This document shows, in pieces, positions 1 to 64,000 of a stretch of DNA of 64,000 nucleotides. Under the pieces are notes generated by a model that searched no databases, was not told the DNA's origin, and saw nothing but the letters and a program-made list of their open reading frames with translations. The DNA lies in NCBI GenBank assembly GCA_976551045.1, contig CDPCPM010000151.1, forward strand, positions 3,100,001-3,164,000, in the 5' to 3' direction. This stretch comes from Glaucostegus cemiculus. Taxonomy: Eukaryota. Within the stretch, counting starts at the first letter, position 1; the number at the start of each line of letters is the position of its first letter. A program made the position numbers and the translations under genes.

Positions 1-1601
1 GATAAAGATAGAGGCAGTGTCGGGTCTCTTAAAGAACATTATTGTGGATGTCCCTGGGGCCAGATGGGATATACCCCAGGTTGCTGAGGGGTGCAATTGA
101 TGAGATTTCTGGAGCCTTGACCAAGATCTTTGTGTCCTTTCTAGACACAGGCAAGGTTGTGGGGGACTGGCGAATAGCTGATGTTGTCCTATTATTCCAG
201 AAGGGAAATAGGGATAATCTTGGAAACTATAGATTGGTGATATCTCATGTCAAAGGTAGGGTAGAATTTATGATTATTTGGAAAACTATAGCCTATTTAG
301 GGACAGACAGCATGACTTTACACAGGGCAGGTCATGTCTTACTAACTTGATTGAGTGTTTTGAGGAGGTGATGAGGGTGATTGAAGAAGGTAGAGCTGTG
401 GATGTTGTCTACATGGATTTTAGTAAGGCATTTAACAAGGTCCCTCCTGGGAGGCTCATCCAGAAGATTAAGATGATGGGATCCATGGTGAATTGGCCAT
501 TTGGATTCAGCATTGGCTTGCCCATAGAAGACAGAGGGCAGTGGTCAACAGGACATATTCTGGCTAGAGGTCCATGACTAGTGGTGTTCTGCAATGATCC
601 ATAATGGGATTTCTGCTGTTTATGATATATATATAAATGACCTGGATGAAAATATAGAGGGTGGGTTAGTATGTACGCAGACGATACAAAGGTTGGTGGT
701 GTTGTGGATAACGTAGAAGATTGTCAAAGGATGCAGCAGGGTACAGATCAGTTGTAGATATGGGTGGAGAAATGACAGATGTACTTTAATCCAGCCAAAT
801 ATGAGGTGTTCCACTTCGGGAGATCTAATATAAAGGGACACTGCACTGTTATGTGGCAAGACTCTTAACAGTGTTGACGTACAGAGAAAACTCGGGGTCC
901 AAGTCCATAGCTCCCTGAAAGGAGCTGCACAGGTTGATAGGGTGGTTAAGAAGGCATATGGCATACTTGCCTTTATTAGTCAAGGCACCGAGTTCAAGAG
1001 TCAGGAGTTTATGTTGCAGTTTTACTAAACTCTACTGGGGCTGCATCTGGAGTATTGCATTCAATTCTAGTTGCTGCATCATAAGAATGATGTGGAGGCT
1101 TTGGAGATGGTGCAGAAGAGGTTTGCCAGGATGCTGCCTGGATTGCAGGGCATGTGCTATAAGGAGAGGTTGGACAAACTGGGATTGATTTCTTGCTGGA
1201 GGCTGAGGGAATCTGATTGAGGTTTATAAAATTATGAAAGGTTTAGATTGAGTAGACATTTGGTATCTTTTTCCCAGGATCAAAATGTCTAATACTAGAG
1301 GGCATTCATTTAAGGTGAAGGAGGGTAAATTCAAAGGACATGTGCAGGGCAAGTTTTTTTTTAAATATACAGAGACTGGCTTGTGCCTGGAATACGCTGC
1401 CAGGGGTGGTGGTGCAGGCAAATATAAATAAAGCCATTTAAGAAGCCTTTAGATAGGCACACGAGTGTGCAGAGAATGGAGGGATAGGGACACTGTGTAG
1501 GCAGAAGGGATTAGTTTAGTTAGGCATTTAATTACTAGTTTCATTAGTTTGGCATAACATCATAGGCTGAAGGGCCTGTTCCTGTGCTGTGTTCTATGTT
1601 C
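1..1601 (+). mobile_element. CR1-clade (HER1-like) LINE, decayed ORF2 RT region plus 3' UTR
   Basis: Frameshifted ORFs give GPDGIYPRLL, GRSCLTNLIE, YMDFSKAFNKVP and YADDTK (tacgcagacgatacaaag ~674). Ends in the shark CR1 tail ggctgaagggcctgttcctgtgctgt..tctatgttc. Confidence 0.95.
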
Positions 1602-3770
1602 CTGATTGTGGACATTCACACAATGATACACACCTGATCAAACAGACCACTGAATGCTGCCACACTTACTTACATATATTGCAATGCTAGCTTTTCTTTC
1701 AAGAGACAGTGAAATTAGTTTAGCAATATTTACAAATGTACAAGTTTAACCAATTCACTAGGTTTTGAAATCTGATTTTTATAACCTTACTGGCCCTGGC
1801 CAATAAGCTTTCAAATTGGAACAGGAGATCACTGAGAACCTTGAGTCCATTCATCAGGGGCACAAGAAAGTGCAGTGTAAACTCATCACCTTTCAAGCTA
1901 TGCTCTTTTCAAACACCTTCCTGTCTCATATGTGGCAAAGTCTGTGGATGCTACATTGGCCTCATCAGCTGCCCTACAACCCACAGACTGGAATGCAAGC
2001 AAATCACCTTGTTCCTGGGAGGGAGGAGGGAAGAGGAGGACGATGAGAGGTTAATTGTGTTGATCTTGGAGACTCAATAGATATAGTTAGTTCAGTATTG
2101 AATGTTGAATCATTGCCCAACAAGAAACTCACCCACATTTTTCTGTTTGTGGAATGGCCGCATTGACAATTTCCATATTGGAGTGATCCTGCCTGTGGCT
2201 GTGATCCGGTATCTTGGGTTACTGTGCAGTTACCAGCCAGTTCTTGCAGATCCTTGATTGTGCCAGAATAATAAACAATGCAATAGGTACTGCCTTGATG
2301 TTGAAGACGCCTGAGTGTTTCAAGTGAAGTTTATCTTGCAGAAATGCTGATGCGCAGAAGACTCAGGACACATCTGAGTCTGGTTCAGCTGTGAAGCTGG
2401 AAGAAAGGCAGTTGAAACAAAGCAAACAACGTGGCACCTGCTACACAGGAAAGAGATTCAGTTACATAATAAGATGCTCTGAGCTACTGTCTTGATGTTG
2501 GAGATGCCTGAATGTTTCAAAGTAAAGATCCTTATCCTGTTGCTTAGTTAAGTATATCTATTCCATGACTACTTTTGAAGCAGCTATGGTTTCTAAACAA
2601 CTCATAACATGTACAATGGAAAAACCTCATCATTCAAATACGTGTCCAAATTAGTGTTTTAGAACCAGTGTCCTGAAAAATAGCCATGTGGTGGAAAACT
2701 GCAATTTTTTATGTTGACTTTTCTCTTTCAGCCCCAATACCCCCATATTTTACTGTGCGATTAACATTGGTGCAAACTTGTTTCAAACTGACAATAACTG
2801 TATGCTGTATAAGTCAGGTATCAAGATCTATACCAATTCCAAGGTGAAGCCAATTGACTTTGCTTCTTTCAGAGATACTTACTCTGCTTGCTTCATGTCA
2901 TGTTAGGTCCACGCTCCAGAGTCAGATTGTGGAGATAATAGGAGCATCAATGCTGAATAAGACTGTTATATGTCAGAAAAAAAACTTGTGCATTAATAAT
3001 AATAATGCTCGATATTTTGTCATATTTCAACAGATCCTATAATTAGCCATTGCTTTTAAGATTTAATTAATCTGAAGCATTGTTCAATGAATTGAATAAA
3101 TTTGTGCCCAAGTTTATGAGCTGGCTGTTCCAGTTCTCTTGTTCCTCACAAGTAACTACTAATGTGTTGATTGTCTTTAGGATGTAAGCTATGTCAGGAG
3201 GTTTGATAATTATTTTACAGCCACAGAGACATTGGTAACTGAATGCTGAACATTACAAGATTTTAAACCACTATTGATTGCCTGATTTGTGCACACATTG
3301 TAAACAAATTTATTATTCCCTTAGTTCCAGTCTAAGTTTGGACATTTTTCATTTGGTATGAATATTTGGCCTCAGCAGCAGAAAAGTTGCAATTATGAAT
3401 ATGGCCACATAATTATGGATAAATAGGATAATTAGAGTAACATTATAGCAACTACACATTCACAAGGCACAGACAAAGGCAAACTGGATGAGTATTTAAT
3501 AATAGTTCATTGGCCATTTCAGTCCTGAGCCCACCACTGTAAATTCCAGCACCACTGAGGCCCTAAAGGTCTGAAGCTGCCTGGCTCTGAGGTCTTGTAG
3601 CCAAGGGTGATCAGGGACTAGTGTCAGTGGGAAGAGTGATGTGAACTGACTTGGGTCTGGGATTGGATTGATTGAGGAGTGTTTGGAAGGAACACAATCA
3701 TGGATGGTGATCAGGAATGTGGCAGTGGGTGTAGGAAGATGGGAATTGGGAGAGGAGTGATAGGACAGCA

Positions 3771-4095
3771 AAGAACACTACAGCACAGTACAGGCCCTTC
3801 AGCCCACAATGTTGTGCCAACATTTTATCCTGTTCTAAAACCTATCTAACATTTCCCTCCCACACAGCCACCTATTTTTCTATCATTCATGTGTCTATCT
3901 AAGAATCTCCTAAATGTCCCTAATGTATCTGCCCCCACAACCTCTGCTGACAGTGTGTTCCACACACCCACCATTCTCTGTGTAAAAAAATGTACCTCTG
4001 ACATCCCCCTTATACCTTCCTCCAATCACCTTAAAATTATGTCCCCTCGTAATAGCCATTATCGCCCTGGGAAAAAGTCACTGACTGTCCACTCA
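3771..4095 (-). mobile_element. CR1 LINE 3' fragment
   Basis: Reverse complement of the same CR1 tail (acagcacagtacaggcccttcagcccac) and ORF2 C-terminus; closely similar to 43556-43872. Confidence 0.9.
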
Positions 4096-4475
4096 ATGTT
4101 GAAGACTTTGAACATGAGCTTCAAGTGGTTGGGGTTGTGAAGTCCAGAGCGAATGGAGGGTGGTCAGAAAGATCAAAGGTTCAGAAGCGCAAGAGTCAAG
4201 GGGTAGGTGATTTGTTGGGAAGGGTAGTAAATGGATGCAAGTCCCAGTTATTAAACACGGCTGTCCTGGAATGGCCAGTACTGGCAGCTCCCAGAAAAAT
4301 ATGGTCCCATTTCCCCTGCAGACCTCCAGGAGGAAAATTTCCAGAGTGATGCCGATCACTTTGTACATTGTTACTATGCAGTTACACATCAGGGGGAAAA
4401 GGAAAAGATTACTTGCTTGCATAATTCTGGAATAAAGACATTTGTAGGCAATTGAAATTCTAGACATATGTTTTA

Positions 4476-4713
4476 GGGTGGCATGGTAGCATAGCGGCTA
4501 GCGCAATGCTATTACAGCACCAGTGTTCAGGGTATAATTCCCGTCGCTGACTGTAAGGAGTTTGTACCTTCTCCCCGTGTCTATGTGGATTTCCTCTGGG
4601 TGCTCCAGTTTCCTTCCACATTCCAAAGATGTACTGATAGGTTAACATGTGTTTAAATGGGCAGCGCAGACTCGTTGGGCCAGAAGGACCTGTTGCTGTG
4701 CTGTGTAAATTAA
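4476..4713 (+). mobile_element. tRNA-derived V-SINE (HE1-like) with CR1-type tail
   Basis: Head with A/B-box-like motifs, V domain (ggatttcctctgggtgctccagtttccttccacattccaaaga) and tail gggccagaaggacctgttgctgtgctgt. Confidence 0.9.
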
Positions 4714-4765
4714 GTTTTACTTACACTACCAAAGCATTATCTGGAATATCTATCTCAGAGTGACA

Positions 4766-5405
4766 GAAACACAAGAAAACAGGTGCAGAAGTTGGCCACC
4801 AGGACCCTCAAGTCTGCCCCACCATTCAATATGATCAAGGCTGATCTCTGTTGCCTTATCTCTTCTGTGCTAGTTCCCCATAACCCTCAAATGCACAATA
4901 TTAAATATATCTGATGATTTGGCCTCCATCACCCTCGGGAGTGGAGAATTCCAGAGATTCACTGTTTCCTGAGAGGACAAATTTCTACACACCTCAGTTT
5001 AAAATGACCAGACCCTTATTTTGCACCCATGTCTCCTTGTTCGTGACTCTCCCACCAATTAAAACATTTCAACGTCTACCCTGCCAAGCCCTTTAGGATC
5101 TTGTACATTTGAATAAAGTCACTCCTCATTCATGAAAACTCAAGAGACACAAGAAATGCTGCAGATGCTGGAATCTGGAGCAATACACAAAAAGTGCTGG
5201 AGGTACTCAGCAGGTCAGGTAGCATCCATGGAGGGAAATAAACAGTAGACATTTCAGGCCAAGACCCTTCATCAGGACTCTCAGGAATACTCAAGCTGTC
5301 CAGCCTCTCTTGATAGGACAACCCTCTCATCCCAGGAATTAACCCAGTAAAACTCTTTAGAACTACTTCCAATGCTACTATAACCCCTTTAGGTAAGGGG
5401 ACCAT
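4766..5405 (-). mobile_element. CR1 LINE 3' fragment interrupted by a hammerhead-bearing repeat
   Basis: Minus-strand translation includes FTGLIPGMRGLSYQERLDSL (CR1 ORF2 C-terminus); interrupted at ~5143-5279. Confidence 0.85.
5143..5279 (-). ncRNA. Penelope-like non-autonomous repeat with minimal hammerhead ribozyme (copy A)
   Basis: Minus strand 5279-5243 reads AGTC-CTGATGA-AGGGTCTTGGCCT-GAAA-TG-TC-TACTG, followed by the family tail gatgctacctgacctgctgagtacctccagcac. Confidence 0.75.
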
Positions 5406-5754
5406 ACTGTGCCTTCAAGATCCTACATCTTGAAGAAATGCACAATCCTATATAATCAGTCAGTACTTTCATTGGTTCCTAAAGCTGCACCCTTCATTAA
5501 AAATTAGTTGCTATTCTGACGTCTGTTTTCCTGTTTCAGTTGTTTATTTGTACAGTAATATTGGTTTGAGCTCACTTCCTGCACAAAATGAACTGATGCC
5601 TGTTAAAGAATAGAGCCTTTGAATTAGACACATGATAATAGATAGAAATCCAACCACATGGGGTGATGGAAAGAGGCTTTCAGTCAACAATTTCAGTTGC
5701 CTTCGAATTCTACATTTCAATTAAGTTGCAGCTGGTCAATACCTCAATACCATT

Positions 5755-6027
5755 TACTCACCTTTGCTAAAGAACCTTTGATGCACTCACTGAAAATCTA
5801 CCAACATATCTTGAAAATCTTAGCTGATCCAGCCTTCTGGTGGATTGACTTTCAGACTTCAAGTGTTTTGAAAGGTGCTTCCAGATTTCATCTCTAAATG
5901 ATCTAGCTAGTTTTCAAGATTGTTTTTTTTCACTGTGGACTCACCTACAATAGGAAATTGTTTCTCTGTATCTACTCCACCATATCCCCTCATTACTTTA
6001 AAGATCCAAATACAATCATCACTCAAA
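5755..6027 (-). mobile_element. Old, highly diverged CR1 3' fragment
   Basis: Residual similarity to the other minus-strand CR1 ends (aaaatctacc..., gtttctctgtatctactc). Confidence 0.55.
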
Positions 6028-9000
6028 GCGCACTTTGAAATATTGCTGCAGCAAAGCCTCTTAATGTGAAACAAACCATGAACTAGAATGAAATAGCACC
6101 TTATACAATTAAATTACTGCTCACTGCACTGTGGAAACTCTGGGCACTGATTTCTCATTGTTTACCTATTAAATAACAAAGCAAACCAGTGTCTTGAGTT
6201 ACAAAGCATTTAGGGAAAATGAGCCCATCTGTGGCTATTAAGGCTACTTGGGTGGTTAAGTATAGGTCAATTAATTCCATCTACCAGCTCAGCACTAAAA
6301 GAACTTAGAACATTTTATGTGTATTAATTTACCACAAGTGGGAATTAAAACTACTCAATGGAACATGGAATGCAACTGTGCAAATTAAACATTTTAACAA
6401 CAGAAATGAGACGATTTGGTTCTTGGTACAAAGTCACACAACATTTCCATTTTAGTGAATTTTATTCAAACTATTTATTGGGGAGCAGATTAGCCAAAAT
6501 TGCAGATAGCACAACAGTTATTATTAGCATCTCCAGGGATGCATCTCCTGTTATTACCAGCCTTTTCTCTTGTAACGTGTTTCCCTTGGGCATAGAGTTT
6601 TCAGTATACTTACATTGCAGGACAGCAACAGCAGACATGCAAACATCATGATGGCAGTACGGACATTGATATAGAATCATATGACAGCATGACAAGATTT
6701 TACGTGACTGCATTATGTTATTGCCATATTGACTGTTTCATATTTAGTGTAATTTCAACAAACTTTAAAGAGCTTTTTAAACTGAAGCGTTCATTTTGTT
6801 ACTTTTACAATAATGCATATTTCAGAACATTAATCTTCCAAACCACCAAAGAACCACTCACACATACTTTTATATTTTTGTTTTTCAGTGTTGTTTCAAA
6901 TTGGACAGATTTACAAAACAGAAACTTTTTAATATTTCTATTTTGAGGCATTATTTAAGTTAAAAAATACTGAGTTTTGATAATTCATTTACTGTTTTTA
7001 GACCAGCAGTTTCTGACTTATTATCTATGCACCATATCCACGCTGCTTGGGGATATGAAAACATATTGAAATGAAATTTGATTATAAAAAGGCCAAGGAG
7101 AAAGAAAATATCTAATATTGAAATAATTGTGAGAGTTAAATTCACAATGGCCAAATTCAGACAGTTCTTAAATCCTTTGTAGATTATATAAGATATATAA
7201 CATTTGCAGATTATCTTCTTCAAGTAAAATAGTGGGTAGCAGCATGAAATCTTCAAGCCAATGCATAAAATCACCTCTAATGTCATATATAAATAGATAA
7301 AGCAAAAGGCAAAAGCAGATGGGAAAAAGATGGAGATTTTTTTTCAGTGTCTCTTGTACTTCGTCAGAAAAAAGCTTTGGAGCCTTCAATGCTGTGCACA
7401 GTGTTATGATAGGTTTCTAATTCATGAGCTCTATTTCCACTTCTGGGCGGAAACTTGACAAAGTAAATATCTGACCTCTATGCGACTGATAGTGGAAAGG
7501 CTTGACCAATTATAGCAGTCCCCACCCAACAGGCTTTTGAGAACTTTCCAATCGAAGTGAATGGGCAAACTTTTTTGAAACAGCTACCCAGCAGTTAAAT
7601 TCAGACATCGCGATGACTCGTGTCGTCACTTCTAACACAGGAAAATTTAAATTAATCATTAATCATCTTGCTGACCCTAGCTGTCGTTTGTGGCACGTCA
7701 ATATCGAAGCTGATGTTCAGGTTTGGTTTCAATACCAGATCAAGTCAATTACATCATTTGAGCTTTATTTGTATTCTTCAGGCTTTGAAGTTAAAACTAC
7801 AGTAACCATTTGGGTCAGAAAATGATTACTGAGCCCCTTGTTGGATTTTTAATGCATGCCACCTACCTCCCCCCACCCTCCATGCCCTCCAATACCTACC
7901 TGATCTTGCCACACAGAGGAAGTGAAAACTGAGACCTCTCAGGAGTTGAGTCTTCAGAATGAATGCAACACTAGAATATAGAGCTGATCAGTGTACTAGC
8001 AATGAGTTGGCAAAGAGTGTGAGCAAGAAAAATAAATAAATAAGACCAGGGAGCAGTCAGGGAAAGCTACCAGAGGCCAAACCCTGAAAATCCAAGTGGA
8101 AATAAACAATACAGTGTTAGTCAGTTTTAAGTTGAAAGTATTAAAAACACATACATTGCCATATTAAAACATACCTCTCTACCTTTGCTTTCTTCCACAC
8201 ATGTAGCTGAAGGGTTGAGCCATTTGTACCACCCTGCTTGAATATTGGACTGTAGCTAAGTGATTGTCTGACCTTTTAATGATCCTTCTCCTTTGGGTCG
8301 TGGCTTGGCCTCCAATTCATACTCCCCAGAGGAGATTGACAAGTCTGTTGTGGTGCAAACTGGTTTTCCTCTCATCCATGACGAATTATAATCAATTGGC
8401 CAAAAGTTTCATTATTTTGCATTTTGCTGACAAAATATTCAATACAAAGTCAAATTCAAAGACCGTGTATGTCAGATGCTGACAAAAGCTGTCTGGACGT
8501 AATTCCTGATGTGCTGCAGCTCTGGAAGATGAAAGAGCATCAATATTGTTTGCTCTTTACAGATGTGTGTTTTTCAATTCAGATGCCCGTCATTTCAGAA
8601 GCTTGAAATCCTATTACATAAAACTTCACAGTTTTCCCCTTGAAATGTTTAACTTCACCAGCATTAAAGATTAAGAAGTTATAAAAATAAATCAGCTGAA
8701 AATGTGTTACATTTTCAATCTTTAACAAGTAACTTACGGCTTATGCAAAGTGTCTGTAATTATTCAAGAGAATTAGGAACACTACATTTCACAGTGTTGA
8801 CTCAGACAATGATGTATGTATTAACTGCATTAAATTTACTTCTCTGAACAGAATGCTCCATTTTACCTAACACTGCCTTCTGCCTGGCTTAAGTTGCACA
8901 TGATCCACAATAATAAAAAGTGCAGCAATGTTTTCAAAGCACATCATGAAAAATGTACTTAATAGATGCTAAATATTCAAAAGAATATAAGATGGACTCT

Positions 9001-9162
9001 GTATTGCATTTCTTGTTGAATTTTCTTAATACTAAGAGAAAACCATCTAATGTTTATTCAGTCTGTCCATGAAATCTGTGTGGCAATGTTTTCACATCTG
9101 CATTTTCACTTGCAGGTAATTAAAAAAATACTTTTGGCATGGTGTTCTTTCCAGGAAGGTTA

Positions 9163-9290
9163 ACTCAGATGAAATATCATTGACCTGAAATGCTAAATCC
9201 ATTTACCTTTCCACAGATGCTGCCGAATCTGCTAAATGTTGCCCAGAATTTTCTGTCCTTATTTCAAATTTCTAAAATCCACCGTGTGTT
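9163..9290 (+). mobile_element. Hammerhead-bearing Penelope-like repeat, degenerate (copy B)
   Basis: CAGATGA-AATATCATTGACCT-GAAA-TG-CT followed by ccacagatgctgccgaatctgct; homologous to 59265 and 63632. Confidence 0.6.
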
Positions 9291-10673
9291 TCTTTATTTT
9301 TTCTGACTTTGATATATGACTATCATATTTTAAGAATACGTCTGCCAAATATGCTTCTGACACTTTCTGTGACATCCAATGGAACTGTGACAAGGACAAA
9401 ATGTGCCAGGATAAAATACAAGGAACTTCCATCCAGCTTTGTGCCATTTCCTGCCACAACATCATTGCCAGGGTATCTTGCCACTAGTGCTCTGACAGAG
9501 AGCAAAATTACTGATTTCATATAACATATCTTCAGTACAGAGAGCACTAAGTTTATAACACAAATGCTCCTTTAGCTGTTTTCAGTGTTAAATAACAACT
9601 TTGAACAGTGGGATTCAGAAGCCTTATATAAAGTAGGTGTGCAAACGTAATTAAGTGATTATAAATTCTGTAGAAATTACTGTTAATTTAAAATTAAACA
9701 CAACTCGTGCCAATAATTGAACACAGTATATATTATAGCCTCAGTGATCAGCAAAGCCTCTATCAGAGTCATTATTTTCTGCTTCTGCATTGATTTATTT
9801 TTAAATTACTGTAATAATGTAATTCTTTCCAGCCCAGCAGGTTCTTTTCTGCAGAAATATCACAATGAGATTAATCCAATGAACAACTTACTGATGATGA
9901 ACTCCTACCATCTGGCTAAACAGCACACACACTGTCACTTTTGACCTACCTAGTCAATCGAGGGTTAACTTTAAGAAGGTTTTCTATTGGTGTACAGTTG
10001 ACCCCAGCAGGCTTGTATTGTAGGTGATGCAGTTGTCGTGCACAACATGGTTCATTCCTTTTAGAACATTGAAATGTTCCATCAGACATTGTAGGAAACA
10101 TATTGCTGTAGTGAAAAATAAAATTTATAGTTCATTAAATCTGAACCAATAACGTCTGCAGAGTGTAAACAGTTACCATCTGTTACCCCAGTGGTACCTT
10201 ATGTTAAATGCCAGCCCAGACAAGAGAGAGGAAGCAATATTACCAGCATGGGTGAATGGATTAATGCCATCTATTGCAATGATTGAGGAAAAGCTACAAG
10301 AATCTGTGTTCAACTCAGTGGGATGTTTTCTCCTTCATTCTCTGTACATTCTGAGTAGTCTCAAGTAAGCCAGTGTTATTACTGTGTATTACCAAAGCTG
10401 TAAAATCCAGATTGTTCTGACACTTCTAACTTCACTCTCACTTTAGGGTTACAAATTTTGGGCCAATTCCATGATGTTAAGAAATGTGCCTAAATATTTA
10501 TCCCAGTATGGTAGTGCTGAATATACTAAGCAGTAGTGGCAGAATATTGTACTCAATAAAAGCAGAATTTTGAAGGCAGATTGCAATCCACAGCCACTGC
10601 AATTTAATGCTTAGTCCTGCCTACTGGGAAAGAGCTTCCAGGCAAAAACCTAGGCTATTTCAGTGTAATAACT

Positions 10674-11770
10674 TCAACCCTCTGTAGCCATTTTTGATCC
10701 TGCACATTGGAGCCTCCATACCACGTGGTGATGAAACCAGTCAGAATGCTCTCCATCATATATCTGTAGAAATTTGTAAGAGTCTTTGGTGACATACCAA
10801 ATCTCATCAAACTCCTAATGAAGTAGGCCTGCTGGTGTGCCTTCTTTGTGATTGCATCAATGTGTTGTGCCCAAGATAGATCCTCCGGAATGTTGATGCT
10901 CAGGAACTTGAAGCTGCTAATCCTTACCACCGCTGAGCCCTCAATGAGGACTGGTGTGTGTTCTCCTGACTTCCCTTTCCTGAAGTCCACTATCAATTCC
11001 TTGGTCTTGCCGACATTGAGTGCAAGGTTGTTGTTGCAATACCACTCAACCAGCCAGTCTATCTCACTTCTGTATGCCTCCTTGGCATTTGAACTGTGTT
11101 TAGCTGCACAGTCATGAGTGTAGAGAGAGTAGAGCAGTGAGCTAAGCATACATCCTTGAGGTGCACCTGTATTGATTGACAGCGAGGAGGAGATGTTATT
11201 ACTGATCAACACTGTCTGTGGTCTCCCAGTAAGGAAGTCAAGGATCCAATTGCAGAGAGAGGTACAGAGGCCCAGGTTTTGAAGCTTGTTCATTAGTACT
11301 GAGGGGATGACGGTGTTGAATGCTGAGCTGTAATCAGTAACAGCAGCCTGACGTATGCTTTGGTGTTGTCTAGGTGCTCCAAAGCCAAGTGGAAAGCCAG
11401 TGAGATTGTGTCAGCTACAGACCTGTTGTGGCGGTAGGCAAATTGCAGCGGGTGCAGGTCTTTGCTCAGGCAGGAGTTAATTTTAACCATGACCAACCTC
11501 TCAAAGCACTTTATCACAGTAGATGTGAGTGTTACCGGGCAGTAGTTGTTGAGCCTGCTCACCCTGCTCTTCTTGGGCACCAGTATTTGAAGCATTTGGA
11601 AACCTCCAAATGCAACAGTGAGAGGTTGAAAGTGTCCTTGAACGCTCCAGCCAGCTGGTCAGCTCAGACTTTCAGCACCCTGATACCTTGCAAGGGTTCA
11701 CCCTCTTGAAGGATGTTCTGACATCGGCCTCCAAGACAGAGATCGCAGGATTGCCAGATGCTATGGGGAT
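10674..11770 (-). mobile_element. Rex1/Babar-clade LINE, RT fragment
   Basis: ORFs 11293..11595 and 10655..11293: [83 protein letters not shown]. Confidence 0.92.
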
Positions 11771-11859
11771 TCACATAGGCATTGTGTTATTCTAAGGCTA
11801 GCATTTTCAGATAAGACATTAAAACAAAGGCCCAATAGCCTTTTCCAGAGATAAACGGA

Positions 11860-12122
11860 ATGCAGAGCGTATATGGAAGAGAATAAGGGAATCCTTCCAT
11901 TATTCTTGTCAATAATCCTCTCTCAGACAATATCATCAAAGCACAAATTAACCAGTCATTGATCTAGTTTGCTGCCTGTGTGATCTAGCTGCATGTAAAT
12001 TGGCTGCTACATTTGTCTGGGATAACAAGAATGACTTTACTTCAACTGTAACTCATGATTGTGAATATCTTAAAATATACAAGTGCCAAGAAAGCAGCAT
12101 ATAAAAGTAGGTCATTTCTTTT
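11860..12122 (+). mobile_element. Old Deu-domain SINE (SacSINE1/AmnSINE1-like)
   Basis: Recalled consensus motifs aaattggctgc, gact..acttcaa and atataaa..agtc.ttc; homologous to 14470, 39383 and 59745. Confidence 0.55.
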
Positions 12123-12327
12123 TAAGTGGAGAAGATTCTAAGACCCACAATAAGTGTCAGGGTGTGACTGTAGTCTCCTAGGCCAATGGCTAGTGTTGGA
12201 TTCATGCACTGCTTCACTCTAGTTGGTGCCACCTTTTGTTAAATAGAAGTCCCATCAGTACAGCACCGAAACGGGACCTTCAGCCCACCACATCCATACC
12301 AACCTTTTTCCCCACCTACACTAATCC

Positions 12328-12817
12328 GGGGTCAGGCAAGAAAGCCCCTCAGGTGTTGTAAATATGGGATTGGGGTATCAGCCCAGGGAGCCACACGGGT
12401 GGCATCGGTGCTGTTTTTTTTTATCTGTACGTATAAAAATGTAACACTAAGAATGGATCTGTACACGAATGTAATGGTGGGAACGGTTTCTCGCATTATT
12501 ATTGTATATAGTTTTGTTTTATGATTAAAGTATATTTTGTAATAAAAAAATTTGGGAAGGATGACAGCCTAGGATTCTTCTGCCACAGGAGAGGAAGGGG
12601 CAGGGTCAGGCAAGGAAGCCCCTCAAATGTTGTAAATATGTGATTGGGGTACCAACCCAGGGAGTCACACGTGTGGCATCAGTGCTGTGTTCTGTACATA
12701 AAAAAAGGTAACACTAAGAATGGAACTGTACACGAATGTAATGGTTTGAACTGTTTTTTTATTATTGTATATAGTTTTTTTTTATCATGAATTAAGTTTA
12801 TTTTGTTTAAAAAAAAT
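12328..12817 (+). mobile_element. Two tandem Tx1/L1-like LINE 3' ends
   Basis: Two homologous units (12328-12550 and 12551-12817), each ending in an AATAAA-like signal and A run. The second starts with LGRMTA-stop, similar to the LWGKAT end of the Tx1-like ORF2 at ~15020. Confidence 0.7.
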
Positions 12818-13034
12818 TTGTCCGCATTAGGAGCATATCCTTCTGTGCCTTGCCTATTTGAGTATCTGTCTAAATGTCTCTTAAACATTGTGATTGTATC
12901 TGAATCCACCACCTCTTCTGGCAGTTTGTTCCAGATATCAGCCACTCTGTATAAAAAAAACCCTCTGATCCCTTTGAAACTCCTTCTTCTCATCTTAAAT
13001 CTAAATCCGCTTGTTTTTGCTACCCCTCTTATAA

Positions 13035-13293
13035 ATTTTTTTTTAGGTTTTTTTACTTACAGCGTGGTAACAGGCCCTTTTGGCCCAACGAGTCCACGCC
13101 ACCCATTTTAAACCCCAAATTAACCTACCCGTACGTCTTTTTTTTAGAATGTGGGAGGAAACCGGAGCACCCGGAGGAAACCCACGCAGACACGGGAGAA
13201 CGTACAAACTCCTTACAGTCAGCGACAGGAATTGAACCCTGATCACTGGCGCTGTAACATCGTCGTGCTAACCGCTACGTTATCGTGCCGCCC
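13035..13293 (-). mobile_element. Young V-SINE with CR1-type tail
   Basis: Full head, V domain and tail, with many CpGs retained. Confidence 0.92.
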
Positions 13294-13862
13294 ACAAACA
13301 TTTTAACAACTTCTATTAAGTCACCCTTCAACCTCCTGCACTCTAGGAAAACAAACCCAGGCTATCCAATCTCTCTCCATAACTAAGGTCCTTCAATCCA
13401 GGCAACATCCTGGTGAATCTCCTCTGCACTCTCCCCAGTGCAATCACATCCTTCCTTGTAGTGACCAGGACTGCACGCAATACTCCAAAACTGGTCTAAC
13501 CAGTATTTTGTAGAGTTGCAACATAATGTCCCAATTCTTATTTTCCATGCCCTGACTTATAAAGGCTAGTATTCCATATATCTTCTTCACTACTCTATCA
13601 ACTTGTGTTGCCACTTTCAGCAAACTATGGCCTTCAACCCCTGGACCTCCCTGTTCATCAACATTACTTAATGTATATGTCCTAACCCATCCAACTTCCC
13701 AAAATGCATCATTTTGCACTTGTTGGGATTAAATTCCATCTGCCAACATATGGCCAACTTTCTAGTTGACCTATGTCCTGCTCTAATCTTAGACAACCTT
13801 CCTCATTATCCACAACATCACCAATGTTTGTGTCATCTGCATACTTACTAATCATACCTCCT

Positions 13863-14160
13863 GGGCAGGCACAGTAGTGTATCATTAGCATAACACTATT
13901 GCAGTGCCAGCAACCTGTGTTCAATTCCCACCTCTGCAAGGAGTTCCATATATTCTCCCTGGGTGTCTGCGTGGGTTTCCTCCGGGTGCTCCGGTTTCTT
14001 CCCACATTCTAAAGACATATGGGTTAGAAAGTTGTGGGCATGCTACATTAGTGCTGGAAGCATGGTGAACTTGCAGGCTGCCCCCAGAATATCCTACACA
14101 AAAGATGTATTTCACTGTTTGTTTCGATGTACATGTGACTAATAAAGGTATCTTATCTTA
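13863..14160 (+). mobile_element. V-SINE with Rex1-like tail ending in (ATCTT)n
   Basis: Same head and V domain as 4476, then gttgtgggcatgct...tttcactgtttgtttcgatgtacatgtgactaataaag..tatcttatctta. Confidence 0.92.
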
Positions 14161-14469
14161 CATTCACAACCAGGTCATTAGTATAAATCACAGACAGCAA
14201 AGCTTCCAGCACTGATCCCTGTGGTACACCATTGGTCACAGACTCGATCATCCTTCCACCACTATCCCCACTTGCCCCCCACCCCCAGCCATCCTATCAC
14301 CAAGCTAATGTTGGATCCTATGTGCCTTAACCTTCTGGACCAGCCTACCATTCAGGATTTGTCAAATGCCTTACTAAAGTCCATGTAGACAACATCTAAC
14401 CCCTTTCATTCATAAATTACCTTTGTTCTATCAAGGATATATATAATCCAAGATCCCAAGACGTTATTT

Positions 14470-14725
14470 AAATTATGAGGGAATTGGGATTATTGGAAGA
14501 GGTTCTCCTCATGCCCTTGCCCTTAATTTTCACTTGAACAACCCAATTAAAACACATTATCTGGCTACTTATCTCACTGTTTGAGAGTCCCTTTTTCTAC
14601 ACATAATGGGAACTATGTTTCCTGCACAACAATGACTATATTTCAAATACAATTAATTAGCTACATGCTACTCCAAGACATCTAGAAGGCATGGAAAGTG
14701 TCATAAATATATTAGCATTTTTCCT
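14470..14725 (+). mobile_element. Old Deu-domain SINE remnant
   Basis: attatctggctacttatctcactgttt...atgtttcctgcacaacaatgactata matches the other copies. Confidence 0.5.
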
Positions 14726-15019
14726 TGTTTTATGCTTCAACAAGCAATTGGAAAATTTATTCTTGTACATCTTTCTGCAATTTGGTTTTGAGAAATTCAA
14801 TTTGGAGGATGTTTCTCTTCATGAAAATATATTTTATTCATAAAACTTAACTATAGAACATTGTGCATTCACCATATACAGTATATCATTCCATTTGCTT
14901 ACAAGATTTACATGGCATCAGCATGATGTTTATTTTTCTTTCACATACATTCATGGGTAATGTTCAAGAGGCTTTGACAAAGGTTCTAAACTTTTAATGT
15001 GCTAAAGCAGGAAGAGCTA

Positions 15020-15740
15020 AAGCTGTGGCTTTTCCCCATAGAATCTCTGCATTGACTGCATCAGGTCATAGATCTGTACCTTGGAATGCACCAATCTGCA
15101 AAATTCAGCTCTGAACATCTCTTTACACTGGAAGACTAGCAGGTTATGGAGACCAGACGAAGTCTTTCACCAAGTTGATAATTTTCCAGCAGAGGGTTAT
15201 GTTTATCCCATTGCATATGCCAATTGACAGGGTGGGGCTTCTCACCACTAGCCAAACAAGGTTCCACCAGATCCTTTTCCTGCAGAGTCTTGAAGTCATT
15301 TTATGCAGACCACTGCCTGATTAACGTGTTGAAATGCCTTCTTCTGAAAAAGTTTTTTTTTATTGATGGACAGATGGTTGGGCATAGTCCTTCTAAATAA
15401 AATGCTCTGCACCAACATGGCCATATCCATCCTTCCTCACACCATTAGCAGACCAAATCTCAGCATGTAGTGACACTTGGTTTTTGCATATCCAGTAGTA
15501 CACACTGCTTACTGCAGCCAAACACAAAGGTAGACATTGGCAAGAAGCCACATTAGAATTTTCTTCCTGTTCTCTGGAGATTTGCACACCTCAGCTCAAT
15601 GGACACAATCCATTTTTTGATCTCCAGGTGAAATGGGAGATGGCTCAGGTGACTGCTCAATGCAGGAGAGGGCAATAGGCCACACCAACACAACATACAG
15701 TAACACAGACCATGCCTCACATCTGATGACTGAGTTGTTT
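15020..15740 (-). mobile_element. Tx1-like LINE ORF2 C-terminal remnant
   Basis: Minus-strand pieces CWKIINLVKDFVWS..NLLVFQCKEM..CRLVHSKVQ..LWGKAT and TFVFGC..YAKTKCHYML; many stops and frameshifts. Confidence 0.7.
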
Positions 15741-16744
15741 CCCCTAGTAAAGAGGGAGCATATTCTCATAATCCAGTTTCTATTTCACCTTGGCTAAATG
15801 TTCCTTACTGTACCTGACAATAAATAGTCATGGAACAGATTAACCTCATTTCATCCAGCATAGCAGAGCAGGATCTAATTACAGTAACAAAGCATTATGT
15901 GCATGGTAACATCAGTCCCAGGTGCATGTTGCTCATTCTTTTTTGTTGACATAAAATATTTAATTCCAAAATTGCTTCCTTTGTTGTGTACAAGAAGGAA
16001 CTCATTTCCCAGAGAATTTAGCAAAGGGACACTTCTGTAAGAAAACAATCAATCATCAACATGTTTTTTTCTAGATTCTGTCTAAGATAGTGGGTTTACT
16101 CAAAAACAGGCAGCAGAGCAGAATTGCCCAGATTGTTCAACCTTGAAACACAGAATGACATATGCAGATAATGCATTGAAATCCTTATGGGAACCCTGGC
16201 TGAAATTGTGGCTATTTAAAATTTCTTTCTCACACGGCTGCGTAATCACTGTCTCACAACACAAGACTTTATGCTGCCTCCTTTTTCATTAATACAGAGG
16301 ATGTTGTTACCATGGTTCTGTTGCTTCTGTGCACACTGTTCTTTCCATGTGGGGATTATATCAATGACTGGCAATGTCTCAAATTGATTACATATCTTGT
16401 CATTGGAACTTGCTCTTCTAATACCTTTGTGGTTGGTTTGTGTAGCCTGCTGATAGTGCAGAGACAGCCCTCCAGTGCTTCATGTTCTCTCAACAGTTAG
16501 GTTACACCTGTGGTCTCAGGCTGCATTCATTTATTTCAAACGGGTTAGCATCTCTGTTTAGATTACATAAGAAGAAATTTGATCGAAGCACATTAAGCAT
16601 TCACATTCCAATGTGGCATAGGGCAATTTCACTCCCTGTGACCCAGTCTGCTGTGTCATTTAGAGATTTTGTCAGATGCACCATGCTGTGCTTTCTCAGA
16701 GAAATTATGATTTGAAATGGATTGCTTGAAGCAGTCCGACTCAC

Positions 16745-16777
16745 TTCTTGTTGTGGAACCCTGACTACTTTGATTTT
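16745..16777 (-). CDS. Candidate 33-nt microexon (unconfirmed)
   Basis: Minus strand tcttctgtctctttcAG|aaaatcaaagtagtcagggttccacaacaagaa|GTgagt; length is a multiple of 3 and two frames are open. Confidence 0.2.
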
Positions 16778-17493
16778 CTGAAAGAGACAGAAGATATCCA
16801 GGGGCACATTGGCACTGCAGATACCGATTGTTACTCTGGAACCTAGAGCTGTGTGATCTTCCCACACACGGAGATGGAAATGAACGTTCCTTTAAAACTG
16901 TAGACTTGTACATTGTCAGTAAATCTAAATATTCAGATGCAACAGGACTGAGCCAAATTCTCACATGAAGTGTTGGGTGGAAATCATGATAGATTGCCAG
17001 AGAGTTTTCAAGGTTACTAGATTTTTATACATCCATTTTCAGACTTTTCTATTTGTTGACTATTCACGTTTTACCTTCTACATCTATTAACAAAAACACA
17101 TTTCCTGCCACAATAGCATTGCCTGCCTTTGGTTTAGTGTCTTTAGGAAGTCAGAGCAGGAAGTTACATATATAAATTATATAAAGATTTCCAGCATGCC
17201 CATGGTAAGTAATATGGTAATACTTACCAAGAGAATTTTATACTTTTAATAATTGCAGATTATTGGAAGAAAGTTACAGAGGCCTTTGGAGAATGTCAGT
17301 ATTTGCAAGTTACCTACACATTAAAATCTAGTAGGGATTACCTTAAAGTACTGTGGAGTTTCAGGTAATGTGATTATTTGAAGTCATTATGATCCAGGCA
17401 GCTACATAAAACTAGAGCCTGTTTAAGAGTGAAACAGAGTTGACAGGCCTTGGGCATTGTATATAAGAGTTCCTTTAAGAAGCATGTACCACT

Positions 17494-17597
17494 TGGTCTT
17501 GAAGAAGGGCCCTGACCCGAAATATTGACCACCTGCTTTTCTCCACAAATGCTGTCTGGCCTGCTGAGTTCCTTCAGAATCACTGTGTTTTTCATGT
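17494..17597 (+). ncRNA. Hammerhead-bearing Penelope-like repeat (copy C)
   Basis: TGGTC-TTGAAGA-AGGGCCCTGACCC-GAAA-TA-TT-GACCA (17494-17531) with a perfect 5-bp stem I, then the family tail. Confidence 0.72.
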
Positions 17598-17843
17598 ACT
17601 ATTTGGTATGAGGTTGATGCATTGTTGCACCAGATATTGCTGACCAGCTGAGATTTACTGCCTTCAATAAAGGGTGTTCTCTTGATGACTCAACCTTTGT
17701 TTTTTGTTTATGCAAACAACACCAAAGAGCCCGCGTGCACTGTAGATATCTACCTGACTCCTCTTTGCAACCTTGATAGGGGAAACCAGAACTTTGTCTA
17801 CACATGTCCAGGGCTCAGCTTACAAGATCCAAACATGAAATTT

Positions 17844-17942
17844 AGTCCTGTTGCAAGGCTTCGACCCAAAACATCAATAATTCCTTTCCCCCCACAGATG
17901 CTGCTTGACCCACTGAGATCCTCCAGCAGATTGTTTGATGCA
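17844..17942 (+). mobile_element. Hammerhead-bearing repeat, core degenerate (copy D)
   Basis: AGTC-CTGTTGC-AAGGCTTCGACCC-AAAA-CA-TC then ccacagatgctgcttgacccactgag. Confidence 0.62.
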
Positions 17943-19539
17943 ACATAATTAAACCACTGTTTTTAAAATTACACCATTTGATGCTAGAGGATAAACCTTA
18001 AGAACATTTGTTAGGAATTCCATTTTTGTCCATTTAATGGAGTAAAATGGTTGTCAAAATATTTTATGGCATTAATTTAGGGTCTTTCAGAGCTTGGGCA
18101 TTTCTATGTACCTTTGTTAACTGATTACTCCAGCAGCATCTTAGAATCACTAAATAAGCTTCTCAGAGATAGTGAAATATTAATATTCATAACATGCCTG
18201 TAGCTTTTACCAGGATTAACAAGATTAAAATTGTGGCTCCAAAAATTCCATATTTTTTTCAGACGATTTCATACTCATATTGCTTGATGACATTTGTGTC
18301 AGTGTAAAGCTGAACCTACAAAATGTGGGAAGGTTTTAAAAATTCAGACTACTTGCTGGTGGTTTTGTCTCCATCTTTTCACATTAGTATGACGCAAAAT
18401 TATTTTCTGTTCAACAAATTACAAGCATAAACTTTCTTGTGAATGAAAGAATCACTTGTTTTTCCTGATTAGTAATTTTTGAATGTGTATTGTTTTTGCT
18501 GTTTGAGCAGCCTGCATGTGCCATATAATTATCATCAGTATTGCAGGTTAACTAGTTAAAGTATCCTGCCCAAAGCAATCACAGGATCATTGAATTTACA
18601 ACATAGAAAAGCTCTGCATATGTTAACTCTGAAAAAGCTATCTGTTTAGTCCCATTAAGAAAAAAGTCATCCATATCCCTTTTAAAAATAATAATCTATT
18701 TATCTTCATTCATTTGTCAGGTATTGTACATTCTACCAACATGCTACCTGAAAGAATCTTCTAACATTGTATTTGGTAGTTATTTTGAATTTATGTTAAG
18801 TCACTAATTAATAATTTCTTTCTATATCACTTTATCAAGAACCCTCACAGTAATAAATGCTCCATTAGGTCACTCAATTTTCTTCCCTCTCAGGAAAAGT
18901 GCCTCAGAAGAAAATGATACTCATTTGCATGTTAAAGAGGACTCTTGGGGCAAGGTTCTACCAGAATCTCTTCAAAAGGATACCTCAGAGTGCTTTGACT
19001 TGACAAGGTGAAATATGATTTCAACATGGTGCAGTGCTGAGACAAGAAAATAGAAATGAAATCTCAATCAATCTAGCCAAATGCTTACCCGAAACACTGA
19101 ACACAGAGGATGATTCACCAAAGATATTAGCCTGGATTTTGGGGCTCACTCTGTTGTACTTTCACTTATGCATTATTATTTGTCATTAGTGTCAAAATAG
19201 TCCAACTCCTTCCAAGAGAAATCTTGGACCATTTAAATTCATTGGCATGATTCTCAACCAATCAAATTCAAAAGCTCTTCCTGAGAAATTCAGGGTCTTG
19301 TTAATTATAGTATTTAATTCAATGTGAAATTTGTAAGATAAACAGAGGGAATGAGAAAGGAAAATAAAAGAGAAAGTTTAAAGAACTGTCCTAGTTTATC
19401 AATGTTTAAAAAAATCTTCAACAATAATTAGATACTGGAGAAATGAGACTCCACACTTATGAAAGTTAAATTTCAAAGACTGATAGGTAGTTTGACAGTA
19501 ATTAAGCCACAACAAGATGATAAAAATTCACTTGTGATT

Positions 19540-20910
19540 CCGTCTTGCCACGTGATCTGGGTGAAGTCATCAGAGACAAAGAGGGAGTCAACATCTACTG
19601 GAAGAACACATTGAAGACCTTCTTAACCACATCTCACTCCTTGATGCAAGTTCCCTGGATTCCATCCCACAGCAACCTATTTCATTCAGCCTTGCTGCTA
19701 CCTTGGCAGACAAGAGTCAAGGTGGCCATAGTCCAGCTCAAAAGTAACAGTGCCCAGAAGCAGATGGTATCCACTGAAATCCTAAATCTCGGCAGTGAAG
19801 AGCTTCTGTTCCAAATCCACAATCTCATTGCTCACATCTGAGGAATATTTTGCAGGCAACCTCAGAGGTACCATAACTGTGACTACCCTCAAACAAGGAG
19901 ACAAGTCTACCGGTGGTACAGAAAAAGTCATTGCTTGGATTCTCCTCTTCTGCTTCTTCCTGTGGGTGTGAAGCGAATCTTCAGCGGTATTGGGAAACTG
20001 CTCAACCTCTGACAATTCTGCTCCAACATCAGGGTCACCTGGACCTCAGCAGTCGAACTGCAATAGGCAGATGACATTTATACTTGCACACATTAGTAGG
20101 GCAATTTCCAGGACATTGTCAAATCATTTATCAAAGCATATGAAAGAATGGACCTTACCCCCAACATTTGCAAGGTTGGGATCCTCTGTCCACCTCCCCC
20201 TGATGTTATACACTGCCATCCAATTGTAAAGGTCAATGATAAGACCCTGAGAAATGTGGATGACTTTTCATATCTTGGAAGCCACCTCTCAGTGAAGGCA
20301 AACTTTAATAATAAAATTCACCACCATCTACAATGCACCAGAACATCCTTTTGTCAATGGAAGAAAAGAGTATTTGCAGATCAAGACCTTAGATGTGGCA
20401 CAGAACTGTTGGTCTACTAGGCAGCAATGATCCCTACCCTTCTATATGTGACTGACACCTGGACTGCCTATTGCAGCCATCTCAAGGCAGTGGAAGAAAA
20501 ATGCTGTTTCCATAAAATCCTCCAGGATAAGCAAACCAATATCAGCGTCCTTTCCCAAGCTAACGTCTCCAGTACTGAGGCCTTAGTTACTGTCAGTCAG
20601 TTATGTTGGGCAGGTCACTCTATCCATATGCCCGACACCAGACTCCTGAAACAGACGCTCTGTTCTGAGCTCTGTTGTGGGAGGAGATTACGAAGTGGAC
20701 AGAGAAAAAGATTCAAGGATGTGCTCAAAGCTTTAGTTTAGAAGTGCAACATCCCCGCTGACTCAGAAGAACCTCTGGCCCATGATCGCTCAAACTGGAA
20801 AAGGAGCATTCAGGGTGGTATTGAGAACCTTGAGGTCATATATAACTCATAGAAGCAGCACAGCACCTCACAGAGTACCTGCTCACTGCCCTGTCAACCA
20901 CTACCCGTCC
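19540..20910 (+). mobile_element. RTE-clade LINE, decayed
   Basis: FSYLGSHLS..IHHHLQC and LCWAGHSIHMPDTRLLKQTLCSELCCGRRLRSGQRKRFKDVLK, a typical RTE C-terminus. Confidence 0.85.
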
Positions 20911-20989
20911 ATGAGAAAATAGTAGTTGCTGTCCATTTCACTCCTTAATAACTGCGAGAACGAGTAGCTTCACCATTATCCTTACTAAA

Positions 20990-21395
20990 TTGGTAAATTG
21001 GTTTATTATTCTAACATGTACTGAGGCACAGTGAAAAACTTTGTTTTGCATGTCATCCAAATGGGCCATTTTATCATAACAGTGCAATGAGGTAGTACAA
21101 AAGAAAACAATAACAGAATGCAGAATGAAGTGTTACAGTTACAGAGAAAGTGCAGTACAGACAAACAATAAGGTACTAGGCCATAATAAGGTAGATCGTG
21201 AGGTTAAGAGTCCATTCTTATCATACTTGGGGACTGTTCAATAGTCTCATAACTCTGGGATAGAAGTTGTCCTTGAGCCTGGTGATATGTACTTTCAGTC
21301 TTTTGTATCTTCTGCCTGATGGGAAAGGGGGGAAGAGAGAATGTCCTGGGTGGGTGGGGTCTTTGGTTATGTTGGCAGGGAGAAGTGTAGACAGT
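20990..21395 (-). mobile_element. Rex1-type LINE 3' end
   Basis: Reverse complement of the 3' end seen at 35355-35880 (ggtttattatt..acatgtac..cacagtgaaaaactttg). Confidence 0.8.
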
Positions 21396-24329
21396 TCCTG
21401 TTGGCTAAATTGTGACTACTACAATATCCAGGAAAGAAGTTATTAGCAAAGATGAAGTATAAGATTTTCTAATCTGTTGAGTTTCCTGGACATAGAAAGG
21501 AATGAATATGAACATGCAACCCTATTATGTCTCAATAGTTTAACAAAAGTTGGTTCCTGAGTTAGTGTTGCCAAAAGGATTTCAAGTTATTATCTCTTGT
21601 GCCATTATGACCAGGTCAGTATTATCCATTCAATGAGAGAAAGTTATTCAATATCCTTCCCAGGGAGATCAAATCGAATATTTAAACAGGAAGTCCTTAG
21701 TTCTTCCCATTTTTATTGATCTCTATATATGTGATATTAGTCTTTCATATTATATAATAGCCTTCCACTATTAAAACACAGCCTAACAAAGTGGATTGCA
21801 TTTTAGATATCTATTAAGTTTGTTTTTTTTAAATTTCTTATTCTGTTTTCCTCCTGTTTCATGATCAAAAACCAATTACTAAATAACACATGATGACAAA
21901 GCACTTGGTTTAATTGTGGCAACAGACTGAAGGAAGGTTTGGGCTGGTAAATACTCTGGAGCCAAATCTAGTGAAAAATCAGCTATGAATAGCAAGTTAA
22001 CATGGTGCTACAGTGAATCTACTACCATAATCAGCAATCAAAATACTTGATTCCATACCCTCAAATCCCCATCCCCACCACCACCAATCCCCTCTGCATG
22101 AAAGCAGTATGTCTTTCTTGTTCGCTAAATTGTAAGGTGAGATTGACAGTGGCAGGCAGAAAAAATTCCAAGGTCTAAGTTGCTCTCACATTTTTAGTAA
22201 AAGACATGGGAATGAATAAGCCATGTCTAAAATGAAAAGGAAGAAATGAGCCCTTATATTGCAGGTATATACTGGAAGGTGATGATATGTGTCTTCTCAT
22301 ATGACTGTTCTTAATACAGCATCAGCAATGCTTTGCACATATTTCTTATGAGTTTGAGTATGTTTCCATGGTAAATATATATTAAGGCCTTGGAATGTTA
22401 GATTAAACTGTTGATCCTGTCTTTTTGCTACTAGTTTTACCAATTCTGGTTGCAGCATTGTTAGTCTGACCTTGCATGCTGTAAATGTAACTTGCAGAAC
22501 AGGAAAGAATTTGTTCTTAATGAATATAGTGGGAAAAAATAAAACAGGCTGTAACACTCCTGACTTCCGAAGGAAGGTGATCATTAAGGCAGGTTTCATT
22601 CTGTCTCCACAGGGAACACACACTGATCTTTCAGAAGAATTGAGAGCAGAAAAAGGTGACAGTATGTTCGTCAAGTACAATCAGAAAATAAATTGTTTTG
22701 GGCAAACTGAATGTCATTTTGGTTGTGAGAATTCCCAATTCGACTTGCAGACAATTACACTTCTCATTGCTTATTGGACAACTTTTCCCATGAAGTGCAA
22801 ACATTGCAGAAACCCTTCCAGCTAGGCACAGCGCACCATGTCAGTTCTGACTCCTGCACTTGAGCCAATTAATTTCCATTACAGGGTGTAGTTTCAGACG
22901 ATGGCAGATGCAATTAGAGTTTAAAACTGGGGATATAATGTAAGGAGGACATTCCAGCATAAAGGGAATACATTTTTATTTATATTTGTTAATAGTGCTG
23001 CTGGGAGAGAACAATGTAAGTGAAAGAGGTAATTACACTATATTATTAATTATCAATAATATTAGTGGCAAATAGTGTAGCCTCAAATTACCTTTTAGAA
23101 GGATGTTTTCCAATTCCCCGACAAGTTATTAATTTCTGCTATCAGTTTAATCCCATGTCAAGTGCCTATTCAATCCTTTCTGTTAGCAGGAAGATTCGAA
23201 AGGATAGTGATGAATTTGATGTGCTGAAAACAACACGACGGAAACAAAGGCTGACATCATCTGCCTGACCTCCTAGTCTAGTAATGGTATGTACAAGAGG
23301 AAAGAAGCTTGTTTTTGGTTGCTAACACTAAACACTAATGAGAGGATCAGTCAAAAGCTGACTTCCACTGACTCCACTGAGACCAACGTTAGATAGTGAG
23401 TTCCACCAAGAACTGTTTCACTCGCATGCATTCAACACTAAGGGTAAGGTTCTCCTCAACTAGTTGAAAACATATAGAAAAATTCCTTTTCCACTTTGTT
23501 CAACTTCATCCCATGGAACACCATTTTAAGTATTTTGCCTTTATTTTCCATATAGTAAAAAAGTTCATAAGACAATGTGAATGGAACAGTGATAGATGGA
23601 AAAGTATTTTACAGCATGCTCTCTGAGTGTCAGCTTGGTTTAATTTAAATAGGCATTAGTGGGCATGACCCCTCCGCCACCCAGACCTGCAACATAAGAT
23701 GATAGCAGGTTCCTGGGGCATGAATCATCTGTAGTATGTGTTTTTTTTGTCTCCAACATTTTTCCAGAGCATTCATTGGCACTGTCTTTTGACTAAAAGA
23801 CCTCCCTCCATCATGACCTTTACCCTGTATTTTTGGATGACCCAGAAGGAAGGCATGATAAACAAAAGGGCAGAAGGAAGAGAGGCCAATACTTTTCCAT
23901 TGCAGATGCTCCTCAGTTGGATCAGGTTAAGGAGTGATCACCTACTGGGTTTGTAGGAATGAGGCCACTCAAAGCAGTCACAAGAGCCAAGCAGAAGAAG
24001 ACATAAACTATAAACATCTTGTTTACTTCATGTTGAATCATTAGCAGAGATGAACAATGCACATTTGGTATGGAAGTGTCTTTACAAAAATTTCAACCTA
24101 AATTTCACGGGACTATCATCATAAGATCAGGACTCCAAACAATTAGGCTGCCTAGGCTTCCTGGGAAAGCATGAATCCTGGGACAGGAAAATATACCTTG
24201 AAGTACTTGGATTTTTTTTAATCTGTCAAAAAGCTTTCAAATTAATGCTTGTGGGATTTTAATTTTGCTGGAAATGCAATATCTATTACATTCCTGATGG
24301 ATTGGGAATCACAGTCCTGACTTATGTTT

Positions 24330-24990
24330 TGCAAATGGCAGAAAGCTTTGGGATATTGAGAGTATGAGTTCTTTGCCACAGGACACCCAGCCTCTGAGCT
24401 ATTTTTGCAGCCATACTATTTTCATGGCTTGTGCAGTCGTATTTCTGATCACTGTTGAACTTCAGGTAGGTGTTCAGTGATGGCAGTGCCATTCAACGTC
24501 AAGGATGGGGGCTGAGACTCTCTCTTACTTGAGATGATCTTTGCCTACAACCTGTCTGGTGAAACTGTTAACCATCACCCCAGACAATGTTTAAATGTTC
24601 TTAGGCATTGTTGCATGGCAGTATGGACTATTTTGTTAACTGAGGAGCTGCATGAGGAATCATCAGTGAATATCCCCACCTTATGATAAAGGGAAGGCAA
24701 AGCAAATGAAGATGATTGGGCCTCAGACACTGCACTAAGGAACTTCTGCTGTGAAGCCCTGGGGCTGAGAGGGTTATCCTCTAATAAGCCCAACTATCTT
24801 CTTCCAATAAACCCTATCACCTTTCTTTGTGTAACATACAATTCCATCTATTGCAGAGTCTTATCCTTAGTTCTTATTGACTTCAGCTACACTATGGCCT
24901 ATTATTTAAATACTACCTTGATGTCCAGGGCAGCCACCCTCAACTTGCCTCTGGCTGATGTTTGGGTTTGGACAAGGTTCTGGCAACATG
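24330..24990 (-). mobile_element. Old CR1-group LINE remnant
   Basis: Minus-strand RT remnant (VGIFTDD); related pieces at ~26280-26395, 32510-33170, 41620-41830 and 44190-45045. Confidence 0.55.
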
Positions 24991-25404
24991 TAGCTCTGAT
25001 TCTCCACTCTGTAGACCAGTCTACCAAAGAGTTCTACCTATATCTGCATGTAGTCACCCTCTCCCTAGGTGAAAGAGGCTAGAAATTCCCTCTTCGATAA
25101 TAGGCCTTAAGTAGCAGGTGAGAAGTGGGTCACCTTTATGAAAGGTGATTGTGGAGGGACACACAGTATTGATACTGATGATGACCTTATTTTGGCTTGC
25201 GCCACAGGCACCTTGCTCATTTCCATCTACCATGTCTCCATAACCACATGTTTTCAGTCACATGTTTTGGCTCAGACACATTCAGGACAAGTGAGGGAGG
25301 AAGGGGTAAATCTTGATAGTCAGCTAGAATACTGCAGTCCATAACTTGTAGAGCACCAGGATACCAGAGGAGTGGGAATTTAAAAAGAACTTGTTACCTC
25401 TCCA

Positions 25405-25525
25405 GCAGAGGACATGGAAATACCAACTGTCATCATTTCAGGTCGAAACCCTGTGCCAGTATATATCCAGCAGTTCCTCCAGCAGACTGTTTGTTGCTCC
25501 AGATTCCAGCATCTACAGTCTCTTG
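25405..25525. mobile_element. Hammerhead-bearing repeat, inverted arrangement, degenerate (copy E)
   Basis: Minus-strand CTGGCAC-AGGGTTTCGACCT-GAAA abutting a plus-strand family tail (gttcctccagcagactgtttgttgctccagattccagcatc). Confidence 0.6.
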
Positions 25526-25650
25526 CATTCTTCATTCTGTTTTAATTTTCACTACCTTGATGTACTTATGTAAGGAATGATCTGTCTAGATGGCCCACAA
25601 ACAAAAGCTTCTCACAGTATCTTGACACATGACAAATATAAACCAATTGC
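25526..25650 (+). mobile_element. Rex1-type 3' UTR remnant
   Basis: Similar to 35755-35875 (tgatctgtctagatggc..caaacaaaagcttctcacagtatc). Confidence 0.6.
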
Positions 25651-27353
25651 AAGTTGTGTCTCCAATGTAAAGACGTCCTTCAAGCTGATAGGAAAACAAA
25701 CCTATTACATAAATGAGGTCTGACAGTCCCATGTTCATAAGCCATCAGAGTTACAAAGATTGGTGCACCCGGTGCTCAAACAGAATACACCAAATTCCTT
25801 ATTTGCCTCCTTTTTTATAGAAATAATTTACACCTGCACTCTCTGATTCCCAAGCTGTCCCAAGCTGTCAACCATATCTGGTACTTCTGTTACTGGCTGA
25901 TTCCACCCCATTGGTGACGCATTCACTATTATCAGAGTAAGGCTGTTGAAAGACCAAATGGATGATCCTCATTGAACATGGCTGGTTGGAAATTTGTCAT
26001 CAGCAGCCTGCCTTAAATGCCTGATACAGTACAAGTAAGTTATACTGTACTCCCTAAATATGACCCTGAAGATATTTGTGGAGTTGAATGCAGAAGTAAG
26101 GTACAACCCATGCACTACTATTTCATACATTTAGTACTTGCAACCAAAGAAAAATTTCAAACCATCTTTGTCCTTGATGCTGAGTTCTATTTAAATGTAT
26201 TTATGGAGCTACATGATAGGAAGCCTGAGGGCAGCACTGGGGTATAGGTTGCTTCATTTTCTGAGGAGTTGCAAGTGGGATTGAACATTCTGCTATTGTT
26301 CAGTAACCATCCCCTCTTCTGACCTTATGATGGAGGCAAGGTCATTGATGGTGAAACTGAAGATAGTTGGGGCTTAGGACACTGTCTTGAGGAAATGGAG
26401 TTTGATTTTCATGTCCGCCTGGCAAAAACAATAAAATTATGAGTTAATTGGGAGGTAAGCATTCTTCCTAAAGCATTCAGCAACCCACCATTAATCTGCA
26501 AATAGCACAAAAACAGACAATTCACTGAATCATATGACTTGATGTCATATACCTGAGTCCCTGAAACGCAGTTACAAGAGGGAGAAAGTGAAAACCAGCT
26601 ATGCATTTCCACTGACATTTTAAATCGTTTCCTTGAATGTCAGTTACTGTTTGGAAACAAAAGCAAATCAATACTCCCTTTGAGTTACCTTGTATTTTCT
26701 GCTACATTTAATTAGTAGCTGCATCTGCAGAGCACTTTTGAGACAATTGCTACTCCTGGGTTGCCCTGTAGAGGATTAAGCTTTAACCTGAAACAAGCCC
26801 TAATCACTAATAAAATGGATGCAAATGGACCAGATACAATAAGCACAATATAATAAAAGCTCCAGCTAAGAATGAGCACAGCAAACATGAGAGGTTGGTA
26901 GTAACATGACATTGTTTAGAAATGTCCACTGAAGTGTGGCAAACAAATCAAGGTCCTGGCCAGGAAGCTTTTAATCTTGTGACTTGGGAGTTATCTCATG
27001 GAAACCATACTGCAGTAAAATTTGTAGTTTTTTTATGGATGGTAAACAAAAATGAAATCTGTTGACGTTTTATGAAATGGTGAACAACATATAAATGCAA
27101 GGCGAGCAAAATAATACCGCTAGGTACATTCACTTTGTAGGCTTAGAAATAGATTGAAATTGTGGGAGTTGCAGCTTTCCCAATAAATTTATTTTAGAAA
27201 GGTCTGATCACCACAGAGTTTTCAGATTCAGACTGGGACTCTAATAAAAAAAACACAAAATGTTTCTTTTGGTAATCATTAAAGATGATTTAGAAGTCAG
27301 CATCGTTCCTTTTGAAGATTTTAATATACCTTTATCTTTTGCTTTATTCTCAG

Positions 27354-27435
27354 AAACAAACTTAAGCTCCCAACTTATACTAAGGTAGTTCTTCAATCTC
27401 CAGCTCTCCCTGGTGTGAGTCCACTAAGTGACAAG
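27354..27435 (+). CDS. Candidate coding exon (82 nt), product unknown
   Basis: Long pyrimidine tract cctttatcttttgctttattctcAG and donor aag|GTgagt; open frame NKLKLPTYTKVVLQSPALPGVSPLSDK. Protein not recognised. Confidence 0.3.
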
Positions 27436-27699
27436 GTGAGTTGCACACCTTGATTAAAAAGACAGGGAAAACAAACCGTGGTCTGAGATTTTAAAGGAAT
27501 GTAATTCCAATTATTACATGTCTCAGGATTTGCCTTTTCTTCAGTCAGTGGTTTTTCACATCCTGATATAAAGGCTACTGGGATCGTACAACCTTAAAAT
27601 GTTCTTTATTGCAATTATGAAATGCAGTGGATTAATTCTCACCCAAGACCCCATGGCCTATGTGAACACTCAGGTAGAATTAAAAGTTATATAATCAGG

Positions 27700-30228
27700 T
27701 AAAATAACACTTAAGAGGGAAATCAGGCAGGCAAGAAGAGGACATGAGATAACTCTGGCTGAAAAGGTAAAGAAGAATCCTAAGGGATTCTACAAGGATA
27801 TTAAGAGCAAAAGGGTAACTGGGGAGAGAATAGGTCCACTTAAGGATAAATCTGGTCATCTGTGGAGCCACAGGAGATGGGCAAGGTCTTAAATGAACAT
27901 TTTATCATCTGTATTTACCCTAGAGATTGTCATGAATGCTGAGGACCTAAGGGAAATGAATAGTAATATCTTAGAACATAACCACATTACAAAAGAGATG
28001 CTGGCAACTTAATATATTAAGGTGGCTAAATCCTGGGGGCCTGACTAAGTACCCTAAGACATTGTGGGAAGCTAGGGAAGAAGTTGTAGTGGCCCTGGCA
28101 GAGATATTTGCATCATCTTTGGCCATGGGTGAAGTACTGAGTGGCAAATGTTGTGCCTTCGTTTAAGAAGGGTTTTAAGAAACTATAGGCTGGTGAGCCT
28201 AACATCAGCGGTGGGAAAGTTACTGGAGGGGATTTTAAGGGACAGGATCTACCTGCATTTTGAAAGTCAGGGACTGATTAGGGAGAGTCAGTGTGGCTTT
28301 ATGCTTGAGAAATTATGTCTCACAAATTTAGTTGAAGTTTTTGAAGAGATGACCAAGAGAACTGATGAGAGCAGGTGGTGGACATTTTCTACATGGACTT
28401 TAGCAAGGCCTTTGACAAGGTCCCACATGGTAGCCCTGTCTGGAAGATTAGATCACATGGGATCCAGGATGAGCTGACTCATTGGATAATTAGCAAAATT
28501 GGCTTGGTAGAAGGAGACAGAGAATGATAGTGGAGGGTTGTTTTGCAGATTGGAGGCCTGTGACCAGTGGTGTGCCGCAGGATCAGTGCTGAGTCCACTG
28601 TTGTTTGTCATCTATATTAATGACTTGGGCCAGAATGTAGTTGCATGGTTAGTACATTTGTGGATGACGTCAAAATGGGTGGTGTAGTGTGGACAGTGAA
28701 GTGGATTATCTAAGATTGCAATGGGATCTAAATCAACTGGGGAAGTGGGCCAAAGAATGGCAGATGGAATTTAACCCAGACAAATGCAAGGTGTTGCACT
28801 TTGGTAAGTTGAACAAGAGCAGAACTTGCAATGTAAATGGCAGGGCCTTGAAGAGTGTTGTAGAACAGAGAGGCCTCGGAGTACAGGTACATAATTCCCT
28901 GAAAGTGGACACTCAAGTAGACAAGGTTGTGAAGAATTGCTTAGCACACTTGCTTTCATCAGTCAGAGCACTGAGTACAGGATTTGGGATATCATGTTAC
29001 AACTGTATAAGTCATGGGTAAGACTGTATTTGAAGTATAGTGAGTAGTTCTGGTTGCCTGGCCAAAGGAAAGATGTCATTAAGCTGGAAAGGTGTAAAAA
29101 AGATACATGAGAATGTTACCTGGATTAGAGGGCTTGATTTATAAGGAGAGGCAGGATAGGCTGGGACTTTTTTTTCTCTGAAGAATTAGAGTGACCTTAG
29201 AGAGGTATATAAAATCACGAGGGGCATAGATAAGGTGAAAAGTCACAGTCTTTTTCCTGGGGTAGGGGATTCTAAAACTAGAGGACATAGGTTTAAGGTG
29301 AGAGGAAAAAGATTTAAAAGGATTCTGAGGAGAAAGATTTAAAAGGGATCTGAGGGACAACATTTTCCACACAGAAGGTGGTGGGTACACAGAACAAGCT
29401 TCCAGAGAAATGCGTAGAGGTTGGAATTATAATGTTTCAAAGAGATTTAAACAGGTACATGGATAGGAAGAGTTTAGATATGGATAAGACTATAAGATAT
29501 AGGCTGATTTTCCAATTGTGACTGATTTTTTTTTAAACCTTTTCTCCAACCTTCTCCCTGTAACCCTTAACCCCCTCATCAATCAAAAACCTATTAATCT
29601 CTACCTTAAGTACATTCAATGACTTGGCCTCCATATCCCTCTGTGGCAATGAATTCCACAGACTCACCACCTTCTGATTGAAGAAATTCTTCCTCATCTC
29701 AGTTTTAAAGGGACATCCCTTTATTCTGAGGCTATGTCCTTGGATCCTCGACTCTCCTACTGAAGGAAACATCCTCGCTATGTCCAATCTGTCCAGGCCT
29801 TTCAGTATCCGGTAGGTTTCAATGAGATCCCCCTTTATTCTTCTGAACTCCAACAAGTACAAGCCTCAGAGACATCAAACCCACCTCATACATCAAGCTT
29901 TTCATTCCTGGGACCATTCTTGTGAACTTCCTCTGGACGTTCTCCAGGGTCAGCACATCTTTCTTTAGATACAGGGCCCAAATTGCTCGCACAATTTCAA
30001 ATGTGGTCTGACCAATGCCTTATTAAGCCTCAACAGTACATCCTTGTTTTTGTGTTCTTGTCCTCTCGAAATGACATTGCCATGACAAAACACATTGCAT
30101 TTTCCTTCTTAGAGGGACATTTACCAAATGTAGGCAAATGGGACCAGCTCAGGTGGACAACTAGTCGGTATAGATGAGTTGGGCCAAAGGGCCTGTTTCT
30201 GTGCTGTTTCACTCTGTGACTCTATAAC
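27700..30228 (+). mobile_element. CR1 LINE ORF2 fragment with 3' tail split by an inverted CR1 insertion
   Basis: NYRLVSLTSAVGKLLEGILRDRI and WQMEFNPDKCKVLHFG; the tail resumes at 30109 after the insertion. Confidence 0.93.
29484..30108 (-). mobile_element. CR1 LINE 3' fragment nested in the plus-strand CR1
   Basis: ORF 29533..29862 KGDLIETYRILKGLDRLD..FFNQKVVSLWNSLPQ; TTAGA on both flanks (29474-29478 and 30109-30113). Confidence 0.9.
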
Positions 30229-30879
30229 AATGCAAATAGAAAAGTGATTTTATTTTCATTTCAGATTCCAATATGACTTCAAATGCACTTAAAAGGAAGC
30301 AGCTCCTTCTAATTCTAACAGCTCAACTCAAAATAATTAGTAGTTTTACTACTTTATATTAGCAGTGGTGGAAGTAACTTAAATTTACTTCATTCACAGT
30401 GTATTGCTTCTACAGACTAAACTTCAGTGTGTCAAGATTCTAACTTCCTACTGTTGCTGAGCATCTGACCTGTAACTGGTGTCCAGGACAAAACTGACTT
30501 GGAATAAAGATGGACTGAGATTACCTCATTCCGAGAATCTTAATATTCTTAACTCTGTTGTCAAATATTACTCTGGATTCGTGCCACAATTACATTGCAA
30601 TTGCAGGAGTGTACCCATACTAATAGTTCCGGGGGCAAATGTGGACAGGGCTGGAAGGTATACACTGTAGAAATGCAATTAACTGCACCAGTTTGATTCT
30701 GCATAGGACACTGACAAAATTCATGTTCAACCACATTGCCTTCAGTGCTTAGGCAATACTAACCACATATCAACAAGTGACCAAGCTTGCTTATGCTAAC
30801 TGAAGGCATTTCTGCACCTCTTAAGGGGGAAATGTACATTTCCTGCAAAAGATGGTGGATGTCCCCCATAGCTTTTGGA

Positions 30880-31090
30880 CCAATCAGTGGCAGGGCACAG
30901 AAGAGAGCCAGCAGCCCAATTTTAAATGTGTCTCTGGATGCCTTGATGGATGATGTGGAGAGAAGGGAAGTCCTCTGCACACAGGTGCCCAGAAAGCCCA
31001 CCAGTTCCAATAGTCAGGAAGCGGTGGGAGGAGGTCACAGTGCTGTGAAGTTTCACATTCTGACATACGTGGTCAAGGTGAGTGAAGACA
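30880..31090 (+). mobile_element. Harbinger/PIF-like Myb/SANT gene remnant
   Basis: SLDALMDDVERREVL, frameshifted VRKRWEEV, then VVK followed by a GTGAGT donor at 31078; resembles Myb/SANT-like (NAIF1/MSANTD-type) domains from recall. Confidence 0.5.
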
Positions 31091-32769
31091 TCATCATATA
31101 ACTTCCCTGAACAAATGCATCACCATCCTCGCCCTCCATGCTGTACTCCCTCATCTCTCACCTATAAGTAGTCACTTCCACCTAATATTTATATGCCCCA
31201 TACTCTGATCTTTACTCCAAGCTTCACATCCACACCTCTGACCTTCCACCCAATTCAATGTTGGCAGCCACAAGAGAGGAGCATTTCATGAGGAGGGTGC
31301 TGTGGATATTGATAGTGATGATGTTGGGGGGGGGGAGCTGATCAGGAACAATAGGAAGTTAACAATGACACCCACAGGAAAGTGGGCACTCAGACCACGA
31401 ATCAGTGGACCAGGTGGAGTAAAACTGACAGAGTTACTTCAGTTCAGATTTGCTTCAGTGTTCCTGTAAATCTCATTAGAATTTTATGTTAGTAATATCA
31501 CCGTACATGTCATGTCCTCAGAAGTTTAAGCAACAATTTCAATCTATAGTCTTCTGCTCTAGTCTGAAAATAGTTCTGGTCTGAAAAAAATTCAAAGGTT
31601 TGTGCACCCTGAATTTCACCATTTAAATGCCTTACCCTCAGTGTAAATGGGTCAGTCAATGGCATTGTGTGCCTCTGGGAAGGCTGCGTTCCTGACAAAT
31701 GCTTGACCTTGTTGCCTGACGTCCTCTGCCAAAGGAGGGGACTGTCTGGTCTGTGCCATGCTGCAAAATTCCTGTGTTGCAGATGTCCTCTCTGCTGGCC
31801 TCATAAAGATCTACAGGCATCAGAATAGCTGCGAGGGATCTGATCAAAGCAGAGAGGGCATGGGCAAGGGGGCAAGATATGCGTGTGTGTTGTTTTACTG
31901 CATGTGCCTTCCCCTCAGTCTCCCTGTCAGGCTGCACTGCTGGTTGAATTGTCAACAGAACACCCATATCTGAGGACAACAGTGTTTGGTTGAAGCTTGA
32001 AATGACTGCATGCTCATTTCTTTCTACTAATCTGGTCACATTAATATTCAAGCCTGTTACAAGATCTGGAAAAGGATTTGCCTGTAACTCATTCTAGCCA
32101 ATATGCAGCAAATCCATCACCAGTAAAGCTGCAAATAATTGATGTTCCATTTAAATAAGGTTGGTGCAGGGCATGTCCCACTCTTCACATCTTCATTTCT
32201 ATGCTTGACCCAGCATGGTGCTGGATTTTTTTTAAATCTCAGTTCCCTTCTACTGCTAAATATGGGTCCTACATTCACACATACAAGTTAGGGGTTGGAT
32301 TAGGCTAGTCAGCCGCTCAAACTTGCACTGACCCCTGTGACATGACCCATTACATTTGGAAGCCAGAAAGAGACCCATTCATGTACACTCTGTACTGCGT
32401 TAGCCCGCCGCCAGTCTTCTCTATCTATCCATGTCAATGTATTACAAACTAAACCTCGCCCTTGATAGTATTGAGCTTTCTGAGCTGCACACATTCAGGC
32501 AAATGAAAAGTATTCCACAGGGCTCTTGCGCCTTACAAATAGGGGAAAGGCTTTGGGGTATCAGGAGGTGAGTCACTTGAAGCAGGATACCCAACCATTG
32601 ACCTAGTCATGTAGCCATATTATTTGTGGTTGGTCAACTTCGTAACAGTAACACCATCAAGGAAAGGTAGTTAGACTCATTAGAAAGATGGTCATTCTCT
32701 GGCAGTTCTGTGGCACAAAATTTTACTTCACATTTATCCACTCATGACAGAATGTTGTCTAGGTCACTT

Positions 32770-33016
32770 TTTAAATTAAAATTTTTACATTTTATTTACA
32801 ACATGGTAACAAGCCCTTCTGGCCCAATGAGTCTGTGGTGCCCATTTTAAAGCCAAATTAACCTACCTGAATGTCTTCAAAATGTGGGAGGAAACCGGAG
32901 CACCAGGAGGAAACCCATGCAGACACGAGAGGATGTACAAACTCCTTACAGTCAACGACGGGAATCGAACCCCAATCGCTGGCGCTGTAATAGTGTCGCG
33001 CTAACCGCTACACTAC
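32770..33016 (-). mobile_element. V-SINE with CR1-type tail
   Basis: Same structure as 13035-13293. Confidence 0.9.
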
Positions 33017-33349
33017 TTTCACCTCTGGAATTCAGGACTTTGATCTATGCTTGGTCCAAGGCTGTGATAAGTCAACTAGTCCTTGTAATATCCAAGCTAG
33101 GCATTGGGTGAGTTGGTAAATGATCAGTAAGTGCTGCTTGGCTGAACTGTAAATGACATTGCTGTGCCATCTCTGATGTTACGCACGCTGCATTATCTCA
33201 ACTTAGCACCTGAAAACTTCTCTGGATGAAGATAAATAGCTTACAGTCCTCTGCAAAGCAAATAGAAAGATTTAAGTCTTGGGGCTTACTTGTGTGAGCT
33301 TCATCTGATAGGAGTTGAGACTTGGAGAGAGAGTGGGAGAGTTTAAAAG

Positions 33350-34393
33350 AGGAGGATGTTCTTTCAGGGGCTAGCCACAATATTCAGGTCTCTTGGCACT
33401 GTGACTGACTCTGAGACTCAGAGGGAAAGGGTGCAGTCAGACAGGACGATAGCAACAGGAGACTCAGTAGTGAGAGGGAACAGACAGGAGCTTTTGTAAC
33501 CGGAGATGCCAGGATGGTGTATTGCCTCCTGGGTGCCAGGGTCAAGGATGCCTCTGAGCAGCTGCAGAAAATTCTCGAGCGTGAGGGTGAAGAGCCAAAA
33601 GTTGTTGTCCATGTTGGTACAAATAACATAGGTAGAACAAGGGATGAGGTTCTGTAGAATGAGTACAGGGAGTTCGGTAAGAAGAAGCAGAACCTTGAGG
33701 GCAGTGATCTCCGGATTATTCCCAGCGCCATGTGCTAGTGAGGTCAGAATAGAAAGATAGGTCTGATGAATGTGTGGCTGAGGAGCTGCTGCAGGGGGCA
33801 GGGATTCAGGTTCTTTGACTATTGGGATCTCTTCTAGGGTAGAGGCAACCTATACAAGAGGATAGGGGTTGCAGTTGAACCACAGAGGGACCAATATCCA
33901 TGCAGGGAAATTTGCTAATGTTACACGGGAGGGTTTAAACTAGATTGACAGGGGAGTGGGACTCTGAGCAGGAGCAAGTCATGGGATAAAGCAGTAGCCA
34001 GCGAGAGCAAGTTTAGTAATCAGAATAGTCAGGGACACAATAAAAGCAAGGAAAGGAATACCTGTTAAACTGCATTTATTTCAATGCACAAGATTTAACA
34101 GGTAAGGCAAACAAACAGAGTGTGGATTAGCTCTTGAGGACTGGGATGTTACAGCCATAACAGAAATATGGCTGAGAGAAGGGCAGGACTGGCAGCTTAA
34201 TATCCCAGGGAACAGATGCTACAGTCATGACAGAGGTACAGGTAAGTGAGGAGGGGTTATTGCCTTTTTGGTAAGGAAGGACATAACTGCAGTACTTAAA
34301 GATGGCATTCTTGTGGGAATCGTCCAGTGAGGCCATATGTGTAGAACTTAGAAGCAAGAAGGGGAGGGTCACACCTGCGGGGCTGTATTATAG
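33350..34393 (+). mobile_element. CR1 LINE ORF1 (SGNH/GDSL esterase) and start of ORF2 endonuclease, decayed
   Basis: TGDSVVRG..CLLGARVKD..VVVHVGTNNIG (esterase), then AITEIWLREGQDWQLNIPG..SEAICVELRSKKG (AP endonuclease). Confidence 0.85.
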
Positions 34394-34394
34394 A

Positions 34395-34587
34395 CATGGG
34401 TTTCCTCGGGGTGCTCCAGTTTTCTCCCACACTCCAAAAAACGTACAGGTTAGGAAGTTGTGGGCATGCTATGTTGCCGCCAGAAGCATGGTGACACTTG
34501 CGGGCTGCCCCCAGAGCACTATGCAAAAGATGTATTTCACTGTGCATTTCGGTGTATATGAGACTAATAAAGAAATCTTATCTTATC
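34395..34587 (+). mobile_element. 5'-truncated V-SINE with Rex1-like tail
   Basis: Starts in the V domain and ends aaatcttatcttatc. Confidence 0.88.
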
Positions 34588-35354
34588 CATGCCGTAATCA
34601 TCTATGACTCTATGGTTGAGGCAGCCAGGCTCACAGGAAAGACTTCTGGTCCGGGAAGGTGTTGCTCCATTGTGAAATAACCCTTGAATCCTGTCTCCTT
34701 GGTACAACTTCATGGAGAAGCACAGTGGGAATAGAAGGTAGGGAGAGTGTGAAGTGAGGAAAAGAAAGCAAGAAGATGGGGAAGAACCATAGCTAAAATA
34801 AATAAATCCTTAAATGGATGGGAAACAATCAAATAGGCATTAGTTCTGACATGTGAATATATGTGCTCTCTCAGCTTTGGTAGTCAGACCGCCTTCTATT
34901 TACACAGTTTCCTCTGCAGTCATTGACTGGAAAATAAACACTTTGAAGCAGCTCAACATTGCTATTCTTTTGTTGACACAGACCACTTGACTGGAAACAG
35001 CATCAGACTTTTTCATACCTGTCTTTTTCAGCAGAGACCACTAAAGCTACAGCCAGAGAATGAAAATGCAGTTTACTCAAAAATCCATACCAGAGTAGGG
35101 TGACAAAGAGATAGCAGGACAGCTAGCAATTGGTATTTGATTGGCTTGGGGGTAATCGGGAGCCCACTGGGACATCAACAAAGGATTTGGCCCCGTGATT
35201 TCCTATTCTGCTTACAACCACGATGTGTGGTATCACGTGAACAAAACCAGTCCAAATAATGTGCTGTCAGGAGACTTTACATTTTGGTGTTCTTCATTTT
35301 AAGGACTTTTTAGTGCTAAATGGCAAAATGTACTTTGTATTTTTAATTCATTAT

Positions 35355-35880
35355 AGATACATCATAGAAAATATCCTAGCCAGATATATTACAGCTTGGT
35401 ATGGCAACTGTTCTGTCCGGGACCACAAGAAACTGCAGAATTATGGACACAGCTCAGCACATCATGAAAAACAGCCTCCCCTCCATGGACTCTGTCTATA
35501 CTTTTCGCTACCTCGGTAAAGCAACCAAGATGATCAAGAACCCCATCCACCCAGGACGTTCTCTCTTCTCCCTTGTCCCATCAGGCAGAAGATACAAAAG
35601 CCTGAAAGCATGTACCACCAGCTTCAAGGACAGGTTCTATCCTACTGTTATAAAATGATAAGATGGACTATTGACCTCACACTCTACCTCGTCGTGGCCT
35701 CGCACCTTATTGCCTAGCTGCACTGCACGTTCCCTGTAACTAATGCTATATTCTGCATTCTGTTATTGCTTTTTCTCGTACTACCTCAATGCACTGAGGT
35801 GATGAAATTATCTGTACGGATGGCATGCAAAACAAAGTTTTTCACTGTATTTCGGTACATGTGGCAACAATAAACAAACT
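35355..35880 (+). mobile_element. Rex1-type LINE 3' fragment
   Basis: IENILARYITAWYGNCS..HPGRSLFSLVPSGRRYKSLKACTTSFKDRFYP, then a 3' UTR ending aataaac. Confidence 0.88.
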
Positions 35881-36717
35881 TAGCATCAAAGACCTGTAGC
35901 CACATAAGTGGATGCAGAGTAATAATGCTCATAAAGGCATGGCAATCTGGGCCCCTTCAAAAGTTGGGAACTACTTTGTTCAATATATGGTCATGAATTC
36001 TACCTGAAAATACCACAGCAGTGGGTTTTACAGTCCTTAAATTATCATACCACAATCAAACCATTAAATCTTGCTGACAGAGTTTTTATGTGTACAATCC
36101 AATTTCAGACAAAAAATAAATAAATTTACATCAAATAAACATGATTTAAGATATAAGTTTTAAAATATGAATAGATTGGTGTATTCCTTTTAGCTCATGA
36201 CAATCTTTGACTTCAGCAGACGTAGTGAACTAATTACATAAACGTTGCCTTTTAATGGAGACCTTCAGTGAATTGGGTTGTAATTAAGACCCCACAGAAT
36301 CAGAGTTCTTCATCTTATCTTGTGGATGCAGAATGTAAGTATTTTTGCAGCTAGTGTAGCATGGAAAAATAAATCACAGTGATTAAATCACAGTGACGTA
36401 AAGATTCATTTCTGAGTAACATTAAATTGTTTGATATTGCAATTAAAATGAGCTGACAGTTGGTTCTGCAATTGATAACATCAGCTAACTCTGTTTCATT
36501 GTGACATTAAGCCAATGGTATTGGAACATTGTGATTCCATTTCATGACAGTCATTGCACAGCAAAATTTTTCCTCTATCACATCAATTTGATTCATCACG
36601 GTGGTCTCAGGAAAACTGGAAACATGATCCCACTGCTGCAAAAACCCAACAGCAAGGAATGTCGGCAGGGAAGAATGTTTATTGCTGCTGAGATTAGATA
36701 TTTCCCCAGTGCTGATG

Positions 36718-36720
<3 letters not shown>

Positions 36721-36758
<38 letters not shown>
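36721..36758. repeat. (GT)19 microsatellite
   Basis: Read directly. Confidence 0.98.
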
Positions 36759-36761
<3 letters not shown>

Positions 36762-37432
36762 TTCTGCATGACAATGCGTTGAATATGCTGTCTGGTATAT
36801 AAACACAGAGATCAGCACAGATGGATGAGATAGCAATGTGTATGTAAAAGTTTGTAATTTTGCATTGAGGCTGGTGTATGGTAGGTGCTGCTCAAGTTGT
36901 TAGCTCTATTCACCACACTGCCAGTGCCTCCTTGGCACAAAATGAAAAGCAGCTGCCATGAAAATACCCAACAGGGAAGTTCAGCTGAGATGAGACGGAT
37001 TGGAACAGCAACTCGAGTGGACCCAGGAGGATTGATCCATTAGCGTCACGCTTGTTATTTTCCTTCCAGACACGCATAGATTTCTTTTCTAAAATGCACA
37101 TCAAGGTGAGGGATGACAGGGTGGTGAATGGAAAATTATTTCCATCTACTGACAACATTACTCAGTTCACCCCTACTGTGAACTGCAGGACACACTGAAT
37201 TCTGACACTTGCAGTTAATAGTCGAGTACTATCACACTTTTTCTTAATATCAAGTTGATACCAAACCACTCTATACAGAAATCACCAGAGATAACTGCTA
37301 TTATTATTTTTATTATTAAATGCTAAATATTCTATAAAACCTTAGGAGTTTGGTTGGTTTGTACTTCAAAAACCTTAATTCCAGAAGTTGATGAAAATGA
37401 AGTACACCTTAAATTAAATTTTATATTTCCTT

Positions 37433-37723
37433 ACAATGTAGAAGGTGGCCATTTGCCCATATACTCAACATTTGTTCTTAATCCCTTCTCCCACTTATTT
37501 CTCTGTAACCCATTCTTGCTCATGTGCCTATCAACTGTTCCCCAATTCTCCTACCACATTTACTACAGTCAATTAACCTAACAACCAGCACATCTTAGGG
37601 ATGTGGGAGGAAACCAGAGCACTCAGTGCAACCAGAGCATTCTCCCATGTAGTCACCGGGAGAATTCACAAACTCCACATAAACACCATTCAGGTCGCTG
37701 AAGCTGTGAGACACTGTGCCACC
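37433..37723 (-). mobile_element. Older V-SINE
   Basis: V domain gatgtgggaggaaaccagagcac plus head remnant. Confidence 0.75.
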
Positions 37724-38089
37724 CATTTGAATAATTTGATTAGCAGGATAAATGTAATAGTCTACAAAAATGGTCAGAAAGATCACAGTATGCAACTAAC
37801 CCACAGCCATTCAATCCACCAAGGTAGCACAGCCATTAAGATGACCCTGACCTCCAACTAGAAATAACCATCCTGCTCATTGTGTGGATATTTCAGTGTA
37901 GGGCACGGGGAATTCATGTTGTAAGCAGCTTGTACCGGTTAAAGACGGTCTGCATCTCTTGAGAATTGTTGGATCAGAGGGTATTTTACAGTTGAAGAAT
38001 GGTGCAAGACAACAAGCTAGTATGACAATGTAGTATTGGAGGCAGTCCAAAGGAGATTCATCAGGCAAATTCCTGGGATGAGAGGTTTG

Positions 38090-38573
38090 TGCAGGGAATG
38101 TGCAAGAACATAAGAAGCTGCAGAGTGTAGTGGACTCGGCTCAACATATCACAGGCACATCCTTCCACACTATCAGAAGTATCTACATGAGACTCCGCCT
38201 CAAGAAGGCAACATCTATCATTAAAACCCCCCACCATCCAGGTCATGCCATCTTCTCGTGGCTACCATTAGGTAGGAGGTAACAGAAACTTGAAGTCTCA
38301 CACCACCAGATTCAAGAACAGCAACCATTTGCTTCTCAAACCAATCTGCACAACCCTAATCACTACCTCAGTACAGCAACACAATGACCATTTTGTACTA
38401 CAATGGAGTTTTTTTTGTTCTAATTGTGTTCTTATGGATATAATTTTGTTTAATTTATGTTTGACATGTTTTTCTTGTGAATGTTGTTTATTGAATTTTA
38501 TGTGCCTGTGATGCTGCTGCAAGTAAGTGTTTGTGCATATGACAATAAATTCAACTTTGACTTCGACTTTGAC
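38090..38573 (+). mobile_element. Rex1-type LINE 3' fragment
   Basis: KKLQSVVDSAQHITG..HHPGHAIFSWLPLGRR; ends aataaa plus a (GACTTT)n-like tail. Confidence 0.85.
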
Positions 38574-38981
38574 ATTGTGCTGTCTAGAGGTTAGACAGTT
38601 TGGGTCTGTATTCCCTGAAGTTTACAAAAATGAGGGGTGACCATATTCAAATATATGAGCTACTAAAGGGCTTTGGCAGTATAGATGCTGAGATGTTTTC
38701 ACTAGTAGAAGAGTTACAAACAGGGGACAAAGGTGCAAAATAAGGGGACGCTTATTTAAAACTGAGATGTTTAGAAATTTCTTCTCTCAAAGGGAAGTGA
38801 ATCTCTGCAATTCTCTGCCCCTGAGGGAGGTGGAGGCCAGATTATTTTAAAAGATGGAGATAGGTAAGTATTTGAAAGATCAAGGAATTGAGAGTTTTGG
38901 GTATCTGGCATAGAAGAGGAGATGAGGCAGCATAGATCAGCCATGATCGTACTGAATGGCAGTGCAGGTTTGAAGGGCCTG

Positions 38982-39132
38982 GTGTCAAAGTCAAGGTTGA
39001 GCTTATTGTCATTTGCACAAGTACATGTATGCAGAGGTGCAATGAAAAACTTATTTGCAGCAACATATACCACAGCATATCACAGGCACATACTATTGGA
39101 GACTCAACATTCCCCAAAAAAAACATAAATTT
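38982..39132 (-). mobile_element. Rex1-type 3' tail
   Basis: Reverse complement of 38450-38573-like sequence. Confidence 0.7.
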
Positions 39133-39382
39133 AACTCCTGCTTCTATTGTGTTCTTGTGCTTCTATTGTGTTCTTGTGCGAGTTTAACAAGTCTTCGTCA
39201 AACTGAAACACATGCTTTCATTTTCTGCTCTATTTGCATTTATCTTTGCCCTAACAACTAACACCAATCTCAGTAATTGTTTACTGGAGAGGACAAAGAT
39301 GCTCAACAACACCTTCTGTCAATTCAGATAACAGATAACATGTTAGAAGGCCAATTCCATGTGGTTTTCTGAAATACATTTC

Positions 39383-39740
39383 AGCCTTACCTCGGTGTTA
39401 ACACTTTTATCTCTAAGACGTTGGGTCAAGAGTTTAAATTCAGAGATCAGAGTCTTCAAGAGGTAGGTCTTTTGAATGAGATTTTAAATCAGTATCACCA
39501 CCCTTTCAGATCCCATGGCTATACTTAAAAGTAGAACAAAGGAGTTGTCCCTCCTGCCTTTGACAATGTTACCCCTCAATCAACATCACTAAACCTATTT
39601 TCTGTGAACTTGCTTCATGTAAATAGGCTTCCAGTTTTCTGTATGGTATTCCTTGTCAAGATCTAATTTTGTGGCCATGAAACCATTTCTTATATTCAGG
39701 TCCATAAAAGTTTCCATTTAAATGTAGGCTCTATCCTTTT
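39383..39740 (+). mobile_element. Old Deu-domain SINE
   Basis: gtcttttgaatgagattttaaatc..agatcccatggc..ggagttgtccc..cctcaatcaacatcactaaa matches the recalled Deu domain. Confidence 0.6.
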
Positions 39741-40339
39741 TTTAAAATGATTCACAGGTATATATTAAGCTGTACTGGATAAGCAAAAAAAAGAACACTT
39801 CCCAAGGGCTTAATAAACCTTTTCAGAAGGCTGCCGTGTTGTAGTTTCTTCAAATTGCATGCTGCATTTATATTTAATCCTTCTGACACAGCCTGATCCT
39901 GACATGTATCCCTGAGCTTGAGATTTTGCACAGGGATCAACAAAAGTTTTTGAAACACAGTGAGCCTAGTAAGAACAATTGACCACCAAAAATTCACCAC
40001 TTAAATCTCTTTTCTCATCTTTCAAGCAATTATTTCTGATCCACGGAACAATGATCTGAAAAGAACAAGGACATAAACAGGAGCTGACTTGAAACTTAAT
40101 CACTCCAACTTCCAATGTAGTCTGTACAGTAAGCAATTGAATTTATATTGTAATGGAGACATTTTTATCATACCAGATTCAAGACAAAAATGTGTTATTG
40201 CACTAAAGTAATGGTAGACTGAAGCTGTTACTTTGTTCCTGAATTATTGTGATTTTCTCCACCATGGCATGTTATCATGAAAATCTTTCGAACTAATGGG
40301 AAACTGTTCAACCCATGGCCATTACTGTCAAGGTCACTT

Positions 40340-41420
40340 CAGCCTAAATATGCAGATGACGCATATCTTTGCAGAGGGCAAGCTCCAAGCTGTTGTTGAC
40401 TCATTCATTGACAAATACACGAAGGTCTTCGACTAACCTATCCCCACTGTATAACACCATCCACTCGCAATAAAGGTTCAGAGAAAGAATCTGCAAAATG
40501 TGGACCACTTCTCATACTTTGGGAGCCACCTATTGGCAAAGACAGACATCGATAATAAACCTAACCATTGATATCAGTGTGCTAGCCCAGCCTTTAGTCG
40601 GTTAAGGAAAAGAAATGTTTGAAGAACAAAACCTCAGGTCTGTACACAACTTACGATTTACCAGGAAATAATGATTCCTGACCTCCTACATGCTTCAGAG
40701 ACCTAGAATGGTTACAGCAGGCACCTGAAGACACTGGAAAGATACCAACAATGTTGTTTCTGCAAAATCATTCAAATTCACTCGAAGGATGAGCGAACTA
40801 ATGTCAGTGTCCTCCCCTGCGCTGACATTGAAGGTCTAGTTCCACCCAGTTAAAACAAGTAATTTACATGCAGCAAATAATTTGCTGGAGGAACTCAGCA
40901 GGTCAATAAGCATCTGTTGGGGCCAAGGAATTGTCAATGTCTCAGGTCCAAACCCTGCATCCCCAATTCGTCCCCAGCCCCCAGCCCCAACCCCACACAC
41001 ACAGATACTGGTCAACCCACTGAATTCCCCCAGCAGATTGTTTGTTGTTCCAGATTTCAGTATCTGCAGTCTCCAAGTCACTTACATGCTCAATACCAAG
41101 TGCTTGAAACAGACCGTCTATTTTGAGCTGTCAAGGAAAAAGATTACCAGCTTGACAGATGAAAAGATTTAAGGTTATATCCAAAGCTTCCATAAAAAAT
41201 GACCACAAAAATCCCTGGTCCACCACTGCTCAAAGTGGAGAATAAGAATTCAGGGTGGTATTGGGAACTTCAAAGTCATGCACCAGGAGCACATAGAAGT
41301 CCTATATGTGGCAAAAGGAGCAGGCCATCTCACAAACTGCCCACCCATCCATCCTGCTGGCCACCTCTTCCCCATCTGTAGGAAAGTTCCCACATTAACC
41401 TCATCAGCCACTTCACATCC
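40340..41420 (+). mobile_element. RTE-clade LINE remnant
   Basis: KYADD (tatgcagatgac ~40349) and homology to 20200-20900; split by a foldback repeat at 40869-41073. Confidence 0.8.
40869..41073. mobile_element. Foldback (inverted) hammerhead-family repeat (copy F)
   Basis: Two inverted arms (35/48 identity by hand) around a degenerate core GATGC-AGGGTTTGGACCT-GAGA-CA-TT-GACAA on the minus strand. Confidence 0.68.
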
Positions 41421-41422
41421 CA

Positions 41423-41617
41423 TAACATAAAATATAAGATATATTTATTAGTTACATGTATATTGAAACACACAGTGAAAGGTATCTCTTGCATAGAGTG
41501 TTCTGGGGGCAGCCCGTAAGTGTCGCCATGCTTCCAGTACCAACATTGTATGCCCACAACTTCCTAACCCATACATCTTTGGAACTTGGGAGGAAACTGG
41601 AGCACCTGGAGGAAACC
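41423..41617 (-). mobile_element. 5'-truncated V-SINE with Rex1-like tail
   Basis: Reverse complement of 34395-34587-type sequence. Confidence 0.88.
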
Positions 41618-43555
41618 AGGTTCAGGACTCTCCAGTCCATGGCAACACCCTTCCTGTATCTAGTTGTCCCATTCTGTTGGAATTTTGTAGTTTCCTGAGA
41701 TGATGTTCAGGACCTGGGAGGATTGCCTTCCAGCAACCACAACTATCTCCCTTTCTGTGTGGTACATTTCCAATGATTGGAGTGTTTCACATAATGCCCA
41801 CTGACTTATGTTTTACCAGTGCTCCTGGACACCACAGAGGAAACAGCAGAGGAATGGAAGAGGCATGACATGGGAATGAAAGCCCTGCTGGTGGCAAACA
41901 TATAACTTGAGATGGTATATGATGTATGGATAAAATTAGGATCAGTCCCTATTCAATATACACTACACACTTTGTTTTGTGACATACTCTCAGGTAAATA
42001 CTCACAAAGCATCTTTAATTAGTAGGAGTAGTCTACTCTGCCCTTTGAACCTGCTCAAATTGAGTGTATCCTCAGCTTGGCATTCCCATCTACCTACGGT
42101 ACCCTTTGACCCATAGTTTACTGAGTATACATCCAAGTCTAAGTTAATGATATACAAAGACTCTGCTTCCACCTCTCTTTGATTGCCCCGGGCATTTCAC
42201 CATCTGACATTCTCCCCTGATTATCTCCTCAACCTCCTCTGTCCCCATTCTACCCTCAACTTGGAGCCACTCCCCAAAACTCATGAACCACTGGTCTCCC
42301 CACTCTGCTATCCGCTCCTCCCCATGATTCTTCCTCTCCTCACCCATTCCTCTTACCCACCCTCCTCAACTGTATCCAGTCCCTACCTCCAAACCAACCC
42401 CGATCTCTCTACTTCACCATGCTCCATGCTCAGTGGTAGGATCTCATGCATAAAATGTGTGAAGTTTAATGCACTAATCTTGTCTTATCACACACGGGGC
42501 TCTTTGTCTCATGAATGATGGAATATCAACGTCAGGTAGCTTCAGATAAACTAAGGGCTAGGCCCTCAGGAGCTTCACAACTTCCAGGGTCTTAGGTCAA
42601 GCCAAACCATTCAGGCCACTGATGTCTGACAAATAAGTACCAGGAAGCAGTCAGTATCCAAGAAAAAGGCAATGGATTTACTGTGAAATAACTGTACCAA
42701 ACATCCTTTGTTAAATCTTTACAGAAGTCTGAGTATCATTGGAGAGTCAAAGTTCCTTCACACTGGAGGCATAAAATAACTCACTCATAGGTGATAAACA
42801 AAACAATTACACAGTGATGCAGGCAGAACAATTGTGATCGTGAGCAGGAACAGTAATGGCCTTGGGATCTTTTTCCCCATTATTGTAAAAACCTGAGTAA
42901 ATCATAGAATGATTAATTTTCCACTTAGTTAAATTGCTTAGCACAAGGGATATGACATAGCTAGTCATGAGAAAAACACTGTATGTTTCTGTTTTGTAAT
43001 CTATTGTACTCCTGAGCTTTATTGCAGAATCAGTATTCCTTCCACTCGCTCTAAAGACTGAATTATATAAAGCATCATATTTAAAACCATAAACCACCTC
43101 CTTTTAATTTGTGACATTCCATAAACTGTTCTAAGTTTGAGAAGCTGAATAATTCAGTGTGGTTTGAAAGTTTAAAGGGGCAAGTAGAAATCTTTAAAGT
43201 AGATTTGTTTGCCTTCTCATTGATCTGTAGGAGTTTGATCCTTAGGCAAGGTCTTTGGTGGAGATTTTAAACCTACCTGATGTCATAGGAGTCAATTGCA
43301 ATTTTAATTTGCTGCTTTGAATTGGAAGCCACATTGACTTTCCTACCAGATCCATACAACAGGGCAGAGGTAAGCTTTTCTTTTTTAACTTTCCTTATCA
43401 GCCCAGGGGAGCAGTCAGTACAAGTACAGGGAGAAGTTATCAGGAGCGTCCACAATGACTCACAAGAATAACAAGATTTATCTTTCTCTGTTGGAGCTGG
43501 CAATAAAATTAATCAAAGTGGGCACAGGCAACTTAAAGTGCCTCTCATACAGATC

Positions 43556-43872
43556 AATAGCTCTCGCAACTTCCATTTAATATGGCTAACACGAGAGAAC
43601 ATAATTTTAAGGTGATTGAAGGAAGATATAAGGGGGATGTCAGGGTAAGTTTTTTTACAGAGAGAGTGGTGGGTACGTGGAATGCACTGCTAGCAGCGGT
43701 TGTGGGGGCAGATACATTAGAGACATTTAAGAGACTCTTAGACACATGAATGATAGTGAAATGGGGTGGGGAGACCATGTGGGAGGGAAGGGTTAGATGG
43801 ATCTTAGAGCAGGATAAAATGTCGGCACAACATTGTGGGCTGAAGGGCCTGTACTATGCTGTCATGTTCTAT
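43556..43872 (+). mobile_element. CR1 3' fragment
   Basis: FKVIEGRY..FFTERVVGTWNAL plus tail gggctgaagggcctgtactatgctgt. Confidence 0.88.
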
Positions 43873-44370
43873 GTTTACACAACAAAACAGGACTTTCACA
43901 GAAGTGTTGGCAAACAAAAATTGAGGCCAAGCCACATGAGGAGATAGCAGAACAGCAGACCAGCAGTTTGGTCAAAGACCTAGGATAAAAGGAGAAAACA
44001 CAGGTAGAAAGGTTTAGGAAGAGAATTCTTAAGCTGAGGATGTTGGCAGCAGAATGCACTGACAGAAGTGGATAGAATCTGAGGATGTTCAGGAGGCCAA
44101 CCTAGAGATCTTTTGGAGAGCTATTGAGCTGCAGGGAATTACAAAGACACAGAGTTGGGTGAGACCGTGGACGGATTTGTAAATAACTCTCATGAAGCTC
44201 AACACCATTCAGATTAAAGTAGCCCACTTAATTAGCACCCCATCTACCACACTAAGTTCATTTCCCTCCACCACCAACACACAGTGGCTGCAGTGTGTAC
44301 CATCTACAAAATCCAATGCAGTTATTAATTCAACAACACCGCCCCAAACTCAACAGCCTCTACCATTAAG

Positions 44371-44683
44371 GATAAGATAAGATAAGATAAGATAAGATAA
44401 GATAAGATAAGATAAGATAAGATTGAAACACACAGTGAAATGCATCCTTTGCGTAGAGTGTTCTGGGGGCAGCCCACAAGTGTTGCCACACTTCCAGCGC
44501 CAACATAGCATGCCCACAACTTCCTAATCCGTATGTCTTTGGAATGTGGGAGGAAACCAGAGCCTCCCGAGGAAACCCACGCAGTCAAGGGGAGAAAGTA
44601 CAAACTCCTTACAGAAGGTAGCTGGAATTGAACCCAGGTCACTGGTGCTGTAAAGCATTACACTAACCGCTACACTACCGTGG
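44371..44683 (-). mobile_element. V-SINE with tail expanded to (GATAA)10
   Basis: Full head and V domain; 44371-44420 is ten GATAA units. Confidence 0.92.
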
Positions 44684-47565
44684 CTACTGTGACAAGGGCA
44701 GTAGGTGCACTGGCGGCCATTACATGGGCCACTGTCCTGATGAGGGCAACTAGGATCAGTGTAGATGGGCAAAAAGGTCAACATAGATGTAAGGGGCCAA
44801 CAGACCTATTTCTGTGCTGTACGACTCTATGTCTCCATAATACCTTCGGGTTTGCATCGTCCTGACTTGGAAATATTTTGTTCACTGGGCCAAAATCCTG
44901 GAAGTCATATCCAACAGAACTGTGGGAGCACCTTCACCAGAAGGATGACAACAGCTCATTAAGGCACCTAACCAGCACCTTCTCAAAGGCAGTTGGTGAT
45001 GGGCAATAAATGCGGGATTTAGCAGCAATGCCAAGATCCTAAAAAGTGACTAGGAGAACATTTAGTCTGTACTGTCCTTCCTTATACCTTTTGCCAAAAT
45101 TTGTCTACCAGTTCACACTTCCATCTATGAAATTTCCTCTGCCATTTGTCTGTCCCTTCTTCTTGCAATCTATTGCTCCTTTCCATTTACCAATTTCCCA
45201 AGCTTTGTGTCATCTGAATATCTCGAAATTTTTCTATGCATATCCTTGCATTTATGTCTTGGTCATTAATGTGTAACATAAAAAGCAGTGGTCCCAGCAC
45301 TGGAAACACAGCTGCCCACCACCCTCCAGTCCTTTGGTCTTTAACCGTGCTGCTCAGGATGCTTTACTTCCATGGGCCTCAATCTTGCTTCCAGCCTTCT
45401 GTGTGGGATTTCACCCAAGACCTTTATTGGACGACATCTACTGCATTCCTTCACTTTTTCCTCTTACTTCATCAAAGGATTCACTCAGGTTAGTCAAACA
45501 TGATTTGTCTTTAGCAAATCTGTTCTGGTTTCCTTTGTCATTTCAAATCTCTCTAAGTTCCTCCAGTTTTCAATGACTGTTTTGGGAACAACAGTATGAA
45601 TGGAATTTACATAGAGGGTGAAACTCATTTCAGATGCTTCATTGTGAGGGGCACAGCCATTCTGGAACAGGGTAGTTATTAAGCTGCTTGGAGCAATGCA
45701 GGTGCCCTCTGTTGAATGTCAAAGCTGGCTCAGGTTAATGCTTCTCTCTGCGTAAGCCAACCATTTTTTAAGACTTAAGTTTCTATGTTCCTTTGCCCTT
45801 CAGTGACTTTCCTAACTTTCATGGTGGAAATTAGGGGTAACTTAACCTGAACAGGGGCCAGTGGGAAGTAAAAGTATTTCAAAAAAAATTCTCAAACCCC
45901 TCCCCAAGTTTAAGCACAGGGCCTTACCATTGCAAACTTCTCACACATGGTGGGCTGATGTAAAACTTCTTGAAGAGGCTGCCTCTGTACTTCTTTCCAA
46001 CAGTATATATTCTTACCTAGGTTTCTTACGGATGGGAGGGTAAAAGAAGGTCTGATCTATGAGGTAAGTGACTTTGCAACATGGCCATTGGACAGGAGAA
46101 GCAAGAATTACCTAGGTCTAGCAGGGAGGTCTAGCAAGCTAATTTGGTAGTTGTCCCATGATCAGTTGACACTTGTGGACACTGCCCTCCATTTGTGAGT
46201 TCCCCACCTCACATTATTTCAAACAGCTCCTTCACTTTACTCACTGCATGATCTGCAACACCCACACCCCTCAGCCCCTTACACTCTCTGATACCCTCAC
46301 TCACTTCATTTCCTGGCAGTAGTCACTCTCTCACACTCTCCGATTCCCCCATGCTCTGTGGCCTCTGACAGACCACTGCTGCCACTCGTGTTTTCTGACC
46401 AGCCCACATCTTACAGTCATTCTCTAAACTAGTATCTGCTCCCCACCAGATTTCCACTCAATGACACACCAACCTAAATGCAACTAACCTGCTGGATGCA
46501 TTTTGAAGACATACTCCTTTTAATTTCAGCAGATTTTTGAGAAACCTGTACTGCATTTACTGCTGGAAATCCTTCTCCCTCACTCTTTTTGCGGCCCTGC
46601 GTAAATCTTGGGGCCTGTTTCTTTGCACCAACATGGAATCAGATTTATAATTTAAAATTATAGCTCTTAAAATTATAAGTCTTCTTCCACTCTCTGCCAA
46701 TTTGTAGATGATAACATTTCAATTATGTGAATTGGACCACCAAAACAACTTTGATTCGATTGGTTTCTGAAGGACAGGGATGGCTTTATTCTCATAGGAA
46801 ATGATGCAAGATTTCTTACTGCTGTACCCTTACTGCAAGGTGAAGCAACTGTTGAGAAATTACAAAAAAAATAAAGATTGGTTAGAAAATCAAGGCCTTG
46901 GAGTAAGAACCCAATGTACTTATGATCAATTCACAGCAGGCAACAGGAGCTCCACAGCAAAAGTTTCTGACTATTGTCTCAAGTTCTCCATAGGTCTTGG
47001 TGAAGGAAGACGATTTCCTCTTGGGCATTAGCATTTTGAAAGCTGTAAGATGGAGATGGAAGTTTTCCTGTTATCATGACAACCACTGCCCAATGAACAC
47101 TTTGATAAACATATAAGAAAGCCATGAGTTGTACATTGGGACTTGCCAGATAAATGTGAGAATCTCGGCATCAGATTATCTCAAGCTGTAATGGAATAGA
47201 CTCCCCACAAGCACACTGACCTCAGGCTCAAATGAAGCCCCCAGAAAGAGCAGGTGTAAATTTATAGAAGGAAGTAGAGCTTGCTGGATCTGGCGGAAGT
47301 TTATGTGATAGACTGATTAATGTAACCTACACATTACCTGTAAGTACTGTTCACAGACACATTAATAAATCTGTTTGCTTTTTTGAAATAAGCAACCACT
47401 AACTCTACATTCTAACCTTGGTAATCTAAGACTGTACCAAATAACATTACAGGAATTATATATTACTGCTGCAAAGTACCTCATGTATTTACACATAAGG
47501 TATTCTGCAGCACAAAGATCTTTGCTTTGAAATATTTGATTTTTGCGATATTATTTGTTCAAGTC

Positions 47566-47709
47566 NNNNNNNNNNNNNNNNNNNNNNNNNNNNNNNNNNN
47601 NNNNNNNNNNNNNNNNNNNNNNNNNNNNNNNNNNNNNNNNNNNNNNNNNNNNNNNNNNNNNNNNNNNNNNNNNNNNNNNNNNNNNNNNNNNNNNNNNNNN
47701 NNNNNNNNN
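47566..47709. other. Assembly gap (144 N)
   Basis: Run of N. Confidence 1.
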
Positions 47710-49009
47710 TTGACATGTGGATCAAAGCAGAATAAAATGCACATCCAGTGCAGTCAGCATTAGGAGAAAACATTAGGTATATTGCTCTAACACTTGGTTA
47801 AAATTCCATCCTATTGATACATAAACCAAAGGGAAAGAAGTAAGCTTTCATCAACAGTTGGAAGAGAGCTGATTGTTTCACTGCTTTAGACTATTATTTC
47901 CATGGAGCCTCTTCTCATTCAAACCACATGGACAGGACTTGAGTCTAATTGTCTGACATGAAATGAGTTTGGACAATTTCAGTCAGCTGTCAAAGAAAGC
48001 AACTCCACTCCATAAAATCTTCATAATTTAGCACTAATTAGACAATTATGCTTAAAAAGCCTTTTCATTGTTATATTGGGAAATGGAGTTGTTCCTTAGG
48101 TGCAGGAGCCATTGCATCTCCGAGGCTGTGATTGAGTTACAGTGAGGTAATATCTTTTTTAACCTGCCCTTAGCTCATTCTAATACTGCCTAGCAGGAAT
48201 ACTCATTTCCAACACAGAGTGAGAGGTGGGATCATTTCTGTATCCTGGTGCTCCCAATGCTGTCAACACTTGACTCGATGAGTGTAACAAATAAAGAGAC
48301 GCAGCTAATAAAGAGAAACAAGAAGACCTTCCTATTGTCAAGATAACAATTTCTGTGCCCTGTACTGGAGTGAACTGCTTACAACAATCAGTCAAAACCT
48401 TTTGCTCCATGGAAGTCATTTGACGGAGCAGAGTAAGGTATGTGAAGGAGCCTTATTAAGATGAATAAATCAGATGCAAGTATAGTTTCCAAACAATGAA
48501 TGAGCTGAGTTGTTTGGCATTTTACTAGGTAACAAAGAAGTGGTCAATTCAGTCATGTTTATAATTGAAAATAAACACAGTTTGCATAGTTGCAGACTGA
48601 CAGCTGAAGGAGCAAAGTTATACTCATGATTTTAATTGAGTGCTTCGCTCTGAGAGCACATGGTGATTTCTGCTTCATTACCACGCTTTGTCCATTTTCC
48701 AGAGTAAACCAGGCTGCCTAAATCCCACCTGATACAATTCCAGTAGGATGCCAATTCAGCTGCTCAGTATCCATGTCAAAAAGGACAGGAACCTCACTAA
48801 CCTGAGAAAATTAAGCTCCAGTGACATACATGGCAGCTGATTTAGTTTAATGATTTAGCCAGCAGTGGAGGTGCTGTACAAGCACCAGATTTTGAAACTG
48901 AATATCTTCCTATAGTCTGCTCCAAGGTTGCTTCAAATAGGTTCTTTCAGCAGTGTCTGTAATGTCAGCATGAAATCTATTCTAACTACCACCACACCTC
49001 CTGTTCATA

Positions 49010-49318
49010 GGGCAGGCATGGTAGTGTAGCAGTTAGCATAACGCTATTACAGCACCAGCGACCCAGGTTCAATTCCAGCCACTGTCTGTAAGGAGTTTAT
49101 ACATTCTCCCCATGTCTGCATGGGTTTTCTCCAAGTGCTCTGGTTTCCTCCCACATTCCAAAGAAGTATGGGTTAAGAAGTTGTGGGCATGCTACGTTGG
49201 CGCCAGAAGCGTGGTGACACTTGCAGGCTGCCCCCCAGAAGACTCTACGAAAAAGATGCATTTCACTGTGTGTTTCCATGTACATGTGACTAATAAAGAT
49301 ATCTTATCTTATTTTATC
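49010..49318 (+). mobile_element. Full-length V-SINE with Rex1-like tail
   Basis: B-box-like ggttcaattcc, V domain, tail gatatcttatctt. Confidence 0.93.
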
Positions 49319-49399
49319 CACCTTGTTCCTTCCCGGCAAGTCCACAACTACTCCTTGAGAGAAAAGGTCCCAATGAAAAGAAATGTTAAAAATAAATAA

Positions 49400-50700
49400 C
49401 AACAATAACATAGACTTATGTAGTACTCTTAAGGCAGGAAAGTCATGTAAGGCACTTCCTAGGAAACACAAACAATTAAAATTTGATACTGAACCACCGA
49501 AGATGATATCAACATAGATAATGCGAAGCTTGATTAAAGAAGTAAGTTGTAAGAAGCATCATAAAAGAGAGTTAGAGAGGTTTAGAGGGGAAAGTCCAGA
49601 ACCTGAGCTGTGGGTGGCTAAAGAGACAGCTACCAATAGCTGTAATTGAAGAGGTGCAAGCGGGTGGAACTGAAGGTGAGCAGAAACCTCAGGGGGTTGT
49701 AGAATTGGAGGAGAGTATAAAGACAGAGACGGGGGGGGGGGGGGGGGCATCTGAAAACAAGAATGTTACTTTTAAAATTGAATTAGTGATTGTGCACAGA
49801 AATACATGTGAAGGGTTTGGTGCAAATTAGGAAATGTGGTAGGTGGTGCAGAATGTCCTCCAGTTAATAAATGTTGGTGGATGGTGGAAAATGTTGGCTG
49901 GCAAGAACAGCATTGGAATAGTCGAGTCTGTAGGTAATGAAGGCATGAATGAGATTCTCTTCAGAGAAACGGAGCTGACGACATCATATTGTTCTATTTC
50001 TATCGAAAATTTTTGCCCAGTTTTTTTTTTCTTGTTTTATTTTTTTTTTCTTTTTTTTAATTCATTTTTGGTTTAATTTACTCTATGTTATTATGATTTT
50101 TTTTATTGATTTGGGTTTTTTTTTCTAATTATATAACAAATCTTTTTCTTTTCTATCTTTTACATTACACTTATGAACCGAGAGATTGTTGGAACTTTCT
50201 TTTATATATAATCATACTTTATTGCTTCTTTTTATGATTACCTACGATTGTTACTTGATATTTCTATAATACATGTGTAAACATTGTTGTTATATATCTT
50301 AAACTGTATTGATTTGTTATCAATAAAAAAGATTGAAAATGAAAGAAAAAGAAAGAGGTTCTCAGCAGTAGATGAGGTGAAGCAGGGGTGGAATCTGATC
50401 AGATTAAGACTCAGTGGTCCTACTACTTTGGTGTCAGCTGGTGTTACAGAATTTGGTAGTCTTGGTGGTGAACCTGAATCTTGGTTGGAATCTTATCTCA
50501 GATCAAGCATGGTAGCAAACTTCCAAACAATCTGATTCGGTCTCCCAGTTGCCAACGAGGGAGATGGAGGTAGTGACTGGGAAATAAAGTTTGTGGACAG
50601 GACCATAGATAATACCTTTGGCCTTGTTAACTTTAATCTGGCAAAAAATTTGTGAGATGGGGTAAATTAGGATTCCTTATCACCAGCATACTGGAACCTG
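49400..50700 (-). mobile_element. Old L2-like LINE remnant
   Basis: Purine-rich plus strand similar to 43880-44190; flanks rejoin across the 49953-50353 insert (gcatgaatgag..ttctcagcagtagatgag). Confidence 0.5.
49953..50353 (+). mobile_element. L1-like 3' UTR insertion
   Basis: T-rich UTR ending atcaataaaaaagattgaaaatgaaagaaaaagaaag. Confidence 0.55.
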
Positions 50701-50705
50701 ACATT

Positions 50706-51050
50706 GTGTACAGTAGTGCAGCTAGTGGATCTTTTGCCTCACAGTGTCAAAGACATGGGTTCAACCCTGACCTATGGGACTGTCTGTATGGAGTTTGCAT
50801 GTACTCCCCATAGCCACATTGGGTTCCTCCATTTGATCCAGTTTCCTCCACATTCCAAAGACATGCGATTGCCCACTTTAAATTGCTCCCTAGTATGTTG
50901 ATGAGGGGTAGAATCTGCAGGGAGTTAGTGAGAATGTGGGGGGAATAAAAAAATGTGATTAATATAGAATTAGTACAAATAGGTGGTTGATGGTCAGCAT
51001 GGACTTAGGGGGCCAAAGGGCCTGTTTCGGTGCTGCATGTCTCCATGACA
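50706..51050 (+). mobile_element. Older HE1-like V-SINE with long CR1 tail
   Basis: gggttcaaccc B-box, V domain and tail gggccaaagggcctgtttcggtgctg. Confidence 0.82.
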
Positions 51051-52565
51051 ATAATGTTGTTGAGAGGCACTTTGTAGTTGAGAAAAAGAAAAGGGCCAAG
51101 GATAGATGCAACAACATCCCAAGTGAGAAGAAAAGCCTTTGCTGGTGACTTTCAGGCTATAATTGCAATATGACAAAGTGTTCAGGTTAATGCAATCCCA
51201 ACCAAATCCTCAACAGAGGAGTGTTGCTCATAGAGATGTTGTGCTCAATCACACCAAAGGCTGTAGACCAGTTACAAGGGATCTTTTTTTTAAAAGGAAG
51301 ATGCAGGAAATATCAAAAAAAGAGCTTCAACAGCTTTTAGCGGAATAGCATCCTACATTATGAGTAAGAATATATTAGATTTCCTACTTTAGCCTCAGTG
51401 TAATTAAAGTACTCTGAATACATCTTAACAAAGATGTCACAATCATACCATTCAGCTGCTGTTTTCTCTATGCTGTTAGATTTGAAATGAATCATTTAAG
51501 AAGACACACGCATGAAATCCTTCATGAAGACTGACTATATTTTTTATATATCTTTGACACTTGGGAGACATATATGTATAGATGTACCCCCACTCTTTTA
51601 TTTGAACATGGAAAGTTTCAGTGGTTTATTATTCAACATTAGTCTTTGAAACCAATGACAAAATCATTCAATCATTAAGCAACGCTAACCAGTGAGGCTA
51701 AACTATTATGACAACCACCACTGTTGTTGCTTCTGTCTATTAGAAGTACGAGTAGTTTCTTTACACAATTTTTCAGCCTTCAACCTGATTGCATAAGTGT
51801 GGATTCATATTTCTCAACTAGAGTGCATTCAATTTGCTCTATTTACTGCTGCGTGGCAAAATGACAATGCATGAACTCTTGCACCTCATTTCACTGTGAA
51901 ATGTGACTTGTTTCACCTTTTGAAGTTTTCCTTTAAAGATGTTCTGCTATACCATCACTTTGAAGGATTGAGGCCACCAGTGGCTATTCCCCAAGCGCTT
52001 GCCATGACAACAACTAAACTGAAGGGTTAGGAGCATTTTCAAATTTCTACCAAGATGAAAATAACTTCTAAGAAATATTTCCTTGATGGGGCAAGGTTTT
52101 GAATCACGTGAAATAAAAATAAACTTGAAAAGAGAAGTGAATCTTATTCAAATCAGTTTAAGGAGCAGCAAAATTTAAATGTGTTCAGCAGAAACTCAAA
52201 AAATATTCAATTTTCAGACAGAACTATTGCCATGTTATGAAAAAAGCCACTTTTCAAGATGCCAATATAATTGGAACTATCTGGTCTAGTTATGACAAAA
52301 TGTCACTTTTCTACCGAACGGACTTTCTCAGCAAAAGACAAAATGATAGGAAATGAATCTCTACAGTAATTGGAGCAGCCTCACTTGCACAAATTACTGG
52401 TGGTATCACACTGCATGCTGCAAGATAAAACAGCAGCTTTTAAATGACCACAGTACCTAATTGGCTATTTTTTTTAAGAACAGAGTTAAGGAAATGTCAC
52501 CACAAGTGATTTCAATATGGAAAATCTTTTTCTTCAGTAAAGGAACCCAAGTATTTGATTTGATG

Positions 52566-52777
52566 GCAAAATGGCAGAGTTTCTCCCCCTAAAAAACAGT
52601 GGTGAACCAGAAGGTATTTTACAACAGTCCAGTTATCCCTTGTTCATCATTACTGGGACTAAATAAATTTAAGTTCCATGGCTACTGTGGTGGGATTCGA
52701 ACTCAGGTGAGGTCTCTGAATTGTTAGTCCAGCCTCTGAGTTTTTAGTCCAGTAATTTAGTGCTCTGCCACTGTCCT
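52566..52777 (-). mobile_element. tRNA-derived SINE (non-V family)
   Basis: Minus-strand B box gagttcgaatccc; related diverged copy at ~60175-60390 (+). Confidence 0.6.
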
Positions 52778-54437
52778 ACTCTTAATATAGACACTGAGCA
52801 GGGGAGTGGAATTAATTGCACAGCTGTTTCCAAGAGCTAGCACAGACACAAAGGAATAAATGGCCTGCTTCTGTGTTGTATGATTACCTGGTTTTGTGAT
52901 AACGCTGATTGTGACCTCATATGGGATCTACAAGCAGACCCAACAAGCATCATGAGTAATAATTAGGAGTCTTCCTTTCAGCCAGTATGTTCCCCTTCTA
53001 ATGAGAAGCTGCCAGTGTTAGTGGTAATTCTTCATTTCCATACTGCCCAACATTGGTGCAGTAAACCTTCTAACTTTGGACTATGCTGGTCTATGCGAGT
53101 CAGCAAGAGGGTCTTTTATGGAAAGCAAGTATTCTGCTGTAAAACATATTTTAGCAATGTTTTCTCTGTCGGTGCTGCAATAACACTCAGCACAAAAGAG
53201 CTTCAGTTATTTGTGTAATTAGCATTTGGGAGTAAGGGCAGCAAAGAGATCTAATTTGTTACAGCCCCCTGCTGACCTACTCTCGATGCTGCCGGCAGTG
53301 ACCGTAATACCTCAGAGCAAAGGCAAGCGGTAATGTAAATATTTTAAGCTGGCAATTACCATCAGATGTCAACAGTAGGCCAAATATTGGCATATGGATT
53401 TACTGTTGTTGTAATGCATTACTGTCCATTCAGAGGAAAGTCCAGTGCCCAGTACTTCAATCTGTAATGGATATGGAGAATTTATGTGTGTGGGGTTGCA
53501 GACTAGACCTGCTGATTCAGTTCCTTACCTTATCACTCAAAAAGATTTCCTTTTAAAGTCAGTGGAAGGTTATTAAGAGGTTTAAGAGAAGAGGTTTAGA
53601 CGACCTTATTCCTGAAGGGTGAATTGACAGATCTTATTGACATGAGTTAAGCCGTTTCAGTCACAGATTTAAAATGCAGAGATTACACACAATGAAAGCT
53701 CCTTGTTGATGCACCTCTCACTGGTTCTCTGCCTCTGGGATCAGCTAATTTCCCAAAACAACATATAGATTTACCTCTCAGAAACAGGCTGATACCAGAA
53801 GAGCACTGATAGCCTATTGCTGTGTCAGTACCACAAACATCAACAAGATCTGTATGTCTGTAATCACTCTTTCTCCTAGACTCCGCTATTGAGTGCTATT
53901 TCCAAAGCGGAGAAGCCGAGTTACTGAGCGGGCTTGAGGAGAGGGCTTGTTGATACCAATCAGCAGCCTGACCTGCAGCAAAGATGAAGTCAGATGGAAA
54001 TTGTTCTCAGCTCCACTGGTGTTAAGCAACCGTTGAAGGAAGGTTTACTGGTGACTGTTACACGATTTTTGACTTCTGGCAATCTAAAGAGATTACTCAG
54101 CAGAAAAAAAATCTATACAAACACCCCAAATGTGGTTAATTTCCTATAAGAATTTTGGCATTTACTTTATGGCAATAAGTAACAAGTCAGACTTTAATCC
54201 TAACTTGGGCTAGGCTAATAAAATATTTTGGGCCTAGAGATTCTGTCATGTGACGCATGATATTTATGTGTCACATGAGTGATTGGTAACACTGATTCAT
54301 TTGCACAGGAAGTAATGCCAGCCAACGGTATGCAACATGTTTATTAAGAGCTTCATTAGGACACCGTTATATGCATGTGTCAATGAAGAATGTGCTGAGC
54401 TGGTATGTGGAACTTCTGTTTCCTGCAATGTTCAGAT

Positions 54438-54640
54438 GAATCAGAATCAGATTTATTATCACTGACATATGTCATAAAATGTGTTGTTTTGCAGCAGCAG
54501 TACAGTGCAAAACATGAAGATGTAAAAATTACTACATGTTACAAAAATAAATAATAGTACAAAAGAAGAATAATGAGGTAGTGTTCATGGACCATTCAGA
54601 AATCTGATGGTGGAGATATGACGTAGGTGTGCTGGGTCAC
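54438..54640 (-). mobile_element. Rex1-type 3' end
   Basis: gaatcagaatcagatttattatc, i.e. a (CTGATT)n tail plus AATAAA on the minus strand. Confidence 0.75.
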
Positions 54641-54814
54641 ATATAGTATAAAATCATAGATACGTAATTAACACGCAGTGTGCACCACACACAGGAAATT
54701 GGATGAGAAGCTGCTTCCATAAAAGCATGCATCTACGTAGCCTCGATAAAAAATATGCAGCATATCTGGAAGAGAGCTTCACACTGACATAAGTGAAGCA
54801 AAGCTTCATAGCCT

Positions 54815-55260
54815 TCGCTTTTTCCTACCTCAATCCCATTTTCCTGCCTCATCCACATATCCCTTGATTCCTCCAATATCCTTAAATCTATCAAGCTGAG
54901 TTTTGAATAAACTCAGTTGCTGAATCTCCACAGTCCTCCAGGTTAGAAAATTCCTAAGATTCACCATCTTTTGAGTAAACAAATTTCTCCTCATCTCGGT
55001 CCTAAATGACATGCCTTATTTTGTGTCTGTGACTCCTAATTCTAGACTACTCAGCCATGGGAAACATTTTCCCTGTGTCTACTCTGTCAAGACCTCTGAG
55101 AATTTTGCATATTTCAATGAGGTCACCTCTCAGTTTTCTAAACTATTTTCATTTTTCATGTTTCTAAAAAAGATAGCAGTCTATACTACTCAATTTCTCC
55201 ATATATGACAGATGTGCCACCTAAGAACCAAACTGTTGCCACATTCCCGTAATATACAAT
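54815..55260 (-). mobile_element. CR1 3' fragment
   Basis: FRTEMRRNLFTQKMVNL; probably continues at 55797-55905. Confidence 0.8.
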
Positions 55261-55334
55261 TCGCTACACTCCCATAATACCAAATATATCCTTTTTCAAT
55301 CCACGTGTGCAGTTTCATTGTGTGCAGTTCTGAT

Positions 55335-55796
55335 CAACCCAATACAGGAAGAATGTGGAGGCTTTGGAGAGCTGCATAAGAGGTTCACCAGGATGCTTTC
55401 TGGATTAGATTATTAGCTATAGGGAGAGGTTCAACAAACTTGGAATTTTTTCTCTGGAGCATCGGAGGCTAAGAGGAGACCTGATGGAGGTTTCTAACAT
55501 TATGAGAAGCAATAGATAGGGTAGGTAGTCAGAGTCTTTTTCCCAGGGGTGAAATGTCAAATACTACAGGACATAGCTTTAAGGTGAGGGGAGGGGGGCG
55601 ACATTTAAAGGAGATGTGTGGGGTGTTCCTTTGCACAGAGTGGTAGATGCCTGGAACGCACTGCCAGGAGTGGTGATGGAAGCAGACACAATAGTGGCAC
55701 TTAAGACACATGAACATGCAGGGAATAGAGGGATATGGATCGCATGCAGGCATCAATGGGCTGAAGGGCCTGTTGCTGTACTGTACCATTCTATGT
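55335..55796 (+). mobile_element. CR1 3' fragment
   Basis: RVVDAWNALPGVV and tail gggctgaagggcctgttgctgtactgt. Confidence 0.88.
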
Positions 55797-55949
55797 AATT
55801 GTCTTTACATATCAAGTGTCTTCACACTTGTACTAAAGTCCATTTGCAATTAAGGCCAACATCCAGGTGCCTTCCTAATTTGCTGCTGCATCTTCATGTT
55901 AGCTTGAATTCAATGTCCCCTATGAGAACAGCTGAGCTGTTAGACAGTT

Positions 55950-57180
55950 GCTCCATCGCAGGTAATTAGCCAGCTGGAGGCTGGGATGGTTTACTACCAG
56001 CAGTCTGGGCCTCGATGACCTGGATTCAAACCGCCACTCTTATCCCTCAGCACCTGCGGTCTGGACTGGCCAGTTCTCGGGCAACTGTGAGGACACTTCA
56101 GCTGTGGCAGTAGGATGAGTGCGAAGGTCATTATCCGGTGAGAACATAGCAGAGTCCAACACCATGGGCCCATTGACATTCTCCTGGGCTACGACAGTGG
56201 GCATTCTTATAACAGATCAGCCTGCTGCCCTCACAGCCTTGAGTGGGGTGGAACAAGGCCAGTTTGAAGCCGCCTGAGCAGCGAATCCTCAGGTAGTCTG
56301 GCCAGTGTTACGATGCCACTGTGAACATGGTTGGGTTCATACCCTTTGACATGGAGCTGGCCACTACTTCCCTGTAGGAAAGCATGGATCTTTTGCTCCA
56401 GTAGAGATTTGGGAAAGAGTATATTCCCACCAAGCTCCTTGGTACCTCCCCCTGATTTACAAGCAGACCAGACAATGCACTGAGCATGCTCATTGGCTTT
56501 CCCACACGAGTCCCTCTGAAGTATTCATCTGAGTATTCGTGTGCTACTTTACCCTCTGGTGAATTGCTGCAGCAACTACACTTTCTCCCTCGCCTGGCTA
56601 GAGATTAAGTATGTACCTGCTATGCACCTAAATTACCCTCCATATACCACAGTGCCAATATCAGATGAGAATGACAAACACATTTTGGGGGCGGGGGGTG
56701 GGGGGTGGTTGTGATTTCTTCTTCTTCCTTAGCAGGGCCCTCTGATGGGATTCTTTGCAGATCAGAACTGGATGAAGACACAGAAGTGTTTTCATTGTGA
56801 GGAGACTGCAGGTGTTTATCCATCTGGGTGTTCTCAGGCGGCAGCAGAAATGGTGGAATGAGGATTAGAGCTGCGAGAATTGATTAGCTGCGAGCACACT
56901 GCCATCCCTAATTTCCTGTTCAATGTGCTGTTCTTTGTCCAACGTAGTCAGTCTGGATTCCTTGATCTCTGTCAAAATGGTGCAAAGTACCTTAGGTAAA
57001 GATGTCTGATACCTGGCTTGATGTAGACCAATTAACGCAGCTCTCAAGCCTGTATCTTTGGCCAATGCATATGAGAACATCTCATGGCCATGTCGGTTTC
57101 CAAATCGTATCTCCTGTGTGGCCTCCCACTGTGAGTCTGTAGCCTGCTCTCTCCACAGATGTGGTGTTCATTTATACAGC
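55950..57180 (-). mobile_element. Possible ancient Harbinger-like DNA transposon remnant
   Basis: Locally GC- and CpG-richer, with broken coding-like stretches resembling recalled shark Harbinger ORF1 C-termini; no diagnostic motif. Confidence 0.3.
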
Positions 57181-59264
57181 TGTCTGTAATTTCAAGATGG
57201 ATTACTGCTAGTTTATTTGAAGACAGTTTGAGGATTGATTCTAGAGACTACTATCCTATAAATCCTGATTAAGGCTACTTTTCCCTAACATACAATGCCA
57301 TGTTGATGACTATTCCTACATTGTATGTAACTTCTAATCTATTTCAAGATTTGCTCAAATAGACTCTATTGGTAGCAGGATCAAGAGCCAAACTTCAGTG
57401 GAAAATTGTGGTACCATCCTACATCATTTATTTTGTTTTCCACAGATCTCACAATAGGATGAGCTGAGGAGCCGAATGGCCTAATTCTGCTCCTATATTT
57501 TATGGTCTTATGGTTTGTACCTCCTTTGCTTGGAAAGTTAATAAAATATACATTAAACTCTGTTTTGTTAGCTCTGACTTCATACATACCAATCATTAGC
57601 AGGGAAGATTTTCTTTGATCGCTCTATGTTGTCACATCTTAAACTTAGCAAGAAGTTTCTTCTCTCTACCATTTCCTAGCTAAATCACTAGTCTGTTTTT
57701 TTTTTATTGGGAAAGTCAAATCTTCCCACTGGGCCTGAGTTCATTAAACCAAAAGAAACAGAGAATCATTAATATTAATAAATAGCCTATAAAATTGCAT
57801 TCTCCAAGGGAAGAGTACAAAGATACCAAAACAGAGGACTCACAAACAATTCTCCTTCCCTGGCGAGCAACCATTTTTATGTGGCTAAGTCAAGAGATTA
57901 GCTTAAATTCCTGAGCACCCAACTGTACAACAATACTGGGGGCTGGAGAAGGGGTGTGGGTTTTCAGAATTCATTCACCCAGCCTATGAGCTGTCAGCCA
58001 ACTTGCTTAGATTACTAAATGTCATTAAACAATTTCATCTACTTCATTATGTAAGAAGGGGAAAGGGTGGGCAAGTGTACTTAGGAAGAAAAAGTATTTT
58101 TCTTATACAATGCATGGGTGCATGGTTGGATTCTGGAATGAATGGCCTGCAGCTGTGGTGAAGGCAGGTTCCATTGTGACCCTTGAGGGAGTTGGATAAC
58201 ATATGTAAGACTATGGAGAAATGCCTGGTGTGTGGAACTAGAGATTTGCTCTGGTAGAGAACTGACATGCACAAGATGGGCTGAATGTCCTCCTTCTGTG
58301 CTGCAATCATTCTATGCTTCTATGACTGTACATGAAAGAGTATCAAACTGCAGTTGTTTCAATGAGTAATTTTACAATTATTGGTAAGTGCTAACAAGGT
58401 GCTCATTATTTCATTGTATTTTATTTCTTATTATTGACTGTCTGGCATGGGAATTTTAAAACTTTGCTGTTTTATAGCCAACGAGTTTGTAAAAATTCTC
58501 AGGGCTCTCATTGATTTTGTTTCAGCCAGGACCTGACATTTTGGGAAATACGTCACATACATAGTAGTTTTTCCTTCACCCATTATATATAATAATTCAG
58601 ATATTCAAAACCACGGGACTATTTGTTTGAAGTTAAGAAGATAATATGACCTACATCCCATACGATTCAATATTAATTAATTTCCCATCCACTAAATTCT
58701 TTACCTGCCCAATTCCTCGTCTTGCAGGGCAGAATTATTAACCCCTCTTCTGGCTTTTTTCCAAATATTTATGCAACATCATTTTCATTCATTTCTTCAA
58801 AAAAAAATCTCAGTCTCTCCTAAAGCAACCCAGTATCTGGCATTTAATGAAACTTTTACATTCAAATAAATGTTTAACTCTTCACTCGATCCTGGTTTTG
58901 GTGCCTCCAGCTCAGTGCAGCACCTCAGTGGCAGACATACGATGCTGATCATCACTCACCACCCTTCCTTGTTTTTTAATCCAAATTTCTGCTGCCTTGC
59001 ACACCAGTGTTGCTTCTACTGGCACTCCTTCATCATTCATCTCCCCTGCACCAACCCTCAAGCTGATACTCTTGTCTGATTCTGGATTTCAGAGTTGCTG
59101 TCTCACATTTGAGGTATGAAACCAAAGTTTTGTTTATCTAACTGCCCAGCCCCATTGACCCAGTTGACCTGGCCTCAACCTTTCACAAATATTTTCTTTG
59201 TCCTATCCATTCTTCCAACTACCTTCAATGCAACTTAAAGTTACCATTTTTAGCTCTTTTTCCC

Positions 59265-59645
59265 AATTCTGATGAAACGTCTTAGTCCTGAACTGTTAGC
59301 TCTGTTTCTCTTTCCACACAGCACATTAGAGTAGCAGTTAGCATAATGCTATTACAGTTCCAGCAACCCAGGTTCAATTCTGCCGCTGTCTGTAAGGAGT
59401 TTGTACATTCTCCCGGTGTGTCTGCGTGGTTTTCCTCCGGGTGCCCCAGTTCCCTCCCACATTCCAAAGACGTACAGGTTAGGAGCTGTGGGCATGCTAT
59501 GTTGGCACCAGAAGAGTGGTGACAATTGCGGGCTGCCCCAGCACATTCTCTCAGTAACGCAAAAAGATGCATTTCTCTGTGTTTCGATGTACATGTGACT
59601 AATAAATAAATATCTTAAAATGCTGCCTGATCTGCCGAGTATTTA
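59265..59645 (+). mobile_element. Hammerhead-bearing repeat (copy G) split by a V-SINE
   Basis: CTGATGA at 59269, AACGTCTTAGTCCT-GAAC-TG-TT-AGCT, then tccacaca [SINE] atgctgcctgatctgccgagtattt. Confidence 0.68.
59321..59617 (+). mobile_element. V-SINE with Rex1-like tail
   Basis: Head, V domain and tail gtacatgtgactaataaataaatatctta. Confidence 0.92.
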
Positions 59646-59744
59646 GACAGAAGAATGGCAATCACATATACATGAGCGCTGTTAAGTAGGGCATAATATT
59701 ATCACTGTTTTTAGCACTGTCTGGTTTTGTTTTGAAGTTTTATT

Positions 59745-60022
59745 TAACCTGCTGAGTGGTTATAAAAGATCCTATAGTACTCTGTAAAAAAAAAGCACAT
59801 GGTGTTCTCTACTGGTTAACATACTGTATATCTCTCAATCAACAGAATTCAGAATTTTTGCTTGCTATCACATTGTAATTATGGGATCTTACTGTGTATG
59901 AGTTAGCTCCATTTCATACATTCGAACAATGAATGCACTTCAACAGTATTTGAATTGTTGTAGGGTGTTTTGGGAAGTCTAGAGGTTATGAATGGAGCTA
60001 CGTAAATGTAAGTTTTTCATTT
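59745..60022 (+). mobile_element. Old Deu-domain SINE
   Basis: aaagatcctatagtact..tctcaatcaaca..gggatcttactgtg..cacttcaa..ttttgggaagtct. Confidence 0.58.
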
Positions 60023-61818
60023 CCTAACAGTCTTCAGACAGCCATTAACTTCCCAGAAATAATTTGCTTTCCTGCACTTAGAGTCACATCTTGTGTGTCT
60101 GATTCTCCACTCTTGATCTCATTCAATTAATTCATATGCTCTTCATCATCAAGATATTTAAAGTTTTCTGCTAACATGCTGGTTAAATTAATTGGACTAA
60201 ATCAAGAGGTCCGAATTAATAATCCCCTGCTTTAGCTGTGTGAAAATTTAAATTCAGTTTTTAAAAAATGGAAATGTTTAATAAAAAGTGACCATGTCAG
60301 ACTTCTGTAAAATTCCAACTGGAATACAGGTTCATCCTTAGGGTAGGGAATCTGGCCCATATGTGATTTAGTTAAAAAAGGCCTAGCAAGCTATTCCCTT
60401 GTATAGGTTTGCCTTTGCAGTGATTCAAGAAAGTGATCACTATCTCTTTGACAAGGCTCAAATCTGAGAATGATTTACATGGTTGGTTTTGGCCTGTATA
60501 TCAACGTATTGTGAAATCAGAGAATTGTTACTGTGCAGGAGGAATTGTTCAGTCCAGCTTAGAGCAATTCAGTCAATCTTATCCCCCTATTCTTTCCCCA
60601 TGGCCCTGCAAATTATTCTTTCTCAAGTGCCTGTCCAATCTCCATTTTGAAAGCATCAATAGATCCCATTCCAACCAACTGCCCTTACAGGCAGCAAACT
60701 ACAAAGATTTTCCTTACATCCTCTTTGTACTTTTTGTCCCAAAATATTAAACCCTTGGGTCTTGAACCAAATGTGAACAGTTTCCCTCTTCTGATGCAAT
60801 CTAAACCAATAAACATCTTGTATACTGTTATCAAATCTACAGAGTACATTTTGATGCAATTCCCTTCAGATAAATTACCTTTATAATCTGTGAGACGTCA
60901 ACTCCTCCACAATTAATAGTAGGTTTTGTTTCAAGATTCTATGAATCTTTCACACACAGTCAGAAGTGAATCCAGGAAAGGTGTTTTCATTGTTTTCTTA
61001 ATGAAAATTGGGACAATCCCTTGACACTCATACCTAACAGAAAGTTATTGTGTCCTGCCTTGAAAGAGTTAATTGTCCCAGCATCTACAACATTTTGAGG
61101 TGGAGAATTCTACTGCACTTTTTGTTAAAATTGACAACCTGATTTCCCAACTAAATGACCTTCATCCACTTTTAAGATTGCGCCCCCTTATACATAATAG
61201 ATATGGAGCAGATGTGCATATTTACATTTTGATAAGTCCTACACAGATGGTGACTTGATAAAATATTTTCTCTATATTTTCTCAATCATATCCTCGTACA
61301 GGACATAGGAACTGGGGGAGAATATAGTCTTTGTGGTAAAGGATCAGCCATCATACTGAATGTTGGACCAGACCTGAGGAGTCAGGGGCCTACTCTTGAT
61401 TCTGGCTTTGATGTTCTTTCAGAGAGAATGACTTCAATGAAGAAAGGAATTGATGAATGTTGAAAATACAAAGATTATCAGTTAGTAACTGAAATTAGAA
61501 GGCTATTCATGGAGAAAACCAATCTGTAGAACTGATGGGGCGATACCAGGCCACATTCAAGGAAAAAAGCAATAGGAAAAGGACCAACAGGCAGCGATCA
61601 AGAGATAGAAGACACCAGGTACTTTTACAATGAGGCATCCAATGGGTCATCTTAAAATGTATGCTAGCTCCAACTGAAATAAATGCAGAGGTTGAAATGC
61701 TTGGTTGCTAATACAAGTTTACCAACTGCTCTACTTCTTCAACATATTCCACTTACATTCAAATGTTTACTTCAGTGAATTTACACAGACTCAGTTCCTA
61801 TCCAGAATGTTCATTTAC

Positions 61819-62498
61819 TCAGAATCAGAATCAGAATCAGTTTTTATTGTCACAACCATATACATACATAGTATGCATAGGAGCGAGATACCGTCCTCCT
61901 CAGGTGCTCGTCCCATAAAATAACATAACAACCAACAGAGACACACATACACACTTGACAGAATAAACATTACAAAACATTAAACATTAAAAGCTACGGA
62001 AGTTAAAATTAAATTAGTACGCAGATTAAATTAAAAATGGCCAGTAAATAAATTAATAGTTATTAAAGTGAATGGGCTGGTGTCGGACATTTAAAGTGCT
62101 GGTGCATTTCTGTGCACCTAGCATCTCTTAGTGTTAACAAAGGAAGATGGAGGGATGAGAGAGTTTGCAGTTCTGATGGCTTGCAGAAAGAAGCTATTGT
62201 TCAGCCTGGTCGTTCTTGCCCTGATACATTTAAGCCTCCTCCCTGATGGCAAAATTGTGAAGAGGTGATGGGAGGGGTGAGAAGGGTCGGCCATTATGCT
62301 TTTGGTCTTCCTCACACAACGGTCTTTGTATATGTCTGCGAGGGATGGAAGCGAGACACCTATGATCCACTCCGCAGCCCTAACTATCTTCTGGAGGGAC
62401 TTCCGCCCAGCAGCTGAGCAGCTTCCAAACCAAACAGTGATACATTGAGTTAGGATGCTCTCAATAGTCCCCCTATAGAAGGTTTTCATGACGGAGGG
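61819..62498 (-). mobile_element. Young Rex1/Babar LINE 3' fragment
   Basis: Uninterrupted 123-aa ORF 62118..62489 (FYRGTIESILT..HPSHHLFTILPSGRR..TTRLNNSFF) and a (CTGATT)n tail. Confidence 0.9.
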
Positions 62499-63631
62499 TC
62501 ACTGATGCATATTCCTGCAGCAGTGAGGTTTTGTCAATCCTCAAAAATACTGATGGAAAAATAACCTATAAAGAATTGAAAAGTCAAAATTGAAATGAAA
62601 TCTAGACATGCAAATTAATCCTTGAACAAATGAATCATCCAGCCACTCAAAATGTGGGAATGCCTTTGAAAAAGGCTAATTAAAAATGGACACAAACCTC
62701 ATCATCAGGGACTGGATGAATCAGACTGGGAAAAATAAACAGCTCATCTGCCAATATGCAATTCCATTTCCATTTAGATTCCCCTCTGAACCCAGTAATG
62801 TTTTTTACTCTCCAAAAAACTTGTTCAACAAGCATGAGATTGTCTGAGTCCAACTCATCTTGACAGCTGCTGAACATGTTTCTGTGTGATTGGCAGAAGG
62901 TAAATAATTGCAGCACAGAACTGGTCACATCAAAGTTTCTGTCCTCCTCTGGGCCAATGGAACAATCTTTTCTTTTTGTTGTTATTATAATTAACAATGA
63001 GCAACTTTTGATTATTCAAGAGGAAGGAATCATTCAGTATTTCTAAATTTCAACTCATGCTGCACATCTTCAATTGACTCAATTGATGTCATTTGATTTT
63101 CTTTGTACCAAGAGAAAAAATGACTTCCAGTAGAATGTCACAGCAAGGGAGAGAACGGTATATTGGAAGGAGACATTATATCAGGCAAATACATTGTATA
63201 ATAGGGACAGTTTCATTACAAATTAAAGGGTATGAACAAAGAATGATGGCTCATTCTGATACACAAATCATTTTTGAAATAATTTATCCACCGTTCGTAC
63301 GAGGATGAGTCATGGGCCAATTCTTCTGAGGTTCCTTTAAAGAACTAGAGTTCTATTCATATTCAAATATTCAGAAGAATGATGTATCTTATTCAGAGAT
63401 GCTTATGATTCATCATGGTTCTATGTGAACCATATTTTGCTATTCATTGAAACTTCAAAAGATATAGCTGTAATGTGCCTCAATCTCAAATCAGTCGGTT
63501 AATTGAACTTACTGTAATAGATCGATCAGATCAGGTAATTCAATGTTATTTTGTTAAATAGAAAATTATTGTCAGCCATCATTCCACTCAGAGGTGTAAT
63601 CAGAAAATGCCAGAATTGATCAGAAACTCAA

Positions 63632-63770
63632 GCATCATGAAAGATCAGTGACCTGAAATGTTAACTCTGTTTCTCTCTCCACAGATTCTGCCTGACATGA
63701 TGATTATTTTCACTTTTCTTTTCTATTTTTATCTTAGGTTTAAACCATCTGTGGTATATTTGCCTTTGGA
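63632..63770 (+). mobile_element. Hammerhead-bearing repeat, degenerate (copy H)
   Basis: ATCATGA-AAGATCAGTGACCT-GAAA-TG-TT-AACTC then tgtttctctctccacagattctgcctgac. Confidence 0.62.
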
Positions 63771-63880
63771 CTCCACCCAGAAATTATAATATCATAACTT
63801 TTCTTTATTTTGTGGATGAAATGATCACAAACTATTGTCCACTCAGTGTTTAGATTTCCCAACTCCCTTTGCCTAACCTA

Positions 63881-64000
63881 TGAGGAGGTTTACGAGGATG
63901 CTGCCTGGGATGAGGAGCATGCCTTATGAGAGCAGGTTGCGGGAACTCGGCCTTTTCTCCTTGGAGAGAAGGAGGATGAGGTGGGACTTGATTGAGGTGT
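63881..64000 (+). mobile_element. CR1 fragment running off the window
   Basis: RRFTRMLPGMRSMPYESRLRELGLFSLERRRMRWDLIEV. Confidence 0.88.

Follow-up and report, generated by a model that had tools for sequence, protein, structure and literature searches.

Short decayed repeats with a minimal hammerhead motif in Glaucostegus cemiculus, likely truncated 3' ends of a Penelope-like element

Eight loci of the window, i.e. the whole 64-kb stretch of Glaucostegus cemiculus DNA that was analysed, carry short and decayed repeats with a minimal type I hammerhead motif. We regard it as probable that these repeats are 5'-truncated 3' ends (pseudo-LTR pieces) of a Penelope-like element (PLE) that were inserted by target-primed reverse transcription (TPRT), and they are predicted to be inactive today. 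Since no ORF for a reverse transcriptase (RT) with a GIY-YIG domain is linked to the family in the window, we infer its membership in the PLEs from the anatomy of the insertions. The hammerhead truly belongs to the family as such rather than to single copies, because the reads of relatives restore its bases at copies C and D. This kind of motif has been described from 2014 onward, and the family is of a known kind. Newly described here are duplications of 15-16 bp, head-to-head pairs, two classes of 3' ends, and a common sequence upstream of copy C.

Family members are present at all eight loci of the original prediction. A repeat finder used without prior knowledge groups the eight loci in its families D14 and D17. 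Moreover, an nhmmer profile was made from seven segments, with the unseeded pieces serving as a recovery check and the reversed window as a control: the profile recovers the unseeded pieces E1 (E 8e-4) and E2 (2e-5) as well as both pieces of G (7e-3 and 0.014), and the top match in the reversed window has an E value of 0.79. The minus strand carries A, E1 and F1; the two parts of E, and likewise those of F, are inverted relative to each other, and a SINE interrupts G. The copies and their duplications are as follows:

5145 to 5280, minus strand: copy A, 136 nt, core 11/11, 34-nt tail, within a CR1-like LINE fragment
5275 (C3) and 5255 (G12), minus strand: core sites of copy A, predicted cleavage between 5248 and 5247
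5281 to 5295, minus strand: 5' copy of the target-site duplication of A, 15 bp, partner at 5130-5144, 2 mismatches, p 0.007
9162 to 9284, plus strand: copy B, decayed, of the B/G/H subfamily with its longer stem II and A-U closing pair, core 9/11
17483 to 17497, plus strand: 5' copy of the target-site duplication of C, 15 bp, partner at 17593-17607, p 0.007, source of TGGT
17496 to 17592, plus strand: copy C, 5'-truncated at stem I, core 10/11 with C3 lost, without tail, predicted cleavage between 17526 and 17527
17844 to 17941, plus strand: copy D, C9 subfamily, core 8/11, without tail
25405 to 25463, minus strand: E1, the half of locus E that bears the hammerhead, inverted, C9 subfamily, core 7/11
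25472 to 25530, plus strand: E2, tailed 3' part, head-to-head with E1
40856 to 40871 and 41074 to 41089: target-site duplication of F, 16 bp, p 0.002, enclosing F1, a C-rich filler and F2
40872 to 40961, minus strand: F1, inverted, 5'-truncated, without tail, C9 subfamily, core 7/11
40996 to 41073, plus strand: F2, 3' part with a 24-nt tail
59265 to 59321, plus strand: 5' half of copy G with the hammerhead, core 10/11, interrupted by a SINE at about 59327-59611
59619 to 59643, plus strand: continuation of copy G behind the SINE, nhmmer E 0.014
63632 to 63754, plus strand: copy H, B/G/H subfamily, core 9/11, 5' end decayed or truncated

In addition, a strongly decayed ninth fragment that comprises only a part of the tail is located between C and D (17631-17690, plus strand; E 3, read depth 10-40). 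The CR1-like LINE fragment that hosts A (5000-5420, minus strand) has flanks that match a second copy (38030-38090 and 38619-38746), and this second copy (38030-38746) is itself broken by about 530 nt.

One hammerhead layout had been proposed for all eight repeats. At the level of the family this holds: all loci are family members, and the layout is restored by the reads of relatives. The single copies, in contrast, are decayed: they have kept 71 of 88 core bases, all 11 are intact in only one copy (A), a strict scan for CTGANGA..GAAA matches the same number of copies (1/8), a search of the window against Rfam gives no match with an E value of up to 1, and the ACGT palindrome is intact in none of the eight copies. 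Moreover, the layout CTGANGA-A fails in D, E1 and F1, which read ..GC-A or ..AC-A. Two features are constant: an unpaired A is found between the first box (position 9) and stem II (10.1) in all eight copies, and two nucleotides always separate GAAA from UH, these being TG, CA or TA where the palindrome has CG. Stem II has a length of 4-5 bp in the family. The assignment to the minimal type I hammerheads of PLEs is supported, as the core, the unpaired A and the palindromic 15.2-16.2 agree with the definition of the min-HHR in the accessible text of PMC4209133. The retention of the core is similar to the majority identity of the tail (221/289), as expected for neutral decay, and the core counts and the loss of the palindrome agree with the earlier view that the copies are probably dead.

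The restoration of the hammerhead at the level of the family relies on reads that were mapped on positions 17470-17975 (C and D) at 80% likeness. One DNA run, two RNA runs and one contig set were used, all of relatives; the read evidence thus refers to C- and D-like subfamilies of relatives rather than to the window's own individual. At copy C, the read majority restores C3 (5,842/6,178) and the T of stem II (9,659/10,099 reads), and the C and the G of the palindrome are found in 73% and 69% of the reads, respectively. The majority of the C-type reads carries the full core at the positions listed. At copy D, the reads restore A6 (2,859/3,076) and stem II (91% and 90%). The tail is carried behind C by 6,815 DNA reads and behind D by 7,187. 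The family accounts for 55,510 of the 13,071,950 DNA reads (0.42%), and from the summed depth of the tail, one copy per 37 kb is obtained as a lower bound for the DNA of a relative. Thus, the proposal of a very abundant family with several subfamilies is supported. The reads also bear on the extent of the element: 5,205 DNA reads continue with a common sequence upstream of C before 17496 (agreement 0.83; 30 letters of upstream consensus), at a depth of 6,178 at C3. As most C-type reads extend into this common sequence, copy C of the window derives from a longer unit whose 5' part it lacks, and the non-autonomous nature that had been suggested for the element is not shown.

It had further been proposed that the two sides of stem I vary together between the copies. 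The pair TGGTC/GACCA in C is no covariation, as TGGT instead ends the target-site duplication at 17483-17497: only 18 reads span position 17495, as compared to the 5,205 reads that have the different common sequence before 17496. In A, the proposed stem AGTC/TACT is mismatched at its closing pair. A check of covariation over the eight decayed rows revealed 37 of 51 cells paired, and shuffles gave 36.7 on average (13 cells beyond the insertions omitted); covariation in a MAFFT alignment, with B, G and H one column out of register, was likewise not above that of shuffles. Between the subfamilies, two compensatory changes are found, which represent two events: at 2.1-1.1, B and G have U-A instead of C-G, and at 10.1-11.1, B, G and H have A-U instead of G-C.

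The anatomy of the insertions points to a PLE. Target-site duplications of 15-16 bp flank three of the eight loci (A, C and F; the p values given above are relative to 4,945 random pairs of the window), and they bound insertions of 136, 95 and 202 nt, respectively. The other five loci (B, D, E, G and H) have no significant duplication even with a wider search. Since F1, the filler and F2 lie within one 16-bp duplication, locus F is a single insertion. Head-to-head inverted pairs are present at two of the eight loci (E and F), and F has a tail on one end only. The 3' ends fall into two classes: C, D and F1 stop within about 3 nt of one homologous point, without tail, and the ends of A (34 nt), F2 (24 nt) and E2 (about 27-33 nt) are located 24-34 nt further; in B and H, the tail is decayed. 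The 5' ends differ among the copies: those of A, C and D are located 1-5 nt before C3, those of E1, F1 and H at or inside the first box, and E2 and F2 begin well downstream. The segments that bear the hammerhead all span the cleavage site, and none of the ten segments begins there. PLE insertions are known to be truncated at the 5' end, to have an inverted partner and to carry a tail at only one of their ends (accessible text of PMC8557442), duplications flank solo Penelope copies (PMC2377424, as far as accessible), and for a PLE of the anole the tail has been tied to two RT start sites, with uncleaved RNA as the main template (accessible text of PMC11167929). In agreement with the original prediction, no Penelope RT is present in the window: none of the 280 ORFs of at least 60 amino acids matches GIY-YIG, as is expected for copies that are stubs of 95-200 nt, and none of the five RVT_1 matches among these ORFs adjoins a copy in the upstream position of the element. 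Pattern scans for relatives of the family gave no match in viral contigs and none in either of two scans of metagenome contigs; a single match in a prokaryote genome has no hammerhead upstream and was taken as chance.

Six 5' ends (5280, 17496, 17844, 25463, 40961 and 63632) cluster at the 5' edge of the ribozyme and not at the cleavage site. This clustering may reflect stalling of the RT after the fold, the start of the transcript, or selection bias. It might also be taken to mean that at least some subfamilies (D/E/F, perhaps B/G/H) are short non-autonomous elements in their own right, about 135 nt long and beginning with the 5' arm of the hammerhead, for whose mobility a PLE protein would act in trans. 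A, C, D, E1, F1 and H all begin near this edge, the loose ends listed include no common upstream consensus for D, several strand-switch joints begin at 17844-17846, the 64 kb contain no PLE ORF, and non-autonomous elements derived from pLTRs have been described (accessible part of bioRxiv 10.64898/2026.07.22.740005). However, the common sequence upstream of C in 5,205 reads, relative to the depth of 6,178 at C3, and the variable 5' ends, with E2 and F2 starting well downstream, speak against a dedicated short element, and the clustering itself may result from the choice of loci in the original prediction and by the profile. Such an element thus appears unlikely as compared to truncated PLE 3' ends.

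The original prediction had also pointed to retrozymes, and the window might accordingly hold the dispersed monomers of a non-LTR retrozyme that self-cleaves, circularises and is reverse-transcribed in a rolling-circle mode. Dispersed derivatives of retrozyme monomers occur in Xenopus, retrozymes have been reported in one chondrichthyan (both in the accessible part of bioRxiv 10.64898/2026.07.22.740005), and our family is present in RNA, with 7,628 of 11,053,536 reads (0.069%) and 9,890 of 12,895,792 reads (0.077%) in the two runs. Yet this share of 0.07-0.08%, on both strands, is to be seen next to 0.42% in DNA (the organisms being different), and there is neither a pile-up of RNA begins or ends nor an RNA back-joint among the best 15 of 136 joints. 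A search of the window for tandem repeats gave ten rows, none of which falls on a copy, and the only neighbours on the same strand, C and D, belong to different subfamilies, are 350 nt apart, and have a duplication around C alone. With no tandem units, none of ten segments bounded at the cleavage site, and, according to the accessible text of PMC7229834, canonical rather than minimal hammerheads in retrozymes, we consider a retrozyme highly improbable, and the earlier suggestion is not upheld. The RNA libraries were ordinary and fragmented, so that ends can be lost and cleavage could be hidden; RNA-seq ends are likewise absent at the cleavage site of the PLE element of the anole (accessible text of PMC11167929). 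The RNA reads fit a passive read-through. Retention of individual copies by the host as working ribozymes in the transcripts of their loci is less probable still. In favour of such a role, copy A combines 11 of 11 core bases with a wobble-compatible palindrome; but it has the mismatch in the closing pair of stem I and no partner on the same strand within 20 kb. With -3.5 kcal/mol, its predicted hammerhead-like fold does not surpass the one obtained without constraint (-4.0), and two A copies fail to co-fold into a dimer in the model. Moreover, core bases are kept about as well as the tail (71/88 and 221/289). Truncated 3' ends of a PLE remain the preferred reading.

The C9 subfamily is the only unusual point of the family. 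In D, E1 and F1, core position 9 is a C, which is followed by the invariant A. The C appears to have become fixed in this subfamily, which has at least one copy per 625 kb, since no change from C to A at 15% or more is found among the differences listed in any of four runs (one DNA, two RNA, one contig set) and since the consensus of the loose ends before 17879 carries the same C (357 RNA reads, 259 contigs); reference bias may inflate this purity. It is tempting to speculate that the hammerhead of D, E and F is active and that its core, CUGAUG-C-A, is a new natural one: the A beside stem II would act as A9, the C would be bulged between G8 and A9, and this form would have reached the above abundance while retaining stem II, GAAA and stem I. 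We consider this quite unlikely. In the hammerhead, A9 pairs with G12, and its phosphate binds a metal near the scissile bond; given this role, a dead or slow ribozyme is more likely for the C9 form than a new active core. No instance of an A9C core was found in the literature searched, including PMC3088659 and supplement file 2 of PMC4209133, both as far as accessible; as Repbase lay outside the search, absence from print is not claimed.

Two further ideas concern the sequence downstream of the cleavage site. An ATG about 22 nt past this site might be the start of the PLE ORF; this was rejected, as its spacing to the tail is 16 nt in A, 15 nt in C and 14 nt in D, E2 and F2, so that the reading frame is not kept between the types. 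A search with the peptide of A for longer proteins gave five candidates, none of them scoring, which is weak evidence. Stretches at 9190-9222, 17876-17900, 59295-59321 and 63660-63690 resemble 3' splice sites, as branch-point-like bases lie at the cleavage site and a pyrimidine tract and CAG precede an ATG. The view that this is a conserved 3' splice site belonging to a retained intron of the PLE is not supported for the family as a whole: at 17547, G replaces the A of AG in 49% of the reads that cover C, and the 18 RNA and DNA read rows listed out of 971 contain no RNA-only loose end at the YAG-ATG point. In the B, D, F, G and H types, such a site may exist.

The window has a GC content of 40% and is rich in repeats, with LINE reverse-transcriptase fragments and several dispersed SINE and LINE families. 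An abundant SINE of about 300 nt, which we take to be HE1-like, is found at 4480-4640, 13140-13300, 13874-14170, 32870-33016, 34390-34596, 41430-41617, 44420-44653, 49015-49322 and 59327-59611; one of its copies splits G, another lies within a CR1-like fragment near 13870, and ARAGORN finds no tRNA gene. The longest LINE RT fragment (10658-11658, minus strand) has an ORF of 251 amino acids with matches to RVT_1 and ALKBH8_N and is of a non-CR1 type; related 3' pieces are located near 20990-21375, 35241-35885 and 62118-62498. Moreover, an 89-nt direct repeat (12329-12417 and 12603-12691) has copies that are 274 nt apart and 89% identical, and an assembly gap of 144 N covers 47566-47709. The ORFs of at least 60 amino acids show no host protein domains apart from a weak match to DUF7807 at 24690-25079, which is below the cut-off.

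The family shares many properties with the min-HHRs of the pLTRs of metazoan PLEs (Cervera and De la Pena 2014, PMC4209133, accessible text): both are of type I, lack helix III, are palindromic at 15.2-16.2, and have an unpaired nucleotide before stem II and a short helix I; moreover, both come in many subfamilies per genome, mostly as single motifs, with some close pairs on opposite strands. The min-HHRs in that text cleave weakly and only as dimers. As compared to them, stem II has 4-5 bp here but 7-8 in Schistosoma, B, G and H close stem II with A-U, and D, E and F have C at position 9. The abundance of at least one copy per 37 kb is far above the 4,000-9,000 motifs given there for coelacanth and Xenopus, those being matches to a strict descriptor, and no shark is named in the accessible text or in supplement file 2 of that paper. 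The anatomy of PLEs (Craig et al. 2021, PMC8557442; Poseidon of Anolis, Frangieh et al. 2024, PMC11167929; both as far as accessible) is common as well: 5' truncation, an inverted truncated copy, an optional tail of 30-40 bp on one end, a hammerhead near the 3' end, an uncleaved RNA template, and no RNA-seq ends at the cleavage site. The ORF of Poseidon_Ac begins inside the hammerhead (accessible text of PMC11167929), whereas the downstream 100 nt lose the frame between our subfamilies and no ORF is linked. With the non-LTR retrozymes (PMC7229834 and bioRxiv 10.64898/2026.07.22.740005, accessible parts), the family has in common a non-coding repeat, a type I hammerhead, kinship to PLE pLTRs and the presence in a chondrichthyan; retrozymes, however, form tandem arrays, mostly have canonical hammerheads and give circular RNA, whereas the copies here are solo or inverted and have a minimal hammerhead. 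Type I hammerhead repeats and PLEs have been reported in one chondrichthyan in the accessible part of the same preprint, and a literature search for a Penelope hammerhead of sharks or elasmobranchs gave nothing specific, Repbase being outside the search. The window copies are predicted from their decay to be inactive. To judge from its title, a paper by Lunse, Weinberg and Breaker reportedly describes numerous small hammerhead variants that are linked to PLEs and cleave as dimers.

We suggest the following course of events for the insertion of truncated PLE 3' ends. A PLE protein, presumably with RT and GIY-YIG domains, would bind the RNA of the element and nick the DNA. Reverse transcription would have two alternative start sites, separated by about 25-35 nt, and yield copies with or without tail; the two observed classes of 3' ends suggest these start sites, with the cause taken over from the anole PLE. 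Copying would then halt after 95-200 nt or switch strand, giving solo stubs or head-to-head pairs inside a duplication of 15-16 bp (A, C and F). The template was probably uncleaved RNA, since the copies span the cleavage site and none starts there. In the parent element, the hammerhead may, by analogy to other PLEs, cleave only as a dimer via the ACGU palindrome, weakly or helped by a protein. After insertion, the copies have decayed, and through loss of CpG the palindrome has disappeared from all eight.

These fish likely hold some of the largest hammerhead populations known. The insertions are a ready data set for the mechanics of PLE insertion, with two 3' ends, inversions and duplications. 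Moreover, the C9 subfamily offers a simple and cheap test of whether the hammerheads of PLEs need cleavage, and either outcome bears on this question: if the C9 ribozyme is dead and was amplified nevertheless, this would be in vivo evidence that the mobilisation of PLEs needs no cleavage.
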